Origin: an uncultured Candidatus Saccharibacteria bacterium
Lineage (GTDB): Bacteria > Patescibacteriota > Doudnabacteria > UBA920
Assembly (NCBI GenBank): GCA_964474825.1
Contig: CAYYWQ010000001.1
Coordinates: forward strand, 1,130,184-1,194,183
Direction of reading: 5' to 3'
DNA length: 64,000 bases
Shown here: positions 1 through 64,000 of the stretch, piece after piece
Layout of the letters: every line of letters begins with the position of its first letter
Position numbering within the stretch: position 1 is the first letter of the stretch
Made by a program: the position numbers and the translations under genes
The notes under the pieces: generated by a model
Told to the model about the DNA's origin: nothing
What the model saw: the letters and a program-made list of their open reading frames with translations, nothing else
Database searches by the model: none

Positions 1-1
1 C

Positions 2-91
2 CCACAACAAAGAAAGCGAAGACATTTAGATGAGGAATTAGCTAGAAAAGCAGCAATTAGGTCTAAGCTAGAAGAGTTAAAAGGGGAATAG
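2..91 (+). CDS. 3' end of an upstream ORF running off the window (…ELARKAAIRSKLEELKGE*)
   Basis: Open frame from the window edge to TAG at 89-91, just upstream of the next gene's RBS. No recognisable domain. Confidence 0.25.
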   Translation, partial: PQQRKRRHLDEELARKAAIRSKLEELKGE

Positions 92-100
92 TAAGATTAT

Positions 101-895
101 ATGAAAATAGCCAACCTAAAGAATTTAAAGCCTAAGAGTTTGATTGTTTTTGACTTGGACGGGACGCTTGCGCCTACTAAGGCTCAAATGGACAGTGAGA
201 TGGCAGGGTTAATTAAGCAATTGCTTAGTGTGAAAAAAGTTGCGTTAATTGGGGGCGGTAAATTACAGCTGTTTCAGCATCAATTTTTAAGCCAGTTAAA
301 AGTCCCAAAGGAGCTTTTAAAAAATTTGTCTTTGTTTCCAACTACAGGTACAACTTTTTTGCGCTATCAAAGTGGTTGGAAAAAAGTCTACGCGCACAAT
401 TTAACTAAAGCCGAGGTTAAGCAAATCACCGAAGCTGTTAAGCGGGTTTTAGAGGAAATTAAATACAAGCCCGCGGCTAAAACTTATGGAAAAATTCTGG
501 AAAACCGCGGCAGTCAAGTAAGTTGGTCTGCGTTAGGCCAGGATGTAGTTAAGGTTTTGGGGGAAAAGGGAATAGATTTAAAAAACAAATGGCGCGAGGA
601 AAACACTCCACTTAAATTAAAAATTGCCAAACATTTAAGAAAATATTTACCAAACCTGGAAGTCCATGCTGCCGGCCACACCACAATAGACGTTACTAAA
701 AAGGGTATAGACAAAGGCTATGGCCTGCGCCAAATGGAAAAGTATTTAAAGGTGAAAATAAAAGACATGCTGTTTGTTGGCGACGCTATTTTCCCTGGCG
801 GTAATGACTACGCGGTAGTAAGAACAGGTGTAGATTATTTCCCAGTTAAAGACCCGGAAGACACAAAGAAGATTATTAGAGAGGTTCTTAAATAA
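101..895 (+). CDS. HAD-superfamily hydrolase, subfamily IIB-like (phosphomannomutase/sugar-phosphatase type)
   Basis: N-terminal 'VFDLDGTL' HAD motif I. C-terminal 'VGDAIFPGGNDY' motif IV-like. Size is about 264 aa. Confidence 0.7.
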   Translation: MKIANLKNLKPKSLIVFDLDGTLAPTKAQMDSEMAGLIKQLLSVKKVALIGGGKLQLFQHQFLSQLKVPKELLKNLSLFPTTGTTFLRYQSGWKKVYAHNLTKAEVKQITEAVKRVLEEIKYKPAAKTYGKILENRGSQVSWSALGQDVVKVLGEKGIDLKNKWREENTPLKLKIAKHLRKYLPNLEVHAAGHTTIDVTKKGIDKGYGLRQMEKYLKVKIKDMLFVGDAIFPGGNDYAVVRTGVDYFPVKDPEDTKKIIREVLK

Positions 896-932
896 TTTCT
901 TCTACAAAATAAAAAACCTCGTAAGAGGTGAG

Positions 933-968
933 GAGGTCGGCGAGCTTGGCCGACCTCCGTTTTTGTTT
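933..968. terminator. Rho-independent terminator shared by convergent genes
   Basis: Perfect hairpin ggaggtcggc-gagctt-gccgacctcc followed by gtttttgttt, with an A-run upstream (bidirectional). Confidence 0.6.
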
Positions 969-970
969 CA

Positions 971-1255
971 TTAGGCAACTGCCTTTCTTGGCGGCATTTC
1001 TGCAGCTGTTTCTTCGACGATCCGCCAGTTGGCAAGCCCGTCGAATAAGAAGAAGCAGTCGCGTGGGAGTTCCTCGGCCTCTAGGTCGAGATGGAGGGTG
1101 GAGCCAACGGGGTCGGGTCGGCACCGAACCTTGGTTTTAGGGAGATTAGTTCCCCAAAGTATTCCGAAGTCCGGATCTGTCCGGTTCCAGAAGAATCCGC
1201 GAAGAGCGGCCCACATGAAAAGTTGAGATTCAAACTGAAGTCGCAGGTGAATCAT
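971..1255 (-). CDS. Hypothetical 94-aa protein in a GC-rich (~55%) islet
   Basis: Strong SD (AAGGAGGT, 5 nt before ATG) on the minus strand. The ORF fills the space between two terminators. Local GC is much higher than in flanking genes. No recognisable domain. Confidence 0.4.
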   Translation of the reverse strand: MIHLRLQFESQLFMWAALRGFFWNRTDPDFGILWGTNLPKTKVRCRPDPVGSTLHLDLEAEELPRDCFFLFDGLANWRIVEETAAEMPPRKAVA

Positions 1256-1311
1256 AGCGACCTCCTTTGCTTAAGAGTATATTCCTAAATTTATATTTAT
1301 ACAAATCAAAT

Positions 1312-1343
1312 AAAATACCCCCGCCAAGGCGGGGGTATTTTAC
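1312..1343. terminator. Bidirectional rho-independent terminator downstream of trpS
   Basis: aaaatacccccgcc-aa-ggcgggggtatttt hairpin flanked by A and T tracts. Confidence 0.6.
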
Positions 1344-1350
1344 AATAAAT

Positions 1351-2331
1351 TTATAGCAAGCCGATCTTTTGTTTTACTTCTACTAACGTTTCCTGCGCGA
1401 CTTTTTTTGCCTTGTGTGCGCCTTCTCCTAAGACTTCGGCCAAGTATTCGGGTTTAGATAGGAATTCTTTTTTCTTTTCCCTAAACTCTGCAAAGTAATC
1501 GGCTATGGATTTAGCCAGGGATTCTTTAAGTTCGCTGAATTTTAGGGTTTCTGCTCTTTGCGCGTCACGGAAATAACTTATTTGTTCCTGGTCTCCAAAA
1601 TGTTCTAAAAGTACAAATAAATTTTCTACTCCCTGGGACTGTTTACCGGCTTCGCTTGCAGTTACGGATTTTTTAAGTTTTTCCATTATTTCTTTTGGTT
1701 CATCATCAAGGAATAAGCAGCCGGCAGGGGAGGACTTGGACATTTTTTTGTCCGGCTGCTTAAGGTCCATAACTTTGGGGAACTTGGTCCACAGCGGTTC
1801 TATTTCTTTAAAGAATTGCCCAAAACGGTTGTTAAATTTTCTGGCAATAACATTGGTCAGTTCCAAATGCTGCTTTTGGTCAATGCCAACTGGGACAAAA
1901 TTGGCTTTGTAAACCAAAATGTCCGCGGCCATAAGTACTGGGTAGTCAAACAAACCCATGTTAATGTTCTTGGCCTGCTTTTGGGATTTGTCTTTAAACT
2001 GAGTCATGCGTTCCATTTCCGCAACAGGAGTAATGCAGTTAAAAATCCAGGCCAATTCTGTGTGTTCCGGAATTTGGGACTGCAAAAATATTGTAGATTT
2101 GTTTGGGTCTACTCCGGCTGCCAAAAAATTAGCAAGCAAATCCAAAGTCATTCCCTTTTTTTCTTTGGGCTCGTAGTCCTCGCTAATGGAATGGTAGTCT
2201 ACCAAAGTAAAAAAACAATTATACTTCTCAGTATTTTGCAGTGTTACAAAATTAGAAAGCGCCCCTAAATAATTGCCAATATGCAATTTGCCCGAAGGCT
2301 GTATACCCGAAACTATGGTTGGTTTAGTCAT
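1351..2331 (-). CDS. trpS: Tryptophan--tRNA ligase
   Basis: Class I aaRS 'HIGN' (…GKLHIGNYLGA…) and 'KMSKS' motifs. 326 aa, the typical TrpS size. Confidence 0.9.
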   Translation of the reverse strand: MTKPTIVSGIQPSGKLHIGNYLGALSNFVTLQNTEKYNCFFTLVDYHSISEDYEPKEKKGMTLDLLANFLAAGVDPNKSTIFLQSQIPEHTELAWIFNCITPVAEMERMTQFKDKSQKQAKNINMGLFDYPVLMAADILVYKANFVPVGIDQKQHLELTNVIARKFNNRFGQFFKEIEPLWTKFPKVMDLKQPDKKMSKSSPAGCLFLDDEPKEIMEKLKKSVTASEAGKQSQGVENLFVLLEHFGDQEQISYFRDAQRAETLKFSELKESLAKSIADYFAEFREKKKEFLSKPEYLAEVLGEGAHKAKKVAQETLVEVKQKIGLL

Positions 2332-2376
2332 ATAGTAGATTATATCAAAAAACTCCCCAAAAGGGGAGTTTTAAGT

Positions 2377-4206
2377 TTAGACTTCAATTACTACCGGTAA
2401 TACCATTGGTCGTCTCTCTGTTTTCTGGTAAAGGTATTCACCAATTTCATCTCGAATAACATTTCTCAAGTAAGCCCAGTTGGGTTCTAGTTTTTCTTTG
2501 CCTTTGCTTTCAACTAGTTTGCGGACTTCGTGTTTAACTTCTCTTATTAAATCGTCGTTGCCTTTCATATAAATAAAGCCGCGGGAAATAATGTCGGGTT
2601 GGTTAACGAGTTTTCCGCTTCGTCTGTCCAAAGTCATAATAATTACGAACATTCCGTCTTGCGCCATAACTTGGCGGTCGCGAATAACAACTTCGCCAAC
2701 ATCGCCCACACCAAGGCCGTCTATAAAGACATAGCCGCTGGCTATTTTAGGGTCTTCTACAATTTTGGCGTCGCGCGCGGTGTTAAGTTCCAGAATTTGG
2801 CCATTGTCCAAAGTAAAAATGTTGGTGTCAGGAATACCCATGGTTTTAGCGAGCTCAGCGTGAGCTACTATCATGTGGTGCTCACCGTGAATAGGCATAA
2901 AATATTTGGGTTTGACCAAAGCCATCATTAACTTTAATTCTTCCTGCTGGGCGTGTCCGGAAGTGTGGATGTCCAAAGTTTTGTTGTAAATTACGTGCGA
3001 GCCAAGACGTGTTAAGTTGGACAACATGGTTGAAATGGCGCGCTCGTTGCCAGGAATGGGGGAGGCAGAAACAATTGTGGTGTCGCCCTTTTTAATTTTA
3101 ACTGTTTTGTGGTCGCCGCGGGCAATGCGGGCAAGTCCTGCCGCGTCTTCACCCTGGGCGCCGGTGGTTAAAATAACTATTTGGTTGTCCGGCAGTTTTT
3201 TAGCTTGCTCAGACTTTAAAATAATTTTTGGCTGAATTTTAAGGTAACCCAAAGACAGCGCGATTTCAATATTGTTGACCATAGAGCGGCCGGTAACAAT
3301 AACTTTGCGGTTGTATTTGGCTGCGGCGTCAAACACTTGCTGAATACGGGAAATACTGGTACTAAAGTTGGCAAAAATAATTCTGCCTCTTATGTCGCCA
3401 AAGGTTCTGTCTATAGTAATGCCCAATTCGCGTTCGGAAATACAATAGCCGGGCTTGGTCGCATTCGTAGAGTCGGACATTAAAAGCAAAACGCCTTCAG
3501 CGCCGAATTTGGCAATTTTGTCGAATTCCGTAGGCTTTCCGTCTACAGGCGTGTGGTCAAATTTCCAGTCCGTGGCGTAAACAATTTGACCTACCGGAGT
3601 GGTAATGCATAAGCCCATACCGTCCGGGATGCTGTGGTTAGTGCGAAAAAAACGTACTTTAAAATTACCAAGTGACAAAACATCGTCTTTGGTTAATACG
3701 TTTATTTTGGAGCGTCCTAAAACACCGAATTCTTCCAAACGCTTTTTGGTAAAGGCTGCGGTTAAGGCCATGGTGTAAACGGGCGGGTCTCCAAGTTTAG
3801 GGAGAATGTAAGGCACGGCGCCAATGTGGTCTAAGTGACCGTGAGTTAAAATAACTCCGCGAATACGTTTGCGGTTTTCTTCCAGCCATTTGGTGTCCGG
3901 AATAATATAGTCAATGCCGGGCATAGTGTCGTCCGGAAAAGCCAGACCCATGTCTATTACAATTAGGTCGTTGCCGTATTCCAATACGGTCATGTTTTCT
4001 CCGACTTCTTCAATACCGCCCATCGGGATGATGCGCAGGTTCTGGCGGGAAGCCGTGTATGGGCTGGTGGCGGCCGCGGTTTGCGGGTTTAGGCCAGTAG
4101 CCTTGTTTATGAGCATATCCAAACGGTCAGTGCCGCCGTGGGGGTTATGCTGGTTGCTGCCCGGGGCGTTTTGTGGCCGCGGCACAGGCATGTTTTTTCT
4201 CATCAT
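2377..4206 (-). CDS. rnj: Ribonuclease J (metallo-beta-lactamase/beta-CASP RNase)
   Basis: 'ILTHGHLDHIGA' MBL motif and beta-CASP region. An N-terminal low-complexity extension of about 55 aa means the true start may be internal. Confidence 0.85.
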   Translation of the reverse strand: MMRKNMPVPRPQNAPGSNQHNPHGGTDRLDMLINKATGLNPQTAAATSPYTASRQNLRIIPMGGIEEVGENMTVLEYGNDLIVIDMGLAFPDDTMPGIDYIIPDTKWLEENRKRIRGVILTHGHLDHIGAVPYILPKLGDPPVYTMALTAAFTKKRLEEFGVLGRSKINVLTKDDVLSLGNFKVRFFRTNHSIPDGMGLCITTPVGQIVYATDWKFDHTPVDGKPTEFDKIAKFGAEGVLLLMSDSTNATKPGYCISERELGITIDRTFGDIRGRIIFANFSTSISRIQQVFDAAAKYNRKVIVTGRSMVNNIEIALSLGYLKIQPKIILKSEQAKKLPDNQIVILTTGAQGEDAAGLARIARGDHKTVKIKKGDTTIVSASPIPGNERAISTMLSNLTRLGSHVIYNKTLDIHTSGHAQQEELKLMMALVKPKYFMPIHGEHHMIVAHAELAKTMGIPDTNIFTLDNGQILELNTARDAKIVEDPKIASGYVFIDGLGVGDVGEVVIRDRQVMAQDGMFVIIMTLDRRSGKLVNQPDIISRGFIYMKGNDDLIREVKHEVRKLVESKGKEKLEPNWAYLRNVIRDEIGEYLYQKTERRPMVLPVVIEV

Positions 4207-4492
4207 GTCTAAAAATTGTTCTGCCTATTTGCGTTCTAGGCTAAATTAATATTAGTTTATCAATCAGTCTAAAGACCGTGATAAATCTTTTACAGTGGCT
4301 TACTGGGCCGACCATTAAAAGATTTGCTCGCAATTAGCAAATGCCAAATAAAAAAAGATTTTTTATGAGAAATTTGATAACTGATTTTTGCTTTATTTCA
4401 AGACGTTGCTAACCGTTTCTATAATTATACACTGTTAAGGGATTTTTGTCAATGTTGTAACTAGATGGCCGAAGGCCACGAGCGAAGCCTTA

Positions 4493-4579
4493 TGGTGCCG
4501 CGGGAGGGACTTGAACCCTCACGACCTTGCGGTCATACGCACCTGAAGCGTACGTGTATGCCAATTCCACCACCGCGGC
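4493..4579 (-). tRNA. tRNA-Leu (anticodon CAG), type II with long variable arm, CCA encoded
   Basis: Reverse complement folds as a cloverleaf: acceptor GCCGCGG/CCGCGGC, anticodon stem TACGC/GCGTA with loop TTCAGGT, long variable arm, T-loop GGTTCAAGTCC, 3' CCA. Confidence 0.85.
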
Positions 4580-4665
4580 GTGAATTCAGTATAAAGTAAA
4601 AAGTTGAAAGTTAAAAGTATTTTTTATATCTGCGCCATCTGTTTCTATCTGCGTATCTGTGGTTT

Positions 4666-6417
4666 TTATTTCCACTCCCTGCTCTGTTCCGTATACCAGT
4701 TGTTTATATCGTAAAAGCGCTGGCTTGGGTCGAATAGGGTTTTTATGCCAATGTTTTTTATGTTAGGTTCAAGCGCGTAAATATAGACGGCTTGGTCCAG
4801 TAAAATAACGGCGTTTTTAGAAGCAATTATGCCGTCCAGCTGTTGGTATTTTTCGTTGCGCGCTGCCTGGTCGGTTGTAGCGCGGGCGTCGTTAATAAGT
4901 TTGTCTAAGTTAGGGTCCGCAAGGCCGGTTAAATTAAAGCCAGGGTCTTTTATTTGGCTGCTGTGCCAAAAAGGGAAAGGGTCTGGGTCGGCGTTGAATT
5001 TTTCCGGGAACAATAAAACATCAAATTGGCGCGGACGGATAACCTGGTCAGTGAGCTGTTTGCTTGGGACTACGGTTAAGTTAATTTTTATGTTGAGTTT
5101 GCGCCATTGCTGGGCTAAGATGTCCGCGGCCTGGGAGTTTAGGGAGGAATCGTTGGTAATTAAGTTAAGTTCCAGGACCTGTTTGCTCTTTGTGCGAAGA
5201 TTGGTGACAGCGTCAATTTTCCATCCATCCTGGTCCAGTAGTTGGTTGGCTCCTGTTATGTCCGGCTGAGCCGACAGGGGGTTGGAAGACAGTCCCTGGC
5301 TTAAAAGTAGAGGGGAAGTGGGCAGCAGGGCCTGGCCGTTAAAAACAGTGTTAATAATTTCCCGGCGGTCCACGGCCTGGCTTAAAGCTTGTCTTACGTT
5401 ACCGTTGCTTAAAATTTTATTGCTTAAATTAAAAAATACAGCCTGGTACTGAGGGAGGGGAAGTTTGAGGATTTGCGAATCGCTGCGGTCTTTGTCAGGC
5501 TCTACAGTACCGCCCAAAGAAACAAAACCAAAGCCTTGGATTTGTCCGCTGTGCAGGGCGTTTTTTGCGTCCTGGTCAGAGTCATAAAATTTTATGGTCA
5601 GGGTGGAGATTTTGGGAGCGCCTCCGTAAAAATCACCAAACGCTTCCAGGGTAATTTGTCCAACTTTGCCGCTGGTGAGCTTGGTTATTTCCTTAATGGC
5701 GTAAGGGCCGCTGCCCACGGCTTTCAGGTTGGTTTCTGAGAGTAAAAAGTTTTGTCCGTTAACCTTTCCCCAAATAGCTTTAGGTAAAATGGGCAGAGTC
5801 AGGTTTTGAATAAAAGGTCCGGAGGCGTTTTTTAAGGTAAATTTTACGGTAAAGTCATCAACTTTTTCCACTGTGGTGGTTTGCCACATTACGCGCAGCG
5901 GACTTTTAAAATTGGGGTCCTGGAGGGTTTGGATGGTAAAGAGTATGTCGTCGGCGGTTACGGGTTTACCATTTTGCCACTTGGCATTTTTTTTCAAAGT
6001 TACGGTGTACTGTTTTAGGTCTTCGGAAATCTGGGGTTGGGCTTCGGCTAAGTCAGGCACCAGCTGGCCGTTGCCGTCGTATTTATAGAGTCCGGAAAAA
6101 ACCAGTTTGGTTAAAGACAGGTCGGGTTCCATACGGGCCAGTACCGGATTAATGTAGGTTGGTTGTCCTACTAATCCTTCACTGTATTCGCCGCCATTGG
6201 CCGGTACTGCAACGGAATGATTGTAATAAAAGTTTTTAACTGACAGGTACAAGTTGGCAAATGCCAAAAGCAGTAAGACTATTACGGCGATTTTTTCCCG
6301 TTTGCCCATTAAAGAAAAAACTTTCCGCAAGTGGGAAAGGCGAAGGTTTTTTATCTGTTTAGCGCCGGTGTAAACTTGCTTGCTAAAAGATATTAAGTTT
6401 TGGAACAAATCGGTCAT
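4666..6417 (-). CDS. ABC transporter substrate-binding protein, family 5 (oligopeptide/dipeptide-binding-like), N-terminal membrane anchor
   Basis: Length and composition typical of SBP_bac_5 proteins. One N-terminal TM helix. No cognate permease in the window. Confidence 0.7.
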   Translation of the reverse strand: MTDLFQNLISFSKQVYTGAKQIKNLRLSHLRKVFSLMGKREKIAVIVLLLLAFANLYLSVKNFYYNHSVAVPANGGEYSEGLVGQPTYINPVLARMEPDLSLTKLVFSGLYKYDGNGQLVPDLAEAQPQISEDLKQYTVTLKKNAKWQNGKPVTADDILFTIQTLQDPNFKSPLRVMWQTTTVEKVDDFTVKFTLKNASGPFIQNLTLPILPKAIWGKVNGQNFLLSETNLKAVGSGPYAIKEITKLTSGKVGQITLEAFGDFYGGAPKISTLTIKFYDSDQDAKNALHSGQIQGFGFVSLGGTVEPDKDRSDSQILKLPLPQYQAVFFNLSNKILSNGNVRQALSQAVDRREIINTVFNGQALLPTSPLLLSQGLSSNPLSAQPDITGANQLLDQDGWKIDAVTNLRTKSKQVLELNLITNDSSLNSQAADILAQQWRKLNIKINLTVVPSKQLTDQVIRPRQFDVLLFPEKFNADPDPFPFWHSSQIKDPGFNLTGLADPNLDKLINDARATTDQAARNEKYQQLDGIIASKNAVILLDQAVYIYALEPNIKNIGIKTLFDPSQRFYDINNWYTEQSREWK

Positions 6418-6420
6418 TGC

Positions 6421-6642
6421 TTACTTAAGGAGCAAGAGGGCGATGTTTATACCAACGAATAAAATTCCTAAAATAATGGTTGCGTAAAAGAGCCATTTTT
6501 CAAAACCCCGGCGTGTCTGGACTATGTTACCGGCTCCGCCGAAAACATTGGAAAGCCCGGCAGACTTGTTTTGCAGGCTAATGACAACTATGAGGACAAC
6601 CATAACCAGAATGTCCAAAAAGGTGAAAATTGGGTGTTTCAT
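6421..6642 (-). CDS. secG: Preprotein translocase subunit SecG
   Basis: 73 aa with two TM helices and the conserved 'LSNVFGGAG' glycine-rich loop typical of SecG. Confidence 0.75.
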   Translation of the reverse strand: MKHPIFTFLDILVMVVLIVVISLQNKSAGLSNVFGGAGNIVQTRRGFEKWLFYATIILGILFVGINIALLLLK

Positions 6643-6748
6643 ATGAGTTCAAAAAGATCTTGATTATTATACTAGAGTTGGGAGGTTGTGTCAAAAGTCC
6701 GTGGTCCTGCGAAAGGCGCGGTTTTTTAAGGATGTTCCGGGCATTGTG

Positions 6749-8599
6749 CTATAACTGTTGGGATATTAGTAATGCGATCCGCTCTCCAACTATTTCAGAT
6801 AAATCATCAAATTTAGTTTTGCGAATATTGGCCACTGTGCCGAATTTTTGTTTAAGGAGTTTTTTGGTTTTAGGGCCAATGCCTGGGATGTCGTCCAGCG
6901 CGGAGCGGACAGCTTGTTTGGACCGAAGCGAGCGGTGGTAAGTTATGCCAAACCTGTGAGCTTCGTCGCGCAGTCTTTGTAAAAGCTGGAGTGCGGGACT
7001 AGTGTGCGGGAGGATGATGGAGTCAGATTTTCCAGGCTGAAAAATTTCTTCTATTCTTTTTGCTAATCCAATAGTAGGGAGTAGGGGGTAGGGGGTAGCT
7101 TGTAGGATTTCCACTGCGGCTGAAAGTTGTCCTTTGCCCCCGTCTATTACTATTAGGTCTGGCACGGGCCACTGCAGTTTTGCTGATCCGCTGATCCGCT
7201 GATTAGCTGATTTACTGACTCTCGCCATGCGGCGAGAAAACATCTCACGCATCATTGCAAAATCGTCCGGCGTCTTCTTGGTTTTTATGCGAAATTTGCG
7301 GTATTCGCTCTTTTTGGGCAGACCCTTTTCAAACACCACCATGCTGCCCACAGCATTGGTGCCTTGTATGTTTGAAATGTCGTAGCATTCTATGCGGTCC
7401 GGAGTTTTTTCTAATTTTAAAACATCTTTTAGCTCTCCCAGCGCCTGGTTAATTTTGTCCAAATGTCCGGCTTGGCTTTGCAACCAGTTTTTTAAATATT
7501 CCTGCGCGTTGGTTTGTCCAAGTTTTGCTAATTCCCGAGCTTTGCCTTTTTGGGGCGTGGTGATGGTAACTTTTTTGTCGAACCTGGATTTAACAATATG
7601 CGCAACTAATTCAGAATCATCAGCATGGGTTTGGGTGTAAATTATTTTAGGGATACTGGAAGTTTCCAAATAATATTTTTCCAAAAACTTTTGTAATGTT
7701 TCCATTCTGTAGGCATCCGTAGTGTTTTTATTCTGTAGTTCCGTAGCCATTTCGTATATAAAATTTTCCTTGTCAAACAATTTCCCGTCACGCACCTTAA
7801 AAAGGTTCACGCAAGCATAGCCGCTGTCTTCGGCCACGGAAACAATGTCCCAGTCAACTTTTTTGGTTAAAATTACGGTTTGTTTTTCATCCAGTAGTTC
7901 CAGACTCCTTAGTTGGTCGCGCATTTTAGCGGCTTTTTCGAACAAACGCTGCGCAGACGCGGCTTTCATTTCCACTTTTACTTCTTGTTTAACCTTGGCG
8001 GTGCGGCCGGACAAGAAGTAGCAAATTTTTTCCAGTTGTTGTTTGTATTCATCCAGTGTTATTTTTCCAACACAAACACCCGGGCAGCGGTGTAAATAAT
8101 AGTAGAAGCACGGCCTGGTGCTTATTTTTTGCGCGCTGCAATAGGGAAATATACGCCTTACTAAATGAAGGGTACTGCGGATTTTGTAGGCTGCGGTGTA
8201 GGGGCCGAAGAGAGAGCTTTTAGCTTTGCTTATTGTAGAGTCAACTTTCCTCACAACTTCAATTTGGGGGATTTCGGTTTCGTAATTAATTTTTATGAAC
8301 GCATAGTTTTTATCGTCCCTCAGCATTATGTTGTAGCGCGGCAAATATTTTTTTATGAGCGTGTTTTCCAAATACAAACTTTCCAGTTCGCTATTTACAA
8401 CCGTGTATTCAAAGTCTGCCGCCTCTGCCATTAAATAGGGGATTTGTTCCCGCGTATCGTGCCCGGAAAAATATTGGTTAACCCTATTTTTTAAGTTTTT
8501 TGCCTTCCCAACATAAATAACCTCGCCATTTGAATTTTTAAACTCGTAAACGCCGGGTTGTTTGGGTAAGTCTTTAAGTTTTTCTTTTAGTTTGTCCAT
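6749..8599 (-). CDS. uvrC: Excinuclease ABC subunit C (UvrC)
   Basis: N-terminal GIY-YIG ('PGVYEFKNSNGEVIYVGKAKNLKNRVNQYF'), UvrBC-interaction region, C-terminal RNase H-like/HhH domains. 616 aa. Confidence 0.9.
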   Translation of the reverse strand: MDKLKEKLKDLPKQPGVYEFKNSNGEVIYVGKAKNLKNRVNQYFSGHDTREQIPYLMAEAADFEYTVVNSELESLYLENTLIKKYLPRYNIMLRDDKNYAFIKINYETEIPQIEVVRKVDSTISKAKSSLFGPYTAAYKIRSTLHLVRRIFPYCSAQKISTRPCFYYYLHRCPGVCVGKITLDEYKQQLEKICYFLSGRTAKVKQEVKVEMKAASAQRLFEKAAKMRDQLRSLELLDEKQTVILTKKVDWDIVSVAEDSGYACVNLFKVRDGKLFDKENFIYEMATELQNKNTTDAYRMETLQKFLEKYYLETSSIPKIIYTQTHADDSELVAHIVKSRFDKKVTITTPQKGKARELAKLGQTNAQEYLKNWLQSQAGHLDKINQALGELKDVLKLEKTPDRIECYDISNIQGTNAVGSMVVFEKGLPKKSEYRKFRIKTKKTPDDFAMMREMFSRRMARVSKSANQRISGSAKLQWPVPDLIVIDGGKGQLSAAVEILQATPYPLLPTIGLAKRIEEIFQPGKSDSIILPHTSPALQLLQRLRDEAHRFGITYHRSLRSKQAVRSALDDIPGIGPKTKKLLKQKFGTVANIRKTKFDDLSEIVGERIALLISQQL

Positions 8600-8658
8600 G
8601 TTCTTTAATTATAATTAAGGCTAGACAGAAAGTCTATAAAAATATAATCTTCCAGTAA

Positions 8659-8760
8659 TGAAAAAGTGGCTGTTGTTTTTTGCGGCAATTGTGGTGGCCG
8701 TTGTTGTGGTCCCCATAGGGATACCCCTAGGTACAGGGGTGATGAAGAAAAAGGAATAGG
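8659..8760 (+). CDS. Possible 33-aa hydrophobic peptide (MKKWLLFFAAIVVAVVVVPIGIPLGTGVMKKKE), absent from the ORF track because shorter than 60 aa
   Basis: ATG-initiated ORF with a signal-peptide/TM-like core in the GC-enriched region downstream of uvrC. Could be the remnant of a frameshifted gene (see findings). Confidence 0.2.
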
Positions 8761-8789
8761 AGGATAAGGCCATAGACGAAGACGCTGTT

Positions 8790-9092
8790 TTGAAGGGGTT
8801 GGTATTTGCGGTTGCCATATTCATGACCGGAATGGTTTTTTCCGACCATGAGAAGGTCCTGGCTTTCCGGCGGCGGCGTAAAGAAAAGGCTTACCGCAAG
8901 AAGTTCGTTATGCGGCGGCGGCGCATGGGTCAGGAATACCTGCGGTTCCTTGAGAGCTGCCGGCAACCCAAAAAGCCGTTTTTTATTCGCGTGTGGTGCA
9001 CTGCTGTCTATTTGGACCTGGTTTCATTCCGGGCTCGCATGTCAGCGGTTACTCCTCAGCGCGTGGTCATTGAGGATGAAGACGAAGACTAG
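8790..9092 (+). CDS. Hypothetical protein (TTG start; TM helix followed by Arg-rich segment and acidic tail) in a GC-rich islet
   Basis: 100-aa ORF in GC-rich DNA. It lies in a different frame from the preceding small hydrophobic ORF. No recognisable domain. GC-rich DNA inflates random ORFs, so confidence is low. Confidence 0.25.
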   Translation: MKGLVFAVAIFMTGMVFSDHEKVLAFRRRRKEKAYRKKFVMRRRRMGQEYLRFLESCRQPKKPFFIRVWCTAVYLDLVSFRARMSAVTPQRVVIEDEDED

Positions 9093-9130
9093 CTCAGACT
9101 GTCGTGAGACGGGCTGAGCTTTTTGCATAA

Positions 9131-9156
9131 AAAAACCCGCCTTTTTGGCGGTTTTA
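9131..9156 (+). terminator. Rho-independent terminator
   Basis: aaaaacccgcc-ttttt-ggcggtttta hairpin plus T-run. Confidence 0.5.
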
Positions 9157-9285
9157 TAATGAGCTGATATTTTTTACTTACCCTTTAATTTTAGCATAGG
9201 CAGGCTAATTCGTCGAGCCTGGCCTTTTTTACGACCATTGAATTTGAACAGTCTGTTTACTAATATGTATATGTAAGGAGGATCT

Positions 9286-9852
9286 ATGTTTAAGAGACTG
9301 TTTGCGAAGTCGCGCATTCGGAAACTCGACCTGTCTGTGGTTTGCCGCAAGCTGGTTGAAAAGGGATGGACAGAAGAGCGAGCAAAGGCAGCGGAAGCCG
9401 AGTACAAGAAGTTTTTGTACCTCGTGGCTACCGACCGCCTAACCTCCGTGGTACCGTGGCACGACGATGTGGACGAAGTCTGGCATATGCATATGCTGGA
9501 CAGCAGAAAGTACGTGGAAGATTGTGACCACATTTTTGGTTACTATCTCCATCACAACCCACATTTGAATGTTGGCACGGCAAAGCAACGCAAAGCGTTC
9601 GCTGAGACCAAGCGAGAGTATTGGCGAAATGAACGAGATGGCTCGTTTAATAGCCTGTACGACGACGGTGGTTTTACCGGCCTAGGCCATGGTTTGTCCC
9701 CGCCATGGGACCCTCCCCATTCTTCTGGTCACGACTGTGGTGGCCATTCGGATGGTGGTCATTCCGACAGCGGATCCAGTTGTGGTAGTAGTTGCGGATC
9801 TTCGTGCGGAAGTAGTTGTGGCTCGGGATGCGGCAGTGGTTGCAGTTCGTAA
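9286..9852 (+). CDS. DUF1399-like ('glycine-rich domain-containing protein'-like) protein with C-terminal His/Cys-rich (SSCG)n tail
   Basis: Strong SD (AAGGAGGA). The motifs 'EYKKFL', 'VPWHDDVDEVWHMHMLDSRKY', 'CDHIFGYYLHHNP' resemble the DUF1399 family (identified from memory, not searched). The tail is 'GHDCGGHSDGGHSDSGSSCGSSCGSSCGSSCGSGCGSGCSS'. GC-rich. Confidence 0.5.
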   Translation: MFKRLFAKSRIRKLDLSVVCRKLVEKGWTEERAKAAEAEYKKFLYLVATDRLTSVVPWHDDVDEVWHMHMLDSRKYVEDCDHIFGYYLHHNPHLNVGTAKQRKAFAETKREYWRNERDGSFNSLYDDGGFTGLGHGLSPPWDPPHSSGHDCGGHSDGGHSDSGSSCGSSCGSSCGSSCGSGCGSGCSS

Positions 9853-9890
9853 GCAGTATGCGGAATTGTATTTTCCGCAACAGTGGTATT

Positions 9891-9928
9891 CCACTTCTTC
9901 GTTGAAAGAAGTGGGTTTTTGCTTTTTT
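9891..9928 (+). terminator. Rho-independent terminator
   Basis: ccacttc-ttcgttgaaa-gaagtgg hairpin followed by gtttttgctttttt. Confidence 0.55.
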
Positions 9929-10034
9929 ATGAGCCTTATTTATAACTAGTATTTCTATTTTCGTGGTTCTCGTACCCTAGGCTCTTGCCACTTCTTGACA
10001 TAGGTGGTAGAATTGTTACTATGTTTGTCTAAAA

Positions 10035-10140
10035 TTTCTACTAAATACGAAAGTAACTAAAAATACTAAATCTATTAATTTAGCACAGTGTATATTACTT
10101 GGTTTCGTACTTTTAGTTTAATTTAGTATTTAGTAGAGGA
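10035..10140. promoter_or_regulatory. Long imperfect inverted repeat in the uvrA promoter region (candidate operator)
   Basis: 'CTACTAAATACGAAAGTA' (about 10037-10054) is mirrored by 'TTTCGTAC…TAGTATTTAGTAG' (about 10103-10136), immediately upstream of the uvrA SD/ATG. Confidence 0.35.
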
Positions 10141-10146
10141 GCTTTT

Positions 10147-13005
10147 ATGAATGACAAGATCTCTATAAGAGGCGCGCGTCAGCACAATTTAAAGAATATA
10201 GACGTAGATTTGCCGCGCAATAAATTGGTAGTTTTAACAGGCTTGTCCGGGAGCGGCAAGTCTTCTTTGGCGTTCGACACAATTTACGCAGAAGGCCAGC
10301 GCCGCTATGTTGAAAGTCTTTCTGCATACGCGAGGCAGTTTATTGGGTTAATGGATAAACCCGATGTAGATAAAATAGAGGGTTTAAGTCCCGCGATCTC
10401 AATTGATCAAAAATCTGCCTCCCATAACCCGCGTTCTACTGTTGGAACAGTTACGGAAATTTACGATTACCTCCGTTTGCTTTACGCGCGCATTGGCATA
10501 CCGCATTGTCCAGTTTGCGGTAAAAAAATTGCCGGCCAAACTTCCCAGGCCATGGTGGAACAGCTCCTTTCTTTGAAAAAAGACAGCCGCTTAATTTTGT
10601 TGGCGCCGTTTATTAAAGACCAAAAAGGCGAGCATCGAGTAATTTTTGAACAAATTAAAAAAGCCGGGTTTGCCCGCGTGCGCGTAGACGGCGTTTTAAT
10701 GGATTTAAACGAAGCCCAGAATTTAAATTTGGACAAACAGAAAAAGCATACTATAGACGTGGTGGTTGACCGCTTAACAGTATCTGCCGAAGACAAATCC
10801 CGCATTGCTGAAAGTTTAGAAAAGGCTTTGGATTTGGGCGACGGACTTGCAACTGCGTTTCAAATAACTGTGGACGGTAAAACCGAAAAACACGGACCCG
10901 ACATTTTGCTTTCCCAAAAATTCGCCTGTCCGGACGGACATATGTCGCTTTCGGAATTGGACCCGCGCGACTTTAGTTTTAACAGCCCGCACGGCGCTTG
11001 TCCTGAATGTAAAGGTTTGGGCACCAAGCTTACTGTGGAAGCGGATTTGGTAATGCCTAACCAAAAGTTAACTTTGGCTGAAGGCGCCATTCGCCCGTGG
11101 AGCAAGACCACGTCACGCCTTTCTTGGTATAGCAGAATTTTAGAAGCTGTGGCTAAGGAATATGGTTTTTCCGTGCACACGCCCATTAAAGATTTACCCA
11201 AGAAATTTTTGGAAATAATTTTACACGGCACAGGAGACAAAAAAGTCCGCGTGCGTGGGGAGTTTGCCAGCCGCGAAGGCGAGTTTGAAATGAACACGGC
11301 TTTTGAAGGCGTAATAGAAAACTTACAACGTCGCTATCGTGAGACGGACAGCGAATACATGCGCAGCGAAATAGAAAACTATATGCGCGTGCGCCAGTGT
11401 CCAACCTGTAAGGGTCAGCGTTTAAAACCCGAAGTTTTGGCTGTGACCGTGGGTAGTAAGGGGATTGTAGAGGTCGTAAACATGACCATAGACACTGCCG
11501 AAGAGTTTTTTAAAAATTTAAACAAAGAACTTTCCCAAAAAGATCAGGCTATTGCCAAGCAAATTTTAAAAGAAATTAATGCCCGCCTGTTGTTTTTGTT
11601 AAATGTAGGACTGGCCTATCTTTCCCTTGACCGTACCGCCGACACTCTTTCTGGCGGGGAAGCCCAGCGTATTCGTTTGGCCACACAAATTGGCAGCGGC
11701 CTTACCGGGGTCCTCTATATATTAGACGAACCTTCCATTGGGCTGCATCAGCGCGACAATCGTCGTTTATTACAGACCCTAAAAGATCTGAGGGATTTGG
11801 GCAATACCGTTATTATAGTAGAGCACGACGAAGAAACCATTCGCGAAGCAGACTGGGTTGTAGACATTGGCCCGGGTGCGGGCAAGCATGGTGGGGAATT
11901 GGTGGCAGAAGGCACGCCGGCCCAGGTGCAAAAAAATCCTAAAAGCATAACCGGACAGTATTTGTCCGGCAAGGAATTTATAGAAGTCCCCAAAAGGCGC
12001 CGCGCAGGCAACGGGCGCAAGCTTTCTATTGTGGGCGCTGAGGAATTTAATTTAAAGGACGTAAATGTAGACATTCCGTTGGCTAAATTTGTTTGCGTAA
12101 CCGGCGTGTCCGGCAGCGGCAAATCCACTTTAATGAACGACATTCTAGCCCGTGCTTTGTATAAATATTTTTATAACAGCAAAGACGAGCCGGGTAAACA
12201 TAAGAAAATTTTGGGACTTGAACATTTGGACAAAATTATAAACATAGACCAAAGCCCAATTGGCCGCACTCCGCGCAGTAACCCTGCCACATATACCGGT
12301 TTGTTTACTCCTATTCGCGACCTGTACGCAGACACCAAAGAATCCCGTATGCGTGGTTACAAAGCCGGCCGCTTTAGTTTTAATGTTAAGGGCGGTCGCT
12401 GTGAAAAGTGTTTGGGCGACGGTGTCTTACGAGTAGAAATGAATTTTTTGCCAGACGTCTATATTACTTGCGAGGAATGCCATGGTAAACGCTATAACCA
12501 ACAGGCTTTGGAAATTCACTACAAAGACAAAACAATTGCAGACGTATTAGAAATGACAGTAGACGAAGCAAAAATATTTTTTGCCAACTTGCCAATGTTG
12601 CACCGAAAATTGCAAACTCTGTCAGAGGTCGGGCTTGGTTATATGCGTCTAGGCCAAAACGCCACCACAGTTTCCGGCGGTGAAGCCCAGCGTATTAAAT
12701 TAGCCACCGAACTTTCCCGCGCTTCCACAGGCCGTACACTCTATCTTTTGGACGAGCCAACCACTGGTCTTCACTTTGCGGACATTAAACGCTTGGTTCA
12801 CGTGTTAAATAAATTAGTGGAAAAAGGAAACACTGTAGTTGTAATTGAGCATAACTTGGACATGATCAAGACAGCGGACTGGATAATAGACCTAGGCCCC
12901 GAAGGCGGCAACAAGGGCGGTCAGTTAGTCGCAGCCGGCACACCGGAAGACATTGCCAAGGTTAAGACGTCTTATACCGGACAATATCTTAAAAAGATTT
13001 TGTAA
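10147..13005 (+). CDS. uvrA: Excinuclease ABC subunit A (UvrA)
   Basis: Two ABC ATPase modules (Walker A 'GLSGSGKSS' and 'GVSGSGKST', signatures 'LSGGEAQRI' x2), zinc-finger CxxC pairs. 952 aa. Confidence 0.95.
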
Positions 13006-13122
13006 GGCAGCCTGCCCCGTACCTAAGTCTACGAGTGATGCGGGGTATTTGAAGAAGGCCCTATAAGATAGTAACAACTTTTTCCTTATAGCGTTGTATT
13101 TAGTACGGGAGGAATAAATCCA

Positions 13123-13230
13123 TGAAGACTCACGAATACAACATTAAAATTTTTTCTGCGCAAGATACTAGGGAAAATTTAAAAAAAGAGCTTGAGCGTC
13201 GCAGTCAAGCAATAAATTATCCTTGGTAGA
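13123..13230 (+). CDS. Possible 35-aa ORF (MKTHEYNIKIFSAQDTRENLKKELERRSQAINYPW)
   Basis: SD-like GGGAGGAATAAATCC before ATG. A strong terminator follows directly. Not in the ORF track (shorter than 60 aa). Speculative. Confidence 0.15.
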
Positions 13231-13233
13231 TTA

Positions 13234-13268
13234 AAAGGCCCACTTAAGTGGGCCTTTTACCTTTTTTG
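13234..13268 (+). terminator. Rho-independent terminator
   Basis: aaaggcccac-ttaa-gtgggccttt hairpin plus T-run. Confidence 0.55.
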
Positions 13269-13291
13269 CTTAAGATAAGGCTCCTATTTTG

Positions 13292-13315
13292 ATCCCGCCA
13301 CGGCGGGATTTTTTA
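13292..13315 (+). terminator. Second hairpin terminator
   Basis: atcccgcc-ac-ggcgggat followed by ttttt. Confidence 0.45.
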
Positions 13316-13426
13316 GTGTTATGTGTTTCCAACACTTCTTCATGAGAACAATAAATATAAATATAAAATGCTGTTAAATATTGACAACAATCGTATTGGG
13401 ATTATTTTTAATAAAATAATCCAAAG

Positions 13427-14671
13427 TTGGGCAAAAGCCACACGATGACAGCTCAATTAAAAGAAAAAATCCAAACTGAAATAGGTAAGGCCGATAACCT
13501 TTCTATTATTAGTTTGGTTAATGACTTAGTAATTTATGCCCATAGCCTGCGGGCTTCAGATATTCATATGGACCCAACGGAAAAGTTTTTTAGAATCCGT
13601 ATGCGGGTAGACGGCGTTTTGCACGAGTCTTTTTTATTTCCAAAAAATATTTATTCGGAAATTATTTCCAGAATTAAAATTCTGTCCGGCCTGCGCATAG
13701 ACGAACACCAGGCCGCTCAAGACGGCAGGTTTAGGCTGCCTTTAGAAGAGGGGAAAGCCATAGACGTACGCGTTTCCGTAGTGCCAACTTTTTTTGGTGA
13801 GAACGCTGTATTGCGTCTGCTTTCTGACAAAGAAGAAAATTATACATTGGAGGCTTTAGGTTTTAGTAAAGCGAATGCTGAAAAAATTATGCATGCTGTG
13901 AAAAGGCCCTTTGGCATGATTCTCGCAACCGGTCCCACAGGCTCTGGCAAAACCACAACAATGTATACAATTTTAAAAATGCTTAACCGGCCGGAAATAT
14001 CGATTATTACAATTGAAGACCCAATTGAATACGCTGTAGCCGGCATTGAACAAATTCAGGTTAACTCTAGAAGCGGCTTAACTTTTGCCCAAGGCCTGCG
14101 CAGTATTTTGCGGCAAGACCCAAACGTAATTATGGTTGGTGAAATTCGTGACAGTGAAACTGCTGGTATTGCCGTAAATGTTTCTTTAACCGGTCATTTA
14201 TTACTTTCTACTTTGCACACCAATGACCCGGCTACAACTTTGCCAAGGCTGCTAGATATGGGAGTGGAATCTTATTTAGTTGCCTCTACTGTTAACCTCG
14301 CAATTGGCCAGCGCTTGGTGCGGCGGATTTGTGAGAAATGCCGAACTGTTAAAACACTTACAACTACAGCAGTAGAAAGTTTAGCAGGTGTGGTGCCGGC
14401 TGAAAGTTTAAAACAAGACGCGAGTTTTTATGTCGGCACTGGGTGCGAAAATTGCGGAGGCAGCGGCTACAAAGGCCGCGTTGGTGTGCATGAAGTTATG
14501 GTAATTAACGAACCACTACGCGAGGCAATTCTGCAAAAAGCCCCGGCTTCCCGACTACGTTCCATTGCCCTAGGGCAGGGAATGGTTTCTATGGCAGAAG
14601 ACGGTTTGTTTAAGGCAGGGAGTGGACTTACAACTATAGAAGAGATAGTAAGGGTAATAACAGAAGCATGA
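13427..14671 (+). CDS. Type II/IV secretion-system ATPase (PilB/GspE family) lacking the N-terminal T2SSE_N domain
   Basis: Walker A 'GPTGSGKTT'. Asp and His boxes are present. A tetracysteine motif (CEKC…CENC) is typical of PilB/GspE and absent from PilT. Only 414 aa. Stop overlaps the next start (ATGA). Confidence 0.85.
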   Translation: MGKSHTMTAQLKEKIQTEIGKADNLSIISLVNDLVIYAHSLRASDIHMDPTEKFFRIRMRVDGVLHESFLFPKNIYSEIISRIKILSGLRIDEHQAAQDGRFRLPLEEGKAIDVRVSVVPTFFGENAVLRLLSDKEENYTLEALGFSKANAEKIMHAVKRPFGMILATGPTGSGKTTTMYTILKMLNRPEISIITIEDPIEYAVAGIEQIQVNSRSGLTFAQGLRSILRQDPNVIMVGEIRDSETAGIAVNVSLTGHLLLSTLHTNDPATTLPRLLDMGVESYLVASTVNLAIGQRLVRRICEKCRTVKTLTTTAVESLAGVVPAESLKQDASFYVGTGCENCGGSGYKGRVGVHEVMVINEPLREAILQKAPASRLRSIALGQGMVSMAEDGLFKAGSGLTTIEEIVRVITEA

Positions 14672-15726
14672 AATTATTTGCTTACAAACTTTCCACCAAA
14701 GAACAAACGTTATTTGCCAAGCGCTTAGCTTATTTAATGCGCGCCGGAGTTCCTATATTAGACAGTTTAAATTTACTTAAGGAACAAATTCAGGCTAAGG
14801 CCGGCAAGGAGCTTTTGAGAAAAATTGTGGCCGACGTTGCCAACGGCCAGTATTTGTCTACGGCACTTTCTAAGTTTAAGAATTCTTTTTCCGGATTTTT
14901 TATAAACATAATCCGCATTGGGGAGAGTAGCGGAATTTTAAGCGACAACTTGGAATATTTGGCTGAGGAGCTTAAGAAAAAAGATTTACTGCGCAGGAAA
15001 ATTTTAAGCGCCATGTTTTACCCCGTGTTTATTGTTGTGGCAACTCTAGGGTTAGTTACACTTTTAACCGTAATAGTTTTTCCAAAAGTTTTGCCAATTT
15101 TTACGAGTATTAACGTGCCTTTGCCGCTTTCTACCAGAATTTTAATTGTGGTAAGCAAAATTTTTATTAATTACGGTTGGTTGCTTTTGCTGAGCCTTGT
15201 AATTTTTATTATCACTTTTGTTATTTTGCTCCGAAGGCCCAGCTATAAATTTGCATTCCAAGTTTTTTTATTAAAACTTCCTTTAGCCGGCAGTATTGCA
15301 AAAAGCTACCAGCTGTCTAATTTTTGCAGAACCCTGGGACTACTGCTAAAAGGGGACAGCAGGCTTCAGGAAGCTGTGGCCATTACAGCCACGACTATGG
15401 AAAATTTGGTTTACCGGAGACAGTTGGAACTTTTAGCTGTTTCGGTTAGCCGCGGAGAAAAAATTTCTACAATGCTTTCTGGCAAAAAAGATTTATTCCC
15501 GGACCTTGTAACGCACATGGTTGCCGTGGGGGAGACTACTGGCAATTTAAGCGACACCTTTTTGTACCTTGCCCAAATTTACGAAGAAGACTTGGACGAC
15601 ATAACTAAAAACTTGTCTAGCCTGCTCGAGCCCGTACTTATGATTTTTATGGGACTAATGGTTGGCTTTGTGGCTATTTCCATAATTACTCCTATTTATT
15701 CTATTACTCAAAAACTACACCCTTAA
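14668..15726 (+). CDS. pilC: Type IV pilus/T2SS platform protein PilC/GspF family
   Basis: Two T2SSF-like repeats and three TM segments. 352 aa. Translationally coupled to the upstream ATPase. Confidence 0.8.
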   Translation: MKLFAYKLSTKEQTLFAKRLAYLMRAGVPILDSLNLLKEQIQAKAGKELLRKIVADVANGQYLSTALSKFKNSFSGFFINIIRIGESSGILSDNLEYLAEELKKKDLLRRKILSAMFYPVFIVVATLGLVTLLTVIVFPKVLPIFTSINVPLPLSTRILIVVSKIFINYGWLLLLSLVIFIITFVILLRRPSYKFAFQVFLLKLPLAGSIAKSYQLSNFCRTLGLLLKGDSRLQEAVAITATTMENLVYRRQLELLAVSVSRGEKISTMLSGKKDLFPDLVTHMVAVGETTGNLSDTFLYLAQIYEEDLDDITKNLSSLLEPVLMIFMGLMVGFVAISIITPIYSITQKLHP

Positions 15727-15727
15727 T

Positions 15728-16162
15728 ATGAAATCAGCCGGCTTTACTATAATAGAACTTTTAGTAGTTATGGGAATTTTAGGAATGTTGGCTTCCCTGG
15801 GGCTTTTGGTCTCCTTAGATTTTTACCGGTCTTACGCTTTTAATTCTGAACGAGACACAGTTATAGTGCTGTTGCAAAAAGCCCGTAGCCAAAGCTTGGC
15901 AAATATAAATCAGCTGCCTCATGGCGTGCATTTTGAACCATCTGGGTACACCTTATTTCAAGGTGCTGTTTATAAAGCCGGGGATGTTACTAATACAGTT
16001 TTTCCCGCAGACTCACACATTGCTAATACTGGAATTACAAATATTATTTTTGAGCAGCTCTCGGGTAATATCATCAGCGGTGTTGGAACTTTAACGCTGG
16101 ATGATAATTCCCACCGCCAAACACAAATTAGCATTAACTCTTTGGGCAGGGTGGAGTGGTAA
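15728..16162 (+). CDS. Prepilin-type N-terminal cleavage/methylation domain protein (minor pilin/pseudopilin)
   Basis: 'GFTIIELLVVMGILGMLAS' class III signal. Confidence 0.7.
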   Translation: MKSAGFTIIELLVVMGILGMLASLGLLVSLDFYRSYAFNSERDTVIVLLQKARSQSLANINQLPHGVHFEPSGYTLFQGAVYKAGDVTNTVFPADSHIANTGITNIIFEQLSGNIISGVGTLTLDDNSHRQTQISINSLGRVEW

Positions 16163-16166
16163 TTTT

Positions 16167-16631
16167 ATGAGTAAAGGTTTTACTCTTTTAGAAACTTTAA
16201 TATATATTTTATTTTTTACTTTGCTAATTGGCGTTTTGCTGGGAATAACTTTCCAAGTTATTGCTTCCACAGACCAGGTAAATAAAAAAAGTATTGTTCA
16301 GCAAGAAGCGAATTTTGTTTTGCGTAAATTAAATTGGGTTTTAAGCGGGGCAGATAGTGTGACTAGTCCATCTCTTGCTGATGGAAGCGGTTCGGTTTTA
16401 ACAGTTGTAAACTCAGGCGCAGGCGTAACAGCGGCCACTTTTGATTTAAACGCCGGAGTTATAAGACTTGAGTTGCCACCAAACCCTCCCATGCCTTTAA
16501 CTACATCAAATATTACTGTTGCGAATTTAAATTTTACTCATTCACAAATTGTGGGACAACCGGAAAAAATTACAGCTTCTTTTCAAATAGGAGCAGAGCA
16601 GTTTAGTCTAACTAAATATTTGTATGACTAA
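16167..16631 (+). CDS. Prepilin-type protein (minor pilin). The start was moved to the ATG preceded by GGAGTGG rather than the ORF-track start at 16101
   Basis: 'MSKGFTLLETLIYILFFTLLIGVLLG' prepilin-like N-terminus. The upstream extension would overlap the previous gene. Confidence 0.6.
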   Translation: MSKGFTLLETLIYILFFTLLIGVLLGITFQVIASTDQVNKKSIVQQEANFVLRKLNWVLSGADSVTSPSLADGSGSVLTVVNSGAGVTAATFDLNAGVIRLELPPNPPMPLTTSNITVANLNFTHSQIVGQPEKITASFQIGAEQFSLTKYLYD

Positions 16632-17028
16632 ATATCAGGCCGGCTATATTGCTTTAAGTTCTGTAATTATTATCTCCCTTTTACTTGTTACCATTACCGC
16701 AGCTTTGAGCTTGGTGAGTTATTATAGCCGCTTTAACATTTTGGAAAGCGAGTACAAACAGCGGTCAGTGGCTTTAGCACAAAGCTGTGTAGATTACGCT
16801 TTTAGTCAGCTTGTTGTTAACCCAAATTATTCCGGAAATGAATGTTTAAATTTTAGTTCAAATAACTGCAAGGTCGTCAGCGTTACTGCTGGCAGTTATC
16901 CTAAAACTATTCAGTCGCAGGCACAATATGAAAAAAGTTATACCAATCTTTCCATTGTTACAAACAGTAGTTTCCAAATTCAGTCCTGGCAGGAATTGCC
17001 GCAAATTATTACGGCCGCCTGCCCTTAA
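16624..17028 (+). CDS. Hypothetical pilus-associated membrane protein (PilX-like minor component?)
   Basis: N-terminal hydrophobic helix without the canonical G-F-T-L-I-E motif. Embedded in the pilin operon. Confidence 0.4.
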   Translation: MTKYQAGYIALSSVIIISLLLVTITAALSLVSYYSRFNILESEYKQRSVALAQSCVDYAFSQLVVNPNYSGNECLNFSSNNCKVVSVTAGSYPKTIQSQAQYEKSYTNLSIVTNSSFQIQSWQELPQIITAACP

Positions 17029-17045
17029 ATTATTAATCATCAAAC

Positions 17046-17546
17046 ATGAAAAAATTTAAAAAGCAAAAAGGATTCACGTTAATTGAAATCCTTGTAGTCA
17101 TTGGCATTATTGCCATTTTGGCAGTTATTGTTTTAATAGCTATTAACCCGGCAAAACAATTTGCGCAGGCAAGAAATACCCAAAGAACCGCCAATGTGAA
17201 TACTATATTAAACGCAGTTGGCCAAAGGCTGGCCGACAACAAAGGCGTTTTTTCCGGCACCTTTACCCTAAACGCTACCAACTATACTTGCGGTACATTG
17301 CCAACTGCGGCCGCAAACATTACTACAGGCCAGCCCGCAACACCAGCTACTGTGAGCCCGGCACTTGGTTGTTTGGTGCCAACATATTTAGCATCTTTGC
17401 CGCTAGACCCAACAGCGGCTGGCGGGGCTGCTGACACTCTATACCAAATTTCCGTAGACGCAATCCAAAGAGTTACTGTTTGCGCCCCCTTAGCAGCAAA
17501 CGAAACCAGCATTCCTGGAGCTGCCGCGATTTGTGTAACACGCTAA
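17046..17546 (+). CDS. Type IV pilin (major pilin candidate)
   Basis: 'KQKGFTLIEILVVIGIIAILAVIVLIAINP' class III leader with cleavage after Gly. Thr/Ala/Pro-rich C-terminus ending in a Cys pair region. A strong terminator follows. Confidence 0.75.
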   Translation: MKKFKKQKGFTLIEILVVIGIIAILAVIVLIAINPAKQFAQARNTQRTANVNTILNAVGQRLADNKGVFSGTFTLNATNYTCGTLPTAAANITTGQPATPATVSPALGCLVPTYLASLPLDPTAAGGAADTLYQISVDAIQRVTVCAPLAANETSIPGAAAICVTR

Positions 17547-17559
17547 TTTTTTATTTAAA

Positions 17560-17590
17560 AACCTCCTGCAAAGGTGGGAGGTTTTTAAAT
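17560..17590 (+). terminator. Rho-independent terminator after pilin gene
   Basis: acctcc-tgcaaaggtg-ggaggt followed by ttttaaatt. Confidence 0.55.
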
Positions 17591-17667
17591 TGAGCCTATT
17601 GCAAAATTTACTTCAATCTGTTATAAACTCATATAAGTTATGTTCGTGAAAATGGAGGATTAGCAGT

Positions 17668-18309
17668 ATGCAAGAGTTGTATGTTGCAACGCTTGGAGCC
17701 GTCTGGTTCGCGCACCGTGCGGGAAACCAGGTTGTTCTCGATAAGGTTACCGGAAAGGAGCGGAGTTTCGTTGGGGGTTGCCTTGGGCTAACCGACGACT
17801 TCGGAGCCGTAGTTTATCAAGACGCCATTCCCCGCGAGCTTCCGGAGAAAGTGTTCCGTCCGGACGAGCCAGGTTTTGGCGCAACCTGGAAAGGTAACAC
17901 AACGCCAATCGTCGGGTTGTTCTCGTCATTTCAGACGGCATCATCGTATGTTGATTCCAAAGCGTGGAATCTCAGCGTCCCGATGCCGGAAACCGAGACG
18001 ATCATCCAGGTGCTAACCGACCGGCACGAATGGGTGATCTTTGGCCACTCTGCGGCCAAAAGACTTTTCAAACCAGGAGTCATGATTCAGCGCGTTGGTC
18101 AGGTTAAGGATGTTGAGCCTGATCTGCCGAAAGTCGAAGTGAATAGTTCCGGTTGGACTGTGTGCCCCGATTGCAGTAAGTATCAATACTGGGGCGGCGT
18201 GGGAACCAAGAAAAACTGTGAAAGATGCGGCGTCCGGTATCAGGTCGCCCCGGCTACGGCCCCGTCGCGGTCTGGATCTATCGCAGCTTGGAGTCGCTCC
18301 AACTTTTGA
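17668..18309 (+). CDS. Hypothetical 213-aa protein with C-terminal zinc-ribbon (CPDC…CERC), GC-rich
   Basis: SD GGAGGA before ATG. Codon usage is GC3-rich, unlike neighbouring genes. C-terminal 'WTVCPDCSKYQYWGGVGTKKNCERCGVRY'. No recognisable family. Confidence 0.45.
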   Translation: MQELYVATLGAVWFAHRAGNQVVLDKVTGKERSFVGGCLGLTDDFGAVVYQDAIPRELPEKVFRPDEPGFGATWKGNTTPIVGLFSSFQTASSYVDSKAWNLSVPMPETETIIQVLTDRHEWVIFGHSAAKRLFKPGVMIQRVGQVKDVEPDLPKVEVNSSGWTVCPDCSKYQYWGGVGTKKNCERCGVRYQVAPATAPSRSGSIAAWSRSNF

Positions 18310-18765
18310 AAACGTTTTACTCAGCCGGCCAAGGAGGTCTGGCGAAAAAGATGCAGAAACAACATCAACATGGAGCCGGCGATCACCCCACCGCCGGCTT
18401 CCACATTCAATTAACTTTCATGCTTGACACTATATTTTAAAAGGTTTATAATAGCTAAGGATTTAAGAGTATTAAATCTTCCGCCGTCGCTTAAAGCTAT
18501 GGCGAGACACAAGTAACACTTAAAAACGGCATAAACCACAGGTTCAATTTTGCTCTAGTGTAAGCCAAGTTTGGCTGATTGCTAGGGACCCCACAAGTCG
18601 GGGGATTAGAACACTATTCCTGAAATTTGGAATGTGTTTTTTGTTCGCTAAATTTGACCTCCTTCTCCACTTATTTTCCCCAGGTAATACACATCGTGAT
18701 CGCAGCAAAGCATCTTAAAGTAAGAGACTTTGCTCCGCTCAAGATACGAAAAGCGGAGAGTTCTT

Positions 18766-18791
18766 TAACAGCTGAATAGTGATTAGAAAAC
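18766..18791 (+). promoter_or_regulatory. 16S rRNA leader half of the leader/trailer processing stem (RNase III-type)
   Basis: Leader 'TTAACAGCTGAATAGTGATTAGAAAA' is complementary over 15 contiguous nt, extendable to about 27 nt with mismatches, to trailer 20629-20657 'TTTCTAATCACTATTTAGCCGTTAA'. Confidence 0.55.
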
Positions 18792-19043
18792 ATTAGTTAC
18801 CGCCCGGTAACTAGTGTGTACAAAACCATCGTGTCTTGATTGATTTAAACCCAATCGAGATGCAATGTTTGCGTCAATTCAATTTGAGTTCAATGATATT
18901 CTGTGAATAACAGAAAAATGTTTTGATAATTTACATTTTACAAAAATAAATTATCGCCAAGGTTTGTCTTTTAGACAGATCGAACCACTGGATTTAATTC
19001 TCCGAAATTTAATTTGGATTACGGGTTAAGTTTAGTTTTAATA

Positions 19044-20503
<1,460 letters not shown>

Positions 20504-20628
20504 AAGGAATAAAATATATGGCCTGGTAGAATTTCGATTTTACCTGTTGTCATACATTCCATAGGTCGTCGTTAATTTTTTCGAAAATTAGCGCTACTCT
20601 ATTACGAAGAGACGCAAACGGTTCTGTA

Positions 20629-20657
20629 CTTTCTAATCACTATTTAGCCGTTAAAGG
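20629..20657 (+). promoter_or_regulatory. 16S rRNA trailer half of the processing stem
   Basis: Complementary to leader 18766-18791 (see above). Confidence 0.55.
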
Positions 20658-20661
20658 TTAA

Positions 20662-20700
20662 ACTGCATGAAAAAAATCGCCCACAAGGCGATTTTTTGTT
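20662..20700 (+). terminator. Terminator-like element, copy A of a roughly 40-bp direct repeat
   Basis: ACTGCATGAAAAAAA + hairpin tcgccc-acaa-ggcga + TTTTTTGT. The same architecture recurs at 23128-23168. Confidence 0.55.
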
Positions 20701-20770
20701 TGGTAATTTACTCTTGATTTTTCAAGAGTTTTATGGTATTTTATAGAGTCCCGAAGGAGGGATAATACAA

Positions 20771-23014
20771 ATGCTACTTTACCAGATTGCACCTCTGGTT
20801 GATTTTTTGAGCGGGAACAAACCATCTCGCTCCGCTTTGGATTCCTTCCTTCAGGGAAAGCTGAAGGCTGGGGCACATCCATTTTTCCTGATGCAACTCA
20901 TGATCTTCGTGTCTGCGTCTTGCCCGGATCGGGCGGACTATCTGACAGATGCGGGTATTAGGGCTTTGAAACGAGTGAAGGACCGTTTGCAACAAGTTCC
21001 TGATGTTCCAGGAACCGAAGTCCAGGATCCGTTGCAACGCATATACGATGCGCCCGATGTCCCTCGTAAGACTGACGAGGGTATTATCCACGGCGTCGTA
21101 ATTGAGTCCTGCATGAACCTCATCCAGTCAAAAGTCGGCGGATCAATCCCAACTAGCGGATGGAAGAATTGGATGGGGACCGTTAGTTTAATTTGTAAGC
21201 ATCCTCAATCGACAGTTGCCGTTTTGGACAACATCGTCCAATTGACCTCTGGAATGGTAGAGCAGGATAGTCGTTTCCCAAAAGGAATGGCAGAGATGTT
21301 TGAGGCTATCCAACAAGAATTCTTCCAGAGGAGAGCTCAGCAGATTGGACTGAAGCGCTTGGTTGGGGAATTGGTTGAAACATGGAGCTTGGATTCAGCT
21401 TATCGATTCTTCGCTCTGCTCGTTCATCTTTTCCTTGCGGCAACCGATCCCGCTCAACCGTTGGGTGCGGATGTTCCTGGGACCACGATCTTGCGGACAA
21501 TTTTGGAAATCAAGGACAAGTCTTTGACTCAAGCAAAAAAGGAAATCCTTGACTATCCTTTGTTTTCCGCTTCCGAAGCCGACACTGACTATGACACTTC
21601 CATGATTGTGTCGAGGGCGGCACAGGTACTTGTGGAGATGCTCAAGGCAGAGTTGCCGGCTGTCGAAACCGTCCATGCCATCGCTAAACTTCTGAAAACG
21701 GTTAATCGTACCAACCGTGAGCAGTGGGTGGCTTATCTCGCGTTTCAAGCCAAACCGACTCTTGGCATCGACCCGCGCAGCGCCGACCTTTTAGAGAGTC
21801 TGCTGGGAGCAGAAGCTTGGAAGGCTTTGTGTGAACTTTCCAACCCAAAACATTGGGGTACTAACGTCCAGGTCACTACCGGTTTTAGACTTTATACCGG
21901 CTTGGATACCACATCGGAGGAGTACCGAGTTTTTTTTGGGAAGCTCCGCGCCATCGACTTCGATCATCACAACACCAGATTGGCTGAACTGTTGGACCGT
22001 CAGGTTCACGCCTCGGACCATACGCCTAAAGAAGCCAAGGACGCTTGCGACCGAGTTGTAAATCTCCTCGCCGGTGACACCGTTTTCAACTCCACCCATC
22101 TCCGCTTGGAATGGATGCGAGTCAAGCGCCGCGCTGACGAATTTCTCGGCGCTCACATTCCGCGCATTGATGTTGCCGTTCATCCGAAGTTCGGAGAGAG
22201 CGGTACCGCTTGCAAGTTCCGGATTTTCTTTACGGAATTGCCTGACGACCAGATTAGCGGCCTTATGGGACCGGAAGGGGAGATTGAGTTCAATAATATT
22301 GTTCTCCTTACTCTTTTCGGTCGAGACGGGCTGCGCGCTGCAGTGCTTGAATCCCTCGGCGCTATCCTGATTCCGCGTTATCTTGAACGGATACCAAGTC
22401 CGTTGCGCGGCGGCTTTGGCGGCAACTTTACTGGCGAGGTTTGGGCAGCGCGTCCTGCCTACCATACGCTGATACAAGTCCAGGAGAATCCCGATCCTGT
22501 CGGGCCTTCCTTCGGCAACCGTATTAACCCGGAAATCGCCAGGCTCGTGTTCCTATGGCTAACAGGCGAGGCCGCGGACTGTCCTTTCCGTCTGTATCGT
22601 AAGGTCAAGGAGAAACCCGAAGGGGAACAAACCGAGGACACTTACTACGTCGGTTGGGATTCGGCGAAACACTACCTTCTCTCCGAGAAGGTGACGCTAT
22701 CGCAGGTTTACCTGCGCACTGTTCGGGCACATACCAAGCCGGTCGGTGTCAAAGTCGAAAACGACGGTACGGTTGTGGTGCGGCAAGTCAGCGACAGGGC
22801 CAAACGCAACTACCGGCGATTTTTGTCCGACACCGGGCGACAGCTCGACATGACTCCAGTTCGCAAGACCTGCGAGTTACCCGGCGGTGTGCGGATTGTT
22901 CTCACTCTGGAGCGTACCTTCAACCAAGGGACTTTCAACTCCCTGGACGAAGTCTGGGTAATGATCCCGGACTTAACCTTGAAGGCCGACGCGAAACGTA
23001 GCTTTAAATTCTGA
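20771..23014 (+). CDS. Hypothetical 747-aa protein, GC-rich, no recognisable domains
   Basis: SD AAGGAGGG 8 nt before ATG. A 2.2-kb ORF without stops in 53-55% GC DNA. A palindrome (ctcttga-tttt-tcaagag) lies in its promoter region. Codon usage differs from the host. Confidence 0.55.
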   Translation: MLLYQIAPLVDFLSGNKPSRSALDSFLQGKLKAGAHPFFLMQLMIFVSASCPDRADYLTDAGIRALKRVKDRLQQVPDVPGTEVQDPLQRIYDAPDVPRKTDEGIIHGVVIESCMNLIQSKVGGSIPTSGWKNWMGTVSLICKHPQSTVAVLDNIVQLTSGMVEQDSRFPKGMAEMFEAIQQEFFQRRAQQIGLKRLVGELVETWSLDSAYRFFALLVHLFLAATDPAQPLGADVPGTTILRTILEIKDKSLTQAKKEILDYPLFSASEADTDYDTSMIVSRAAQVLVEMLKAELPAVETVHAIAKLLKTVNRTNREQWVAYLAFQAKPTLGIDPRSADLLESLLGAEAWKALCELSNPKHWGTNVQVTTGFRLYTGLDTTSEEYRVFFGKLRAIDFDHHNTRLAELLDRQVHASDHTPKEAKDACDRVVNLLAGDTVFNSTHLRLEWMRVKRRADEFLGAHIPRIDVAVHPKFGESGTACKFRIFFTELPDDQISGLMGPEGEIEFNNIVLLTLFGRDGLRAAVLESLGAILIPRYLERIPSPLRGGFGGNFTGEVWAARPAYHTLIQVQENPDPVGPSFGNRINPEIARLVFLWLTGEAADCPFRLYRKVKEKPEGEQTEDTYYVGWDSAKHYLLSEKVTLSQVYLRTVRAHTKPVGVKVENDGTVVVRQVSDRAKRNYRRFLSDTGRQLDMTPVRKTCELPGGVRIVLTLERTFNQGTFNSLDEVWVMIPDLTLKADAKRSFKF

Positions 23015-23127
23015 TCCCACACATGGGGTTGGGGGCAAGTTCTTCGTGGACTTGCCTGACCTTTTAAGTTCGTAAATTTATTTGTGAATTTGAAAGGTAA
23101 AAAATTTTAACTTTGTATTAAGAACGG

Positions 23128-23168
23128 ACTGCATGAAAAAAACTACCCGCAAGGGTAGTTTTTTGTAT
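23128..23168. terminator. Terminator-like element, copy B of the direct repeat (bidirectional terminator for convergent genes)
   Basis: ACTGCATGAAAAAAA + hairpin ctaccc-gcaa-gggtag + TTTTTTGT. Compensatory stem changes relative to copy A. Confidence 0.55.
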
Positions 23169-23186
23169 ATCAAACTTTATTTAATT

Positions 23187-24395
23187 TTACATTTGGTCGG
23201 GAGCGGAGGGGTAGTTTTGAAGTTCTTGGTCGGTTACGATTTGTATGTTGGCAACGCTTAGGCCTAAGCGGTAAAATACAGTCATGGAAGGGATGCCGCT
23301 TTTTTGTCCGTTTATTATTAGGTAGACAGTTGGGTTAGTTGCAGTTTTTATTGCCGCTCCATTTTGTGCCATGACAGGCATGCTGCTGAGTAGGGAGGAG
23401 TCAAACTGGGTAGGGGAAATTGTTTGGACTTGCGACCACTGGTATCCGCGGTTTAAGAATGAGTCGGCGGAGTTAAATGGCGCGTACTGCCCGTTTGTTA
23501 CAAGGTAAATTGTGGGAGTGCCACTCACCTGGATTAATGAGCCATTGGCAAAAGATGAGTTTGGCATTTGGATGCTGCCGGAAGGTGAGGTGGAAGCCTG
23601 AGTAACAGTGAAAGGGATGGTGTAAGTATTTCCGTTTGAGGAAACCGTAATGTTGTAGGTTCCGGGAGTTATAACATTGGAGGTAGTAGGGCAGGTGCCC
23701 GCCGCGGTGGTGGTTGTAGCATTATTGGTTATTGTGGCGGGGTAGAGCGACGAAGAACATGGCTGCGTGTAAGTCGGTACTGTAAACTGTAAAGCACTGC
23801 CGTTTGAATTTCCGGTTGCGGAAATGTAAGATCCGTTACCAAACTGGATGCTGGGGTTTGGGTAAGTCGGAAAACCGGATCCGTTTAGGGTAACTACGCT
23901 GCCCGGTGCTCCGGAGTTGGAACTCAAGGAAAAATTCGATGGCGCGTTAGAGGTTGGGGTAAAGGAGGGGACAGTAATAATTTGTGAGCTTGTGCCGGTT
24001 GCCGCAAAAGCCTGGTTACCGTTTCCGGAAATATTTAATAAATATTGTCCAGAAGGAATTATCCTGCCGGTAACATCCGTGGCAACATTCCCATTGTAGT
24101 AGCCGTTGTTGGGAACACCTGCGGCAATTTGGTAAGGAGAAGTCCCGTAACAAGTTACTGTTGTGCCATTCATGGGGCACGAAGTTGAAGAGTACGGCAC
24201 TAAAGAAATATTTGCGTTGGTGGAGGTTGAAGAGTACGGCACTGTCCAGTTAATGCTTTGGCTGTTTCCGCTATACCAAGTTTGGCCGCCATTGGTGCTC
24301 GGGGCCGGGAGTATAATCGGGCCGGTATCGGCGGAAGCTTTTAGTGTAAAGCTTAAAGCCAAAACCGCGGCTACTAAAAGATATTTTATTTTCAT
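23187..24395 (-). CDS. Secreted Ser/Thr/Asn-rich surface protein (signal peptide, low complexity)
   Basis: N-terminal 'MKIKYLLVAAVLALSFTLKASA' signal peptide. The remaining ~380 aa are S/T/N/G-rich, with repeated 'SxNGN/Y' patterns. No catalytic motif. Confidence 0.55.
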   Translation of the reverse strand: MKIKYLLVAAVLALSFTLKASADTGPIILPAPSTNGGQTWYSGNSQSINWTVPYSSTSTNANISLVPYSSTSCPMNGTTVTCYGTSPYQIAAGVPNNGYYNGNVATDVTGRIIPSGQYLLNISGNGNQAFAATGTSSQIITVPSFTPTSNAPSNFSLSSNSGAPGSVVTLNGSGFPTYPNPSIQFGNGSYISATGNSNGSALQFTVPTYTQPCSSSLYPATITNNATTTTAAGTCPTTSNVITPGTYNITVSSNGNTYTIPFTVTQASTSPSGSIQMPNSSFANGSLIQVSGTPTIYLVTNGQYAPFNSADSFLNRGYQWSQVQTISPTQFDSSLLSSMPVMAQNGAAIKTATNPTVYLIINGQKSGIPSMTVFYRLGLSVANIQIVTDQELQNYPSAPDQM

Positions 24396-24755
24396 ATCTT
24401 TTTTCCTTTCGCGACTTGTGCGTGCTAATTTAATTTAACGCTGTACAAGTCCAGATTAATATTTTTACAAAAAAACAAAACCGCACAATTAAATAAGATT
24501 GTCCGGTTTCGCCACTAGCCCTGCCCGCCATAATTTTTTAAATTTAGGCGGGCTATCTGTGATTATAAGGCGGCCAAATAATAAATCGCAGGTTACGGGC
24601 TTACAGTTTTATTAAATTTTAACAATTCTGCACCTTGTTTTAATATAACGCAAAGCATGTTTTATTGTTTCGTCCTGAGTTAAGAATAATTTTGAGGTCA
24701 TTTTTTCTTTAACACATTTTGTGAAAATTTAAGGACATGATATAAGGCCAAATTA

Positions 24756-24784
24756 TTGACATAAGGGCTAAAATTTGCTATACT
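24756..24784 (+). promoter_or_regulatory. Near-consensus sigma70-type promoter (TTGACA-17-TATACT) upstream of the HTH/giant-protein operon
   Basis: TTGACA at 24756-61, a 17-nt spacer, TATACT at 24779-84, in a 530-bp AT-rich intergenic region. Confidence 0.45.
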
Positions 24785-24933
24785 TATGAGGTATAAAGTA
24801 TCGGCTAGCCTATAGTGTATCGTAAAAGCAAAGCAGGCGTGCTGATAAACAACAGTGAAACAAAAAAACAATTAAATATCTACTCTGTTGCCTCCAAAAT
24901 TTTGAGGCGCGGAAGAGTGTCTAGAACGCCTGT

Positions 24934-25188
24934 ATGTCACCGCTGCAAAAACAGCTAATGGCGGCGTCGGACCAGCTTATTGGCGTAAGCCAAGCAGCGC
25001 GTCTGACTCCTTACTCGGCTGAATATTTAAGTTTACTTGCCCGCAAAGGCAAACTCAATGCTGTAAAAATTAACCGCGACTGGGTTACTACTCCCCAGGC
25101 GGTTTTAAGTTATGTAAAAAAACAGGAACGCAAACACTCAAAAATCTTAAAGGGGCTACAAGAAGCGGAAAGGACAATAGCTCCGTGA
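24934..25188 (+). CDS. Small helix-turn-helix DNA-binding protein (excisionase/MerR-type HTH_17-like)
   Basis: 'IGVSQAARLTPYSAEYLSLLARKGKLNAVKINRDWVTTPQAVLSYV' matches the excisionase-family HTH pattern (…G.LPA.KIGRRWRI…). Its TGA stop overlaps the GTG start of the giant ORF (GTGA). Confidence 0.6.
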   Translation: MSPLQKQLMAASDQLIGVSQAARLTPYSAEYLSLLARKGKLNAVKINRDWVTTPQAVLSYVKKQERKHSKILKGLQEAERTIAP

Positions 25189-28100
25189 AAATAAAACTTG
25201 AAAAAAATAAAATCCCCAGAACAGCAAGCCATTTCAAAAAACGGAAGGTTTTGGCTGGAAAAGCTAAAAACTCAGCGGACACTATGGAGCAAAAGATTAA
25301 ACAAATATTTAAAGTTCCGGGTGAGGTTTCCAAGAAAAAGATTGCCAAGCGGAAAATTATAACAAAAGACATACTGCCGGTTATAGACGTTGAGTCTCCG
25401 GAGTTTGCAAAGATGGTGGAAATTTTTCCGGCATCGCGTTTGAAGGACGCGGTTATTCAGGGCAGTAAAATTTTGCTTAAGCCAATTAAGGTTCCAACCT
25501 TTGCCAAAGCAGGAGCCTTGCTTTTGCTTTTAAGTTTTGGAGTTTACGGCGCGACTTTAAGCAAAAATTATTTGGAGCAGGGTTTGCTTAAACAGTTGGC
25601 CAGTAAGCAGCAGGCCGCTAAACCTGTTGCGCAAAATAAAATAAATCCAAAAATTAAAGATGGCGCAATAGCCAAGTTAAGCCGGGCTGTGCCAAGAGTT
25701 TTGGGGGAGTCCACAACCTCTCAATCAAATTCAAATCTGCCTGCGCAAATTAGAAATATTTTAGACCAGTATATTAAAGAAGGAAAAATTACAGGACAAA
25801 AAGGCGAGCCGGGGGAACCTGGACGAGCAGGAGGTTCTGTTGTTGGTTCAGCCCCTATAATTTATTATCCGCCAAATCCTTCCCAAAATTTTACCGGCGG
25901 TACTTATTTGGGTGTTACAAATCTTTCTTCCCAAAATCATACGGTTACCAATAATTTAACCGTAAGCGGCAATACGACCATTGCCGGCGCTTTGAATGTT
26001 TCAAATTTTTCCATAAATGGAATAACCGTGGCCGGAAGCGCGCAGTGGGCCGCGGACGGAAATAATATTTCTTACAGCCGAGGAAATGTGAGTGTTGGTA
26101 CGGCCAGTTCTTCCGGACAACTTACGGTGTTAGACAGCGCCGCGGGAAGTTACTACGGCAGCGAGCTGGTGAACAACGGTAATTTTTCCGGAAGCACTGA
26201 AGGCTGGACTTTAGGAGATTCCTGGGGTTATTCAACTAATGGCGTAGGTTTTGTTGCCCCGGTTTTTTCCGGTGCTGTAACTCGGTTTAGCGCTACAGAG
26301 TCGGCCGGAAGCGGGTATAGTGTGGGTGATGTTTTAACTTTACTCCCCGGCACGTCTGACCCTGCGGGCACAGGTGGGACAATTACTGTAACCGCTGTGG
26401 CAACAAACGGACAAATAGAAAGCATGAGGGGAATGGAAGCCATCGGTCGGGATTATAACGTAAATCAGATTGTAGATGTTGTGGGTGGCAGCGGCAGCGG
26501 CGCGCAACTTTTAATTACCAATATGGACGGTGAAGGAGGTGTAGAAGATTTTGTAATTCAAAATCCAGGCAGCGGTTATTCTTCGGGTTGTGATACTTAC
26601 GAAGTAGAGGGCACCAGCGGGCATGATTTCCGGCCAATACTTTGCGCAGGCAGCAGTGGCGGCGTGGTTAGTTTTACTTTGAGAAGCGGGGGAAGCGGGT
26701 ATTTGGAAGAAGAGCATAATACCAGCGGCGGCCATGGCAGCGGGTTTGTTGCCAACATTCGTGAGGTTTCCGCTTTGGGAACCATTGATTTAATCCCGGG
26801 GTTTGACGACGGCCATTACGGCACTGGCTACCATGTAGGTGACGTGTTAACTGTTTTGCCAGGCATAGGTGACAACGAAGCCAGCGGCGGCACGTTGACC
26901 GTAACCGAAGTTTCCAACGGAGAAATATTTGCCTCTTCCATTCAGAACGACGGCATTGGTTACCAAGTAGGCGACGTGCTTACTATTCCTGGTGGCACCG
27001 GCGGGGAATATACTGTTAGCGGAATAGACGAAGCCGGTGACGGACATATTGAAAGCATTGCCGGCATAAATGGCGCTGACCAAATGGGCAGCGGTTATGA
27101 GCGAGGGGACATTTTAAATGTAGCGGCCGGCACCGGTGGGCAAATTACTATTGACGCGGTTTTAGACGGCCAGGTTTTCTTTGCTTTTCCGGAAACAGTT
27201 GCCAATGCCGGTAGCGGCTACGCGGCAGATGACATAATTACAGTAAACGGTGGTGACGGACCTGTAGATTTAATTATTGTAGAAGTTGCAAACGACAGTT
27301 TAGGATTATGGGAACCCAATACCGCAGACGGCAACAACGGAGTTACTGCTTCGGGTACTGGTTATAGTGTAGGTGATATTGTAAATGTTGATGGCGGCAG
27401 TGGAGGACAATTATATGTACAAGTCGTAGACGAAAATGGTGGTGTGCAAAGCTATAGTGTTTATGAAAATGGAAGCGGCTACACGCTGGGATATAACGCC
27501 TATGCTACTTCTTATGGCGGCAGCGGCACGGGTTTTGTGGCAAATGTAGGTGTGCTCCCCGAAGGTGGGGTTCTGTTTGCGGAAAGTAACAGCAGTCATA
27601 ACGGCACCGGTTACACTTCCGGAAATTACAGCGTAACAGGCGGCAGCGGCAGTGGTTTCTCGCCAATGGTACTGGCTGGAGATATAAGTTTTGGTTTTTT
27701 CACAGAGGCGAATATTCATAATCCGGGCAGCGGGTATGTGCCGGGGGATATAATTACTATTTCCGGCGGCAGTGGCGCTAAAATAATCATAGCCGGTACC
27801 AATAGCAGTGGCGGCGTAACAGACTGGAATCTTTATAAACCTGGCACAGGCTATACCGCGGGCTACGCTACTCATTCTACAACGGGTGGGTCGGGAACAG
27901 GTTTTAGTATGGATTTAGGTTTTCCAGATTTTGGCGGAATTGTGGATTCTGAGCTTACAGAAGCCGGCAGCGGCTATGCTTATGGAGTCCACCTGGCTCT
28001 CGGCGGCCATGGCAGCGGTTATATGCCTTTGCTAAATACTGAAAGTGAGTTGGGCGAACTGCAGTATAATGACTATCAACCTGTAAACGGCGGCAGTGGG

Positions 28101-31100
28101 TACCAAGTTGGGGATTTAGTAGATGTTTCCGGCGGCACCGGCGGTAAAGTTTTTGTCACTAGTGTTTCCCCAAGTGGTGCTGTAAGGACTATCTACATTG
28201 CCAGAAACGGCACAGGGTATGCTTCTGACTGGGCTTATAGGTCAACAACCGGCGGTTCAGGTACGGGCTTGTTAATTAACGCTTTTGCCAGGAATTATCA
28301 CAACAATGCAATAACCGCAGGTTCTATTACTTCAGCTGGCAGTGGCTATACCAGCGGGACTAATTTAACTTTAAGCGGCGGCTCAGGCAGCGGCGCCACA
28401 ATAAATATTACTGCTACTGGTTTAGGCGGAGCAATAAGTGAGGTAGATGTTACAACCGGGGGCTCTAATTATATTGCCGGGAATCATGCAGTTTCCGGCG
28501 GCCACGGTGCCGGCGCAGTGCCATTCCTGGCAGTTGAATCTGCCGCAGGCGGTAACCTCGTCCAGGATTTATCAATAGAATCCGGCCGTCGTTACCGAGT
28601 AAAATTCACTCTTTCAGGCGAAGAAGAGGGTTGTGTAAGCGTATTTTTAGGGGGAGCGCTTGTCTCAGGTGACAGTTTCTGCGGCGACACAATTGCTGAG
28701 GTAATAGTTGAGGCAGTTAACAGTAACGGTTTAATTTTTTCTCCTTCTTCCGATTTTATTGGCAACATTAGTCATGTTTCTGTTACCCAGCTTAAGCCTG
28801 GCGCGACCGCCGTTTCTATTGTAAACAGTAACAGCGGAAAAGTTTTGGGAATTTCAACAGGAATTTCCGGTGACAACATTTTCTTTGGCCAGGAGTCCGG
28901 AGGGTTTAATACTGACGGTTTAGGTAATGCGACTTTGGGTTATCAAACTTTATACAACAACGCAGAGGGCAGCAACAATTTGGCTCTTGGCTACCAGGCT
29001 GGTTTTAGTAATGCTAACGGCAGCAATAATATTTTTATTGGCAACCAGGCCGGTTACTCGGAAACCGGTTCCAATAAATTATATATTTCAAATAGTTCCA
29101 GTTCGCCACTAATATATGGCGATCTCACTGCCGGTCTTTTAGGTATTAACACCATAAATCCCAATGCCACTTTGGACGTTTTGGGTAACCCGGCCCAAAC
29201 AGGAACCGGCACTATTTCCGACGACGGCGACGGGAATATTACAGGCACCGGCACAGCTTTTACCACAGAGCTGCATAGAGGCGACATTGTAAGAGACAGT
29301 AATGGTGAAGAGGCAATTGTTATATATATAGAGAGCGATACCGTTATGCAGGTATCTAAAAATCTAAATGGTGACACAGACCAAACCTTTACATATAAAC
29401 ATCCCGTACTAAATGTTACTAATTACGGTGCGGATTTCCCCGCGCTTTCTGTTTCCGCAAGAGGGGGTTTGTCCAGCCTTAATAGTTATTCCTATGCCGG
29501 AGGCGTGAGCAGTATTGCCTGGGGAGACGACAACCTGGCCAGCGGTGACTATGCCGCGGCTTTTGGCTCCACCAATGCGGCTGGTGGTAATTTTTCTTTT
29601 ACTGCTGGTCTTGGCAATATTGTAGAAGGAGATGCGTCCGCGGCTTTTGGGTGGGGTAACAGTGTTTTTGGTCCTAATTCTTTGGCTCTTGGCAAATTTA
29701 ACTCAGTCCATGGTAATACTTCCATGGTGTTTGGTGAGAATATGCAGGTGGACGGCAGTAATTCTGTGGGTATTAACTTAAACTACTATGAGTATCCAAA
29801 CCTTACCCGTGACAATACCATGGCTATTATGGGAGGCAATGTGGGGATTGGTACAACAACGCCCGATGTGGCTCTTTCTGTGCAGGGGGACATAAACCTC
29901 ACGGGCAACATTTACAAAAACGGCAGCCTGTTTGGTGGCGGCGACAGTGCCTGGTCAACAACCTTAGGCAGTGACCTATATTTTGATGCCGGGAATGTTG
30001 GAATTGGCACGAGCAATCCAGCGGCTAATTTACATGTTTATGGGGAAGGCTCCGGTGAATTTACAGGAGGTTATGAGTCAGTTTTGGCTATTGAGTCCGC
30101 GGATGCTAACCCTTGGGCGCTTTCTATAAGAAGGCAAGATATAGGCGCTAGTTCCGACATTTCCTTATACAACAACGGTGACGAAACCACTGGCGACTGG
30201 CGCTTTGCCGTTGGCGACGGTGCCGATTCTTATTACACCCCGGTAGACATAAATAAGTATGGGCTAACTATTGGTGAGCAAGGTTTGGTTGGCGGCAATG
30301 CTTTAGCTATTTCTCCGGACGTTGGTGGCGGGATGCTTTATGGAACTATATCGGCTCCTGTGCCGTTTGCCTGGTCTTTGGGTTATACAAGCGATGTTAC
30401 GGTAACTTCAACCCCTGTTATAACTTGGAATGGTTTAGGGAAGGTTGGTATTGGTACTACTACTCCGGCTGCCCTGTTTGATATTCGTGGTTCAGATGGT
30501 TCTATTGGTAGCGGCCTTATTGCTGACGACGGTGACGGAAATATTACGGGAACTGATACAGCTTTTCTTGCTGAATTACAAGTAGGCGACTCTATTGAAT
30601 TCTATGGGGCTAACGCTCCCGGAATAATTACGGAAATAATTGATGATACTCATATGATAGTAAGCCATGTCCATACAGACCCGTTTATAGACTCAGGATT
30701 TAATTATCAAAGCCCTTTGCTGAGTGTAAGTAATGCTTATGAGGGCCTGCTTAATGTATATGGTTTAACCAACAGCGCAAGCTTAGGTGTAGGTAGTTTA
30801 GTTTCCGGTGGTTACTCTTATGCCCTGGGTGCATATAATACAGTTACTTCTCCATATACCGAAGGACCGGGCGGAGTTGCTATTGGCGGCGGTAATACAA
30901 TTTCTTCAGTGCTCGCTTCCGCAATTGGCGTGAACAACACAGTTACTGGAGACAGCTCAAATGCCTATGGTCTTTATAATACAGTTTCCGGACAAGATGC
31001 TTTTGCGATTGGCCGTTATTTGAACGCTACAAGCACGGGCGGATTTGTTTTAGGGTCAGGATATTCTTACGACCATTTATTAACCAACACCATAGACAGC

Positions 31101-33866
31101 TCTTTAATGATTGGCTTTAACAGCGACATTGCCACTTTGTTTGTAGGTCCCGGAAATGGCACCAGCACAGTGGGCAATGTTGGTATTGGCACTACCACTC
31201 CGGGTTCTGCTTTAACTGTTGCTGGAGATATTAATTTTACAGGGAATTTGCTTTACAATGGTTCACCAATAACTTTTAATATTTCCAGCGGTCTTACATT
31301 AACCGGTTCGGATTTTGTAGATTCTGTGGACATTAATAGTGAAGTTATTGAGCCAATCCATGTTTCCTTTAGCAGCGACGGAACCCATATGTTTGTTATT
31401 GACGACGATACCGGCAATATATTCCAATACGACTTAGGCTTAGCGTGGGACATAACGACTGCCAGTTACAGCAGTAATTCTTTTGACCCAGGTTCAGAAT
31501 TTGCCTTCGGTGTGTGGTATGCCTCTTGGAAAACAGACGGAACCAAATTGTATGTAGAGGGGAACGCTGATGGCGACACAAAAGTAGTTGAATATTATCT
31601 TTCTTCCCCATGGGATATTTCTACGGCTTCTTCCACCGGAAATTCTATAGATATTTCAACTGACATTAGTAACGGAGGGGATTGGGTTTGGAACAGCGAC
31701 GGCAGTGAGGCTTTTGTAACTGCATGGGAGGGAGGGCTTATACATAGGTATTCACTACTAACTCCTTGGGACCTTACTACAGCAACGTATACAGGCCCGG
31801 TGCTTGAAGTCAGTATCGGCAGCGGTTTTCCAATTGGCATGAGTTTTTTTAACAGCGGCTTAAATATGGGAGTAGTTATGTTTAATCCTGGAAGCGGTAG
31901 TATAGTTTTGTATAGTTATACGCTCGATTCCGCCTACGATGTTTCCAGCGCTTCCCCGGACGGTTCCAGTTTTGACCTTACCGTTTATGGTAATATTACT
32001 GTTCCTTTCTTTAGCCCAGAAGGCGACCAGTTCTATTTTCCTGTTGAGGGTTACTCTGCTGTAAATGGTGGAGACGGAAGTATTATTCAATTTGAACTAG
32101 GCGCTAGCAGTAGTGGATTGCAATGGACAACTTCAGGCAGTGATATTTATTTTTCAAGAGGCAATGTTGGTATAGGCACCCACGAAGCGTCCGCCCTGTT
32201 AGACGTGCAGGGGTCGGGTATGCTGCCGGGGACAGGCACAATTAGCGACGACGGTTATGGTATTATTACCGGCATAGGTACCAGGTTTGAGGAAGAATTA
32301 AGCGAAGGGGATACCATTTTAATCGGCAGTTTTCCTTTTGGTCTTCCTGCTACAATCTATGAAATTTCTGACAATGAACATATGAGAGTCCAGCACGACT
32401 TAAGTGAGACCTATGTAGACACAACTTTTGCTTATCAAAAACCCCTTGTAGTTATGGGAGAGCCAAGCGGTCCGGAAACTATTTTTAGCGCCAGCGGTTA
32501 TACGGCCAGCCTTTCTTTGGGTTACCAAAATACAGTTAGCGGTTATTTTGGTACCGCAATTGGAACGGGAAATACGGTTATGTCTGCTGTTGGGCCCGAC
32601 GGCCTTATGGGAACGGCGGCCTTAGCTCTGGGCAGTGCAAATACTGTAAGGGGTCAGGGGAGTATTGCCATAGGAAGCTATTTAACAGCCGGCGCCGACG
32701 GGGCAATAGTTATAGGTAGTGGGGATTTTGAAGACGAAGGTTCTCTGACAAATAACATAGAAAACTCATTAATGGTTGGCTTTAACAGCGATGTACCAAC
32801 ATTGTTTGTTGGCGCCGGTTCCGGCTTAGGAACTTTTGGTAAGGTTGGTATTGGCACCACCACTCCTGACTTTTTAATTACTTTAAGCGGGGGGGCGTAC
32901 AGTGATGGTTCTTCCTGGTCCAATGCTTCGGACAAAAACTTAAAAGAAAATTTTGCCACTGTCACCCCGGCAGACATTTTGCAAAAAATTGTAAGTCTGC
33001 CTATTAGCCAGTGGAATTATAAAACGGATACAGCCACAACTACCCACATGGGCCCAACGGCCCAGGATTTTTACGCTGCTTTTGGCCTAGGTGGTAAAGG
33101 AGGCGCCAAATCTATTTCTACCATTGATGAGCCGGCAATTGCTTTGCTTGGCATCCAAGCACTAAACCAAAAAATTATTGACTTGCAAGGCGCGCTTGTA
33201 AATAACGCCAGCTCTACAATTGCTTTAACTGTTACCCAAGCCGTTGTGTACGAAAAAACTTTAACAGTTTTGGGACAGGTTTACTTTAGCGGAGACAATG
33301 TCGGACAGGCGCAAATTTTGGCCGGTGAAAATTCCGTGCGAATAAATTTCAGCCAGGCTTATTTGTATCAGCCGATTATTACTATTTCACCAATAGACTT
33401 TGACGGCAAATGGAAATTAAAAAACGTAGATTCCCAAGGATTCACAATTAAGCTGACTGAAAAGCAAAACTTAGACGTCACTTTTAATTGGCACTCTTTT
33501 GCATCTGAGCAGGCTAAGCTTACTGTTAGCAGCGGCACAACTTCGCCTATTACTTTGGTTGTCGTTAGCGGGGAAGTTTTGGGAGAAGCTATCTCCACTC
33601 CAAATACAGGCCCTGTAATCAGCAACAGCCCTCAGCAACCAGCTGAAGCTCCTTCGCCAACTCCGGAAGTTTTGGGGGAGTTTACAACATCCCCTGAGGC
33701 TGTTGTTGATCAACCTGCTTTCCCGTCCCCGGACCCTACGCCGGTAGTTGACGCACCAGCAGATGTGCCGGATTCGCCCAGCCCTAAAGCCCCGGACGAA
33801 GCCCCAACAGTTACGGCTCCTGAACCACCGCCAGCGTCCGCTGCGCCAAGCGAGCCGACTCCTTAA
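25185..33866 (+). CDS. Giant (2893 aa) membrane-anchored surface protein with a phage-tail-fibre-like intramolecular-chaperone (S74-type) domain; putative adhesin
   Basis: Basic N-terminus then TM 'AGALLLLLSFGVYGA'. Collagen-like 'GQKGEPGEPGRAGG' (about 25791-25838). About 20 Gly-rich 'GSGY..GD..T..GG.GG…V' repeats (about 26290-28560). Three modules marked by 'VGIGTTTP' and 'ISDDGDGNITGTGT.F..EL..GD' with YadA/Hep_Hag-like heptads and 'SLMIGFNSD.[AP]TLFVG'. 'WDIT[TS]AS' beta-propeller-like blades (about 31310-32100). 'SDKNLKENF…ILQKIVSLPISQWNYKTD…GPTAQDFYAAFG…IDEPAIALLGIQALNQKIIDLQ' chaperone domain (about 32928-33190). PT-rich tail. A start at the downstream ATG (25284) is possible. Confidence 0.85.
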   Translation: MKIKLEKNKIPRTASHFKKRKVLAGKAKNSADTMEQKIKQIFKVPGEVSKKKIAKRKIITKDILPVIDVESPEFAKMVEIFPASRLKDAVIQGSKILLKPIKVPTFAKAGALLLLLSFGVYGATLSKNYLEQGLLKQLASKQQAAKPVAQNKINPKIKDGAIAKLSRAVPRVLGESTTSQSNSNLPAQIRNILDQYIKEGKITGQKGEPGEPGRAGGSVVGSAPIIYYPPNPSQNFTGGTYLGVTNLSSQNHTVTNNLTVSGNTTIAGALNVSNFSINGITVAGSAQWAADGNNISYSRGNVSVGTASSSGQLTVLDSAAGSYYGSELVNNGNFSGSTEGWTLGDSWGYSTNGVGFVAPVFSGAVTRFSATESAGSGYSVGDVLTLLPGTSDPAGTGGTITVTAVATNGQIESMRGMEAIGRDYNVNQIVDVVGGSGSGAQLLITNMDGEGGVEDFVIQNPGSGYSSGCDTYEVEGTSGHDFRPILCAGSSGGVVSFTLRSGGSGYLEEEHNTSGGHGSGFVANIREVSALGTIDLIPGFDDGHYGTGYHVGDVLTVLPGIGDNEASGGTLTVTEVSNGEIFASSIQNDGIGYQVGDVLTIPGGTGGEYTVSGIDEAGDGHIESIAGINGADQMGSGYERGDILNVAAGTGGQITIDAVLDGQVFFAFPETVANAGSGYAADDIITVNGGDGPVDLIIVEVANDSLGLWEPNTADGNNGVTASGTGYSVGDIVNVDGGSGGQLYVQVVDENGGVQSYSVYENGSGYTLGYNAYATSYGGSGTGFVANVGVLPEGGVLFAESNSSHNGTGYTSGNYSVTGGSGSGFSPMVLAGDISFGFFTEANIHNPGSGYVPGDIITISGGSGAKIIIAGTNSSGGVTDWNLYKPGTGYTAGYATHSTTGGSGTGFSMDLGFPDFGGIVDSELTEAGSGYAYGVHLALGGHGSGYMPLLNTESELGELQYNDYQPVNGGSGYQVGDLVDVSGGTGGKVFVTSVSPSGAVRTIYIARNGTGYASDWAYRSTTGGSGTGLLINAFARNYHNNAITAGSITSAGSGYTSGTNLTLSGGSGSGATINITATGLGGAISEVDVTTGGSNYIAGNHAVSGGHGAGAVPFLAVESAAGGNLVQDLSIESGRRYRVKFTLSGEEEGCVSVFLGGALVSGDSFCGDTIAEVIVEAVNSNGLIFSPSSDFIGNISHVSVTQLKPGATAVSIVNSNSGKVLGISTGISGDNIFFGQESGGFNTDGLGNATLGYQTLYNNAEGSNNLALGYQAGFSNANGSNNIFIGNQAGYSETGSNKLYISNSSSSPLIYGDLTAGLLGINTINPNATLDVLGNPAQTGTGTISDDGDGNITGTGTAFTTELHRGDIVRDSNGEEAIVIYIESDTVMQVSKNLNGDTDQTFTYKHPVLNVTNYGADFPALSVSARGGLSSLNSYSYAGGVSSIAWGDDNLASGDYAAAFGSTNAAGGNFSFTAGLGNIVEGDASAAFGWGNSVFGPNSLALGKFNSVHGNTSMVFGENMQVDGSNSVGINLNYYEYPNLTRDNTMAIMGGNVGIGTTTPDVALSVQGDINLTGNIYKNGSLFGGGDSAWSTTLGSDLYFDAGNVGIGTSNPAANLHVYGEGSGEFTGGYESVLAIESADANPWALSIRRQDIGASSDISLYNNGDETTGDWRFAVGDGADSYYTPVDINKYGLTIGEQGLVGGNALAISPDVGGGMLYGTISAPVPFAWSLGYTSDVTVTSTPVITWNGLGKVGIGTTTPAALFDIRGSDGSIGSGLIADDGDGNITGTDTAFLAELQVGDSIEFYGANAPGIITEIIDDTHMIVSHVHTDPFIDSGFNYQSPLLSVSNAYEGLLNVYGLTNSASLGVGSLVSGGYSYALGAYNTVTSPYTEGPGGVAIGGGNTISSVLASAIGVNNTVTGDSSNAYGLYNTVSGQDAFAIGRYLNATSTGGFVLGSGYSYDHLLTNTIDSSLMIGFNSDIATLFVGPGNGTSTVGNVGIGTTTPGSALTVAGDINFTGNLLYNGSPITFNISSGLTLTGSDFVDSVDINSEVIEPIHVSFSSDGTHMFVIDDDTGNIFQYDLGLAWDITTASYSSNSFDPGSEFAFGVWYASWKTDGTKLYVEGNADGDTKVVEYYLSSPWDISTASSTGNSIDISTDISNGGDWVWNSDGSEAFVTAWEGGLIHRYSLLTPWDLTTATYTGPVLEVSIGSGFPIGMSFFNSGLNMGVVMFNPGSGSIVLYSYTLDSAYDVSSASPDGSSFDLTVYGNITVPFFSPEGDQFYFPVEGYSAVNGGDGSIIQFELGASSSGLQWTTSGSDIYFSRGNVGIGTHEASALLDVQGSGMLPGTGTISDDGYGIITGIGTRFEEELSEGDTILIGSFPFGLPATIYEISDNEHMRVQHDLSETYVDTTFAYQKPLVVMGEPSGPETIFSASGYTASLSLGYQNTVSGYFGTAIGTGNTVMSAVGPDGLMGTAALALGSANTVRGQGSIAIGSYLTAGADGAIVIGSGDFEDEGSLTNNIENSLMVGFNSDVPTLFVGAGSGLGTFGKVGIGTTTPDFLITLSGGAYSDGSSWSNASDKNLKENFATVTPADILQKIVSLPISQWNYKTDTATTTHMGPTAQDFYAAFGLGGKGGAKSISTIDEPAIALLGIQALNQKIIDLQGALVNNASSTIALTVTQAVVYEKTLTVLGQVYFSGDNVGQAQILAGENSVRINFSQAYLYQPIITISPIDFDGKWKLKNVDSQGFTIKLTEKQNLDVTFNWHSFASEQAKLTVSSGTTSPITLVVVSGEVLGEAISTPNTGPVISNSPQQPAEAPSPTPEVLGEFTTSPEAVVDQPAFPSPDPTPVVDAPADVPDSPSPKAPDEAPTVTAPEPPPASAAPSEPTP

Positions 33867-33962
33867 AAACCTTTCCAAACAAAATGGAAAGGTTTTTAAA
33901 TTTGACTTAGGAAATTGAATAAATGATAATTACAAATATAGCAGTACGCGGGTATAAAAATT

Positions 33963-34673
33963 TTGAAAATAATGAACGAAGTTAGCCAAAACCTAAAATT
34001 AAGCGTGGTCCTGCCTTGCCGGGACGAAGAAGCGGCTGTGGGGGAGTGCATTTTAAAAATAAAACAGGTGCTGGAGCAGAATAATATAGATGGGGAAATA
34101 ATAGTATCAGATTCCTCGGCCGACAGTTCAGCCAAAATAGCTCAAAATCTTGGTGCGGTTTTAATTCAGCACGGACGGGAAGGTTATGGTACTGCCTGCC
34201 TGGAAGGGTTTAAAGCGGCAAAAGGAAAATATATATTTTTGGCAGACGCTGACGGAAGTTATGATTTTGCGGAAATACCTAATTTTTTGGCACACCTGGA
34301 ATTGGGTAATGATTTTGTAATCGGCAACAGGTTTAAAGGAAAAATTGCCCCCGGGGCAATGCCTTTGCTTCACCGCTTTGTGGGAAACCCACTGTTTCCG
34401 TTTATGTTTAGAATATTTTTCCGCGCAAAAATTCAGGACGTGCACTGCGGAATGAGGGCCGTGGCTAAAGAGTCGCTCGCTCCGCTGGCGCTTAATTCCA
34501 CTGGTATGGAATTTGCGTCGGAAATGCTAATTAAGGCCGTGCAAAATAAACTTAAAATACACGAGCTATCTATAAATTATTACAAAAGGAAAGGCGTTTC
34601 AAAACTGCGTCCTTTTGCGGATGGCTTTAGGCACCTTAGGTTAATAGTGCTCGCAGGAGCTTTTAAAAAATGA
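33963..34673 (+). CDS. Glycosyltransferase family 2 (Dpm1/ArnC-like polyprenol-phosphate sugar transferase type)
   Basis: 'LSVVLPCRDEE', 'IIVSDSSAD', 'YIFLADADGSYD' (DxD) motifs. 236 aa. Confidence 0.75.
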   Translation: MKIMNEVSQNLKLSVVLPCRDEEAAVGECILKIKQVLEQNNIDGEIIVSDSSADSSAKIAQNLGAVLIQHGREGYGTACLEGFKAAKGKYIFLADADGSYDFAEIPNFLAHLELGNDFVIGNRFKGKIAPGAMPLLHRFVGNPLFPFMFRIFFRAKIQDVHCGMRAVAKESLAPLALNSTGMEFASEMLIKAVQNKLKIHELSINYYKRKGVSKLRPFADGFRHLRLIVLAGAFKK

Positions 34674-35770
34674 AGATAGCGGTTTTCCATAATTTTATGG
34701 ACAACATAGGCGGCGCGGAAATTGTGGCGCTGGCTTTAACTAAAGGCCTTTCCGCGGACCTTTATACCACCAACATAGACCGCGACAAAATAGAAAAAAT
34801 GGGTTACGGAAACATTTTGCCCAATATATATTCCATTGGCACAGTTCCAAAAAACGCTCCGTTTAGGCAGCAGCTGACTTTTTGGAAATTTAGTCAGCTT
34901 AATTTAAAAAAGAAATACGACTTCTACATTATTGCCGGGGACTGGGCCATGTCCGGCTGTGTTAATAACAAGCCAAATTTATGGTATGCCCACTCTCCCT
35001 TAAATGAGCTTTGGGCCTTTAAAGACTATGTAAGAAACCAGGTTATAGAAGGTTGGAAAAAACCTTTTTTTGATGTATGGGTTTGGTTTAACCGAAGGCT
35101 TAATAAAAAATATGTAAATCATGCCCAAATAATTATTTGCAATTCCAAGAATACGCAACAAAGAGTAAAAAATATTTATAACCGTAAAGCTGGGGTTTTG
35201 AATCCTCCGGTAGATACGGCAAAATATTTTAGCAATCCCCACAAAGGTTATTGGCTTTCAGTTAATCGGCTAACAAAGGCCAAAAGAATAGAACTGCAAA
35301 TGCATGCCTTTGCCCAAATACCGGAAGAGAATTTAATTATAGTGGGCAGTTACGAAAAAGGCTCTAAGCCTTTTGAAAAATACAAAAAATTTATTGGAGA
35401 AATAAAACCTCCAAATGTTAAAATTATAAACTGGGCAACAGACGAGGAATTAAAAGAGCTGTATGCCAACTGCATTGGCCTAATAACTACTTCCATAGAC
35501 GAGGATTTTGGCATGGCGCCGGTTGAAGCCATGGCCGCGGGCAAGCCGGTAATAGCGCCAAACGAAGGCGGCTACAAAGAAACACTGGTCGATGATGTTA
35601 CTGGAAAACTTATTTCAGACATCAGCTTTGAGAAATTGATTAAATCAATCCGGGAAGTCGGTAAAAATCCGGAAAGTTACAAGCAGGCATGTTTACTGCA
35701 AGCCGCAAAGTTTGACACGCAAATTTTTATAAATAAAATTCAGCAGCTATTAGAAAAGCCCTATGCCTAA
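34670..35770 (+). CDS. Glycosyltransferase (GT-B fold, GT4-like)
   Basis: C-terminal Glycos_transf_1-like region: 'EDFGMAPVEAMAAGKPVIAPNEGGYKETL' (EX7E-type). ATGA start/stop overlap with the upstream gene. Confidence 0.7.
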   Translation: MKIAVFHNFMDNIGGAEIVALALTKGLSADLYTTNIDRDKIEKMGYGNILPNIYSIGTVPKNAPFRQQLTFWKFSQLNLKKKYDFYIIAGDWAMSGCVNNKPNLWYAHSPLNELWAFKDYVRNQVIEGWKKPFFDVWVWFNRRLNKKYVNHAQIIICNSKNTQQRVKNIYNRKAGVLNPPVDTAKYFSNPHKGYWLSVNRLTKAKRIELQMHAFAQIPEENLIIVGSYEKGSKPFEKYKKFIGEIKPPNVKIINWATDEELKELYANCIGLITTSIDEDFGMAPVEAMAAGKPVIAPNEGGYKETLVDDVTGKLISDISFEKLIKSIREVGKNPESYKQACLLQAAKFDTQIFINKIQQLLEKPYA

Positions 35771-36605
35771 AGCATTGTTCATTACCGGAAATAAGCGCTC
35801 CGGCACTTCCCAGCTCGTTAGGCTCCTAAATTTACACCCGGAAATATTTGTTTCGCATGAGTCAGACGCTGTGCTCATAATTTCGCGTTTTTTAAAGGGA
35901 GAACCTTTCTTAAGCCATGCCGCAGATTCTTCTGTTGGAATGGAATATACTTTAAAAATTTGTGGCCAACTTTTGAGCAAACAAAAAAGCGCTGCAGAAA
36001 ACTTTTTTGCAATTCAAAAAAAGCTTATGGAAACGGGCAGCCCGTGGCTTCCATCAGAACCTAAAAAAGACCCGCAATGGGTGGGGGACAAAAAGCCTTT
36101 TCAGTATTCGGATCCCTCTATAACAGATTTTATCCGTTCCAGTTTTCCGCAGGCTGTTTTTATTCATTTAGTCAGGCATCCTTTTGCCGTAGCCCAAAGC
36201 GCGCAAAAATTTAACAAAACCGTTAATGGGGATTTTTGGAGAGGTTTAAGTTTAGAGGAAATGGTGGAAGAGTGGGCTAAAAATGAAAATAATGTTTTAG
36301 AGCTAAAAAAATCCGGTTGGGCCAAAGTGATGGACGTGCGCTATGAAGATTTATGTAAGGAAACAGACAAAGAACTTACGCGAATTTTTAATTTTTTGGG
36401 GCTCAAAGTAAACGCAAATATTTTAAAAACAGCAGCCAAAACCACTCGTTACACACTAAAAAAAATACCAATAATTCCTTGCAGTCAGAACACGCTTTCT
36501 ATTATGGGCCAGTATGGATACACACCGGGGCAGGCAGAAAAGGGAAGGGCGCAAATTTTACTTTCCAATTTATATTGGAAAGTGCACAAAAAAATATATG
36601 CATAA
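35763..36605 (+). CDS. Sulfotransferase-family protein (PAPS-dependent)
   Basis: N-terminal 5'-PSB-like P-loop 'FITGNKRSGTSQLVRLLNLHPEIFVSHE'. Mid-region 'FIHLVRHPFAVAQS' (3'-PB-like). About 280 aa, typical of bacterial sulfotransferases. Confidence 0.65.
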   Translation: MPKALFITGNKRSGTSQLVRLLNLHPEIFVSHESDAVLIISRFLKGEPFLSHAADSSVGMEYTLKICGQLLSKQKSAAENFFAIQKKLMETGSPWLPSEPKKDPQWVGDKKPFQYSDPSITDFIRSSFPQAVFIHLVRHPFAVAQSAQKFNKTVNGDFWRGLSLEEMVEEWAKNENNVLELKKSGWAKVMDVRYEDLCKETDKELTRIFNFLGLKVNANILKTAAKTTRYTLKKIPIIPCSQNTLSIMGQYGYTPGQAEKGRAQILLSNLYWKVHKKIYA

Positions 36606-37179
36606 AAAAGTTTTTCAGGAGTTTGAAAAAATCTGTTCTAAAAGAAGTTTAAGAGGTTCGGTTCTGGAGGTTGGCGCCAAACCGGATTTTTCCAGCCTTT
36701 TGAATATGGAAGCGCTAAAGGCCATGGACGAAAAAATAGGCATTAACCTGGAAGGGGCATCTGAGTATAAAGATTTTAAAATACTTAAAGGCAATGCCAA
36801 TAATATGGATTGTTTTGCCAGCAATAGTTTTGATTTAGTTTTATGCAACGCGGTTTTTGAACACGACAAATTTTTTTGGAAGACACTTTCGGAAATAAAA
36901 AGGGTTGCCAAACCTGGCGCGCTTATTGTTATTGGCGCTCCGGGTTTTGGTATTACTGCCGCCGAAGGCCGCTTACGCGCCATCTTAAATCACATTCCCT
37001 TCTTGCCTAGTTTTTTTACCAGTTCTACTTTAACACTTCTGGAACACAACTTCCCGGGCGATTATTACCGTTTTAACAAACAGGCTTTTGAGCAAGTTTT
37101 TTTTGAAGGAATGAAAGAAGTCAGTATTAAAACTATAATGTCCCCCCCAAGAATAATAGGCGCAGGCATAAAATCATGA
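36598..37179 (+). CDS. Class I SAM-dependent methyltransferase. Start moved to ATG 36598, overlapping the upstream stop, rather than the ORF-track start at 36514
   Basis: Motif I 'VLEVGAKPD', 'DLVLCNAVFEH', 'KPGALIVIGAP' (Methyltransf_11/23-like). Confidence 0.65.
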   Translation: MHKKVFQEFEKICSKRSLRGSVLEVGAKPDFSSLLNMEALKAMDEKIGINLEGASEYKDFKILKGNANNMDCFASNSFDLVLCNAVFEHDKFFWKTLSEIKRVAKPGALIVIGAPGFGITAAEGRLRAILNHIPFLPSFFTSSTLTLLEHNFPGDYYRFNKQAFEQVFFEGMKEVSIKTIMSPPRIIGAGIKS

Positions 37180-38336
37180 AAATATTGCACGTGGTCGGCA
37201 GTTTAGACCCTAAAGACGGAGGCGTGGTCCAGGTTGTTTTGGGCATGACAAAGGCTTTGGTAAAAAATAATATAGATGTTACTTTGTTCGCGCCTGAGCC
37301 GGGAAACGTAGAGGATATAAAAGATTATGGGGGAGTGAAAATAAAATTTTTTAAAAAAGCTTTTTTCTCGGTGTTTTTGGCTGGGCATTCGCTTAGGTCT
37401 GGCTACAGCCCTGCATTAGCAAAAGCTTTGGCAAAAGAGGCTGGTAATTTTGATCTGGTGAATACCCACAGTATTTGGCACTACCCGCACTATGCGGCTT
37501 TTTTGGCATCTTCTGCGGCTAATGTTCCTTTTATGTCCACGGTCCAAGGTGAGTTAACTCCTTGGGCTTTAAAACAGCAAAGCGCTTGGGGCTTACATAC
37601 TCAGAAAAAAATATTAGCTAAAGCCTCAGCCATTCAGGCTGTTTCCAAACAGGAAGCCCAAAATATTAAAAACTTTACCAGTAACCCTAATATTTTTGTT
37701 GTGCCCAACGGCATAACGCCCGAGGACTTTTCGGGGGAGAATGGTAATGATTGGTTATTTACAAAGTATCCGGAGCTAAAAGGCAAAAAGATTGTTTTAT
37801 TTTTAGGCCGCGTTAATGCGGGCAAGGGTTTGGAAGTTTTGGCTCATGCGTTTGCTAAGGTGTCCGCTCGCGAGCCTGACAGCAGGCTCCTTATAGTCGG
37901 ACCGGACGAATGGGGCTACGGCAGGAAAATAAAAGAAATTTTAAAAAGAGAAAATGTTTTAGATAAGACTGTTTTTACAGGTATGCTGGTTGGTAAAGAA
38001 AAACTTTCTGTTTTAAAATCTTCAAGTGTTTTTGTTTTGCTCTCTGAGTCTGAAGCCTTTAGTGTTACAATTTTAGAAGCCCTTTACTGCGGCTTGCCTG
38101 TAATTATTAGTCCGGAATGTAATTTTCCGGAAGTAGAAAGTTTTGGAGCAGGCAAGATTATTGAAAGAGATAGTGAGCAGCTGGCTGTCAGTCTTTTGGA
38201 AATGTTTGCAGATCTTCCACGTCTCGCCCAAATGTCTGAAAATTCCAAGAAACTTTCGAGTTCAGGAGAATATTTTTATGACAACATTGCCAAAAAAATT
38301 ATAGGGATTTACGAAAAAATTAAATTCAATGTTTAA
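37176..38336 (+). CDS. Glycosyltransferase family 4 (GT-B)
   Basis: N-terminal 'MKILHVVGSLDPKDGGV' (GT4 N-domain). C-terminal 'SESEAFSVTILEALYCGLPVIISPE' EX7E motif. Confidence 0.8.
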   Translation: MKILHVVGSLDPKDGGVVQVVLGMTKALVKNNIDVTLFAPEPGNVEDIKDYGGVKIKFFKKAFFSVFLAGHSLRSGYSPALAKALAKEAGNFDLVNTHSIWHYPHYAAFLASSAANVPFMSTVQGELTPWALKQQSAWGLHTQKKILAKASAIQAVSKQEAQNIKNFTSNPNIFVVPNGITPEDFSGENGNDWLFTKYPELKGKKIVLFLGRVNAGKGLEVLAHAFAKVSAREPDSRLLIVGPDEWGYGRKIKEILKRENVLDKTVFTGMLVGKEKLSVLKSSSVFVLLSESEAFSVTILEALYCGLPVIISPECNFPEVESFGAGKIIERDSEQLAVSLLEMFADLPRLAQMSENSKKLSSSGEYFYDNIAKKIIGIYEKIKFNV

Positions 38337-39441
38337 GCGGGTAAAAAAAATTATAAAAATTAACGCTCAGAGGGCAGTACTTTGTGTTATTCATAGGCGT
38401 TTGCCGTTCCGCTCTTTTTTTGGTGTAGGCTTGGTTAATAAGAAATGGGCAAGAGAACTAAATCAAAGACTCCTGGATAGCAATAAAGTTAAAGTAGGGT
38501 TTGGTCCTGTAATTAGCGGGGAAGACGATTTAGGCGTTAGAAAATGGCGCATAGACCCAATTGTTAATTACATTAACCAAAGCAGCAAAAAATATTGTGC
38601 CGGAATTTTTTTAAATGTCCAACAAGCGGAAAAATTCGACATTCTTGTTATTGTAAAAGACTTATCTGTTTTAAGTTTTACGGATATTACACAATTAAAG
38701 AAAAATAATAAAAAAATTATTTACGATGTTATTGACCAGCCGTATGGGGAGAATGCAGCTCATTACCCGCAAATAAAAGAAATCTTTAAAGTCGTAGACG
38801 CCATAATTGTTTCCAGTCCGCTTCAGGAGCAGGATTTATTAGGCCTTAATAAAATTGTAACTTTAATAGAGCATCCGGTCATAAACACGCTGGCAAAAGA
38901 TTACAGCAGGGGAGGCAATGGGCCAATAAAAATTATTTGGCAGGGCTACAGCGAACACCATAAGCGCATGGAATTTTTGCATCCTATGATAGAAAGAATT
39001 GCAAAAGAGTTAGGGAAAAAAATTACCCTAACTTACCATACTAATTTATTGCCAAAGCGAAATGGCTTTGTAAATTTTAAAACCTGGACTGTCAATAACT
39101 GGGAAAAGGCCTTGGTTAAGGCGGATATTGCCGTGGAAGTTAAAACTTTAGACGACCCGTTGCTGCAGCGTAAACCTTCCACTAAAGCGGTTTTGTATGG
39201 AGCGGTTGCGCTACCGGTTGTTTTAACCCCGTCAGCCGCAGACAAACTAGTCGTTACCCATGGGCAGACCGGCTATTTTGCTTACAGCCGGGAAGACTGG
39301 TATATATATTTAAAAAAATTGGCGGAAAATGTAAGTCTTCGTCAAAGCATGGGTTTGTTGGCTAAACAGCGCGCTCTGGAAAATTTTAATATTGCAAAAA
39401 TTGGGGAAAAATATATTAGCCTGTTGGATAAAATGGTTTAG
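38329..39441 (+). CDS. Putative glycosyltransferase / polysaccharide-biosynthesis protein (GT-B-like C-terminal half)
   Basis: C-terminal 'KPSTKAVLYGAVALPVVLTPSAADKLVVTHGQTGYF' resembles the GT1-family nucleotide-sugar-binding half. The N-terminal half is unassigned. Confidence 0.35.
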   Translation: MFKRVKKIIKINAQRAVLCVIHRRLPFRSFFGVGLVNKKWARELNQRLLDSNKVKVGFGPVISGEDDLGVRKWRIDPIVNYINQSSKKYCAGIFLNVQQAEKFDILVIVKDLSVLSFTDITQLKKNNKKIIYDVIDQPYGENAAHYPQIKEIFKVVDAIIVSSPLQEQDLLGLNKIVTLIEHPVINTLAKDYSRGGNGPIKIIWQGYSEHHKRMEFLHPMIERIAKELGKKITLTYHTNLLPKRNGFVNFKTWTVNNWEKALVKADIAVEVKTLDDPLLQRKPSTKAVLYGAVALPVVLTPSAADKLVVTHGQTGYFAYSREDWYIYLKKLAENVSLRQSMGLLAKQRALENFNIAKIGEKYISLLDKMV

Positions 39442-40181
39442 CTGTTTATATAACTTTCAACAATTTCTTGCGAATTGCCTTGTTCAACAATCTCGCCCTT
39501 CTCCATCCACATAACTTTACTGCAATATTTTTTTACAGCAGACAAATCATGGGTAACTAAAACAACGCTAAGTCCTTGGCTTACTGCTTCCTGAATTTTT
39601 TTAGCGCTTTTGTTTTTAAAGTTTTCGTCGCCAATTTCAAAAACTTCGTCCAGCAAAAGTATTTCCGGCCGCGAGAAAATGGCCAGGGAAAAAGCCAGAC
39701 GCTGCTTCATGCCTTCGGAGAATTGGTAGATTTTTGTTTCCATGTATTCGGCAAGGCCTGAAAATTCCGCAATGGAATTTAGTTTGTCTTTTATTTCCTG
39801 CCTGCCTAAGCCAAACAGAGAACAGCACAGGAAAATGTTGTCTTTCATGCTTAGCCTGTCCTGCAGGGCCGCGCCTAAATTTATTAAAGAAATTATTTTT
39901 CCGTGCGTCAAAACCTGTCCCATATCCGGCTGGTAAATACCCGCAACTATTCTCAGCAGGGTGCTTTTTCCGCTGCCGTTTTTACCCAAAATACCTAAAA
40001 TTTCTCCCTCTTTAAGTTCAAAAGAAATATTATTTAACGCCCAAATGTCTTTTTTTGGCTCCCTTCCCGAAAATATAGACAAGAAATACCACAAAACACT
40101 CTGCTTTTTTTTAAAGCCAATCCTGAATTTTTTTGAAATATTTTTTACACTCACTCTTTGCATTTTAAATCCTTTCCGCAA
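39438..40181 (-). CDS. ABC transporter ATP-binding protein, polysaccharide/teichoic-acid export type (Wzt/TagH/KpsT-like), no C-terminal carbohydrate-binding domain
   Basis: Walker A 'GKNGSGKST', signature 'FSEGMKQRLAFS', Walker B 'ILLLDEV'. 247 aa. Confidence 0.85.
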   Translation of the reverse strand: MRKGFKMQRVSVKNISKKFRIGFKKKQSVLWYFLSIFSGREPKKDIWALNNISFELKEGEILGILGKNGSGKSTLLRIVAGIYQPDMGQVLTHGKIISLINLGAALQDRLSMKDNIFLCCSLFGLGRQEIKDKLNSIAEFSGLAEYMETKIYQFSEGMKQRLAFSLAIFSRPEILLLDEVFEIGDENFKNKSAKKIQEAVSQGLSVVLVTHDLSAVKKYCSKVMWMEKGEIVEQGNSQEIVESYINS

Positions 40182-40959
40182 ATTTCCGTTTTAAGCAGCT
40201 AAAAATAAAAATGCCCACCAGCAAAAAAAGCAGGGTGTAAAGTATTACCCCTAAAATTATATACAGTTCGGGTGTTCTGCCATAAAGCAAAAGGTCCCGG
40301 GAAGCGGTTAAGAAGTAGTATAGGGGATTAAATAAATTAAAAATAAACAGCCGGTTCTGCCCGCCTATGGTGTAAAAAATCGGTGTGGCAAACCATAACA
40401 GTCTCGCAATAAAAGCCCAAATATTTTCTAAGTCCGTAAAGTAAACAGTCAGGGAAGAAAGTATTAGGGAGGCTCCAAAAGTAAACAGGAAAAAAAATAA
40501 AAAAATCACCACATAAAAAAACAACCCTTTTAAAGGCAAGCCAGAAAAAATCATAAAGCCTGCAAAAACAATAATTTCAAAAAAATGGGAAAAGGAAGCT
40601 TTGAAAGCAGAGGAGCTTACAATGGCCTCTAAAGGAAATCTAATAGATTTAATTACTCCCCGGTGTATGTGTATTGCTTTGGTGGACTCTGTAGTTACGT
40701 ACTGGAAGAAGTTAAACATTATTAAACCCAAAAGCAGGTAAAGAGGGTAGTGCTTTATACCTTCTCCAAGCCTTGCTGAAAAAACCGCCAAAAGAAGGCC
40801 AAAGGTCAGTAGAGGAGCGAGTAAATACCAAAATACTCCCAAAAAACTGCCTTCATTCCGCTCTTTAAATCCGGCCTTGGCCAGTTCAAAGCTTAGGCGG
40901 AGAAAACCTTTCATTTTGTGGGCAGATCCCATATCCGCGGGTTTTAATAAACTCTCCAT
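40165..40959 (-). CDS. ABC-2 type transporter permease (Wzm/TagG-like)
   Basis: Six predicted TM helices. About 264 aa. Overlaps the downstream ATPase gene (operon). Confidence 0.7.
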   Translation of the reverse strand: MESLLKPADMGSAHKMKGFLRLSFELAKAGFKERNEGSFLGVFWYLLAPLLTFGLLLAVFSARLGEGIKHYPLYLLLGLIMFNFFQYVTTESTKAIHIHRGVIKSIRFPLEAIVSSSAFKASFSHFFEIIVFAGFMIFSGLPLKGLFFYVVIFLFFFLFTFGASLILSSLTVYFTDLENIWAFIARLLWFATPIFYTIGGQNRLFIFNLFNPLYYFLTASRDLLLYGRTPELYIILGVILYTLLFLLVGIFIFSCLKRKFAERI

Positions 40960-41007
40960 GATACAATAAAGTATATTGTATTTAACACCTAAAGTGAAAT
41001 TACATAA

Positions 41008-42816
41008 ATGCTCCAGGTTATAGTTGGTGCTATTTTACTTCTTTTCCCATTTTTACTTTTAATAAAATATAAAGACAAAAGCTTGGCTTTTGTTTATATT
41101 TTTTCTTTGTGGCTGGCATTCCATTTGTTTGTTGCTCTGGTAACTCAGCTGCTGCATATTTTTACTTACCCTGTTTTGCTTGGCGCTAATTTAGTTTTAG
41201 CCGGGGCGGTTTTAGGGGTAATGCGGTCTTCTTGGGTCAAGCCAAAGCTTTTTCCCGCTGAGTTCCTAAAAAATAATTGGGCGCCGCTTTTTGCCCTGGC
41301 CCTGGCTTTTATTTGTCTTTATTCTGTCCACTATAATTATTCTGGAAAATACAGTGTGGTTGGTACATCTGAATATAAGGAAGTTAAAAATATGAAGTAT
41401 GAGTATCCTTATTTTGCAGACGAGTGGTATTCCGCAGCCTTTATAAAAGATTCAATAAGCTCCCGTTCATTGCCAGTTAGAAATCCGCTGACAAAACTTA
41501 AGTTGCCTTTTGTAAATTTTGAAATTGCTTTCCATTCATTTTTGTCCGGTTTGTTTTTGCTTTTAGGTGTAGAGCCGCTTACGACTTACCCGGTCATAAG
41601 TTTAATTTTTAATTTGGTTATTTGCGGTTTAATTTATCTATTCCTCAGAAGGAATAACATTGGGAAAAAGGCCGCGGCAATTTGTGGTCTTCTTGCTCTG
41701 TATATTACAAACGGCAGCAACCTCCCCGGACTGTGGACACTTATTCCTTTCACCTTAGGAATTATTTCAATTTTACTTGGGTTTATTTTTTTAAGTTCCG
41801 GCAAAAAAATGGAGGCTTTGCTTACAGCGGTCTTGGTCCTTTTATTTTACCCGCCGTTTTTCCCTTTTTATACTTTAATGATTATTTTATTTTTGTTGTT
41901 TTCTAAAAATTTGAGCACCAAAGAAAAAATTAATGACGCTGCCTATTATTTTTCCATCTGCCTTGTTATCGGCTTTCTTGTCTCACTTGCTCACTTTGCG
42001 GCGGGCAAGGGAACCACAGGCGCCCTCAACGAAATATTTTCCAAAATATTTTACCAAACTCTAACAGTGCCTTATAATCCTAATTTTCCTATATTATCAG
42101 TCGTGCCCTACTTGGCTTTGCTTTTACTGCCCTTTGGAATTTACTCCGCGACAAAAAAGCATATTTGGCTGGCCGCCAGTGTTTTTTTAGGGCTGGCTTT
42201 TTGGATATTTTATTCCCTTTCTACCTTCCGGGTATTTATAGAATATGAACGCGTAGTAATTTTAACTTCAATATTAATAGTTATAGTAGCGGGATTTGGG
42301 CTGGAGTATTTGGCCGGACTGCTTAAAAGAGTTAGATTTTTTAGGGGAAATAGCTACGTTGAATATTTGCTTTCGGCAGTACTGATTTGTTTTTTATTTT
42401 TTACTTTTAATTATACCAACAGAGATTCCTGGAAGAATTTTACTACAGACGCGGCAGCAGACGGCGAGTTTTTAATTCCTTTGGCCGTGGCTAATAATTA
42501 TTTGGTTCTAGATGACTTAGAAGTTTTTAAAAATATTCATAATAAAATTTTCTTAAGCTTGCCTTGGAAGGGAACAGTCTTGGGAGTTGCTACTAACAAT
42601 TACCCGGCCAGCATAAAAACCGGCACCATTGGGATTTATCCATATTTAGGGAAGCAGTTTATGGCCGTAAGTTGCCGTGAAAAAAGCCTGCTGGCCAAAG
42701 CCTACAGGCTGGATTATGTGTACCTACCAAAATTTACCTGCCCGGAATTTGAATTTGTAAGTAGTAGCGGGGAAGGCTTTTATTTGTACCAATTTAAAAA
42801 GCCCCAGGCCTCTTAA
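41008..42816 (+). CDS. Polytopic membrane protein (about 13-14 TM + about 140-aa C-terminal extracytoplasmic domain); GT-C-like glycosyltransferase/oligosaccharyltransferase candidate
   Basis: Topology only: many TM helices, a roughly 70-aa loop after TM4, a soluble C-terminal domain. No sequence motif confidently recognised. Confidence 0.4.
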   Translation: MLQVIVGAILLLFPFLLLIKYKDKSLAFVYIFSLWLAFHLFVALVTQLLHIFTYPVLLGANLVLAGAVLGVMRSSWVKPKLFPAEFLKNNWAPLFALALAFICLYSVHYNYSGKYSVVGTSEYKEVKNMKYEYPYFADEWYSAAFIKDSISSRSLPVRNPLTKLKLPFVNFEIAFHSFLSGLFLLLGVEPLTTYPVISLIFNLVICGLIYLFLRRNNIGKKAAAICGLLALYITNGSNLPGLWTLIPFTLGIISILLGFIFLSSGKKMEALLTAVLVLLFYPPFFPFYTLMIILFLLFSKNLSTKEKINDAAYYFSICLVIGFLVSLAHFAAGKGTTGALNEIFSKIFYQTLTVPYNPNFPILSVVPYLALLLLPFGIYSATKKHIWLAASVFLGLAFWIFYSLSTFRVFIEYERVVILTSILIVIVAGFGLEYLAGLLKRVRFFRGNSYVEYLLSAVLICFLFFTFNYTNRDSWKNFTTDAAADGEFLIPLAVANNYLVLDDLEVFKNIHNKIFLSLPWKGTVLGVATNNYPASIKTGTIGIYPYLGKQFMAVSCREKSLLAKAYRLDYVYLPKFTCPEFEFVSSSGEGFYLYQFKKPQAS

Positions 42817-43592
42817 CTTTTCGCCAAAGTTTTTATATATTTTAAAACAATTTCCGCCTGCTCCTTAGGATTTTGCTTGTCGGAATTTAAAGTAACGTGC
42901 GGGTTTTTCGGCGCTTCATAAGGTTTATTTTGGTCTTTAGGGAGTTTGCGCGCAATATATATCCACACCGGTTTTATTAGCCGGTCAATTTTTTGGCGGA
43001 CATTCTTAAATGGGGCAATTACAGAAACAATAACAGGGGACTGTTTGGAAAGAGCCAGCGCGAGTCTGGCAACACGCAGGTTGTGTTCAGTCCTGTCTTG
43101 TTTGGAAAACCCGGCATCTAAAGAAATAGACTGGCGCATCTCATCTCCATCTAAAACCACGCCGCCTATTTTTTCTTTTAGCAGTGAAGCCAGTGTTGTC
43201 TTCCCCGCGCCGCTTTGTCCGGTTATCCAGTAAATAGGGAAGCGCTTTAAATTTTTCTCCCTGGTTTTTGTTCCTGAAATATTTTCTACTTCCGAAGAGA
43301 GTTCTATTTTTCTAATGGCATAACCTACGTCCCTGCCGTAGCAAATTTCGTCTATGTCCGGTATGGTAATAATTTTTACCAGCTCCCCGTATTTTTTTAA
43401 GCTCCGTGAAATAATATTCCAGCGTTCAGCGGTACTGTAAGGGTTGGTGGGGCTAATTTCCGTGTCCCTAATGGCAATGACAACGGGTTTGCCTTTTTTT
43501 AGTACAGTCTCTATTAAGGTAAGGTGGCCTTTATGAAAAGGTTGCCACCTGCCCACGAACAAGCTGGCCGGTTGGATTTGGGGTTTCTTCAT
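42813..43592 (-). CDS. Fusion of an HxGH nucleotidyltransferase-like domain with adenylyl-sulfate (APS) kinase
   Basis: N-terminal 'FVGRWQPFHKGHLTLIE' (cytidylyltransferase/NMNAT-type HxGH). C-terminal 'ITGQSGAGKTTLASLLKEKIGGVVLDGDEMR' (CysC Walker A plus LDGD). The linker region is present. Confidence 0.65.
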   Translation of the reverse strand: MKKPQIQPASLFVGRWQPFHKGHLTLIETVLKKGKPVVIAIRDTEISPTNPYSTAERWNIISRSLKKYGELVKIITIPDIDEICYGRDVGYAIRKIELSSEVENISGTKTREKNLKRFPIYWITGQSGAGKTTLASLLKEKIGGVVLDGDEMRQSISLDAGFSKQDRTEHNLRVARLALALSKQSPVIVSVIAPFKNVRQKIDRLIKPVWIYIARKLPKDQNKPYEAPKNPHVTLNSDKQNPKEQAEIVLKYIKTLAKS

Positions 43593-43719
43593 ATCAAAAA
43601 GTATATCATCTTTATTTTGGATTGTCTTAGCTTAAAAAAATACATTTACAAGGCTGGGATTTTAATTTTAATGGATTATGTGTATAATACTTTAGTATTA
43701 TTAAAATTAATTTTTAACT

Positions 43720-44364
43720 ATGGATATGAACAACAAGTTTCAAAGAGTTTTTATGAAGTGGCTGCCTTTGGCGATTGTCACAATAGTTCTAGCAGGAACA
43801 GTTTATGTGGCGATACAACAGAATTACAGGATGTCTGCCAATGACCCGCAAATTCAGGTGGCGGAAGACGTAGCAGAGGCCATTACCAGTGGTACAGCGG
43901 CTCCGGACAGCATTGTCCCGGCTGCTCCCACCGCGGACATGACCAAAAGCCTTTCCACTTTTTTAATTATTTACAGTGCCAGCGGCACCCCGGTTGGGGG
44001 CTCTGTTGCGCTCGACGGAAAAATCCCAACTCCGCCCGCCGGAGTGTTTGACAACGTAAAAAAACATGGACAGGAACGCTTAACCTGGCAGCCCAAGGCC
44101 GGAGTTAGAATGGCTACGGTTATTGTAAGTTTTGCGGGTCCGGAATCCGGTTATGTGTTAGTGGGTCGTTCTTTGGAAGAAGTGGAAGCCAGAATAATGC
44201 AGCTTGGTTTGTTGGTTGGCCTGGGCACTTTAGTTGCTTTAATTTTAAGTTTTTTGGCTATGTTTTTTATGGCAGGTGCCGGACATGGCCACGCGCATGA
44301 GCATCACCATGACCACGAGGTACCGGGCTTGTCCGGGCATAACCATAATGACTCCGCAGTTTAA
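43720..44364 (+). CDS. Membrane-anchored hypothetical protein with His-rich C-terminus
   Basis: TM 'WLPLAIVTIVLAGTVYVAI'. A second TM lies near the C-terminus. Tail 'GAGHGHAHEHHHDHEVPGLSGHNHND' (metal-binding-like). Confidence 0.45.
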   Translation: MDMNNKFQRVFMKWLPLAIVTIVLAGTVYVAIQQNYRMSANDPQIQVAEDVAEAITSGTAAPDSIVPAAPTADMTKSLSTFLIIYSASGTPVGGSVALDGKIPTPPAGVFDNVKKHGQERLTWQPKAGVRMATVIVSFAGPESGYVLVGRSLEEVEARIMQLGLLVGLGTLVALILSFLAMFFMAGAGHGHAHEHHHDHEVPGLSGHNHNDSAV

Positions 44365-44382
44365 GAGCTTTTTGAGCTAGTC

Positions 44383-44411
44383 TTGCCAGGGAAAGCAAAT
44401 TACGCTATAAT
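44383..44411 (+). promoter_or_regulatory. sigma70-type promoter (TTGCCA-17-TATAAT) for the RRM gene, with about 115-nt structured 5'UTR
   Basis: TTGCCA 44383-88, a 17-nt spacer, TATAAT 44406-11. Confidence 0.4.
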
Positions 44412-44525
44412 CCTCTCATCATCTTAATTTAAGTGTCTGCGGCCTAAGAGCCTAGTGTCAGTTAAATTGCAATTTATTTTAAGTAAGAGTGTAAGATGAG
44501 CTCTTAAGTAGAAAGGCCAGATTTC

Positions 44526-44888
44526 ATGGCCAAGAAGTTATTTGTCGGCGGAATTCCGTGGGCAACCACATCCGACGATTTGCAGCAGTTGTTCAGTGCC
44601 CATGGCACAGTTAGCTCTGCGACAGTTATTACGGACAAAATGTCCGGACGCAGCAGAGGTTTTGGATTCGTTGAATTTGAAAACGACGCCGAAGCCGATG
44701 CGGCAACAGCAGCTTTAAACAACAGCCAGTACGGCGGCAGGACTTTGGTAGTCAAAGAAGCCCGTCCTCTGGAAGACCGACCAAAAAGAAGCTTTGGCGG
44801 CGGTGATCGCGGCGGTTACGGTGGTGGACGCGGCGGCAGCGGCGGTTACGGTGGTGGCCATGGCGGCGGTCACAGAGACCAATACTAA
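44526..44888 (+). CDS. Glycine-rich RNA-binding protein (single RRM domain)
   Basis: RNP2 'KLFVGGI', RNP1 'RGFGFVEF'. C-terminal GGYGGG repeats. Confidence 0.8.
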   Translation: MAKKLFVGGIPWATTSDDLQQLFSAHGTVSSATVITDKMSGRSRGFGFVEFENDAEADAATAALNNSQYGGRTLVVKEARPLEDRPKRSFGGGDRGGYGGGRGGSGGYGGGHGGGHRDQY

Positions 44889-44958
44889 TTTTGAGTTTCG
44901 AAAAGCTCTTCCTTCTGGGAGAGCTTTTTTGTTTTAGCAGATATGTTATAATTTCTTT

Positions 44959-45375
44959 ATGCACAGAAGACATAAGCACGACATAATAGTTATATTGGCC
45001 ATGCTTGGTTTTGCGGACACGATTTATTTAACTGTCTACAAGGCTTTGGGAATTGCGGTTCCTTGCGGCCTAACAGGAGGTTGTGAGGCAGTGCTTTCCA
45101 GTAAGTACTCTTCCTTCCTGGGGGTGACTTTGGCAGAGTGGGGGATTGTGTTTTTTGGGGGAATCATTATTGCCGCGCTTTTGGCCAACCATTACGACAA
45201 ATGGCGCAAACTTTTAACAGTGGGTTTGGCTTTGGGCAGCGTTGGTGCCCTGGTTTTTTTGTCCCTGCAATTTTTTGTCATTAAACAAATTTGTGAGTAT
45301 TGCCTGCTAAGTGATTTATTGGTTATTGCCTTACTGATTTTTGATATTAATATAGAACACCGCAGGGAAGTTTAG
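44959..45375 (+). CDS. Vitamin K epoxide reductase (VKOR)-family membrane thiol oxidoreductase
   Basis: Loop cysteine pair 'CGLTGGC', a conserved downstream Ser/Tyr-rich segment, and active-site 'CEYC' at the start of the last TM. Four TM helices. Confidence 0.6.
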   Translation: MHRRHKHDIIVILAMLGFADTIYLTVYKALGIAVPCGLTGGCEAVLSSKYSSFLGVTLAEWGIVFFGGIIIAALLANHYDKWRKLLTVGLALGSVGALVFLSLQFFVIKQICEYCLLSDLLVIALLIFDINIEHRREV

Positions 45376-45443
45376 AAGTTTTCGCCAAAATTCCAAATTC
45401 GTGCTATACTGTTTGAAAGTTTAAAACACCTGAAACAAAAAAA

Positions 45444-45761
45444 ATGTTGACTAATCTTATAACCTATTTTTGGATTGCCTTAGCCTTACTCGCCGTTGGG
45501 AGTATTTATTTAATTGCCGAAGGTTACAAGGTCCATAAATTGTTCGCCGACTCCATTGTCGGCAAACTTGTCAAAGCCCTGGTGGTTGTATTTTTAATTG
45601 AGCTCTACAGTTTGGGAATAGTTTGTTTTGCCTTCCTGACCTTTTATAAAAAAGGCATATGGGTTTTGTTTCCTATAGTTTTGCTTTGGATGGTTTGCCT
45701 TTTGTTCGCAATTTTTGCAATTCGTTCCGCAAAAAAACAAGTTACAAGTTTGGTTAAATAA
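45444..45761 (+). CDS. Small integral membrane protein (3 TM), hypothetical
   Basis: Hydrophobic profile only. Confidence 0.4.
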   Translation: MLTNLITYFWIALALLAVGSIYLIAEGYKVHKLFADSIVGKLVKALVVVFLIELYSLGIVCFAFLTFYKKGIWVLFPIVLLWMVCLLFAIFAIRSAKKQVTSLVK

Positions 45762-45785
45762 TTTTTATAATTAAATTTTTTTACT

Positions 45786-45971
45786 ATGGCAAATATGCAG
45801 TCAGCGCAGTTCTCTAAACCAGAGGCCTATGACCCTCGCTGGTTCATTTGGACAATTGTCTTCTTGATTGTTACGGGCATTTCCTTGGTCAGCTATATTA
45901 TGCTCAGCGATACAAGCTCGGCAGACGATGGCTCCACACCAACTCACCGTACCACAACACAACAAAAATAG
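45786..45971 (+). CDS. Small single-TM protein, hypothetical
   Basis: 'WFIWTIVFLIVTGISLVSYIML' TM. A terminator follows. Confidence 0.3.
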   Translation: MANMQSAQFSKPEAYDPRWFIWTIVFLIVTGISLVSYIMLSDTSSADDGSTPTHRTTTQQK

Positions 45972-45980
45972 TTTTTTAGA

Positions 45981-46020
45981 AATAAATCAAGCCGACATAA
46001 AGTCGGCTTGATTTATTTTT
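45981..46020 (+). terminator. Rho-independent terminator
   Basis: aaataaatcaagccgac-ataaa-gtcggcttgatttattttt, a perfect 17-bp stem. Confidence 0.55.
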
Positions 46021-46204
46021 GTAGATGTGCTATAATACATATAGTGAAATTCATAAATCAGTGCCAAAATAGCATTGGTTTTGCAGAAACAAAAAAATTT
46101 ACCCACCTGAAATTTTGAGTGTTTGAGTGAAAGTAGACAAAGGGCTTTTTATATATAGCAAAATGTGGAATTAAATCCTTTTTGTTGTATACATTCTCAA
46201 AATC

Positions 46205-47479
46205 TTGGTGGGCAAGAACAAAAACACAATGGAATATTTGTTAAGAGCAATACAGCTTCCCAATATTAGCTTGCGTCGCGCCGGCGATTTTTGTTTTGCA
46301 GGGCTGCTTCATGTTAAGGATCATGTCATTCCGCACGCGCGGAATAATTATCATCCACATATTTTGGGCGACAGAGCTTTGGGACTTATGTCTATGGTTT
46401 TGGTTGGGGTCAAAATTCTCACTATCGCCCTCTTAACTGCAGGACCAATTCTTCCCGCCTTTTCTTCCGCCATTACCCAAGGCAACATTATTGTTTTAAC
46501 TAATCAATCAAGGCAGGACTTTGGACTTAACAGCCTGTCAGAAAACTCAGTGCTGGATAAAGCAGCGCAGGCCAAAGCAGACGACATGCTGGCCAAGGGT
46601 TACTTTGCCCACGTAACACCAGACGGAAAAACCCCGTGGGATTTTATAAGTTCCGCCGGCTACAATTATTTAATGGCCGGGGAAAATTTGGCAGTTAATT
46701 TTGCGGAAGCAGAAAGCGTGGAAACTGCCTGGATGAACAGCCCGGGACACAAAGCAAATATTTTAAATAAAAATTTTGAACAAATCGGCATTGGCATTTC
46801 ACAAGGAGAGTTTCAGGGGCACTCCGCCATTTTTGTGGTGCAAATGTTCGGCGTGCCGGCGGATCAAAAAATTGCCATTACCAACCAACCCACCAAGGTA
46901 TTAACTGAATCAGTACCTGTCCCGACAAGTCCTACGGCACTTTCCGACATTAAAGGCGCGGCCGTGCAAGTTTCTCCGGAGAAATTAATTATCAGCAATG
47001 CAAGCACCGAGGTTAAGGACGGTCAGTTGCAAATTAGCGCTCATGTTGCCGGCGACCCGGTTAAGGTTTTGGCATACTTTGGCGACAAAGCTGTTATGAT
47101 GTCGCCCCAAACCAGCGGCGCGTGGACGGCACAGGCGGACTTGCAGCAGTTGGCTGCCGGAAATTTAACAGTGCACATTAAAGCTTTTGACATTAAGGAG
47201 CAGACTGCTGACATTCAATTGGCAGATTTCAGCAACGGCACAGTTAGCAATTACAATGTAGTTGCGCCAGTTGACTCTTCTTCAGTAAAAGTCTCCTGGA
47301 TGGGAAAAATTTTCCAGCCAAAGAGCGTGGCCGAGAAATTCTATTTATATTTTATTGCCGGAATTTTAAGCAGTATGATTTTAGCAATTGTCATTAAGCG
47401 CCATATTCAGCACGTTAACCTAATAGCCAATGGGTCCTTCGTTGTAATTTTGGCCAGCTTATTACTAATGGCAAGATAA
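46205..47479 (+). CDS. CAP/SCP (PR-1-like) domain protein with C-terminal TM anchor. The start is uncertain (TTG 46205 or ATG 46229; a long 5'UTR from the TGcTATAAT promoter at 46028-36)
   Basis: 'GYFAHVTPDGKTPWDFI…GENLA…WMNSPGHKANILNKNFEQIGIGI' CAP-domain signature. C-terminal hydrophobic helices. Confidence 0.65.
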   Translation: MVGKNKNTMEYLLRAIQLPNISLRRAGDFCFAGLLHVKDHVIPHARNNYHPHILGDRALGLMSMVLVGVKILTIALLTAGPILPAFSSAITQGNIIVLTNQSRQDFGLNSLSENSVLDKAAQAKADDMLAKGYFAHVTPDGKTPWDFISSAGYNYLMAGENLAVNFAEAESVETAWMNSPGHKANILNKNFEQIGIGISQGEFQGHSAIFVVQMFGVPADQKIAITNQPTKVLTESVPVPTSPTALSDIKGAAVQVSPEKLIISNASTEVKDGQLQISAHVAGDPVKVLAYFGDKAVMMSPQTSGAWTAQADLQQLAAGNLTVHIKAFDIKEQTADIQLADFSNGTVSNYNVVAPVDSSSVKVSWMGKIFQPKSVAEKFYLYFIAGILSSMILAIVIKRHIQHVNLIANGSFVVILASLLLMAR

Positions 47480-47560
47480 AGGCTTGGCAAAATAGAAAAT
47501 TAATACCTAGCCGCCAAAAGTTTGGCGGTTTTTTTGTGGGTGTGGTATATTAAATAGGTA

Positions 47561-49018
47561 ATGAACAACCAGACCCAAACATTGCCCGAAATTTTAAAGG
47601 CCCACCAGAGCTTGGTGGTAGTTGGGGCTAACTGGGGGGACGAAGGCAAGGGCAAGGTTATAGACAAAGTTTTGGGTTTCTACGATGTTGCGGCCCGCTT
47701 TAGCGGCGGAGCCAACGCCGGACATACGGTATTTACCCCGGACGGCAAAAAAATAGTCAGTCATTTAATTCCTTGTGGCCTGGCGCAAAACAAAATTTGC
47801 GTTATGGGCCGCGGGGAATTTTTTAATTTGGATTTGTTTTTAAAGGAACTGGAAGAATCCAAACAAATATTGGGTGGCCAAATTCCGCCTATATTTATAG
47901 ACCAACAGGCACCCCTTTGGACTCCGTATCACCGTTTGTTTGAGGCATATATAGAGCATAGGCGTGGCGCTAAAAAAATTGGCACAACTAACAAAGGCAT
48001 TGGCCCTCTGGAAGGGATTTATAAATTACGCCTTGCTCCGGTTGTTGGGCAGTTATTTGAAAAAGATTTACTTTTAGCTTCCCTTCAGGCTTTGTATAAC
48101 GTACTGCAGCCGTGTTTTGAAAATCCGGATTTTGTAAAAAGCCTTGGCGAGGAAATTCCTTTGCCGGAAAAAGTTTTGGCGGATTTGTCTGAATCATCAG
48201 CGCAAATAAAAGAATTGGTAGCAGATACTTCGTTTTTATTACATCAGCATTTACAAAATGGTAAGAGGGTTCTGTTCGAAGGCGCGCAGGCTACCGGGCT
48301 GGACGCCTGGTGGGGGACTTATCCATTTGTGTCTTCCGGAAATTCTGTAGCGGCTGGAGCTGCTTTAGGTACGGGACTGCCCATGCAAGCTTTTTCAGCC
48401 ACAATTTTAGTGGCGAAAACTTTGCCCACCCGTGTTGGCTTTGGGCCTTTTGTTTCCGAAATGTGGAACCGTGATGAAGCCATGAAGTTTGCCAAAGAAA
48501 ATGGCCAGCTATTTGCAAAAGGAAAAGAGCGCGACGAATATTTATTATCATCTTTGGTAAAAATAAACGGTGGTGGGGCCAGTAACGCCGAACTGTCGCA
48601 ATATTTCCAAGTCCTTGGTGACGAACGGGGGGCTACTACCGGCCGCGGCAGGAGCGTTGGGTTTTTAGACATTCCTTGGTTGCAATACGCCGTTAGAATT
48701 AACCAGCCAAAATGGCTGGCTTTAACGCGGTTTGATATGCTCTCGGGAGTAAAAAGTATTCCGGTTGTTGTGGCTTACAAATACAAGGGCCAAACTTTGC
48801 CGGCCAGCCAATTGCCGCCAACCTGGGAAATGGAAAAAGTTGAACCGGTGTTTGAGCAGTGGGAATGCTTTACCGAAGACATTTCCGGAATGAATGACCA
48901 GGACAAATTACCACAAGGAGCCAAAAAGTTTTTAGAAAAATTAGAATCTCATATCAAGATCCCGGTTTTATTAGTCGGTACCGGTCCGGGCAGGGAAGCA
49001 ATTGTTGTCCGCTCTTGA
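47561..49018 (+). CDS. purA: Adenylosuccinate synthetase
   Basis: 'GANWGDEGKGKVID', 'GGANAGHTV', 'GTTNKGIGP' motifs. 485 aa, with inserted segments relative to typical PurA. Confidence 0.9.
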   Translation: MNNQTQTLPEILKAHQSLVVVGANWGDEGKGKVIDKVLGFYDVAARFSGGANAGHTVFTPDGKKIVSHLIPCGLAQNKICVMGRGEFFNLDLFLKELEESKQILGGQIPPIFIDQQAPLWTPYHRLFEAYIEHRRGAKKIGTTNKGIGPLEGIYKLRLAPVVGQLFEKDLLLASLQALYNVLQPCFENPDFVKSLGEEIPLPEKVLADLSESSAQIKELVADTSFLLHQHLQNGKRVLFEGAQATGLDAWWGTYPFVSSGNSVAAGAALGTGLPMQAFSATILVAKTLPTRVGFGPFVSEMWNRDEAMKFAKENGQLFAKGKERDEYLLSSLVKINGGGASNAELSQYFQVLGDERGATTGRGRSVGFLDIPWLQYAVRINQPKWLALTRFDMLSGVKSIPVVVAYKYKGQTLPASQLPPTWEMEKVEPVFEQWECFTEDISGMNDQDKLPQGAKKFLEKLESHIKIPVLLVGTGPGREAIVVRS

Positions 49019-49177
49019 CCCAGTAGAGCTACATGGCAATTAGATATCAAAATAGCTTTGTTGGAATTGGGCCGTTTGTAGTAGAAATAGTCTTTGATAA
49101 GGAACAAATTTGCCATGGGATTGGATTCTACTGGGTTGACAAAATCATAAAAAAAGACTAACATTTATGAAATATCT

Positions 49178-50638
49178 ATGGACAAACACATTCCAGAAGC
49201 CTTAACGTTCGACGACGTATTGCTGGAGCCGCAATACAGCGATGTGCTGCCCACTGAAGTTGATACCAAAACATTTTTTTCAAAAAACATCCAGCTAAAT
49301 ATTCCTATTGTTAGCGCCGCCATGGACACTGTTACCGAGGCGGCGCTTGCTGTTGCTTTGGCCCAGCAGGGCGGTATTGGTGTTATCCATAAAAATTTAT
49401 CCATAGAACGACAAAAGGAAGAAGTGGACAAAGTTAAGCGCAGTGAGTCTGGAATGATAGTAGATCCTTTTACCATGAGGCCGGACAAAACCATCCGTGA
49501 GGCCATTAGTTTAATGGACAAGTACGGTATTTCCGGCGTGCCTGTTGTTTCCGCTGACGACAAATTAGTCGGCATTTTAACTCACCGTGATTTGCGTTTT
49601 GAAACCAGAATGGATGTGCCAATCTCCGAAGTTATGACCAAGGAAAAATTAGTTACCGTTCCCGTTGGAACTACCATGGAGCAGGCAAAGGAGCTACTGC
49701 ATAAACACCGCATTGAAAAAGTTTTGGTGGTAGACGAGCAGGGCAAGCTTAAAGGTTTAATTACTGTTAAAGACATTCAAAAGCAAATTAAGTATCCCAA
49801 TGCGGCTAAAGATAAAATGGGCAGACTTCGCGTGGCTGCGGGAATTGGTGCAGGCGGGGACTTTATGGAAAGGGCCGCGGAATTGGTTAAGGCGGGTGTG
49901 GATGCGTTAGTTATAGACAGCGCGCATGGCTTTAGTAAAAGAGTTGTTGAGGGGATAAAGAAAATAAAAGCCCAATTTCCGGAAGTAGATTTAGTGGCAG
50001 GCAATGTTGCTTCTGAAGACGGCGCCAAAGCTTTAATAGACGCAGGTGTGGATGCTGTTAAAATCGGTATGGGTCCGGGCAGTATTTGCACAACAAGAAT
50101 TGTTAGCGGTTGCGGCGTGCCGCAAATTTATGCCATAACAGAAGCAGCCAAGGCCTGCAAAAAAGCAGGTGTGCCACTTATTGCCGACGGCGGCATAAAG
50201 TTTTCCGGTGACATTACCAAAGCTATTGCCGCGGGAGCGCAGACCGTTATGGTCGGCAGTTTGTTTGCCGGAACCGAAGAATCTCCGGGAGAAACTATTT
50301 TATACCAGGGCAGGACTTTTAAATCTTACCGGGGTATGGGCAGCATTGGCGCTATGAAAGAAGGCAGCAAGGACCGCTACGGCCAGGACCAGATTGCGGT
50401 TGGTAAATTAGTACCAGAAGGCATTGAAGGCCGTGTGGCTTACAAGGGCAGTTTGGAAAAAATGGTAGAGCAGTTAATTGGGGGACTGCGCTCGGGCTTA
50501 GGATACTGCGGCGCGCATAATTTAAAAGAACTTCAGGAAAAAGGAAAATTTATTCGCATTACAACTGCCGGACTAACAGAGAGCCATGTGCACGACGTTA
50601 CCATAACTAAAGAAGCGCCGAATTATCACTTAGACTAA
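49178..50638 (+). CDS. guaB: Inosine-5'-monophosphate dehydrogenase
   Basis: TIM-barrel IMPDH with a tandem CBS pair. Catalytic '[11 protein letters not shown]' loop. Confidence 0.95.
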
Positions 50639-50682
50639 ACCGCTGATGGACGCAGATAGTAACGCGGATTTAACGATAATAA

Positions 50683-50712
50683 AAAATACCCCGACTTGGG
50701 GTATTTTTTATT
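50683..50712. terminator. Bidirectional rho-independent terminator between guaB and the response-regulator gene
   Basis: aaaaaatacccc-gactt-ggggtattttttatt. Confidence 0.55.
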
Positions 50713-50721
50713 ATCCAACAA

Positions 50722-51096
50722 TTAATTTTGGTTTAATATTTCGTCTATCCGTAAACACAAATCGTCAATTTTGGTTTGGGCTTTTACATAGTAATCGGTA
50801 ACCTGTAGCTCCTTGGCTTGGTTTACAGATTCCGGTTTGTTTAAATTGCTGTAAATAATTACCGGAGTTTTGCTTAAGCCGGCCTCTTGGCGCAGCTGGC
50901 CCAAAACTTCGAAGCCGTTAAGTTTTGGCAAAAGTAAATCTAAAATTACTAAATCTGGCCTGTGAGTTTTAAATTTTGCCACTGCCTGCTCACCGTCTTC
51001 AGCCTGAATAATTTCATGGTGCTGAAGCATTAACTTATCTGTTAAAACTTTACGTAGCTCTCCGTCATCTTCTACTACCAAGATTTTGCCGAACAT
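50722..51096 (-). CDS. Stand-alone response-regulator receiver domain (CheY-like)
   Basis: 'KILVVEDD', phospho-acceptor 'LVILDLLLP', conserved T/S and K residues. 124 aa. No histidine kinase adjacent. Confidence 0.8.
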   Translation of the reverse strand: MFGKILVVEDDGELRKVLTDKLMLQHHEIIQAEDGEQAVAKFKTHRPDLVILDLLLPKLNGFEVLGQLRQEAGLSKTPVIIYSNLNKPESVNQAKELQVTDYYVKAQTKIDDLCLRIDEILNQN

Positions 51097-51290
51097 AAGG
51101 GTAAAAATAATTATTAGCGACGTAGAGCGAGTCCGACCATTTATGGTCGAGCGAGCCGAGGAGCTAATACAGGTTCAATAGCCTGCTAGCTCTGTCGCGA
51201 GGAACCTTAATTTGCTTAAGTATAACAAATATTTTCAAACAGTCCAAAATTATTAAGTGTATTAAATTTAAGAATTGGGCGAGATTTTTC

Positions 51291-51319
51291 TTGCATTTTT
51301 GGCTTAGGTATGCTATAAT
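51291..51319 (+). promoter_or_regulatory. Extended -10 sigma70-type promoter (TTGCAT-17-TGcTATAAT) upstream of the 1664-aa gene
   Basis: TTGCAT 51291-96, a 17-nt spacer ending in TGc, TATAAT 51314-19. Confidence 0.45.
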
Positions 51320-51425
51320 ATAAGTACAAAATTTTTTAAAAGCTTTAAAAAATGGTTCACCCATTAAATCAAAATTAATTTAACGGGTAAAAATAGCTAT
51401 TTTTGAAGCGTGAAACAAAAACAAA

Positions 51426-54400
51426 ATGAAATCTTATTTTAAAGCCTTTTTAGGCTTTAGTAGTGTTTTTGCACTATCAATTGTGTTGGCTGCCCAAACA
51501 GCCTCGACTTTGTCTTACGTAGACGCCAGTGTCACTTCCAGTGAGCTGACATTTTTAAATACCCGGCATTTTACAGCCGGAAAAGTTTTGGGGGTCGTTT
51601 TTGCGGCAACCCCAACTCCTGCTCCGGCTGCTTACCAGTCTTCTTTACCCGCTCCTACAAAACTTTCCATAACCTGTTCGGCTGATGGAAAAACCGTAAC
51701 TTCTAAATGGGTAGCGCCCAGCGGTTATAATACTTTTTATTTCAGGGCGCAAATAGGAGCCACCAGCAGCAATTGGGCCCCGGAAGTTGTGCAGGATGAT
51801 GTTGTGGGAACCACCACCACTTTTTCTTCCCAGTCGGGTAAAGATTATAATATTTGGGTACACACCAAAAATCCTGTTAACGGCAATTGGAGCGACCTTA
51901 TACAAGGAACTGTGGTTTGTAAAGTAGCTCCGACTCCGACACCTACTCCTACTGTCATAGGCACGCCTACGCCAACTCCGACGCCTGAGACTATTAATAC
52001 TTTAGATTTTTTTCTTACAAACCATCCGGAAAAAAGTTTGACCGGCAGTCATCCTATTAGCCAAACTATAGCCGGACAAAACGCCTACTATGTAAAATGG
52101 GACAACGTGTCTTATGAAATTTATTCTTGGGATGACAGTTATATTTATTTAAACGAGGACCATAGCGGGACGCCTAACCCGCAGGATTATACTTTTACCC
52201 CGGGCAAATGGTTAAAGCGCCAAATGAAAGTAGGGGAGACAATAGATGTTTCCGACAACCGTTTGCAGTGGTATGATCATCAAACTTGCGCCGTGGGTAA
52301 TAACCAAGCGTTCCCTTATAAAATAGTCTTAGAACAGCATATACCCAATTACAATATGGGGGGAAGTTTAGGTACTCAAGACGTAATTGTAGTTAAATAT
52401 GATTATTCCAATGCTACATTAAAAGATTTTGAAAGATCTTATTACAGCAAGGAATGGGGTTGGGTCAAATGGGAATTCTATAAAAATGGCGTGCTCAGTC
52501 AAACCTCAACTTTTAATAATTTTACCAGCCAGCCGCCCATTGCCCCGAATTTAGGATTAGCCTGTTCCAAAAAAACTACTCCTCCTTCAGGCGGATCCAC
52601 AGAGTACTTAAAAAAACAAACTTTGGTTTTTTCCATTGACCAAGGTTTTAGTAATGGGATGTTGGCGCTAGGGGATACGGTTGGCTTGGAGAGAATGATA
52701 AGCAATTTAAAACAATTGCAAACCAAGTATGAAGTTTATGTTAGTGTTGAGCCTAAACTACGGGACAAAACTAAGATAGATAAAATTTTAGACGTACTTG
52801 TAAAAAACAATATTCCTTTTGTTTTTGACGTTTACGCTTCGGACAATATGTCCGTGGGGAATGACGAGCTGAATTTGGCATTCGATGTCCCGCACGGCAG
52901 GGCAATGTCCATTGAACAGATCGGGGCATATAAAACCAAGTACGGTAATTCGTTCGCGGGACTTCGTTCCCATGAAGTATTTGCTTCAAACTTTACCATT
53001 TTAGCTTGCCAAAAACTTGGTGTGGATTGGTGCGATAGTTTTAAAAATAACTTACCAAAAGATAATTTTTACCAAAAAGCTTTTCTGGAAGAATATATAA
53101 AGTTTGCAAATGAAAAGGGGATGTTCTTTATGTTCCAGGATTTTTATTGGTCTGCTTACCACCCGTGGGATTTTGACAAAAATGTAGTTAAGCAGGAGCA
53201 GAATGAACAGGAATTAAAAGATTTAATAAACAAATACCCAAACACGGTTGTGATAATGTTTGCCAATAACGAACCTGCTTATTTATCACGAAGCAAAAAA
53301 GATACCTGGACAGATGCCTTACAACCGGTAATAAATTCTTCCATAAAAGGTTTTGGCCTTTCCGACCAAAGCTGGATGTGTGAAAGCGAATTAAGTCCGG
53401 AGGGAGGCAAGCTTTCCGGTGTTGATTCAGGCAAACTCTGTCCGCCATCTGAAATTGCCTCTTGGGCTAGTACTGCTTTTGCCAAAGGCGCGAAGATTGT
53501 GCAGTTTGAACCAAGCTGGTACTTGTGGAATTTTCCTAAAGCTACCATTGGTGGTTTGGTAGATTATACAAAAGACGCTGCCTGGAAAGACCGCGGCGCC
53601 CCTTCTTCCGCGCTTGTGGAATTGGGAAAGGTTTTGGGAGTAACTATATCTAGCCCTGTCGTTACGTTGCCTCCTATTGCCACAACGACTCCTCCATCAA
53701 TTTTCAAAACCTCAGTGATTATTCGTGCTAATGGCACTCCAGTTGACACTGTTTACCCCAATATGGAGTTAAGGGCGGGGGACAAGCTGCTGAAAAGTTG
53801 GACAGTAACTGCCACTTCGGCTAACTATGTTTATCAAACTAATGATGACTATTCCTCTTCCAAATTAAGAGTTACCTTTACCAATGACGCCTATAAGGAA
53901 CCCCAAGACAGGAATTTAATTGTAGACTATTTAGATGTAAACGGAAAAAAATATTTAACCACCGACCCTTCTATTTATTCTGTTGGCTCTTGGACTCCGG
54001 CCAATGGCTGCGAAGGCGGGTATAAAAAATTAAATATTTTAGCCTGCAACGGATACTTTGAATTCCAAATTCAATCGTCAGTCACCCCCACGCCTACTCC
54101 TATTGCATCGGCCACTCCATCCCCAACCTCAACTCCAAATCCAACTCCGACACCCACGCCTATTCCTACTCCCGACCCGTCATTAAAAAGTGAAAAACCT
54201 ATTGGGTATTTTGATTTAATACAAAACGGTGTGGCAATAGGTTGGGCGGCTGATCCTGATGTGCCGGCGCAATCCATAGATGTTCATTTTTATTTGGACA
54301 AACCGGCGGGAAGCGGGGGAATGATTGGTTATGCAGGAGCAAATGTTTTGCGGTCAGACGTAAACAAGGCAGTAAAGGTTACGGGTAATCATGGTTTTGA

Positions 54401-56420
54401 ATTTTCTATTCCGGCAAAGTATCGTGATGGAAAAACTCATACACTATACGTCTATGGCATAGACGCAGGCAAAGGCGAAAATCCTTTGTTAACCGGATCC
54501 CCAAAAACTTTTAATTTATTATCAGGTGTAATTCCTACTCCTACGCCAACACCAAATCCGGTAAAGCCGGTTTTACAGACGCCTGTGCCGAATTCTACTT
54601 TGAGCGGGCCGAGCCAGACTTTTAGCTGGGGTGCAGTGGCCGGTGCAACTAAGTATTGGTTAGATGTCGGCAACAGCCAAGGCCAGGGAGATATCTCAGC
54701 GGGGGAGTTAACGGCAACTTCTAAAACTATTTCTAATCTTCCAACAGAAGGTGGTACGCTTTATATCCGCTTGTGGTCTTTTGTGAATGGGGCCTACTCA
54801 GATAATTTTAATGACTACAAAGTTACCGCCGCTTCCACGGACAATACTCCCGTGGCCTTTGGCGCCACTGCTACAAGTAAGCTTGGAAATTACCCCAGAC
54901 CAAAAAACGGTATTCAAACAATGTTTTACACCATACTTGGCCGTTCCAGTTTGGACCAGTATATGAATTTTTTGAGTAAAGAAATAGATTATTTGTGGTT
55001 TGACCAGTCCAGCTTGGCATATCCTGCCGCAGCCAATACTTATGACTTCAGCGATTTTTATAAAGGTGTGGGACAACTCACCGCTTTGAACCCAAATATG
55101 AAAATCGGCACCCATGCCGGCTCGGTCGCGGAATTTGGCTCTTACCATTTGCCTTATAGCTATTTAAGCGACAGCGATTTTTTGCATGACACAAGCGGCA
55201 ATTTAATTAAAGATCCCGCGGAAGACACTTTCCGTTTTTTGAATGTCTCCAGTCCCGCGGCGCGCCAAAAATTAGTCAGCGCCTGGAAAGATATTTTTGC
55301 TAAAAACCCTTCCTTGTCCGGGATAAATATGGACGGCTATGAATTATATTATACGCGCCCGCCTTTGCAGAATGGCTGTAAGGAAGGCGCCTGTAATACC
55401 GCGGGTTTTTGGTTTAACGGAATTACGTCGTTGAGCCAGGAATTACGGGCCGCTTTGCCCGGCAAGGACGTAACCTATAACGGTTTATTCTTTTTTGCCA
55501 ACTATTCCATAACCCAGGGGCCAATGAATTCCGGGTTCGTAGATTATAATGACGGTGTATTAAGCGAATGGCCGCACGAAATGTACAACAACCCCCAGGT
55601 GTTTGCCCAATACTTAACCGTTATTAATTCCATTACCGCCAAAAATAAAAAAGTATTCTTTTGGGTCCAGCCCAAAATTAGCAACGCTTATACCCCGGAC
55701 TTAAATTTGGAAAGGTTTTTTCTCAGTAGTTATTTGTTAATCCAAAATAATCCTTTAACTTATTTTGGTTATCACCCCGGCGATATTTACAGTCCAACTC
55801 CCGGTATTTTCTTTTATCCTGACTGGAACAAAGATTACGGCTTGCCTCAGGGTACGTATACTTCCAGTTCGGGATTGTATACCCGGGTTTACCAAAACGG
55901 CATTGCTGTAGTCAACCCAAACGGCTATAGCCAAACTTTTAACTTCCCCGACTCCCGCAAATATAAACTTTGGGATGCAGCCAATGGCGCGGAAGTTTCC
56001 GGTTCAATAACAATTCCTGCTAACACAGGTAATTTTTACTTTGTCTCCACTTCCCCGGAAGTACAAAATTTACAGCCGCTTGTTAGCCAAACAACAGCTG
56101 GCGTGTGCCAAAATCCCACTAATATAACCCCTACATCAACCATTACCGGAAACACCACGAGTTTGTCATGGAGTCCGGTGCCGGGAGCCGTGAGTTATAA
56201 CATTAGGTTGGACGACGGTACTACTGACAGGTATTTAGATACAAGATTTGCAAACTGCCTTAGTAGTCCCCACTATTATTGTGTCAACGGGATTACTTCC
56301 ACATCTGTTGCCAATGTTCCGGTTAAACCGGGTAGAAGTTATAATTTTTGGATAGACCCTGTATATTCGCCTGAACGAAATTACTGTAATGGTGTTGTAA
56401 ATTTTAGTACCAAACCTTAA
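51426..56420 (+). CDS. Giant (1664 aa) secreted/surface protein with signal peptide and Pro-Thr-rich linkers; function unknown
   Basis: N-terminal 'MKSYFKAFLGFSSVFALSIVLAAQTAS' signal. Three PT linkers ('PTPTPTPTVIGTPTPTPTPE', 'TPTPTPIASATPSPTSTPNPTPTPTPIPTPDP', 'IPTPTPTPNPV') separate beta-rich domains. Trp/Tyr/Asn-rich; carbohydrate-binding or hydrolase-like flavour, but no motif confidently assigned. Confidence 0.8.
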   Translation: MKSYFKAFLGFSSVFALSIVLAAQTASTLSYVDASVTSSELTFLNTRHFTAGKVLGVVFAATPTPAPAAYQSSLPAPTKLSITCSADGKTVTSKWVAPSGYNTFYFRAQIGATSSNWAPEVVQDDVVGTTTTFSSQSGKDYNIWVHTKNPVNGNWSDLIQGTVVCKVAPTPTPTPTVIGTPTPTPTPETINTLDFFLTNHPEKSLTGSHPISQTIAGQNAYYVKWDNVSYEIYSWDDSYIYLNEDHSGTPNPQDYTFTPGKWLKRQMKVGETIDVSDNRLQWYDHQTCAVGNNQAFPYKIVLEQHIPNYNMGGSLGTQDVIVVKYDYSNATLKDFERSYYSKEWGWVKWEFYKNGVLSQTSTFNNFTSQPPIAPNLGLACSKKTTPPSGGSTEYLKKQTLVFSIDQGFSNGMLALGDTVGLERMISNLKQLQTKYEVYVSVEPKLRDKTKIDKILDVLVKNNIPFVFDVYASDNMSVGNDELNLAFDVPHGRAMSIEQIGAYKTKYGNSFAGLRSHEVFASNFTILACQKLGVDWCDSFKNNLPKDNFYQKAFLEEYIKFANEKGMFFMFQDFYWSAYHPWDFDKNVVKQEQNEQELKDLINKYPNTVVIMFANNEPAYLSRSKKDTWTDALQPVINSSIKGFGLSDQSWMCESELSPEGGKLSGVDSGKLCPPSEIASWASTAFAKGAKIVQFEPSWYLWNFPKATIGGLVDYTKDAAWKDRGAPSSALVELGKVLGVTISSPVVTLPPIATTTPPSIFKTSVIIRANGTPVDTVYPNMELRAGDKLLKSWTVTATSANYVYQTNDDYSSSKLRVTFTNDAYKEPQDRNLIVDYLDVNGKKYLTTDPSIYSVGSWTPANGCEGGYKKLNILACNGYFEFQIQSSVTPTPTPIASATPSPTSTPNPTPTPTPIPTPDPSLKSEKPIGYFDLIQNGVAIGWAADPDVPAQSIDVHFYLDKPAGSGGMIGYAGANVLRSDVNKAVKVTGNHGFEFSIPAKYRDGKTHTLYVYGIDAGKGENPLLTGSPKTFNLLSGVIPTPTPTPNPVKPVLQTPVPNSTLSGPSQTFSWGAVAGATKYWLDVGNSQGQGDISAGELTATSKTISNLPTEGGTLYIRLWSFVNGAYSDNFNDYKVTAASTDNTPVAFGATATSKLGNYPRPKNGIQTMFYTILGRSSLDQYMNFLSKEIDYLWFDQSSLAYPAAANTYDFSDFYKGVGQLTALNPNMKIGTHAGSVAEFGSYHLPYSYLSDSDFLHDTSGNLIKDPAEDTFRFLNVSSPAARQKLVSAWKDIFAKNPSLSGINMDGYELYYTRPPLQNGCKEGACNTAGFWFNGITSLSQELRAALPGKDVTYNGLFFFANYSITQGPMNSGFVDYNDGVLSEWPHEMYNNPQVFAQYLTVINSITAKNKKVFFWVQPKISNAYTPDLNLERFFLSSYLLIQNNPLTYFGYHPGDIYSPTPGIFFYPDWNKDYGLPQGTYTSSSGLYTRVYQNGIAVVNPNGYSQTFNFPDSRKYKLWDAANGAEVSGSITIPANTGNFYFVSTSPEVQNLQPLVSQTTAGVCQNPTNITPTSTITGNTTSLSWSPVPGAVSYNIRLDDGTTDRYLDTRFANCLSSPHYYCVNGITSTSVANVPVKPGRSYNFWIDPVYSPERNYCNGVVNFSTKP

Positions 56421-56423
56421 ATT

Positions 56424-56464
56424 AAAAAATCCGCCCCGAGTTATATCGGGGCGGATTTTTTAAT
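56424..56464. terminator. Bidirectional rho-independent terminator (convergent with guaA)
   Basis: aaaaaatccgccccga-gttata-tcggggcggattttttaa. Confidence 0.55.
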
Positions 56465-56474
56465 TATGTTGGTA

Positions 56475-58073
56475 TTATCCCCATTCAATCGTTACGGGGG
56501 GCTTGTCTGATATTCTATAAACTACCGCGCCTACTTCCCTTATTTCATTGGTCAGCCTGCGGGAAACGTGTTTTAAAAAGTCGTAGGGGAGTTCTGCGGC
56601 GCGGGCGGTAAAGCCGTTTACACTCCAGACGGCCCAAAGAGCTATAACGTGCCCTTCTGCCGCGTCGTCGCCTTTAGTGCAGGTGGTCATGGAATTTGTA
56701 ACCACGCCTCCGGCCTGCCAAATGTCGTTGTAAAGTTCCCACTTCCGCAGCTCTTCAATGTAAATGCCGTCAATTTTTCTGGCAATGGCCAGTTTTTCGG
56801 CAGTAACTTCTCCCTCGATTCTAACAACCAAGCCGGGCCCTGGGAAAGGGTGGCGGATTAGTAGTTCTTCCGGAACACCAATAGAGCGGCCAATGTTTCT
56901 GCCTGTGTCTTTTACGCTGTCTATTAACGGTTGGATTTCAGGCAAAGAAAATTTTAGCCCTACGTTGTGGTGAATTTTTATCTGTGCTTTCTTGGCTCCT
57001 GAGTCGTAACCGCCGCCGCTTTCGGAAACGTCTGTATAAAGTGTCCCTTGGGCAATAAATTCCGCGCCAAAGTTTTTAGCTTCAGTTTCCAGAATTTCTT
57101 TATAAACGTCCCGCATGGAAAGGCGTTTTTCCTTCATGGAAACTTTGCCTTTTAATTCTTTTAAAAATTTGTCCGTGGCATCTACAATTTTTACTTGTAT
57201 CCAGGGTTCGCTACCAAAATATTTTACAACGTTAGCTTCGTCATCCGGCCGGTCTATGCCTTTAATATAGACACCCAGGATTTGGTTGGGTTTTTCGTTT
57301 ACCCCATGTTTAAGGAGAAACGCCACAGTCGCGGAATCGCTACCGCCGGAAAGAGCCAGTAAAACTTTTTTGTCTCCAACCTGTTTTTTTAATTCATCGA
57401 TCTTTCTTTTTGCTGTCTCTTGGGCCGGGAATTTGTCTTTGGCGCCGCAAATATTAAAGCAAAAGTTTTCGTAAATCTTGTCGCCGTTTTCCGTTTCCGT
57501 AACTTCAGGGTGGAACTGCACGCCCCACAAATGTTTGTAGTGGCCGGCGGAAGTTGGGGCGTCATCTGTTACTCCGACTATGGTTAATTTATCATCCGGC
57601 TCAATAATATCGCCATGACTTTCAAGGACATTAAAATGTTCGGGGAGATTATCGAGCAGCGGCGATTTCCCGGTTAGCTTGAATTCATGTGTGCCAAATT
57701 CCCGCTTTTCCGAAAGCCTGACTTTTACGCCAATATGGTGTGCCCACATTTGAAACCCTAAGCAAATTCCTAAAACCGGAATACCTAAATCAAAAATTTT
57801 CCCGTCAAAAGGAGGTTGTTCGTAAGCTGAGGCCGGTCCGCCGGAGAGTATTATCCCTGTTGGCTTTATAGCTACTACATCATCAGACGTAACCGTTGCC
57901 GGGTCTGCCACTAAACAAAAAACGCCCAAGGCGTCTAATTTTTGTTTGATCAGGTGATCAAACTGGCTGCCCATGGAAAACAAGAGAAATAATTCGTCAG
58001 TCTTCCTGATTTTTTTCTCTTCCGATATTTCCTTTAGGGCTTCAGAGGTGGCTTTTTTAAATGTTTGGAGCAT
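56475..58073 (-). CDS. guaA: GMP synthase (glutamine-hydrolysing). The start was moved to an internal Met because the longest ORF would overlap tRNA-Cys
   Basis: GATase1 domain (catalytic 'GICLGFQ'), ATP-PPase 'LSGGSDSA' P-loop, C-terminal dimerisation domain ending '…PVTIEWG'. Confidence 0.85.
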   Translation of the reverse strand: MLQTFKKATSEALKEISEEKKIRKTDELFLLFSMGSQFDHLIKQKLDALGVFCLVADPATVTSDDVVAIKPTGIILSGGPASAYEQPPFDGKIFDLGIPVLGICLGFQMWAHHIGVKVRLSEKREFGTHEFKLTGKSPLLDNLPEHFNVLESHGDIIEPDDKLTIVGVTDDAPTSAGHYKHLWGVQFHPEVTETENGDKIYENFCFNICGAKDKFPAQETAKRKIDELKKQVGDKKVLLALSGGSDSATVAFLLKHGVNEKPNQILGVYIKGIDRPDDEANVVKYFGSEPWIQVKIVDATDKFLKELKGKVSMKEKRLSMRDVYKEILETEAKNFGAEFIAQGTLYTDVSESGGGYDSGAKKAQIKIHHNVGLKFSLPEIQPLIDSVKDTGRNIGRSIGVPEELLIRHPFPGPGLVVRIEGEVTAEKLAIARKIDGIYIEELRKWELYNDIWQAGGVVTNSMTTCTKGDDAAEGHVIALWAVWSVNGFTARAAELPYDFLKHVSRRLTNEIREVGAVVYRISDKPPVTIEWG

Positions 58074-58110
58074 ATACCACATTATACAGAAAACAAATAA
58101 GATTATCAAA

Positions 58111-58127
58111 AACCGCCCGCAGGCGGA
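58111..58127 (-). terminator. Short hairpin terminator downstream of tRNA-Cys
   Basis: ccgcc-cgca-ggcgg followed, on the minus strand, by TTTTTG. Confidence 0.4.
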
Positions 58128-58134
58128 TATTCTT

Positions 58135-58208
58135 TGGTGGACCATGGGAGAATCGAACTCCCGCCTATCGGATGCAAACCGATTGCACTACCACTATGCT
58201 AATGGCCC
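58135..58208 (-). tRNA. tRNA-Cys (anticodon GCA), CCA encoded
   Basis: Reverse complement GGGCCATTAGCATAGTGGTAGTGCAATCGGTTTGCATCCGATAGGCGGGAGTTCGATTCTCCCATGGTCCACCA gives a clean cloverleaf. Anticodon loop TTTGCAT. Confidence 0.85.
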
Positions 58209-58288
58209 TTATTATAAAACCTTTGACATTTAACCTTTGACAATTGACATCAGCGATTGAAAATCCCGAGGAGCGACCCTCGGAATAA

Positions 58289-58564
58289 TTATATTATCAT
58301 TTGAATTATCATCGAAGTTTGGCCGCCTAACTCAGGGCCAACGCTGCCACTCCCAGGTAGTTTATTAAACAGCCACAGTACACTCATTATGCACATAGCC
58401 AAGCCAAACAGCTTCCACCAGGTGTAGGTGCCGGCGCCTATGCCAACTCCTAAATATTTTTCTGCTAAATCTATTTTACCGGAAAACTGGTCGGTAATAA
58501 CAACGGAATATTTCATAACAAGTACACCGGCAATAAAAAGGAGAGGGGAGAGGAAGAAGCGCAT
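58289..58564 (-). CDS. Small membrane protein, hypothetical (start placed at internal Met 'MRFFLSPLLF…' to avoid overlap with the GIY-YIG gene)
   Basis: Three hydrophobic helices. No recognisable family. Confidence 0.35.
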   Translation of the reverse strand: MRFFLSPLLFIAGVLVMKYSVVITDQFSGKIDLAEKYLGVGIGAGTYTWWKLFGLAMCIMSVLWLFNKLPGSGSVGPELGGQTSMIIQMII

Positions 58565-58584
58565 AAATTTTGTTTTTATAAATA

Positions 58585-58833
58585 TTATGGTTTTAAACCC
58601 AGGATCAGCTTTTCTCTTTTGATCCGTGACCATTTTTTAACCTGAATTTCTCTTTGTATTGCTTCGTTCAATGTTGGGTATGTTTCTGTGTAAACTATTT
58701 TCCCGCCTCCATGTTGCTTGGTCCACTGTGCGCCAATGCCGGGATTATGCCTTTTTTCTCTTTGAGGAGGATAATTGGTGTTTCCCGCGTACAAAGTATT
58801 ATCTTCGCACCGAAACAAGTAAAAATAAAACAT
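58585..58833 (-). CDS. GIY-YIG nuclease-family small protein (UPF0213/YhbQ-like)
   Basis: 'FYFYLFRCEDNTLYAGNTNYPPQREKRHN…WTKQHGGGKIVYTETYPTLNEAIQREIQVKKWSR' matches the single-domain GIY-YIG pattern (Y..Y.L.C.DG.LY.G.T….R..EHN). Confidence 0.7.
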   Translation of the reverse strand: MFYFYLFRCEDNTLYAGNTNYPPQREKRHNPGIGAQWTKQHGGGKIVYTETYPTLNEAIQREIQVKKWSRIKREKLILGLKP

Positions 58834-58952
58834 ATATTTTGCCCCTCGGCTGCGCTCGGGACACTCGACTCGCTGTAAAAATCGTGGTTGGTTGAGGCCT
58901 CACAAAGGCCGAAACCACGAGCGAGCTTTGGCGCTAGCCAAAGCGAGTCGAG

Positions 58953-59027
58953 TGGTGGGTGCGGCAGGGATCGGACCTGCGACCCCGTCATTATCAGTGA
59001 CGTGCTCTACCACTGAGCTACGCACCC
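58953..59027 (-). tRNA. tRNA-Ile (anticodon GAT), CCA encoded
   Basis: Reverse complement GGGTGCGTAGCTCAGTGGTAGAGCACGTCACTGATAATGACGGGGTCGCAGGTCCGATCCCTGCCGCACCCACCA. Anticodon loop CTGATAA. Canonical D- and T-loops. Confidence 0.85.
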
Positions 59028-59244
59028 GTAAAACGGTTTTGCTTAGAAATCTCTCCTTCTATTAGGGAGGCAGGTGGCTGATAAACACCTTAACTTCTTG
59101 GTATTTTACCAGAAAGGAACTTTTTTGACAACTGGCAGAGAATATATTATGATAAATGAGTAATTACCGTCTGTTTCTTGCTGAAATCAAAAAATTTTGT
59201 AGCACATTTGGAACCCAAATTCAGGTTCTTCAAAAACCATAAAA

Positions 59245-60273
59245 ATGCTTTTTTCCAAACTGTTTGCCAAAAAAAAATCAATGTTAGGCGTAGATATTGG
59301 CACGGCTAACATTAAGGTGGTCCAAATAGACCAAGCTGAAACTCCTGTTTTGCAGACTTATGGGATTGTAAATACGCCCTATCAACTGGGAGGCAAGAAT
59401 GACGAACAGGCTTTGCCTGAAATGGCCAAACTGCTTAAGACGTTACTGGAAAAAGCAGGGGTAACCACGCGGCGCTGTGTTATTAGTTTTCCCAATATTT
59501 CAGTATTTAGCTCTGTTATAGAGCTGCCCAGCATGTCAGATTCTGAACTGGCCCTTGCCGTTGAGCATGAAGCAAAAAAATATATACCGCTTTCTTTAAC
59601 CGACGTAGATATGGACTGGGTCATGATTTCCAAAGACCCATTGGGCAAGGGGACAATAAAAGTCCTGTTGACAGCTGTGCCTAAGCAAGTGACTAAAAAT
59701 TACCGCCGCTTGTTTGAAATGGCCGGTTTAGAGCATGAAGTAGGGGAAATTGAGGGACTGGCCCTTATTCGCTCTTTAGTCGGGAATGCGCCTACCAACT
59801 GTGTTATAATAGATATAGGAGCAAAGAGTACCGGTTTAAATATTATTGAAAATGGTTATTTAAGGTTAAGCCGTAACCTTAACATTGGCGGCGAAACTAT
59901 TACTGCCAAAATAGCACAAACTCTTAATATTAGCGAAGCTCGAGCTGAACAATTCAAACGGGATTTTGGAGTTAGTGGCAGTACTTTTATCCCAGAAGCA
60001 ATTAGGCCGGTCCTAAATGTGATTAAGACTGAAACCAAACAGTTAGTTACCCTTTACCAGTCCCAAAACAATAAAAAATTAGAAAAAATTATTTTAGTTG
60101 GCGGCGGCGCGAATTTACCGGCAATAACGAGTTTTTTTAGCGACCTGCCGGCTCCTGTGGAATTGGGTAACCCTCTGAGAATTATTAGTTACAGCAAAAA
60201 TTTGTCCGCCGTACTGCAGCGCCATGCCTTAAGTTTGCCTATTGCCATTGGTTTAGCTTTAAGAAACGAATAA
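59245..60273 (+). CDS. pilM: Type IV pilus assembly protein PilM (actin-like ATPase fold)
   Basis: 'LGVDIGTANIKVVQI' phosphate-1 motif. About 340 aa. 'GGGANLPA' in the C-terminal half. Confidence 0.8.
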   Translation: MLFSKLFAKKKSMLGVDIGTANIKVVQIDQAETPVLQTYGIVNTPYQLGGKNDEQALPEMAKLLKTLLEKAGVTTRRCVISFPNISVFSSVIELPSMSDSELALAVEHEAKKYIPLSLTDVDMDWVMISKDPLGKGTIKVLLTAVPKQVTKNYRRLFEMAGLEHEVGEIEGLALIRSLVGNAPTNCVIIDIGAKSTGLNIIENGYLRLSRNLNIGGETITAKIAQTLNISEARAEQFKRDFGVSGSTFIPEAIRPVLNVIKTETKQLVTLYQSQNNKKLEKIILVGGGANLPAITSFFSDLPAPVELGNPLRIISYSKNLSAVLQRHALSLPIAIGLALRNE

Positions 60274-60361
60274 CAACATAAACATTTAACAATTAACCTT
60301 TGACATTTGACTGCCAAAAAAGTCATATGTTACATGTCAAAGGTCAAATGTCCCAAAACAC

Positions 60362-60946
60362 GTGGCACAAATAAACCTTTTAAAACAAAAAACCTCAATT
60401 GACAGCGTCTGGCAGATGACTACTTCTGTCTTGGTTAAGCTATTGGCTGTTGCTTTTTTGGCAATGCTCGGATTTTATGGCTGGCAGTTTTATAAAATAA
60501 ATAAAATTGCTGCCCAGGAAATTTCGGACCAGCAGGAAATCAGCACCGCCCAACAGTCGGCCGGTGCGATTACTAACCGTGAAGAGCTTTACACCAGACA
60601 GGCGCAATTATCGGAGCAAAGCGGCTTAATACAGAAACACTTATACTGGTCCCAGTTGTTTCCGGCCTTAGCTAAGGTTACTTTTAAAAAAGCCAGTTAT
60701 ACCGCAATACAACTGACTAAAGAGGGGCAGCTGACACTAAAAGTGACTGTTCCCGATCTATATTCCATAGATAAATTTTTTGACGTTTACAACCAACCGG
60801 AATTCAATGAAAATTTTTATAATTTGCGTATAGGTTCTTTTCAAAAATCCGAGGGGGACGAAAAGGAAGGCTATAGCTTTGACGCCCGGTTTGATTTTAA
60901 CACTGGGTTGTTGCGATATGAGACCAAAGCAGACAAAACCAAATAA
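60362..60946 (+). CDS. pilN: PilN-like pilus assembly protein
   Basis: N-terminal 'QINLLKQK' (the INLLP-type motif of PilN) followed by a single TM and a coiled-coil. Position after pilM. Confidence 0.6.
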   Translation: MAQINLLKQKTSIDSVWQMTTSVLVKLLAVAFLAMLGFYGWQFYKINKIAAQEISDQQEISTAQQSAGAITNREELYTRQAQLSEQSGLIQKHLYWSQLFPALAKVTFKKASYTAIQLTKEGQLTLKVTVPDLYSIDKFFDVYNQPEFNENFYNLRIGSFQKSEGDEKEGYSFDARFDFNTGLLRYETKADKTK

Positions 60947-60949
60947 CTT

Positions 60950-61579
60950 ATGGACATAAATTTTCAAAATAAACTGCCTAAATTTGAGGCTCCTGTTTCC
61001 ATTAAGGCTTCACGGAACGCCATTACGGAAATAGTTTTGCTATTGATTGTAGCCGGTTTATTTTATTGGTTTTTATTGTCTCCTAAAATGGCGGAAGTTA
61101 AACTCAAACAGGCTGAGGCAGACAAATTTACCGAGCAAAAGCAAAGCATTCAGCAAGACGTGGCTACTTTAAAAAAATTATCTGAAGATCTTAAGGAATC
61201 CGGGGACGACCTTGTCCATTTAGACCAGGCGCTGCCTTTGGAAGAAAGACAGGTTAGGACTCAGCTGCTTTTGGACCAGCTTATTAGGTCGTCGGGTTTG
61301 TTTGTTGGGGACATAAGCGTTAATGACCCCCAGGAAACCGTTGTTGCCGGCAATAAAGCCTTGCTAAAAAATCCCTTTGGCGTGCCCCGTTCCCTGGGCA
61401 TGCTAACTGTTAATGCCAGCGTAAGCGGTAACTTTGACCAGCTTTTGGACTTAATAAAAAAATTGGAAAATTACGGAAGGTTAATGGATATCTCAACGCT
61501 CAATCTGAGCGCTGGTAGCGGCGGTGTTTTGAATATGAAATTAACTTTTACCATGTATTACTTCGGTACTTCAAGCTGA
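60950..61579 (+). CDS. pilO: PilO-like pilus assembly protein
   Basis: Single N-terminal TM, coiled-coil, then a periplasmic domain. Position between pilN and pilB. Confidence 0.5.
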   Translation: MDINFQNKLPKFEAPVSIKASRNAITEIVLLLIVAGLFYWFLLSPKMAEVKLKQAEADKFTEQKQSIQQDVATLKKLSEDLKESGDDLVHLDQALPLEERQVRTQLLLDQLIRSSGLFVGDISVNDPQETVVAGNKALLKNPFGVPRSLGMLTVNASVSGNFDQLLDLIKKLENYGRLMDISTLNLSAGSGGVLNMKLTFTMYYFGTSS

Positions 61580-61614
61580 TTTCTTTCGCAGCAGCCTGTT
61601 TATTTTAAATAAAC

Positions 61615-61977
61615 TTGTACGGTATGGACAAAAAAAAGATTATTCAAATAATTGTAATAATTGCGGCCTTCGGAGGCAGCGGCTTTGTTCTTTATAACGG
61701 CTTGTACAGTTCCAACTCCGGGGGAGCGCCTTTGCCAACCGCCGTGGGTGGAGCACCGCTGGCCGCTTCTCCGGTTGCGGGCGGGTCTGCCAACGCGTTG
61801 TTGCCGTTTGGTAAGACTTTGGATTTTAAGGGGACATTGGATTACAACAGGTTCCAATATGACGCAATTTCTTTCCCTAAGTTAAGCACCAGCACGGAAG
61901 TCGGTATTTATGACCAAGCAAGCCAAACCTACACCCAGCCTTTAATTTATACGCCGGATAGCATACCCGCCCCGTAA
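61615..61977 (+). CDS. Small membrane-anchored protein in pilus operon (PilP-like?)
   Basis: TM 'IIQIIVIIAAFGGSGFVLY' then a Gly/Ala/Pro-rich linker and a short beta-rich domain. Confidence 0.35.
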   Translation: MYGMDKKKIIQIIVIIAAFGGSGFVLYNGLYSSNSGGAPLPTAVGGAPLAASPVAGGSANALLPFGKTLDFKGTLDYNRFQYDAISFPKLSTSTEVGIYDQASQTYTQPLIYTPDSIPAP

Positions 61978-61992
61978 CTCAAAACTTTAAAT

Positions 61993-63747
61993 ATGGAACC
62001 ACAGCAAAAGACCAATACCACCGAAGGTTTTGAACAGTTCTTAGTTTCCAACGGTTTTATAAAACCGCAGACTTTGGCTGAGGTAAAATCCACTCAAAAA
62101 CCGGGCGACAAGAATTTAGACCAGCAGCTCATAGCTCGCAAGGTCTTGGAAGAAGAAGAATTGGCTAAGGCAAAAGCCGCTTTTTTTAATATTCCCTACG
62201 TTGATTTGCGCCAGACTCAGGTGCCGGTATCAGTACTGACTTTGATACCACAGGAGTCCATGAATTTTTATAAATTCGCGCCGTTTGACCTCCAGGGTCA
62301 GGTTTTAAGGGTAGCGGTTAGCGACCCGGGAAATCTTTCAGGTTTGGAAGCGCTGGAATTTTTGGGTCAAAAACAAAACCTCCAGGTTCAGCTTTATTTG
62401 GCTTCCGAAACTTCCATAGACGTAGTTATTGGTAAAAAACGCAACTTAAAAAAAGTTGTAGGTGAAGCTTTAAAAGATTTCCAGAGCAAGGAAACTTTAG
62501 GGGACAAGAAACCGAATGCCGCGGGGACCTTGGGAGCCAAGCCCGAAGTTTTGGAAGAGGCCCCAATTATTAAAATTGTGGACGTTATAATGTCCAACGC
62601 AATAGAAGGCAATGCTTCCGATATCCATGTGGAGCCCTCGGAAAAAGACGTCCGTGTCCGCTACCGTATTGACGGTATTCTCCATACTTCCCTTATGTTG
62701 CCCAAAAGCATCCATTCTGCCATTATCAGCAGGATTAAAATTTTGTCCAACCTTAAAATTGACGAGTCCCGCTTACCTCAGGACGGCCGTTTCCATATGG
62801 AAGCCGGGAAAAAATCGGTTGACTTGCGCGTGTCAATTTTGCCTTTAATTTACGGCGAAAAAATCGTCATGCGTATTTTGGACAAAACTACTAACGCCCC
62901 GACTTTGGAGCAATTGGGTATTCGCGGCAGGGCGCTTAACTGGATTAAGGAAAATATAAAAAAAACCCACGGTATTTTTTTAATTACCGGACCTACAGGA
63001 AGCGGAAAATCCACCACCCTGTATTCAATTTTGTCTATTTTAAATACGCCGACCGTAAATATTATTACCCTGGAAGACCCGGTGGAATATTTTATTGAAG
63101 GTGTTAACCAGAGTCAAATTAACAGCGATATTGGTTTGACTTTTGCTTCCGGCTTGCGCAGTATTTTGCGCCAAGACCCTAATATTGTCATGGTCGGTGA
63201 AATCCGCGACAAGGAAACAGCGGAAATTGCGGTGCACGCGGCCCTTACCGGACACTTGCTGTTTAGTACTTTACATACTAACAATGCGGTTGGTGCTATG
63301 CCCCGTATGATAGACATGGGCATTGAACCTTTTTTACTTACTGCTTCCGTTAACCTGGTTATGGCCCAACGTTTAGTGAGAAAGGTGTGTCCCGATTGTA
63401 AAAAAGAAACTGAGCTTGCCAAACCGGTAGAAGAAGAGCTAAGAAAAGGCCTAGAAAATATTCCGGAAGATTACTTTGAAGGCTTTGACAAAAATGACTT
63501 AAAGGTTTTTAAGGGCGAAGGTTGTGAAAAGTGTGGGCATACGGGTTATGTGGGTCGTTTTGGTATTTATGAAACCTTGCCCGTAACGCCGGAGATCCAA
63601 GAAATGATTTTAAGTAAATTGTCTACCAAAAAAGTTTACGAAGCCGGTCTTAAGATCGGAATGATTACTATGAAGCAGGACGGAATTATTAAAGTCCTTA
63701 GGGGAGAAACCACCATGGAAGAGGTTATTAGGGTAACAACGGAGTAA
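61993..63747 (+). CDS. pilB: Type IV pilus assembly ATPase PilB (full length with N-terminal T2SSE_N domain)
   Basis: N-terminal GspII_E_N-like region. Walker A 'GPTGSGKST', Asp/His boxes, tetracysteine 'CPDC…CEKCGHTG'. Core closely similar to the 414-aa paralog at 13427. Confidence 0.9.
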   Translation: MEPQQKTNTTEGFEQFLVSNGFIKPQTLAEVKSTQKPGDKNLDQQLIARKVLEEEELAKAKAAFFNIPYVDLRQTQVPVSVLTLIPQESMNFYKFAPFDLQGQVLRVAVSDPGNLSGLEALEFLGQKQNLQVQLYLASETSIDVVIGKKRNLKKVVGEALKDFQSKETLGDKKPNAAGTLGAKPEVLEEAPIIKIVDVIMSNAIEGNASDIHVEPSEKDVRVRYRIDGILHTSLMLPKSIHSAIISRIKILSNLKIDESRLPQDGRFHMEAGKKSVDLRVSILPLIYGEKIVMRILDKTTNAPTLEQLGIRGRALNWIKENIKKTHGIFLITGPTGSGKSTTLYSILSILNTPTVNIITLEDPVEYFIEGVNQSQINSDIGLTFASGLRSILRQDPNIVMVGEIRDKETAEIAVHAALTGHLLFSTLHTNNAVGAMPRMIDMGIEPFLLTASVNLVMAQRLVRKVCPDCKKETELAKPVEEELRKGLENIPEDYFEGFDKNDLKVFKGEGCEKCGHTGYVGRFGIYETLPVTPEIQEMILSKLSTKKVYEAGLKIGMITMKQDGIIKVLRGETTMEEVIRVTTE

Positions 63748-63785
63748 GGGAATTGCACAAGATTGCACAAAATTGAACAAAATCA

Positions 63786-64000
63786 TGGCTTATATTTTTA
63801 AACAAAAATTTGATATCCGGGAACTTACAGGACAGCCAAAAGCTGTTAAAAGGGTTATGGTATTTGAACCGGAAATCGACCTTTGCGGGTTGTACGCTTA
63901 CCATATAAGCGCCGCGGATTATTTTGTTAAGTCTTGCAGTAACAGTGGTGTGTTCATCAATCATTTGCAAGAATTTTTACCCCACTTACTTTTAGTTAAC
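63786..64000 (+). CDS. 5' part of a hypothetical ORF running off the window (MAYIFKQKFDIRELTGQPKAV…)
   Basis: Open frame from ATG 63786 to the window end. No recognisable domain in the 71 aa visible. Confidence 0.2.

Follow-up and report, generated by a model that had tools for sequence, protein, structure and literature searches.

The question raised by this locus is where five GC-rich, single-gene segments (islets 1 to 5) of a Candidatus Doudnabacteria genome came from, and why most of them begin behind a strong Shine–Dalgarno (SD) sequence. The window, i.e. the whole 64-kb stretch that was analysed on a contig of 1.21 Mb, has a GC content of 43.6%; an initial annotation had taken the genome to be ~40% GC, a figure that is too low for the window, but it was right that the islets are richer than their neighbours. 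It had also given the segments 53–58% GC, whereas whole-ORF values are 52–55% and 57% is reached only in local 300-nt windows. GC3 of the five islet ORFs ranges from 0.55 to 0.64, compared with 0.430 for host genes (sd 0.054, n = 41), which corresponds to z = 2.1–3.9, and GC1 and GC2 are shifted too, so that all three codon positions differ from native genes. The islets are not the only GC-rich stretches: the 16S rRNA, the 5′ portion of RNase J and a portion of a 2893-aa ORF are GC-rich as well. The islets and the elements around them are as follows.

932–958, plus strand: hairpin terminator common to a HAD hydrolase gene (plus strand) and the 94-aa ORF (minus strand)
971–1255, minus strand: islet 1, 94-aa ORF, GC 0.540, GC3 0.568
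1256–1343, minus strand: upstream region of islet 1, with SD at 1260–1267, -10-like TATACT at 1281–1276 and -35-like TTGTAT at 1304–1299
1310–1343: bidirectional terminator from the terminator scan, upstream of islet 1, which ends the tryptophanyl-tRNA synthetase (TrpRS) gene
8658–9092, plus strand: islet 2, one reading frame with a single TAG at 8757–8759
8658–8759, plus strand: first part of islet 2, 33-aa hydrophobic ORF
8790–9092, plus strand: second part of islet 2, 100-aa ORF with TTG start at 8790, GC 0.535, GC3 0.644
9137–9151: bidirectional terminator between islets 2 and 3, from the terminator scan
9238–9281, plus strand: 5′ region of islet 3, with promoter-like TTGAAT at 9238–9243, 17-nt spacer, TAATAT at 9261–9266 and SD AAGGAGG at 9275–9281
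9286–9852, plus strand: islet 3, 188-aa ORF, GC 0.527, GC3 0.545
9890–9915, plus strand: terminator of islet 3, from the terminator scan
17599–17659, plus strand: 5′ region of islet 4, with promoter-like TTGCAA at 17599–17604, 17-nt spacer, TATAAA at 17622–17627 and SD GGAGGA at 17654–17659
17668–18309, plus strand: islet 4, 213-aa ORF, GC 0.548, GC3 0.589
19037–20501, plus strand: 16S rRNA gene between islets 4 and 5 (Rfam RF00177, 1390 bits), source of the anti-SD
20662–20697, plus strand: left direct repeat ACTGCATGAAAAAAA followed by a hairpin and T-run, which is also the terminator after the 16S rRNA
20712–20767, plus strand: putative promoter/5′UTR block of the 747-aa gene, with palindrome CTTGATTTTTCAAG at 20713–20726, -35 TTGATT at 20714–20719 inside it, -10 TATTTT at 20737–20742, and AGTCCCGAAGGAGGGATAAT containing the SD at 20754–20761
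20771–23014, plus strand: islet 5, 747-aa ORF, GC 0.524, GC3 0.574
23128–23163, plus strand: right copy of the 15-nt repeat ACTGCATGAAAAAAA followed by a different hairpin, the terminator of a convergent 402-aa gene

GC, GC3, terminators and family searches support the initial description of these segments as compositionally distinct, non-housekeeping, single-gene transcription units, and terminator-like hairpins (932–958, 1310–1343, 9137–9151, 9890–9915, 20677–20697 and 23143–23163) flank the units as had been proposed. The earlier statement that none has a recognisable housekeeping function also holds, as Pfam, NCBIfam, PHROG and PADLOC assigned none of the five products; the sole hint is a sub-threshold GRDP-like match of the 188-aa protein. 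At least four islets would be self-contained units consisting of a sigma-70-type promoter, a leader of ~15–30 nt, an AAGGAGG SD, one ORF and an intrinsic terminator, placed in gaps between conserved operons. The promoters listed are those that we infer to be used, and the ones of islets 1 and 3 were assigned by eye. Taken as a whole, the observation is a modest and mostly ordinary one.

Islet 1 lies between two convergent-gene terminators, as first described, and the pair consists of the TrpRS gene and its convergent partner, a gene for a HAD-family hydrolase with a phosphomannomutase-like Pfam match. The 94-aa ORF is a called gene in NCBI and Logan and has AAGGAGGT five nt before its ATG; family searches with its product gave no match. 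For islet 2, no well-placed SD was found before a canonical start, and GGAGGA at 8759–8764 stands 8 nt ahead of an in-frame ATA at 8772. Its GC3 of 0.64 is the maximum of the window, neither exact product is present in a collection of 15 billion proteins, and none of the 84 related loci searched gave a match; islet 2 may be a pseudogene or a mis-defined gene. In the 188-aa protein of islet 3 the N-terminus carries a GRDP-like domain and the C-terminus a Gly/Ser/Cys-rich tail of the form (GSSC)n. By tblastn, its residues 6–114 are 35–42% identical to sequences of proteobacterial plasmids, one annotated ‘glycine-rich domain-containing protein-like’, and of a 595-kb uncultured phage; the ORF was not found in the related loci searched. 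Islet 4 starts downstream of a pilin-operon terminator at about 17561–17588. Its 213-aa protein ends in a zinc-ribbon-like CxxC...CxxC motif and is an ORFan, being the sole member of its cluster and the sole match among 5.8 billion clusters; searches of phages, plasmids, PDB and the family libraries returned nothing for it.

The 16S 3′ end is GATCACCTCCTTTCT, with an intact and perfect anti-SD. Duplex energies of the SD with this end are -13.3 (94-aa), -13.0 (747-aa), -11.1 (188-aa) and -9.3 (213-aa) kcal/mol, and these four are the strongest SDs among 47 genes, the next best reaching -8.7 kcal/mol. Within the window a strong SD is carried by 4/7 high-GC3 genes and by 0/40 others (Fisher p = 2e-4). 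The claim that most islets have near-perfect AAGGAGG SDs is therefore correct for four of the five and fails for the segment at 8640–9100, which has no well-spaced SD with a canonical start. Most host genes in the window have no SD, and a -10-like hexamer lies 5–10 nt before the start codon in 12/46 of them, so that about a quarter look leaderless. Folding of the start region is more stable in the four SD-bearing islets (-11.2 versus -6.4 kcal/mol, p = 0.02, n = 4). These data suggest that most core genes may initiate without SD, via leaderless mRNAs or AT-rich leaders, despite the intact anti-SD, and that the SD-bearing islet genes would use classic SD pairing in place of this default route, possibly because the default is closed to start regions that, like theirs, are richer in GC and more structured.

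The G-ending fraction of two-fold purine-ending codons is 0.56–0.65 in four of the five islets (0.65 in islet 2, 0.56 in the 213-aa ORF), compared with a host mean of 0.35. Native high-GC3 genes, i.e. those for RNase J, a family-5 solute-binding protein and an RRM RNA-binding protein, end their pyrimidine codons in C and their purine codons in A, with G/(G+A) of only 0.26–0.39. The pooled products of all five islets contain 7.2% Arg (3.2% in the host) and are poorer in Ile (3.7% versus 7.2%) and Asn (2.5% versus 5.0%). In four of the five islets, codon and amino-acid use departs from that of native high-GC3 genes, which favours a separate gene pool over translational selection. The codon use of the 94-aa ORF is akin to that of native high-GC3 genes (C/(C+T) 0.81, G/(G+A) 0.36), and this host-like pattern counts against a separate pool.

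In relatives, the backbone of TrpRS gene, RNase J, solute-binding protein gene, UvrC and UvrA is conserved. Four of the five islets gave no tblastn match in the 84 related loci searched, and these compositional outliers are absent from the syntenic slots in 80 related loci, where the slots are occupied by other, unrelated small ORFs. The nearest available relatives are distant (UvrC about 56–64% identical, dS saturated), and this absence could mean that small proteins diverged past recognition, rather than gain. Across the class, 552 ORFs from 36 Doudnabacteria-like loci were tested, with the longest ORF taken as the start in relatives, which adds noise to the SD/GC3 comparison; high delta-GC3 and strong SD co-occur (counts 21/45/45/441, odds ratio 4.6, p = 3e-6), and 21/21 ORFs with both are unique to their locus. 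Strong SDs precede 2% of conserved and 21% of locus-unique ORFs (odds ratio 9, p = 7e-12), and locus-unique ORFs overall are not enriched in GC3 (mean delta-GC3 -0.011).

The 747-aa gene of islet 5 behaves differently. Its product belongs to an uncharacterised family of ~750-aa proteins across CPR genomes, with 30 cluster representatives at 50% identity, and consists of a helical repeat in the N-terminal 440 residues and an alpha/beta domain in the C-terminal 300. The AlphaFold2 model (pLDDT 85) has no significant Foldseek match in PDB or BFVD, and no sequence match was obtained in Pfam or PDB. A dN/dS of 0.11–0.20 shows that the gene is under purifying selection. Three homologs, one assigned to GCA_964589415.1, a related Doudnabacteria-like assembly, are just as rich in GC (0.54–0.56) amid neighbourhoods of ~0.40–0.46, with synonymous sites near saturation (dS 1.2–2.1), and the gene and these closest homologs have GC3 of 0.57–0.67. 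Over the same divergence the 56-nt 5′ block is near-identical in the four loci, and upstream similarity ends sharply at about -58. Genomes with ~56–62% identical UvrC share 77% identity in this gene, whose dS is slightly below that of UvrA and whose neighbours differ in each genome. A strong SD was found in 9/10 CPR loci of the family, in host genomes of 37–51% GC; more distant members have the GC of their host and still keep the strong SD, which would therefore be no marker of foreign origin. Homologs of equal GC in related genomes had been named at the outset as evidence against transfer, and in part they were found here, as the three GC-rich ones. Since GC persists through synonymous saturation and the SD is a family trait, the recent acquisition first proposed cannot be derived for this gene from composition or SD. 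The 747-aa gene would thus be an exception, a long-standing member of a CPR family with SD and promoter/5′UTR block as conserved family traits.

With that exception, we consider it reasonably probable that the segments are unrelated, lineage-restricted accessory genes in the Doudnabacteria chromosome, drawn from a separate gene pool. The shift at three codon positions, the G-ending purine codons and the Arg-rich, Ile/Asn-poor proteins point to a pool separate from the core genome. This pool may have been supplied horizontally from a source not yet sampled, or may consist of genes that Doudnabacteria frequently exchange with one another, with high turnover at hot spots such as the uvrC–uvrA gap. 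The donor search returned none for any islet, and the earlier suggestion of genes from a partner organism fares poorly, as neither donor nor partner can be named and the 213-aa protein is a singleton.

It is rather unlikely that the islets are vertically kept native genes whose high GC comes from a gene-specific process such as GC-biased gene conversion or mRNA selection, the strong SD then being simply a requirement of leadered, GC-rich mRNAs in a host that otherwise does without SDs. The 747-aa gene speaks for this: GC3 is held in it and its three homologs despite dS of 1.2–2.1, the SD is conserved in hosts of varied GC, and its identity exceeds that of UvrC with dS slightly under that of UvrA. 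Recent transfer is therefore not required for high GC to persist, and other islets could behave likewise; G- and C-ending codons are moreover both raised, as mutational or conversion bias would give. However, four islets have no detectable homolog in related loci (the 213-aa protein none in the 5.8 billion clusters), the changes in Arg, Ile and Asn affect non-synonymous positions too, and distant 747-aa family members at host GC indicate that the family is not inherently GC-rich. It is less probable still that these are native, highly expressed small genes with strong SDs and GC3-rich codons from translational selection. Genes for RNase J, the family-5 solute-binding protein and the RRM protein do raise GC3 by C-ending codons, and the 94-aa ORF matches that pattern and has the strongest SD, but the other four islets favour the G-ending purine codons that native high-GC3 genes avoid, GC1, GC2 and amino-acid usage are also shifted, ribosomal-protein, EF-P and RecA genes lack an SD in related CPR loci, and just 2% of conserved genes have a strong one.

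A single dispersed selfish or mobile family, as the initial annotation envisaged, or classical elements (insertion sequences, MITEs, integron cassettes, prophage remnants) are very improbable. The islets are compact, hold one gene each and occupy intergenic slots, and an exact 15-nt direct repeat brackets the 747-aa unit, whose neighbours vary. Nevertheless, the products have no mutual similarity in all-against-all BLASTP, no flanking repeats are common to the islets or present around 747-aa homologs in other genomes, searches gave no transposase, integrase or phage matches, and the palindrome CTTGATTTTTCAAG upstream of the 747-aa gene occurs once in the window. Least credible is contaminant DNA joined into the contig by assembly or binning, for which the compositional difference itself is the sole support; Logan assemblies of SRR14271372 and SRR14271365 independently reproduce both the stretch of 16S, 747-aa gene and 402-aa gene and the junction of the 94-aa ORF with the HAD hydrolase gene, islet units have terminators in common with host genes, and 747-aa homologs lie among housekeeping genes inside other CPR contigs. 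A chimeric assembly is thus unlikely.

Several known systems resemble the islets in part. For the 188-aa protein, residues 33–79 align with the C-terminal part of the GRDP-like/DUF1399 profile (Pfam PF07173), in line with its identity to proteobacterial proteins, but the score of 22.0 bits is just under the cut-off of 22.7, the profile is only partly covered, and the family model lacks the (GSSC)n tail. Phage morons, in the descriptions of Hendrix and Juhala, are reportedly autonomous promoter–ORF–terminator units inserted between conserved prophage genes. Like them, each islet combines one ORF with a promoter and a terminator of its own, has a composition unlike flanking genes, and sits between genes that are adjacent or conserved in relatives, present in one genome and absent in others. 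Unlike them, the islets are surrounded by housekeeping genes of a bacterial chromosome and not by a prophage, with no phage genes nearby, and have no phage homologs except the distant domain match of the 188-aa protein. Lineage-specific ORFans and islets of atypical composition are likewise short, with few or no homologs, in variable slots of a syntenic backbone. In bacteria, classical ORFans and genes of recent transfer are as a rule more AT-rich than the host, whereas the islets are more GC-rich and have the strongest SDs, in a lineage where most core genes have none. Reduced use of SD/anti-SD pairing is described for Parcubacteria and the candidate phyla radiation, and some Parcubacteria have lost the anti-SD motif wholly (PMC9297842). 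The core genes here, largely without SD, agree with that trend, but the anti-SD is perfect and would serve a small, mostly accessory gene set.

The window has an overall GC content of 43.6% and contains one 16S rRNA gene (19037-20501), three tRNA genes and protein-coding genes that include a HAD-family hydrolase, tryptophanyl-tRNA synthetase (TrpRS), RNase J, a family-5 solute-binding protein, UvrC, UvrA and type IV pilus components, and its proteins are also present on the NCBI contig and in Logan assemblies. Five GC-rich islets, most with near-perfect Shine-Dalgarno (SD) sites, had been singled out in the initial annotation and are listed here with the ORFs as defined in the analysis:

971-1255, reverse strand, 94-aa ORF (islet 1)
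8658-9092, forward strand, segment with 33-aa and 100-aa ORFs (islet 2)
9286-9852, forward strand, 188-aa ORF (islet 3)
17668-18309, forward strand, 213-aa ORF (islet 4)
20771-23014, forward strand, 747-aa ORF (islet 5)

All five are real compositional outliers: over whole ORFs their GC is 0.52-0.55 (flanking genes, 0.39-0.46) and their third-position GC (GC3) is 0.55-0.64, i.e. z-scores of 2.1-3.9 against a host GC3 of 0.430 (sd 0.054), and GC1 and GC2 are elevated as well. The figures first quoted were slightly generous, as the background is not 40% and values of 57% are attained only in local 300-nt windows. The 16S rRNA gene accounts for the GC-rich block separating islets 4 and 5.

In low-GC genomes, structured non-coding RNA is the usual cause of GC-rich patches. 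At gathering thresholds, Rfam recovered the 16S and the three tRNAs and no other RNA family in the window, and permissive scans of three islet regions gave sub-threshold matches at terminators only. Moreover, GC2 is the lowest of the three positions in the islet ORFs, a coding-like pattern, and dN/dS in the 747-aa gene is 0.11-0.20, so the non-coding RNA reading was rejected. An assembly artefact, also raised initially in the form of chimeric joins, is unlikely because Logan assemblies from two sequencing runs reproduce both the point where the 94-aa ORF joins the HAD hydrolase gene and the stretch from the 16S gene through the 747-aa gene to the neighbouring 402-aa gene.

Codon usage separates most of the islets from native genes of high GC3. 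In RNase J, the solute-binding protein, an RRM RNA-binding protein and the 402-aa ORF, C-ending pyrimidine codons are raised and A-ending purine codons are kept, with G/(G+A) of 0.26-0.39, vs 0.56-0.65 in four islets. The pooled products of the five islets contain 7.2% Arg (vs 3.2%), and Ile and Asn are low. Because of these G-ending purine codons and Arg-rich, Ile/Asn-poor proteins, islet codon and amino-acid use represents a separate compositional regime and not host optimal codons. The exception is the 94-aa ORF (C/(C+T) 0.81, G/(G+A) 0.36), possibly a native gene with high expression. Islet-like codon use was also seen in a 120-aa ORF absent from the initial list (61615-61977, forward strand, TTG start; GC3 0.55, G/(G+A) 0.57), which has no SD and apparently lies within an operon.

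The 3′ end of the 16S rRNA is GATCACCTCCTTTCT, with an intact anti-SD. SD strength was calculated as the duplex energy between this tail and the 22-nt stretch preceding each start, giving -13.3, -13.0, -11.1 and -9.3 kcal/mol for the 94-, 747-, 188- and 213-aa ORFs, respectively. These are the best 4 among 47 genes, the next being -8.7 kcal/mol, and the majority of host genes lie above -4; strong SDs occur in 4/7 high-GC3 genes vs 0/40 others (p = 2e-4). The near-perfect SDs described for most islets thus hold for four of the five, the segment at 8640-9100 having no well-spaced SD ahead of a canonical start. This segment (8658-9092) is a single frame cut by one TAG (8757-8759) into a 33-aa hydrophobic and a 100-aa GC-rich ORF, with a GGAGGA (8759-8764) 8 nt ahead of an in-frame ATA at 8772; it could be a nonsense pseudogene, or a case of stop-codon read-through or of a non-canonical start.

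Twelve of 46 genes carry a -10-like hexamer 5-10 nt before the ATG, several of them perfect TATAAT, which suggests leaderless mRNAs. Start-region folding is -11.2 kcal/mol in the four SD-bearing islets vs -6.4 in host genes (p = 0.02, n = 4), a hint that a GC-rich start region may make the SD necessary. We infer that islet mRNAs would be leadered and dependent on SD pairing, and that core mRNAs would be leaderless or have AT-rich leaders. The anti-SD motif is reported to have been lost in part of the Parcubacteria (PMC9297842), which fits weakened SD use in the candidate phyla radiation; our literature search found no paper linking SD use, leaderless genes and Patescibacteria.

The 16S rRNA gene is itself isolated. 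A perfect TTGACA-17-TATAAT promoter (18424-18452) lies ∼585 nt ahead of the gene, which has a terminator of its own (20677-20697); it is followed by neither a tRNA nor a 23S gene, and no 23S rRNA gene was found within the 64-kb window. The tRNA-Ile(GAT) and tRNA-Ala(TGC) genes, normally located in the rRNA spacer, lie at 58135-59027, 38 kb from the 16S and on the opposite strand; a 114-aa ORF separates the two tRNA genes, and GMP synthase, not 23S, comes next. Two giant ORFs encode 2893 aa (25185-33866) and 1664 aa (51426-56420); the start of the former is overlapped by the end of a preceding 84-aa ORF.

As had been claimed, none of the five islets has a recognizable housekeeping function: Pfam, NCBIfam, PHROGs and PADLOC gave no assignment for the products apart from a sub-threshold match of the 188-aa ORF to PF07173 (GRDP-like; E = 2.9e-4, 22.0 bits where the cut-off is 22.7, with only positions 94-143 of the 143-position profile aligned). 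PADLOC anti-phage defence models gave no match at E ≤ 0.1 for the five products or the 402-aa neighbour. The 188-aa protein terminates in a (GSSC)n tail, and its N-terminal domain is 35-42% identical in tblastn to plasmid/chromid proteins of GC-rich Proteobacteria, one of them annotated as GRDP-like, which supports the PF07173 match, and within the same range to a protein of a 595-kb uncultured phage. Other than this domain, tblastn of islet products against phages or plasmids was negative, the plasmid comparison covering among others the 188- and 213-aa proteins, and viral-contig scans with four islets had no matches. The 213-aa protein, with a CxxC...CxxC motif at its C-terminus, is a true singleton and had no match in a plasmid search; neither it nor the 94-aa protein matched PDB sequences, phages or viral contigs.

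Close homologs of the 747-aa protein number only three among 5.8 billion clusters (77, 76 and 61% identity), and an exhaustive profile search extended the family to 30 representatives at 50% identity, nearly all ∼750 aa. A metagenome scan with a narrower family alignment found one locus, a viral-contig scan with the ∼750-aa family alignment gave no matches, and the 747-aa protein had no match in Pfam or PDB sequences. From a 28-sequence alignment, AlphaFold2 gave a model with pLDDT 85.4 and pTM 0.74 (a 4-sequence alignment gave an unusable pLDDT of 45), in which some 440 N-terminal residues are predicted to form a helical repeat, followed by an alpha/beta domain of ∼300 residues at the C-terminus; Foldseek of this model against PDB and BFVD returned nothing significant. 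The adjoining 402-aa ORF (23187-24395, reverse strand) is a one-member cluster with no family match, GC 0.48, host-like codon use and a moderate SD (-8.7), i.e. a further lineage-specific gene without the GC signature.

The low dN/dS among the four close homologs accompanies a dS of 1.2-2.1, and despite this divergence a 56-nt block upstream of the gene is almost invariant, similarity ending abruptly at about -58. The block consists of:

Palindrome CTTGATTTTTCAAG, perfect, window 20713-20726, which includes the -35
-10 element
AGTCCCGAAGGAGGGATAAT, which includes the SD

The palindrome, a possible operator, is kept in all four genomes (the window and L002-L004, the loci with close homologs). 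The window contains no second copy, and a regulatory motif common to the islets was therefore rejected. The unit is also flanked by a direct repeat:

20662-20697, left copy, 15-nt ACTGCATGAAAAAAA followed by a GC hairpin and T-run
23128-23163, right copy, exact 15-nt ACTGCATGAAAAAAA followed by a different GC hairpin and T-run

With their hairpins and T-runs, both copies are predicted bidirectional terminators, and the repeat may be an insertion-made duplication, or reflect terminators of common origin. No such repeat was found around the homologs in L002-L004; being confined to the 747-aa unit of the present genome, the flanking repeats were not retained as insertion scars.

Genes adjoining the 747-aa homologs differ in all four genomes. 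The four close copies have GC 0.52-0.56, GC3 0.57-0.67 and G/(G+A) 0.57-0.62, vs about 0.40-0.47 GC for their surroundings. In a comparison aimed at transfer between lineages, dS in one genome pair is 1.25 for this gene vs 1.59 for UvrA and infinity for UvrC, all near saturation. Recent acquisition, as initially proposed, does not follow for the largest gene, whose high GC persists in homologs at such dS and has outlasted the expected neutral drift towards host composition. GC-rich homologs in low-GC relatives had been named as what would speak against transfer, and the four copies come close to this for the 747-aa gene; the persistence of GC in this family weakens the inference of recent transfer for the other islets too. 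Distant family members roughly match host GC (0.37 vs 0.37 for the locus in one case, 0.53 vs 0.51 in another) and neighbour genes for ribosome recycling factor, MreB, EF-P, RecA, ribosomal proteins S6/S18 and topoisomerase I. Those with a strong SD include:

L085, 1771-4026, family gene
L087, 3167-5386, family gene
L089, 7731-10013, family gene
L090, 8001-10226, family gene
L092, 5016-7325, family gene

These retain SDs of -9.4 to -11.5, and the core neighbours there (S6, S18, EF-P, RecA, single-stranded-DNA-binding protein, MreB) have none. Since the strong SD is kept at host-like GC beside genes without one, the SD of the 747-aa gene is an old family trait.

The backbone TrpRS-RNase J-solute-binding protein-UvrC-UvrA was found again in many of 80 UvrA-anchored loci from GTDB genomes, whose best UvrA matches are 85-86% identical and which assign the window to Candidatus Doudnabacteria, within the candidate phyla radiation. 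Across 84 loci, tblastn gave no match to the 94-, 33/100-, 188- or 213-aa products, and the equivalent slots in relatives are occupied by other ORFs, unrelated to the islets; in one locus (L008), the region downstream of TrpRS contains two ORFs that are GC-rich and have strong SDs. Because the relatives compared are distant (UvrC 56-64% identical, synonymous sites saturated), this absence is ambiguous and could stem either from gain or from sequences having diverged too far to be recognized. Comparing window 10147-13005 with L005-L011, we observed UvrA at 85-86% identity next to UvrC at 56-64% and the solute-binding protein at about 57%; a 60%-identical UvrA is carried by several Methanobacterium genomes. 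The ∼1.7 kb gap upstream of uvrA in L005-L043 (locus coordinates about 8300-10000) holds mutually non-homologous ORFs in ∼31 Doudnabacteria-like genomes, a different one in almost every genome, with SDs of -9 kcal/mol or stronger in 16/41, and looks like a hot spot of orphan-gene turnover.

The association of the two features extends beyond the window. Across 36 Doudnabacteria-like loci (552 ORFs), SDs of -9 or stronger were associated with a GC3 excess of at least 0.08 (odds ratio 4.6, p = 3e-6; counts 21/45/45/441). Every one of the 21 ORFs showing both traits is locus-unique, vs 44% of ORFs with neither, and strong SDs are found in 21% of locus-unique ORFs vs 2% of those conserved in at least five loci (odds ratio 9, p = 7e-12), with a frequency independent of genome GC.

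A tentative reading, which we regard as possible and rather improbable as a whole, is that Doudnabacteria have two translation-initiation regimes following gene age. The conserved core would be translated without SDs, and a fast-turnover pool of GC-richer accessory ORFans would use perfect SDs. These ORFans would come as promoter-SD-ORF-terminator cassettes from an unsampled reservoir, for instance candidate-phyla-radiation phages or plasmids, or else a host bacterium, and would insert at hot spots, the uvrC-uvrA gap being one; perfect SDs would also serve a few old genes, such as the ∼750-aa family with its fold without detectable relatives. If this is true, SD strength and GC3 would be a practical marker of the mobile gene pool in these unculturable symbionts. 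Genomes of the candidate phyla radiation are tiny, and the majority of their lineage-specific genes lack an explanation. In Doudnabacteria-like loci, GC3 excess together with a strong SD is a simple two-feature signature singling out locus-unique genes, and the SD mechanism appears to be kept but used by only a minority of genes, within a radiation of which some members lost the anti-SD. The ∼750-aa family is uncharacterized and conserved; its structure model is confident, neither structural nor sequence relatives were found, and its promoter/5′UTR element is conserved. Current understanding is unchanged, and the recognition of accessory genes in these genomes is refined; high GC by itself is no proof of recent transfer. 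The original observation is largely correct; of the interpretation proposed with it, accessory, compositionally foreign-looking genes remain, without a single family or a nameable partner donor.

The layout of a unit is promoter-like hexamers, a short leader with SD, a single ORF and a terminator. The putative -35/-10 pairs with 17-nt spacers, upstream of four ORFs, were read by eye; terminator-like hairpins bracket the units in the terminator scan and on sequence reading, in agreement with the islets having been described as wedged between terminators. Genomic islands carry an integrase and multi-gene cargo next to tRNA genes and between direct repeats, whereas the islets are single genes with no integrase domain found, the sole tRNA gene of that region (4493-4579) is not beside any of them, and the 15-nt direct repeat flanks the 747-aa unit only. 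Integron cassettes are promoterless ORFs with an attC inverted repeat, arrayed by intI; the islets instead have their own promoter-like site and a T-run terminator, and neither a shared repeat family nor a cassette array was seen among them. IS elements and MITEs, with similar copies and terminal inverted repeats or a transposase, are likewise not matched: all-against-all BLASTP of the islet products showed no similarity, a Pfam search found no transposase domains in them, and no repeat family common to the islets was found in the window, results that also speak against one dispersed selfish family. The phage moron is a single ORF with its own promoter and terminator and a composition unlike that of flanking genes, and the islets resemble it in both respects, their promoters being putative and their GC3 z-scores high. 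Morons lie inside a prophage or phage genome, whereas the islets lie among chromosomal genes (TrpRS, RNase J, UvrC, UvrA, type IV pilus proteins, 16S rRNA), and a PHROG search of the five products had no matches. Phage morons and bacterial ORFan islets are the closest analogues, here in the chromosome of a candidate-phyla-radiation genome; such islets are usually AT-rich, and the GC-rich ones described here depart from that.

Follow-up and report, generated by a model that had tools for sequence, protein, structure and literature searches.

Why a gene for a 747-aa protein is located directly behind the 16S rRNA gene of a small-genome bacterium, probably a member of the Patescibacteria, between two copies of a terminator-like repeat, is the question raised by this locus, which was analyzed as part of a 64-kb stretch of DNA (the window). 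The bracketing of the gene by two such copies, A and B, was confirmed. The 15-mer ACTGCATGAAAAAAA occurs as an exact match only at positions 20662 and 23128 of the window, and the arms of both copies are identical over 15 nt and 8 nt. A repeat finder listed them as a direct repeat of 36 nt with 81% identity. Allowing up to two mismatches to ACTGCATGAAAAAAA added a third site at position 7881 (two mismatches), which gave three matches compared to 0.73 expected (features in Table 1).

TABLE 1 Features of the 16S rRNA gene region and the adjacent 747-aa protein gene, with positions in the window
Feature	Position	Strand	Basis or characteristics
5' arm of the inverted repeat bracketing the 16S rRNA gene	18763..18789	+	27 nt, 93% complementary to 20630-20656
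16S rRNA gene	19037..20501	+	Rfam SSU_rRNA_bacteria, 1389.8 bits, full length
16S tail and trailer	20492..20698	+	nhmmer trailer profile, E 2.5e-56, profile positions 1-219
Copy A (predicted terminator), stem allele TCGCC	20662..20700	.	-14.1 / -13.4 kcal/mol (one value per strand)
8-bp hairpin/palindrome ACTCTTGA-TTTT-TCAAGAGT	20710..20729	+	-9.8 kcal/mol, z -4.6; terminator-like flag
Shine-Dalgarno sequence AAGGAGG	20754..20760	+	Direct reading; 10 nt before ATG
747-aa protein gene	20771..23014	+	ORF; 30 cluster representatives among 1.84 billion proteins
Hairpin at the 3' end of the gene	23031..23059	+	-16.5 kcal/mol, z -3.6
Element X, 18-bp AT-rich hairpin with G-U pairs	23058..23098	+	-15.9 kcal/mol, z -5.7
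Copy B (predicted terminator), stem allele CTACCC	23120..23168	.	nhmmer trailer profile, E 5.7e-4, profile positions 174-219; -16.2 / -15.1 kcal/mol (one value per strand)
Convergent 402-aa protein gene	23187..24395	-	ORF list; ends 19 nt from copy B

The 16S rRNA gene stands alone, with the 23S rRNA gene absent from the window. It is bracketed by an inverted repeat that is probably a processing stem, and the trailer profile also matches the 5' arm of this repeat, on the minus strand. The 16S tail plus trailer is composed, in this order, of the anti-Shine-Dalgarno tail, a spacer, the 3' arm at 20630-20656, and the terminator, and it is common to the whole clade (11 trailers aligned). Copy A starts 5 nt past the 3' arm. 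More than 10 relatives have an orthologous module behind their 16S arm, for instance at the loci L023, L024, L033, L035, L040, L041, and L043. Judged from these sequences, the 16S operon has its native terminator in copy A, which is orthologous across the clade.

Both copies are predicted bidirectional intrinsic (Rho-independent) terminators, in agreement with the original prediction. On either strand they form hairpins of 11 to 12 uninterrupted pairs, A/T extension included, with energies of -13.4 to -16.2 kcal/mol (z -2.9 to -4.6), and hairpin, T-run, and matching A-run are all present. Their placement is that of terminators: copy A follows the 16S 3' arm, and copy B lies between the convergent genes for the 747-aa and 402-aa proteins, 114 nt past the stop codon of the former and 19 nt past that of the latter. 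Bidirectional terminators of the A-run/hairpin/T-run type are common in the window, so that A and B might be just members of a generic terminator family flanking a native gene, without any insertion. However, none of the other terminators in the window resembles A and B; there are at least four of them, and none has a TGCATG flank or a GT tail. Across 483 kb of related loci, the TGCATG-flanked module is confined to 16S trailers and copy B. The two stem alleles together with their A- and T-runs occur there at 16S or orphan trailers, at copy B, and at one site in L007, and nowhere else. At this L007 site, an ordinary gene end away from recognizable 16S context, the identical CTACCCGCAAGGGTAG terminator is present once, which does speak for a generic family. 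A motif scan of a contig collection that does not include the window's own genome gave 11 matches, all from unrelated taxa and at chance level.

Copy B is, by comparison of the modules, a 5'-truncated second copy of the end of the 16S trailer, with another allele than copy A. It covers just the last 46 positions of the trailer profile and matches the L047 module in 47 of 51 positions, the L024 module in 46 of 52, and copy A in only 40 of 57. The B hairpin is identical to that of L047, and the left flank of B, TTAAGAACGGACTGCATGAAAAAAA, is the L043 allele, identical over 25 nt; the best match of copy A is L040. These matches bear on the possibility that the terminator was duplicated in situ, by a long target-site duplication or by replication slippage, with compensatory divergence of the stems afterwards. 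The identical arms and the perfect pairing of both stems would fit such an event, as would the repeats around the orthologous gene at locus L002, which are about 90% identical over 58 nt. Because B is identical to foreign alleles, however, a local copy would have needed to converge on them. A transposon or insertion sequence with target-site duplication is not indicated either: the window contains no transposase domain and no terminal inverted repeats, the repeats are 46 to 62 nt long and not identical, and transposases are not known to make target duplications of this length. An IS200/IS605 element was likewise not found, with neither a TnpA (Y1) nor a TnpB domain present and flanking repeats that are not element specific, being different in the window and in L002. 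In-situ duplication is therefore regarded as very improbable, and the compensatory drift between A and B that had been proposed did not hold, since B is nearer to foreign alleles and the stems vary throughout the clade.

The variation of the stems follows a pattern. In 15 terminator modules, TGCATG, the A-run, and TTTTTTGT are kept, and the stems vary freely yet pair perfectly in every case, with eight distinct stem strings and about six allele types. These stems were called as hairpins sequence by sequence; RNAalifold on a MAFFT alignment of the 15 modules was out of register and uninformative. The left flank (AGGTTAAA or GAACGGA) and the stem (TCGCC or CTACCC) are present in all four combinations, represented by copy A with L040, by L024 with L047, by L043 with L023, and by copy B. 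This indicates exchange within the conserved TGCATG/A-run core.

The relatives were aligned to the locus, as the original prediction had advised. The 747-aa gene is encoded at none of the 28 relatives' loci that carry the 16S tail of the clade, and they are homologous to the window only up to 20697-20711, which is the end of copy A. For an empty counterpart of the site in the window, the evidence is indirect: the stop of homology at A, the absence of the gene, and synteny further downstream in L028. For the orthologous cassette in L002, an exact empty site with a single terminator copy instead of two is available in L042. Positions 1960-2284 of L042 correspond to 1-324 of L002, and positions 2223-4947 to 3185-5926; since both matches overlap in L042, L002 has a 62-nt terminator segment twice, on either side of a 2.86-kb insert with the orthologous gene. 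In L047, gene pairs form an array and are split by trailer copies that are truncated at profile positions 1, 152, and 100 and that all extend through the terminator. The nucleotide sequences of the cassette orthologues differ by about 24%, so that these events are old and a gain looks the same as a loss by recombination between the repeats. From the initial idea of a cassette inserted at, or duplicating, the 16S terminator, the insertion is supported and the local duplication has to be dropped.

The ORF between the repeats is a real gene. Its GC content is 52.4% (GC3, 57%) compared to 43.3% in the rest of the window, so that the GC contrast reported before is real but smaller than the 54% versus 40% given then; two other ORFs of the window have a comparable GC3. 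Among the four close orthologues, the GC content of the gene exceeds that of its own flanks by 8 to 13 points. The distant homologues are ordinary single genes between housekeeping genes, with a GC content near that of their flanks in three of four cases. This ordinary setting would agree with a native gene and generic terminators, but the GC excess is confined to this clade, the gene is missing behind the 16S gene in all sampled relatives, and its orthologue has an exact empty site, which leaves the absence of any insertion as the least probable of the explanations considered. The proteins encoded in the window and in L002 are 76% identical, and the repeats flanking their genes are wholly different.

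Structure prediction, also suggested beforehand, gave an AF2 model with a pLDDT of 83.3 and a pTM of 0.76, compared to a pLDDT of 44.8 with four sequences only. The model predicts an N-terminal helical solenoid (residues 1 to about 440) and a C-terminal alpha/beta domain, which contains most of the invariant residues. No match was found in Pfam, PHROGs, NCBIfam, PADLOC, PDB, or BFVD, and a word-index protein search with a 25-sequence profile of the family returned the same four proteins and nothing further. The 747-aa protein belongs to a confidently folded, clade-restricted family without a known relative or a recognizable fold.

The gene possesses its own expression signals. The Shine-Dalgarno sequence is as described before, and AGTCCCRAAGGAGGGATAA is kept in all four close orthologues. 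The proposed palindromic operator is present as a palindrome, but its hairpin overlaps the -35 element (TTGATT, 20714-20719) and the spacer of the predicted promoter, is followed by a T-run, and is also kept among core genes. A TG (20734-20735) and the -10 hexamer TATTTT (20737-20742) are located downstream of it; this predicted promoter scores below the threshold of the promoter scan. The hairpin is kept with covarying positions in L001 (plus a second L001 site), L002, L003, and L022, and covariation is also seen in a 41%-identical homologue placed among core genes. By its sequence, the hairpin may be an operator or an insulating hairpin, with which it agrees equally well. At the other end of the gene, a hairpin poor in T-run is possibly the gene's own terminator. 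Element X, next to it, is significantly similar only to L003 211-249 (z 11), which is upstream of the orthologous gene there. As a candidate for a decayed 16S tail, element X was rejected because local alignments were at noise level (p >= 0.17) and the trailer profile gave no match. The convergent 402-aa protein had no match in a Pfam search, and an empty-site test via its homologues yielded unrelated contexts and no conserved synteny. Its gene is missing from L028, which has the next genes downstream of 16S in common with the window.

An integrase, transposase, or recombinase of the relatives' family was not found in the 64-kb window, so that mobility would be historical or provided in trans. 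In the clade, elements with tyrosine integrases or AbiE genes have the 16S gene on one side and an orphan copy of its tail plus trailer on the other. Four integrases, which match Pfam Phage_integrase at E 1e-38 to 1e-45 and are 41 to 55% identical to one another, adjoin orphan 16S tails or orphan trailers at the loci L030, L049, L043, and L050. In L045, the 16S trailer is followed by a 4.5-kb segment containing AbiEi/Eii and the remnant of an integrase, by an orphan tail plus trailer, and then by Fur-ZIP-RBP genes, which in L024 come 0.95 kb after the trailer. The orphan tails begin exactly at CACCTCC; the possibility that the sequence upstream of them derives from 16S helix 45 by decay was considered and discarded (not significant, p >= 0.096). 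The integrases of viral contigs are only 25 to 36% identical, the viral contigs searched contain no 16S tail, and a literature search gave no report of integrases targeting the 16S 3' end. Going by these relatives, foreign DNA, integrase-carrying elements among it, has repeatedly entered the spot behind the 16S gene.

The cassette might be a decayed tyrosine-integrase element, site specific for the 16S 3' end, from which the integrase, the arm of the element, and most of the tail and trailer that it displaced were later deleted, with the terminator part in B kept because it is useful. The integrases at orphan tails, the two trailers enclosing the remnant in L045 compared to L024, and the position of the orthologous gene in L003, directly upstream of an orphan tail, would all be explained. 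On the other hand, the repeat block of the integrase elements extends from CACCTCC to the arm and ends before the terminator module in L045 and L050, and the repeat of the window and L002 is the adjacent segment, which begins where the arm ends and includes the terminator. Moreover, the 114 nt between stop codon and B are too short for an integrase pseudogene, none was found in the 64 kb, and X contains no detectable tail. A decayed element is thus unlikely.

Instead, the 747-aa gene is probably an accessory cassette in a recombination hot spot directly behind the 16S trailer, with B as an att-like scar. The self-contained cassette, with its own hairpin-plus-promoter, strong Shine-Dalgarno sequence, and ORF, would most likely have entered when incoming DNA with a partial trailer beside the cassette recombined with the chromosomal 16S trailer. 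This could have been a Campbell-type integration of a circle or a double crossover in which the conserved 16S/trailer was one homology arm and the terminator module the other; either would yield a complete trailer next to the 16S gene and, beyond the cassette, a truncated hybrid copy. As predicted terminators, A would now end the 16S transcript and shield the cassette, and B would end the transcripts of the cassette and of the convergent 402-aa gene.

Two observations count against a scar: B keeps only about 46 nt and lacks the intact arm and the tail that a full orphan trailer would have, and the L007 terminator is located away from 16S context.

By analogy, the cassette may be the rRNA-trailer counterpart of islands linked to tRNA or tmRNA genes. 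Genomic islands integrate at the 3' end of such genes, and Dehalococcoides reportedly contains tandem island arrays in which repeats of the ssrA 3' end form the boundaries. Common to both are accessory DNA directly 3' of a stable-RNA gene, repeats from its 3' part or flank, and, in the relatives, empty sites, tandem arrays (L047), and adjacent tyrosine integrases (L030, L049, L043, L050). In contrast to these islands, the target is the 16S rRNA tail plus trailer, no integrase is encoded in the window, and the repeat is only the terminator behind the gene, without the 3' end of the RNA gene that the relatives' orphan tails include. Integron cassettes with attC sites are also single-gene units split by hairpin repeats, with structure kept more than sequence, and arrays exist in the relatives here. 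Unlike them, the cassette has its own conserved promoter and Shine-Dalgarno sequence, A and B contain no GTTRRRY core or R''/R' motif, IntI or any other integrase is absent from the window, and the hairpins are short predicted intrinsic terminators with A- and T-runs. Homology-facilitated illegitimate recombination, a process of naturally transformable bacteria, similarly uses a highly conserved anchor; the 16S gene as anchor would explain why foreign DNA accumulates right beside it. It differs in that the far junction is homologous here (terminator module) instead of microhomologous, and competence of the host is hypothetical. The microcin H47 island of E. coli is small, flanked by direct repeats, and without its own site-specific recombinase (PMC3191183, PMC5426353). 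The small size, the imperfect direct repeats at the ends, and the missing recombinase are shared, but host and repeats differ, the repeats here being predicted terminators from an rRNA trailer, and the mobility of the cassette is putative.

A more far-reaching possibility, put forward tentatively, is that the 3' end of the clade's single-copy 16S gene plus trailer is a dedicated attachment region, at which integrase elements and riding cassettes build rRNA-anchored accessory and defense arrays. Tyrosine-integrase elements would insert just before the anti-Shine-Dalgarno tail and bring a replacement tail and trailer, and integrase-less cassettes such as that of the 747-aa gene would use the same repeats via recombination in the TGCATG/A-run core. 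The resulting arrays would be comparable to integron arrays or tmRNA-linked island arrays.

The classic landing sites of islands are stable-RNA genes, the known cases being tRNA and tmRNA genes, and the anchor here is the 16S tail plus trailer, in hosts whose small genomes contain just one 16S gene, which is unlinked. If this holds generally, accessory and defense genes, such as AbiE and the nucleases in the relatives, would spread between species via the most conserved sequence of the genome. This would also account for orphan anti-Shine-Dalgarno/trailer fragments and for contig breaks near 16S in metagenome assemblies, and the region behind the 16S gene would be a place to look for strain-variable genes in bacteria of the candidate phyla.

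The 16S rRNA gene stands alone, as the 64-kb window lacks a 23S gene, and is bracketed by a 27-nt inverted repeat, the arrangement expected for an rRNA processing stem. Copy A, the first of two terminator-like repeats, begins five bases past the 3' arm of the inverted repeat; behind it come a short hairpin, a promoter-like region, AAGGAGG, and the 747-codon ORF. Two further hairpins separate this ORF from the second repeat, copy B, and a convergent 402-aa ORF has its stop codon nineteen bases beyond. Within the window, the 15-mer ACTGCATGAAAAAAA has exact matches only at copies A and B, which are 81% identical across 36 nt and each fold with 11 to 12 uninterrupted pairs on either strand. Their TGCATG flank is absent from the other A-run/hairpin/T-run terminators of the window. 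A GC-rich gene between two terminator-like repeats was indeed present, with a contrast smaller than the 54% versus 40% GC of the original prediction: 52.4% (GC3 0.57) for the ORF and 43.3% for the rest of the window. This makes the ORF an outlier in composition, though not a unique one.

Small ORFs upstream of the 16S gene include one for a pilin-like protein with an N-terminal methylation motif and a 213-aa ORF with a GC3 of 0.59, as high as that of the 747-aa gene. The 402-aa gene contains a 21-nt motif repeated 42 nt apart with 95% identity. Two ORFs are very large (2,893 and 1,664 aa), the first being preceded by an 84-aa HTH-like gene.

Coordinates of features in the window and in related metagenome loci (L handles)
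Feature	Locus	Position	Strand	Remark
16S rRNA gene	window	19037-20501		stand-alone
Inverted repeat	window	18763-18789 / 20630-20656		27 nt, brackets 16S
Copy A	window	20662-20700
747-codon ORF	window	20771-23014
Element X	window	23058-23098	+	18-bp hairpin with G-U pairs; AT-rich
Copy B	window	23128-23168
Small ORFs	window	16624-18309		upstream of 16S
Pilin-like ORF	window	17046-17546
213-aa ORF	window	17668-18309
Repeated 21-nt motif	window	24181-24243		402-aa gene
2,893-aa ORF	window	25185-33866
1,664-aa ORF	window	51426-56420
Element X match	L003	211-249		conserved 39 nt
Tyrosine integrase	L030	503-1453		16S tail on + strand
Tyrosine integrase	L049	109-1092		16S tail on + strand
Tyrosine integrase	L043	1-609		16S tail on + strand
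Tyrosine integrase	L050	627-1691		16S tail on + strand
LAGLIDADG-like ORFs	L028	251-1564		two ORFs
Trailer array	L047	1-5105
TCGCC-type terminators	L032	349-376 and 3490-3519
Copy B-like hairpin	L007	18750-18794	-
Second promoter layout	L001	8456-8486

Metagenome contigs were scanned for the 16S tail of the clade (CACCTCCTTTCTAAGGAATAA..TATA), which yielded 28 loci. Where joined to a 16S body, the tail opens a conserved "trailer" of about 210 nt in the order tail, spacer, arm TTTCTAATCACTATTTAGCCGTTAA, (A/C)TGCATG(T/A)AAAAA, hairpin, and TTTTTTGT. Copy A is orthologous to the terminator of this trailer. Terminator stems vary freely among genomes (TCGCC, CTACCC, CACCC, CACCCC, CTCCCC, and CCACCCC), and pairing is always perfect. 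Only the last 46 positions of the trailer profile match copy B (23120-23165, E 5.7e-4). The left flank of copy B, TTAAGAACGGACTGCATGAAAAAAA, is an allele seen in L043, and its hairpin CTACCCGCAAGGGTAG is identical to that of L047. Copy B shares 47/51 positions with L047 and 46/52 with L024, and only 40/57 with copy A; the best match of copy A is L040 (48/55). All four combinations of flank and stem type were found among the genomes, which points to exchange inside the conserved TGCATG/A-run core. The greater closeness of copy B to L047 and L024 than to copy A, together with these combinations, means that the proposed local duplication with compensatory drift does not hold. Copies A and B are instead alleles of a single clade-wide module. 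Over the 483 kb of related loci examined, both stem alleles, together with their A/T runs, are confined to trailers, orphan trailers (copies with no 16S body upstream), copy B, and one site in L007.

The hairpin in L007, identical to that of copy B (AAAAAACTACCCGCAAGGGTAGTTTTTTGT), is at an ordinary gene end without TGCATG or recognizable 16S context. In L032, a TCGCC-type terminator behind the trailer and a near copy 3.1 kb downstream bracket three genes.

A full trailer precedes the 747-aa gene with its upstream signals, the "cassette," and a trailer end that is truncated and belongs to another allele follows it. The suggestion that it was inserted at the 16S terminator is supported by the relatives: the family is encoded in none of the 28 16S-tail loci (0/28), and none is homologous to the window beyond 20697-20711, where copy A ends. 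An orthologue with 76% identity in L002 is also downstream of a 16S gene, the contig beginning in the 16S 3' end. There, a direct repeat, completely different in sequence from that of the window yet including the local 16S terminator, brackets the orthologue plus a gene for a 126-aa zinc-ribbon-like protein. L042 is the exact empty site, with a single terminator copy, matching the L002 cassette: positions 1960-2284 align with L002 1-324 and positions 2223-4947 with L002 3185-5926, so that 62 nt (L042 2223-2284) are single in L042 and double, 2.86 kb apart, in L002. For the window cassette itself, the case for insertion is indirect: L028 has the HTH-like and giant proteins downstream of 16S as in the window, without the 747-aa and 402-aa genes. 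Cassette orthologues diverge by about 24% in DNA sequence, so the events are old, and gain is inseparable from loss via the repeats.

The 16S-trailer locus is also used by integrase elements in relatives. In eleven loci the tail is preceded by 300 nt or more of non-16S sequence. Two of them resemble 16S genes with insertions: L034 retains some 130 nt of 16S, with the insertion at the same site as in L039, and L028 retains 37 nt behind a LAGLIDADG-type insertion. At the L039/L034 site (L039 346/1232 and L034 ~745), which corresponds to window 20371/20372, one insertion is about 885 nt long; L028 has its pair of LAGLIDADG-like ORFs directly in front of the final 37 nt. The other nine (L025, L026, L030, L038, L043, L046, L047, L049, and L050), plus L003, carry orphan copies, with no 16S body upstream and a trailer match starting at CACCTCC (anti-SD). 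The sequences upstream of orphan tails fall into a few classes, with no detectable derivation from 16S helix 45. Tyrosine recombinase genes adjoin four orphan copies (L030, L049, L043, and L050); their products match Pfam Phage_integrase with E values of 1e-38 to 1e-45 and are 41 to 55% identical to each other. The adjacency of one integrase family to orphan copies with a trailer match from CACCTCC onward suggests elements that insert at the 3' end of 16S, bringing a replacement tail and trailer.

In L045, the 16S trailer is followed by 4.5 kb with an integrase remnant, a reverse-transcriptase-like fragment, and AbiEi/AbiEii, then by an orphan tail and trailer and Fur-ZIP-RBP genes, which in L024 are 0.95 kb after the trailer. 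In the L047 array, an AbiEi/AbiEii pair is followed by a full tail and trailer and then by two gene pairs, each with a trailer piece behind it. The pieces begin at profile positions 152 and then 100, and all extend through the terminator. The first gene pair encodes a MerR-like and a 115-aa protein; the second, a 136-aa Cys-rich and an 86-aa protein, recurs in L043. In L003, a 747-aa orthologue is immediately upstream of the orphan tail.

Incoming DNA with the cassette and a partial trailer may have recombined with the chromosomal trailer, either by Campbell-type integration of a circle or by a double crossover in which 16S/trailer and the terminator module served as the two homology arms. In both cases the copy next to the 16S gene would be full and the distal one a 5'-truncated hybrid, as in the window, L002, and L047. 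Alternatively, and this is the main rival, an integrase may have acted in trans or belonged to an element since decayed. The repeat block of the integrase elements in L045 and L050, however, runs from tail to arm and ends before the terminator, whereas the window and L002 repeat the terminator part next to it, and the 64-kb window contains no integrase. Element X, significantly similar only to a stretch in L003, is downstream of the gene in the window and upstream of it in L003, a placement suggestive of circular permutation or of a boundary element. The L003 stretch precedes the same TTTTTTGTTTG that comes after copy A in the window; no match of element X to a 16S tail was detectable.

The cassette comes with its own signals (hairpin, promoter-like region, and SD): all four close orthologues have in common a stretch of about 65 nt before the start codon. 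This stretch contains a 7- to 8-bp hairpin over a TTGAYT-type -35 and spacer, a T-run, a TGnTAT-type extended -10, and AGTCCCRAAGGAGGGATAA. The same layout precedes the gene in L022 (41% identical), with covarying stem positions (CCCTGGA/TCCGGGG), and a methyltransferase gene in L001. The latter, a hairpin-plus-TGGTATTAT layout with compensatory stem changes, is 1.5 kb upstream of a 747-aa orthologue, in a neighborhood with GIY-YIG fragments and a SocA_Panacea gene. The cassette promoter scored below the threshold of the consensus scan. The predicted palindrome is present; its hairpin was flagged as terminator-like, and an operator cannot be told from an insulating hairpin.

A word-index protein search returned only four proteins, the window's own and three at 61 to 77% identity; an exhaustive profile search gave 30 cluster representatives, mostly of 730 to 770 aa. 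The AlphaFold model from 25 family sequences was confident (pLDDT 83.3, pTM 0.76), with an N-terminal helical solenoid and a C-terminal alpha/beta domain containing most of the invariant residues. Matches were absent in Pfam, PHROGs, NCBIfam, PADLOC, PDB sequences, PDB folds, and viral folds. A scaffold that binds nucleic acid or protein is a low-confidence guess, based on the solenoid and on conserved C-terminal motifs rich in Arg and aromatic residues. Distant homologues (29 to 41% identity) are single genes amid housekeeping genes (frr/rseP/aaRS/mreB; L25/ftsW; dprA/topA; corA/grpE), so the family is one of small-genome bacteria rather than an obligate mobile-element gene; a homologue of a neighboring window gene is labeled Patescibacteria. 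Gene GC is near flank GC in three of the four distant homologues (L022, L051, and L053) and 11 points above it in L054; in the four close orthologues it exceeds the flanks by 8 to 13 points. In the clade of the window, the gene is housed in accessory contexts.

Islands at the 3' end of tRNA or tmRNA genes carry direct repeats of the gene's end, sometimes in tandem arrays, and are the closest known kind. The elements of the relatives have both an integrase and a repeat of the RNA gene end; in contrast, the window instance has no integrase, and its repeat excludes the RNA gene end. The window cassette is neither a transposon nor an integron cassette nor an IS200/IS605-type element. No description of integration at the 3' end of 16S turned up in the literature searched, which is weak evidence of novelty. 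The window cassette is an old, integrase-less relic, and it led to a recurrent hot spot at the 16S trailer that is worth following up.

Follow-up and report, generated by a model that had tools for sequence, protein, structure and literature searches.

Genes and features at the locus

The window, meaning the whole 64-kb stretch of DNA that was analysed, contains a gene for a giant fibre protein that is preceded by a small gene for an HTH_17-type protein (Table 1). The single 2893-aa reading frame described in the initial annotation is real, and NCBI has the identical ORF on a 1,211,450-bp contig. The fibre protein is very large, acidic, and rich in Ser, Thr, and Gly. Its gene neighbours are housekeeping, type IV pilus, and glycan genes, and among them there are no genes for phage structural proteins, for packaging, or for an integrase. 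The fibre locus is chromosomal and lies outside any prophage. Directly downstream of the fibre gene is a cluster of glycosyltransferase, sulfotransferase, and ABC-exporter genes. Because a terminator-like hairpin and a separate promoter-like site lie between the two, a functional tie of the fibre to this cluster is not claimed. The homolog P0002 does not have the glycosyltransferase cluster as a neighbour, which also counts against such a tie.

The UvrA protein of the source genome is 86% identical to Doudnabacteria/Patescibacteria proteins, and its 16S lacks the Saccharibacteria primer sites. Based on the UvrA neighbours and the 16S, the source genome is Patescibacterial. The organism is probably a host-dependent Patescibacterium with a small genome, and the presence of type IV pilus genes within the window agrees with its first description as reduced-genome and pilus-rich. 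Apart from type IV pili and a small number of adhesins, little is known about how ultrasmall Patescibacteria recognize and hold their hosts (PMC10633639, PMC12206443).

Table 1. Features of the HTH_17/fibre locus. Positions are those of the window; residues are those of the fibre protein.
Feature	Residues (aa)	Positions (nt)	Strand	Basis or remark
Promoter-like TTGACA-17-TATACT, 11/12, TG-extended, ~150 nt 5' of the HTH ORF		24756..24784	+	Consensus scan only, not functional evidence
HTH_17-type (excisionase/MerR-like) ORF, 84 aa, fibre-gene partner		24934..25188	+	Homology to fused relatives
Shine-Dalgarno-like GGAAAGGA, 10 nt ahead of the fibre GTG		25167..25174	+	Sequence reading
Fibre gene, GTG start, 296 kDa, pI 4.2	1-2893	25185..33866	+	ORF reading
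Lys-rich cytoplasmic N-terminal segment	1-102	25185..25490	+	27 K+R in aa 1-105
Single transmembrane signal-anchor helix, AKAGALLLLLSFGVYGATL	~103-125	25491..25559	+	Whole-protein hydropathy maximum
VLG-[TAED]-[ST]-T motif, first copy, RVLGESTT	172-178	25698..25718	+	Just outside the membrane
Short collagen-like run, 5 G-X-Y triplets, GQKGEPGEPGRAGGS	204-218	25794..25838	+	Sequence reading
Conserved membrane-proximal domain, 'IIYYPPNPSQNFTGG...TNLSSQN'	219-369	25839..26291	+	Homology search
Gly-rich repeats, ~19 units of ~41 aa	370-1140	26292..28604	+	All-beta; presumed stalk
Beta-rich domain	1141-1272	28605..29000	+	Common to ORFs in Bacteroidota loci
Module 1	1273-1600	29001..29984	+	Self-similarity; PDB TAA heads, E 4e-5 to 3e-4
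Spacer with a further VGIGT motif	1601-1751	29985..30437	+	Sequence reading
Module 2	1752-2044	30438..31316	+	Self-similarity, module profile
YVTN/TolB-like beta-propeller, four complete blades plus a partial one	2045-2290	31317..32054	+	Blade profile A3
Module 3	2289-2581	32049..32927	+	Ends in capping-loop motif KVGIGTTTPDFL, aa 2552-2563
Peptidase_S74 intramolecular chaperone, predicted self-cleaving domain	2582 to ~2690	32928..33254	+	Pfam
Predicted catalytic Ser	2582	32928-32930	+	SDxxxK dyad
Predicted catalytic Lys	2587	32943-32945	+	SDxxxK dyad
H-type-lectin-like beta-sandwich	~2700-2795	33282..33569	+	After the predicted cleavage site
Pro/Ala/Ser/Thr-rich acidic tail	2801-2893	33585..33863	+	28% Pro
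Terminator-like hairpin, 15 bp, overlaps the fibre stop codon		33863..33899	+	Consensus scan only
Promoter-like site ahead of the downstream glycosyltransferase cluster		33902-33930	+	Consensus scan only

The HTH_17 gene and its coupling to the fibre gene

The TGA of the HTH ORF overlaps the GTG of the fibre gene as GTGA. An ATGA/GTGA overlap of stop and start is also found in L004, L007, and L008, making four independent genomes in all, and these three carry a similar GGAAAGG/GGAAGGAGG at the Shine-Dalgarno position. The 84-aa protein is homologous to the N-terminus of 8 fused relatives (E 5e-24 to 1e-8; alignment A1), and the HTH_17 profile matches 5 of 5 members (best E 1.4e-9). At least nine relatives (8 of 44 and the locus L002) have the HTH fused to the fibre N-terminus, where it precedes the anchor helix. 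NCBI annotates the HTH ORF of the window as a separate protein. A frameshift or sequencing error was considered as the origin of this split and was rejected because the 4-nt overlap and the Shine-Dalgarno-like site occur in four independent genomes; no slippery sequence or homopolymer is present at the junction. These comparisons indicate that the HTH ORF is part of the fibre system, translationally coupled to it here and fused to it in relatives. The HTH protein may have a regulatory role.

The anchor and stalk

The basic N-terminus and single transmembrane helix of the initial annotation are both found. In the 2893-aa fibre, the hydropathy of the helix is modest (1.54), and an equivalent, stronger helix is present at the same place in 28 of 44 relatives. 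The folded HTH on the N-terminal side of the helix in relatives supports an N-in topology.

The collagen-like run that had been described is present but is composed of only five G-X-Y triplets. Of the 28 relatives with a complete N-terminus, 16 have a run of 3-8 triplets at this position, and the run is thus a family feature rather than a chance occurrence. On its own, the five-triplet run is too short to be judged as a stable triple helix. The membrane-proximal domain (aa 219-369) matches no Pfam family. With aa 126-370 as the query, 11 relatives are matched (E 6e-20 to 7e-6), and the domain is common only to Patescibacterial-type relatives.

Within the presumed stalk, where about 20 tandem Gly-rich repeats had been seen and ~19 are counted, GSGY alternates with GGSGSG. 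The stalk is ~50% identical and collinear in the ortholog P0008. A profile of the repeat unit finds no relative in the PDB, and an AF2 prediction on the stalk with an 8-row alignment has a pLDDT of 34. The beta-rich domain that follows (aa 1141-1272) has no match in the PDB or Pfam.

Head-like modules and a putative beta-propeller

The fibre contains three homologous modules of ~280-330 aa each, which are 31-41% identical and recur every 435-574 aa. Three modules had been recognized at the outset, but at ~600 aa each their size was overestimated. Likewise, the 'SLMIGFNSD' motif had been assigned to every module and is found, as 'SLM[IV]GFNSD', in only two of the three (aa 1973 and 2528). Module 1 is composed of an LGINT capping motif, an ~80-aa 'GTGTISDDGDGNITGTGTAF..EL' insert domain, YadA-head-like N-x-A-x-G repeats, and VGIGTTTP. 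Such an insert domain is present in each module, and its only match is a marginal one, at an E-value of 0.027, with a distal tail protein of a phage.

The proposed likeness of the modules to YadA heads is supported by the module profile (A4), which matches the heads of trimeric autotransporter adhesins (TAAs) in seven structures with E-values from 4e-18 to 3e-3. Among these are BpaC (7o23, 4e-18), CbpF (9u93, 1e-13), UspA1 (3ntn, 4e-9), 9gh4 (1e-9), 3s6l (2.5e-8), and 1p9h (3e-3). On the single fibre sequence, Pfam YadA_head reaches 17.7 bits, below its cut-off of 25. The module profile also matches structures of Bdellovibrio mosaic adhesive trimers (MATs), 8ond (Bd2133) at 4.6e-7 and 8ojn at 6e-4, via the capping-loop motif. 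This motif, V-G-[G/N]-pi-x-x-P-x-x-x-L, has been described in Bdellovibrio MAT fibres and in MyRF (PMC10769870). In the fibre, it is seen as VGIGTTTPDFL directly before Ser2582 and in six more copies; [VL]GI[GN]T motifs number seven. The phage tail-fibre profile phrog_1980 of PHROG matches aa 2442-2633 (E 4e-8).

Between modules 2 and 3, WD[IL][ST]TA occurs at aa 2088, 2143, and 2195 and YDVSSA at aa 2251, in blades of ~53 aa. The 'WDITTAS' block had been read as blade-like, and the blade profile agrees, matching 1L0Q, a YVTN beta-propeller, in six stretches (E 1e-11) and propellers of TolB at ~2e-6. The top match of the blade profile is a Methanosarcina surface-layer YVTN propeller. The putative propeller is kept in P0008 (E 3e-56). 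Stalk, propeller, and C-terminal region (the cassette described below) are collinear between the two orthologs, and the central modules differ. Exchange of modules in this way is typical of receptor-binding proteins.

Instead of an adhesin for another cell, a protein of this kind might be a structural component of the envelope, such as an S-layer-like or wall-spanning scaffold, to which the products of the downstream genes may add glycans. The surface-layer propeller as the best match of the blades, the size and composition of the protein, and the adjacent glycosyltransferase/sulfotransferase/ABC-exporter cluster are in keeping with such a role. Yet the known trimeric fibres that have YadA-like heads and end in S74 act in adhesion or receptor binding and are not known to form lattices, the exchange of central modules between orthologs fits a variable binding function, and the glycan cluster apparently has its own promoter after the hairpin and is absent beside P0002. 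We consider a purely structural role quite improbable.

The S74 chaperone domain

A chaperone domain of the self-cleaving S74 type had been predicted at about aa 2580-2680, and the profile search, which had been set as a test of that reading, bears it out. Pfam Peptidase_S74 (PF13884) matches aa 2582-2633 with an E-value of 2.2e-10 (41.1 bits versus a cut-off of 22), and the profile matches 17 of 17 relatives as well. The catalytic Ser-Lys motif of S74 is defined as S-D-x-x-x-K (PMC10769870). It is intact in the fibre as S2582-D-K-N-L-K2587, and the Ser, Asp, and Lys are invariant across 17 cassettes that are 48-63% identical (alignment A2). Among PDB sequences, the region is closest to the ICA domain of MyRF (7dc3), and the match includes the VGI.T..P stalk motif. 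An AF2 monomer of the cassette has a pLDDT of 53; its S74 part (33-68) has helices where expected, and Foldseek with this model finds 7dc3 only at an E-value of 0.11.

The chain does not end with the S74 domain, as 312 aa extend from Ser2582 to the C-terminus. The median length from the Ser to the C-terminus is 303 aa in 44 cassette proteins, versus 121 aa in 193 S74-only relatives.

A lectin-like domain and tail behind the predicted cleavage site

The region after the S74 domain had been called Ig-like and is instead an H-type-lectin-like beta-sandwich. It has the six-stranded beta-sandwich fold of HPA and discoidin, a fold that GalNAc/Gal lectins share with the domains by which phage tailspikes and pyocin fibres bind receptors at their C-termini. 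The AF2 model of the cassette is confident only in this domain. Pfam H_lectin (PF09458) reaches 15.3 bits on the single fibre sequence versus a cut-off of 24, and matches occur in 7 of 17 relatives at E-values up to 0.1 (best 0.009). The Pro-rich tail that had been noted holds a second VLG motif, EVLGEFTT (aa 2828-2835), and each of the 44 relatives with the cassette has a tail, 44-184 aa in length.

Together, the S74 domain, the lectin-like domain, and the Pro/Ser/Thr tail form a cassette that is conserved in at least 44 protein clusters (50% identity), mostly from Saccharibacteria, Daviesbacteria, and other Patescibacteria. An exhaustive phmmer search with aa 2289-2800 as the query brought this family to light. 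A full-length word-indexed homology search returned only 5 matches because Gly-rich words dominated the candidates. The predicted C-terminal fragment from Ser2582 is 312 aa and 32.7 kDa.

H-type lectins are trimeric. An alternative is a fibre of the same build in which the lectin-like C-terminus is the receptor-binding tip, like that of R-pyocin fibres and phage tailspikes, and the S74 domain is mainly a trimerisation module. The S74 domain would then be uncleaved, or the cleaved S74-lectin trimer would remain attached. The shared fold with the receptor-binding domains of tailspikes and pyocins and with GalNAc/Gal lectins, the trimeric nature of H-type lectins, and the retention of the lectin-like domain with S74 as one cassette in 44 clusters speak for this arrangement. 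Set against it is the invariant Ser and Lys of the dyad in 17 of 17 aligned cassettes, which argues that catalysis is retained. Moreover, the chaperone departs after cleavage in every studied S74 protein, including endosialidase, T5 pb1, Bd3182, and MyRF (PMC10769870). A lectin tip that stays on the fibre is thus rather unlikely.

The S74 and PHROG tail-fibre matches, along with the NCBI name of relatives, 'tail fiber domain-containing protein,' could also suggest a phage tail-fibre gene in a prophage or phage remnant. This is extremely improbable, because the fibre has an N-terminal membrane anchor, its neighbours include no genes for phage structural proteins, packaging, or an integrase, and cellular genomes conserve the HTH and fibre genes as a pair. 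In addition, a tblastn search with the C-terminal 512 aa and the stalk found no match in 50,697 phage genomes, and the post-S74 cassette is carried by 0 of 25 IMG/VR viral loci with a related S74 domain.

Comparison with known systems

The fibre is close in build to the S74 subgroup of the MATs of Bdellovibrio bacteriovorus, such as Bd3182, which are also non-phage cellular surface fibres with mosaic beta-helical segments, capping loops, and a C-terminal S74 domain in which the SDxxxK dyad is present. Bdellovibrio lives on other bacteria (Caulton et al. 2024, PMC10769870), and its S74-type MAT fibres are found on the cell surface and self-cleave at the homologous Ser (Caulton 2024, PMC10769870). 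MATs are ~1000 aa and have a signal peptide and a conserved beta-rich N-terminal domain of ~130 aa; the S74 subgroup ends with the chaperone (PMC10769870). In contrast, the fibre is 2893 aa and has a cytoplasmic segment and an anchor with no signal peptide, with the N-terminal domains compared by description only. It also has a long Gly-repeat stalk, a putative propeller, and an HTH gene partner, and it carries ~200 residues of lectin-like domain and tail after S74.

Phage fibres and tailspikes, such as K1F endosialidase and the T5 L-shaped fibre pb1 (PF13884), share the S74 domain, the Ser-Lys dyad, and a triple-beta-helix-type stalk motif. The fibre differs from these in its non-phage context, the lack of a phage-genome match, its membrane anchor, and its non-terminal chaperone. 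With the TAAs (YadA, UspA1, BpaC, EibD, CbpF), the fibre shares the N-x-A-x-G repeats of left-handed beta-roll heads, but it has an N-terminal inner-membrane helix anchor in place of the C-terminal YadA_anchor beta-barrel. Patescibacteria are generally thought to be without an outer membrane. Pfam YadA_anchor has no match in the fibre at E-values up to 1 or 10, and membership among the TAAs is ruled out, as the C-terminus is S74, lectin-like domain, and tail with no anchor barrel. The likeness to H-type lectins (Helix pomatia agglutinin, discoidins, SLL-2) and to R-pyocin and tailspike knobs is marginal in sequence and, unlike in these, the putative lectin domain sits behind a predicted self-cleavage site.

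MyRF is the other known case of an S74 domain with protein after it. Like the fused relatives, it has a DNA-binding domain, a transmembrane helix, and S74 on one chain. The MyRF chain runs from the DNA-binding domain through S74 to the transmembrane helix, and cleavage frees a DNA-binding trimer. In the fused relatives, the order is HTH, transmembrane helix, fibre, and S74, so cleavage cannot free the HTH. A membrane-bound transcription factor of the MyRF type would have its DNA-binding domain N-terminal to S74 and on the same side of the membrane. Here, the transmembrane helix lies between the HTH and S74 of the fused relatives, and the HTH of the window is a separate ORF.

A model for the fibre

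We favour the reading that the protein is an N-anchored, trimeric, mosaic adhesive surface fibre that is folded from its C-terminal chaperone and is probably self-cleaved at Ser2582, and we regard this as probable. It builds on the domain identities, the conserved dyad and cassette, the HTH coupling, and the chromosomal context. Trimer formation, cleavage, surface exposure, and host binding we infer from homologous systems, host binding purely by analogy.

In this model, the two-gene unit would produce a small cytoplasmic HTH_17 protein and then the coupled 296-kDa type-II (N-in) membrane-anchored fibre. The ectodomain of ~2770 aa would be exported first. The S74 chaperone would emerge last and gather three chains, after which the beta-helical and YadA-head-like modules would fold as a trimer from the C-terminus to the N-terminus. 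The Ser2582-Lys2587 dyad would then cut the chain, releasing the 32.7-kDa fragment of S74, lectin-like domain, and tail and leaving module 3 as the distal tip. The mature fibre would have a collagen-like base, a stalk of ~19 Gly-rich repeats, and three head-like modules, with the beta-propeller placed laterally; scaling from Bd2133 gives a length of the order of 100 nm. It would project from the cell and bind glycans or proteins on the host-cell surface.

The non-terminal position of S74 means that cleavage would discard a receptor-binding-type lectin domain, which is odd for an adhesin. A simple picture in which the chaperone comes off and the mature fibre is left omits this loss of the conserved lectin-like domain and tail. 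It also omits the coupling or fusion to a cytoplasmic HTH_17 domain. Conceivably, though as a long shot, the fibre is a contact sensor. Tension on the fibre or host binding would be relayed through the anchor to the cytoplasmic HTH_17 protein, by a ToxR-like mechanism or by regulated release. The cleaved S74-lectin-tail trimer would be a separate probe for host glycans, either secreted or wall-bound. If this were true, host attachment would directly switch transcription.

Significance

Two features of the S74 domain in this family appear to be unreported: a lectin-type domain that follows the predicted cleavage site, and a conserved tie to a DNA-binding domain in the cytoplasm. The literature searched describes neither. 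With this locus, a family of giant fibres anchored in the membrane is defined, whose principles of construction are those of the receptor-binding proteins of phages and of the fibres with which Bdellovibrio recognizes its prey. With their exchangeable modules, the members of this family are testable candidates for determinants of host range.

Genomic setting of the fibre gene

The 2893-codon fibre ORF is a single uninterrupted frame with a GTG start, and an identical protein is present in NCBI on a 1,211,450-bp contig. The window also encodes 16S rRNA, UvrA, UvrC, RNase J, and a class I aminoacyl-tRNA synthetase (Trp/Tyr type). Among named proteins, the closest to this UvrA (86% identity) belong to MAGs of the "Patescibacteria group" and of Candidatus Doudnabacteria. 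The organism had been described as pilus-rich, and a type IV pilus block is indeed present; four small ORFs (134-176 aa) after T2SSE/T2SSF could be pilins. The fibre gene lies on the chromosome of a Patescibacterium with a small genome, and no phage structural genes were found among its neighbours. In IMG/VR, 25 viral loci match the S74 part only, and tblastn of a phage genome collection returned zero matches to the fibre. A prophage origin fits this evidence less well than a cellular fibre and is very improbable.

Several other genes surround the fibre. The 16S gene is complete, without a 23S gene after it, nor was an LSU match reported for the window. A tRNA-Ile(GAT)/tRNA-Ala(TGC) pair, of the kind usually met in rRNA spacers, sits 38 kb from the 16S gene on the opposite strand. 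The 515F primer site of the 16S gene reads GCAGCAGCGG in place of GCCGCGG, and therefore common primers would mismatch it. A predicted 747-aa ORF that follows the 16S gene directly lies where the window is richest in GC (49-51% vs ~42%), and neither Pfam nor PHROG gave a family for it. Upstream of the HTH-fibre pair, a divergent 402-aa Ser/Thr/Asn-rich protein with a signal-peptide-like N-terminus looks secreted and matched no family. Directly 3' of the fibre gene is a glycan cluster composed of a GtrB-like GT2, a GT4, a sulfotransferase (Sulfotransfer_3, E 3.5e-24), a methyltransferase, another GT4, and a further GT, with an ABC-transporter ATPase adjoining a 264-aa ORF on the minus strand. 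A sulfated surface glycan would be unusual for an organism of this type. Another very large protein, of 1664 aa, combines a Ca-dependent xylan-binding CBM60 (E 1.8e-14) with a GHL15 glycosyl-hydrolase-like domain (E 8e-11); it is a further candidate for host or substrate surface interaction.

Positions of features in the window and in the fibre protein
Feature	Window position (strand)	Fibre residues	Observation
Type IV pilus block	13427-17546 (+)		T2SSE ATPase (E 7e-116), T2SSF platform protein
16S rRNA gene	19037-20501
747-aa ORF	20771-23014 (+)
402-aa protein	23187-24395 (-)
Promoter-like site	24756-24784		near consensus
84-aa HTH ORF	24934-25188
Fibre ORF	25185-33866 (+)	1-2893
Basic N-terminus		1-105	27 Lys+Arg
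Hydrophobicity maximum		103-121	AKAGALLLLLSFGVYGATL
VLG motif, first copy	25698-25718	172-178
Collagen-like run		204-218	GQKGEPGEPGRAGGS
Gly-rich repeats		370-1140	~19 units, ~41 aa each
Module 1		1273-1600
Module 2		1752-2044
Module 3		2289-2581
DDG.G.ITG		1346, 1781, 2355
SLM[IV]GFNSD		1973, 2528
Propeller blades		2045-2290	4 full, 1 partial, ~53 aa each
Capping loop ahead of S74 Ser		2552-2563	KVGIGTTTPDFL
Peptidase_S74		2582-2633	E 2.2e-10, 41 bits (cut-off 22)
Confident AF2 region		2704-2774	pLDDT 73-88
Pro-rich tail		2801-2893	28% Pro
VLG motif, second copy	33666-33689	2828-2835
Glycan cluster	33963-40959
1664-aa protein	51426-56420 (+)
tRNA-Ala(TGC)	58135-58208 (-)
tRNA-Ile(GAT)	58953-59027 (-)

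Architecture of the fibre

Most of the domains read in the initial annotation were recovered. The basic N-terminus with one transmembrane helix agrees with the Lys and Arg count and with the most hydrophobic 19-residue window in the entire protein. The proposed collagen-like run is present with only five triplets and is a family feature rather than noise because 16 of the 28 relatives with a complete N-terminus carry 3-8 G-X-Y triplets at this site, past the anchor helix. The tandem Gly-rich repeats, put at about 20, alternate GSGY and GGSGSG in nearly that number of units. A PDB search found no recognisable relative of this stalk, and an AF2 model of it was unsuccessful.

Three modules of roughly 600 aa had also been proposed. 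Self-comparison recovered three homologous segments (31-41% mutual identity), but their length is ~300 aa. Likewise, DDG.G.ITG occurs in all three, but SLM[IV]GFNSD, also assigned to each module, occurs at two sites only. A4, a profile built from the modules and run against the PDB, bears out the YadA-head-like assignment, matching the trimeric autotransporter adhesin heads of BpaC (7o23, E 4e-18), CbpF (9u93, E 1e-13), UspA1 (3ntn, E 4e-9), Hep_Hag (3s6l, E 2.5e-8), and YadA (1p9h, E 3e-3). The fibre is not itself a trimeric autotransporter, a candidate that was rejected because there is no anchor barrel. Through the VGIGTTTP segment, A4 also matches mosaic adhesive trimer (MAT) fibre structures of Bdellovibrio, 8ond (Bd2133, 4.6e-7) and 8ojn. 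Caulton et al. (PMC10769870) assign this segment to S74-type beta-helices as their capping loop, V-G-[G/N]-pi-x-x-P-x-x-x-L, which MyRF has as well. The fibre has seven copies, one directly ahead of the S74 Ser. Every module contains an ~80-aa insert, GTGTISDDGDGNITGTGTAF..EL..GD, whose sole match is a phage distal tail protein, marginal at E 0.027. The WDITTAS repeats, described as blade-like, do match as blades: their profile (A3) hits 1L0Q, the YVTN propeller from a surface-layer protein of Methanosarcina, in six stretches (E 1e-11) and TolB propellers at E about 2e-6.

The C-terminal cassette and its distribution

The phage-type chaperone segment was confirmed as Pfam Peptidase_S74 by the very check that had been suggested for it, and Ser2582, Asp2583, and Lys2587 are invariant across 17 aligned cassettes. 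The region downstream, thought to be Ig-like, is not; Pfam H_lectin is weakly matched in 7 of 17 relatives, and AF2, run on an alignment of 17 relatives, was confident over aa 2704-2774 only. The Pro-rich tail follows as described.

An exhaustive phmmer search with fibre aa 2289-2800 returned 16,004 representative proteins whose S74 region is related. The full cassette of capping loop, S74, and lectin-like domain (45-62% identity) is found in only 44, always followed by a Pro/Ser/Thr/Ala-rich tail of 44-184 aa. In these 44, the catalytic Ser lies 241-391 aa from the C-terminus (median 303), compared to a median of 121 aa in S74-only relatives (n=193), and therefore a non-terminal S74 is the defining trait of the cassette family. 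Of the GTDB representative genomes, those with the full cassette are MAGs: three of Saccharibacteria, one of Daviesbacteria, one of the "Patescibacteria group", and two of Acidobacteriota; matches limited to S74 are scattered across many phyla. Not found described in the literature searched were an S74-type fibre with an N-terminal membrane anchor, a conserved HTH partner or fusion of an S74 fibre, the S74-lectin-tail cassette, a long Gly-repeat stalk on an S74-type fibre, or members of this family in Patescibacteria.

A hydrophobic island motif, [EQR]-V-L-G-[TAED]-[STF]-T, lies just outside the membrane and again within the low-complexity Pro/Ser/Thr tail. Many relatives have it at one or both positions (tail, 12 of 44; past the anchor helix, several), including P0008, P0009, P0011, P0013, P0014, P0026, P0031, P0034, P0037, P0156, P0157, and others. 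To our knowledge, no known sorting motif matches it, and it may be a processing, sorting or glycosylation site.

The HTH partner gene

In eight of the 44 cassette proteins, the N-terminal segment is a homologue of the 84-aa ORF that stands alone in the window (E 5e-24 to 1e-8). This segment is an HTH_17 (excisionase/MerR-type) domain in 5 of 5 members (best E 1.4e-9). The order in the fused relatives is HTH, hydrophobic helix, fibre; therefore, the topology is N-in and the helix is a signal anchor, not a cleaved signal peptide. A MyRF-type factor was rejected because the transmembrane helix separates the HTH from S74.

In the window, the HTH TGA overlaps the fibre GTG (GTGA), with GGAAAGGA 10 nt upstream, and the NCBI annotation likewise has a separate HTH protein. 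An equivalent 4-nt overlap (ATGA), again with a purine-rich site much like this one, recurs in homologous loci of Saccharibacteria (L004), Patescibacteria (L007), and Terriglobia (L008), and in locus L002 the HTH domain is fused to the fibre. Because of this recurrence, the split is a conserved, translationally coupled gene pair rather than an assembly error. By consensus match only, a promoter-like site precedes the pair, and a 15-bp hairpin overlaps the fibre stop codon, followed by a second promoter-like site.

Two other loci differ in arrangement. Downstream of the L007 fibre gene is a second HTH copy (12565-12801, 62% identical to that of the window) that ends in TAA without an overlapping large ORF after it, and therefore the HTH protein also exists uncoupled. 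In L001 (8087-9999), a 492-aa protein with a PF26696 "PTL_trimer" match and a 143-aa membrane protein stand where the HTH gene would be. The adjacent fibre homolog P0002 (2276 aa, GCA_038230075.1) has a signal-peptide-like start and a post-S74 region unlike that of the window fibre.

Proposed mechanism

The domain order, conserved dyad, and N-in anchor are observed, and the remaining steps are drawn by analogy from endosialidase, T5 pb1, Bd3182, and MyRF (PMC10769870). The ectodomain would be exported with S74 emerging last; S74 would then set three chains in register and act as a template on which the beta-helical and head-like modules ahead of it fold. The Ser2582-Lys2587 dyad would then cleave between Ala2581 and Ser2582, leaving a 263-kDa anchored chain with module 3 as its tip and freeing a 32.7-kDa S74-lectin-tail fragment. 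Scaled from Bd2133 (370 residues, about 150 A; PMC10769870), fibre length would very roughly be of order 100 nm. Overall, an anchored, self-trimerising, self-cleaving fibre is held to be probable, with moderate confidence.

In the leading alternative, the same fibre would have the lectin-like domain as its working tip, since phage and pyocin receptor-binding knobs share the fold of this domain. A non-cleaving S74 fits poorly with the invariant dyad, although a cleaved trimer that stays attached would be compatible with it; the lectin-tip reading as a whole is considered unlikely. A purely structural envelope role fits the evidence less well than the self-cleaving fibre and is more doubtful still.

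The self-cleaving fibre with a module 3 tip would work like a phage receptor-binding fibre and has a cellular counterpart working alike in the S74 subgroup of Bdellovibrio MAT fibres, whose N-terminal arrangement is, however, absent here. The head modules, together with the three propellers that each trimer would carry, are its likely binding surfaces. The collinear ortholog P0008 (3355 aa) retains the stalk (~50% identical), the propeller, and the cassette (59-70% identical), but its central modules differ. Such module exchange is as would be expected for a binding protein under diversifying pressure.
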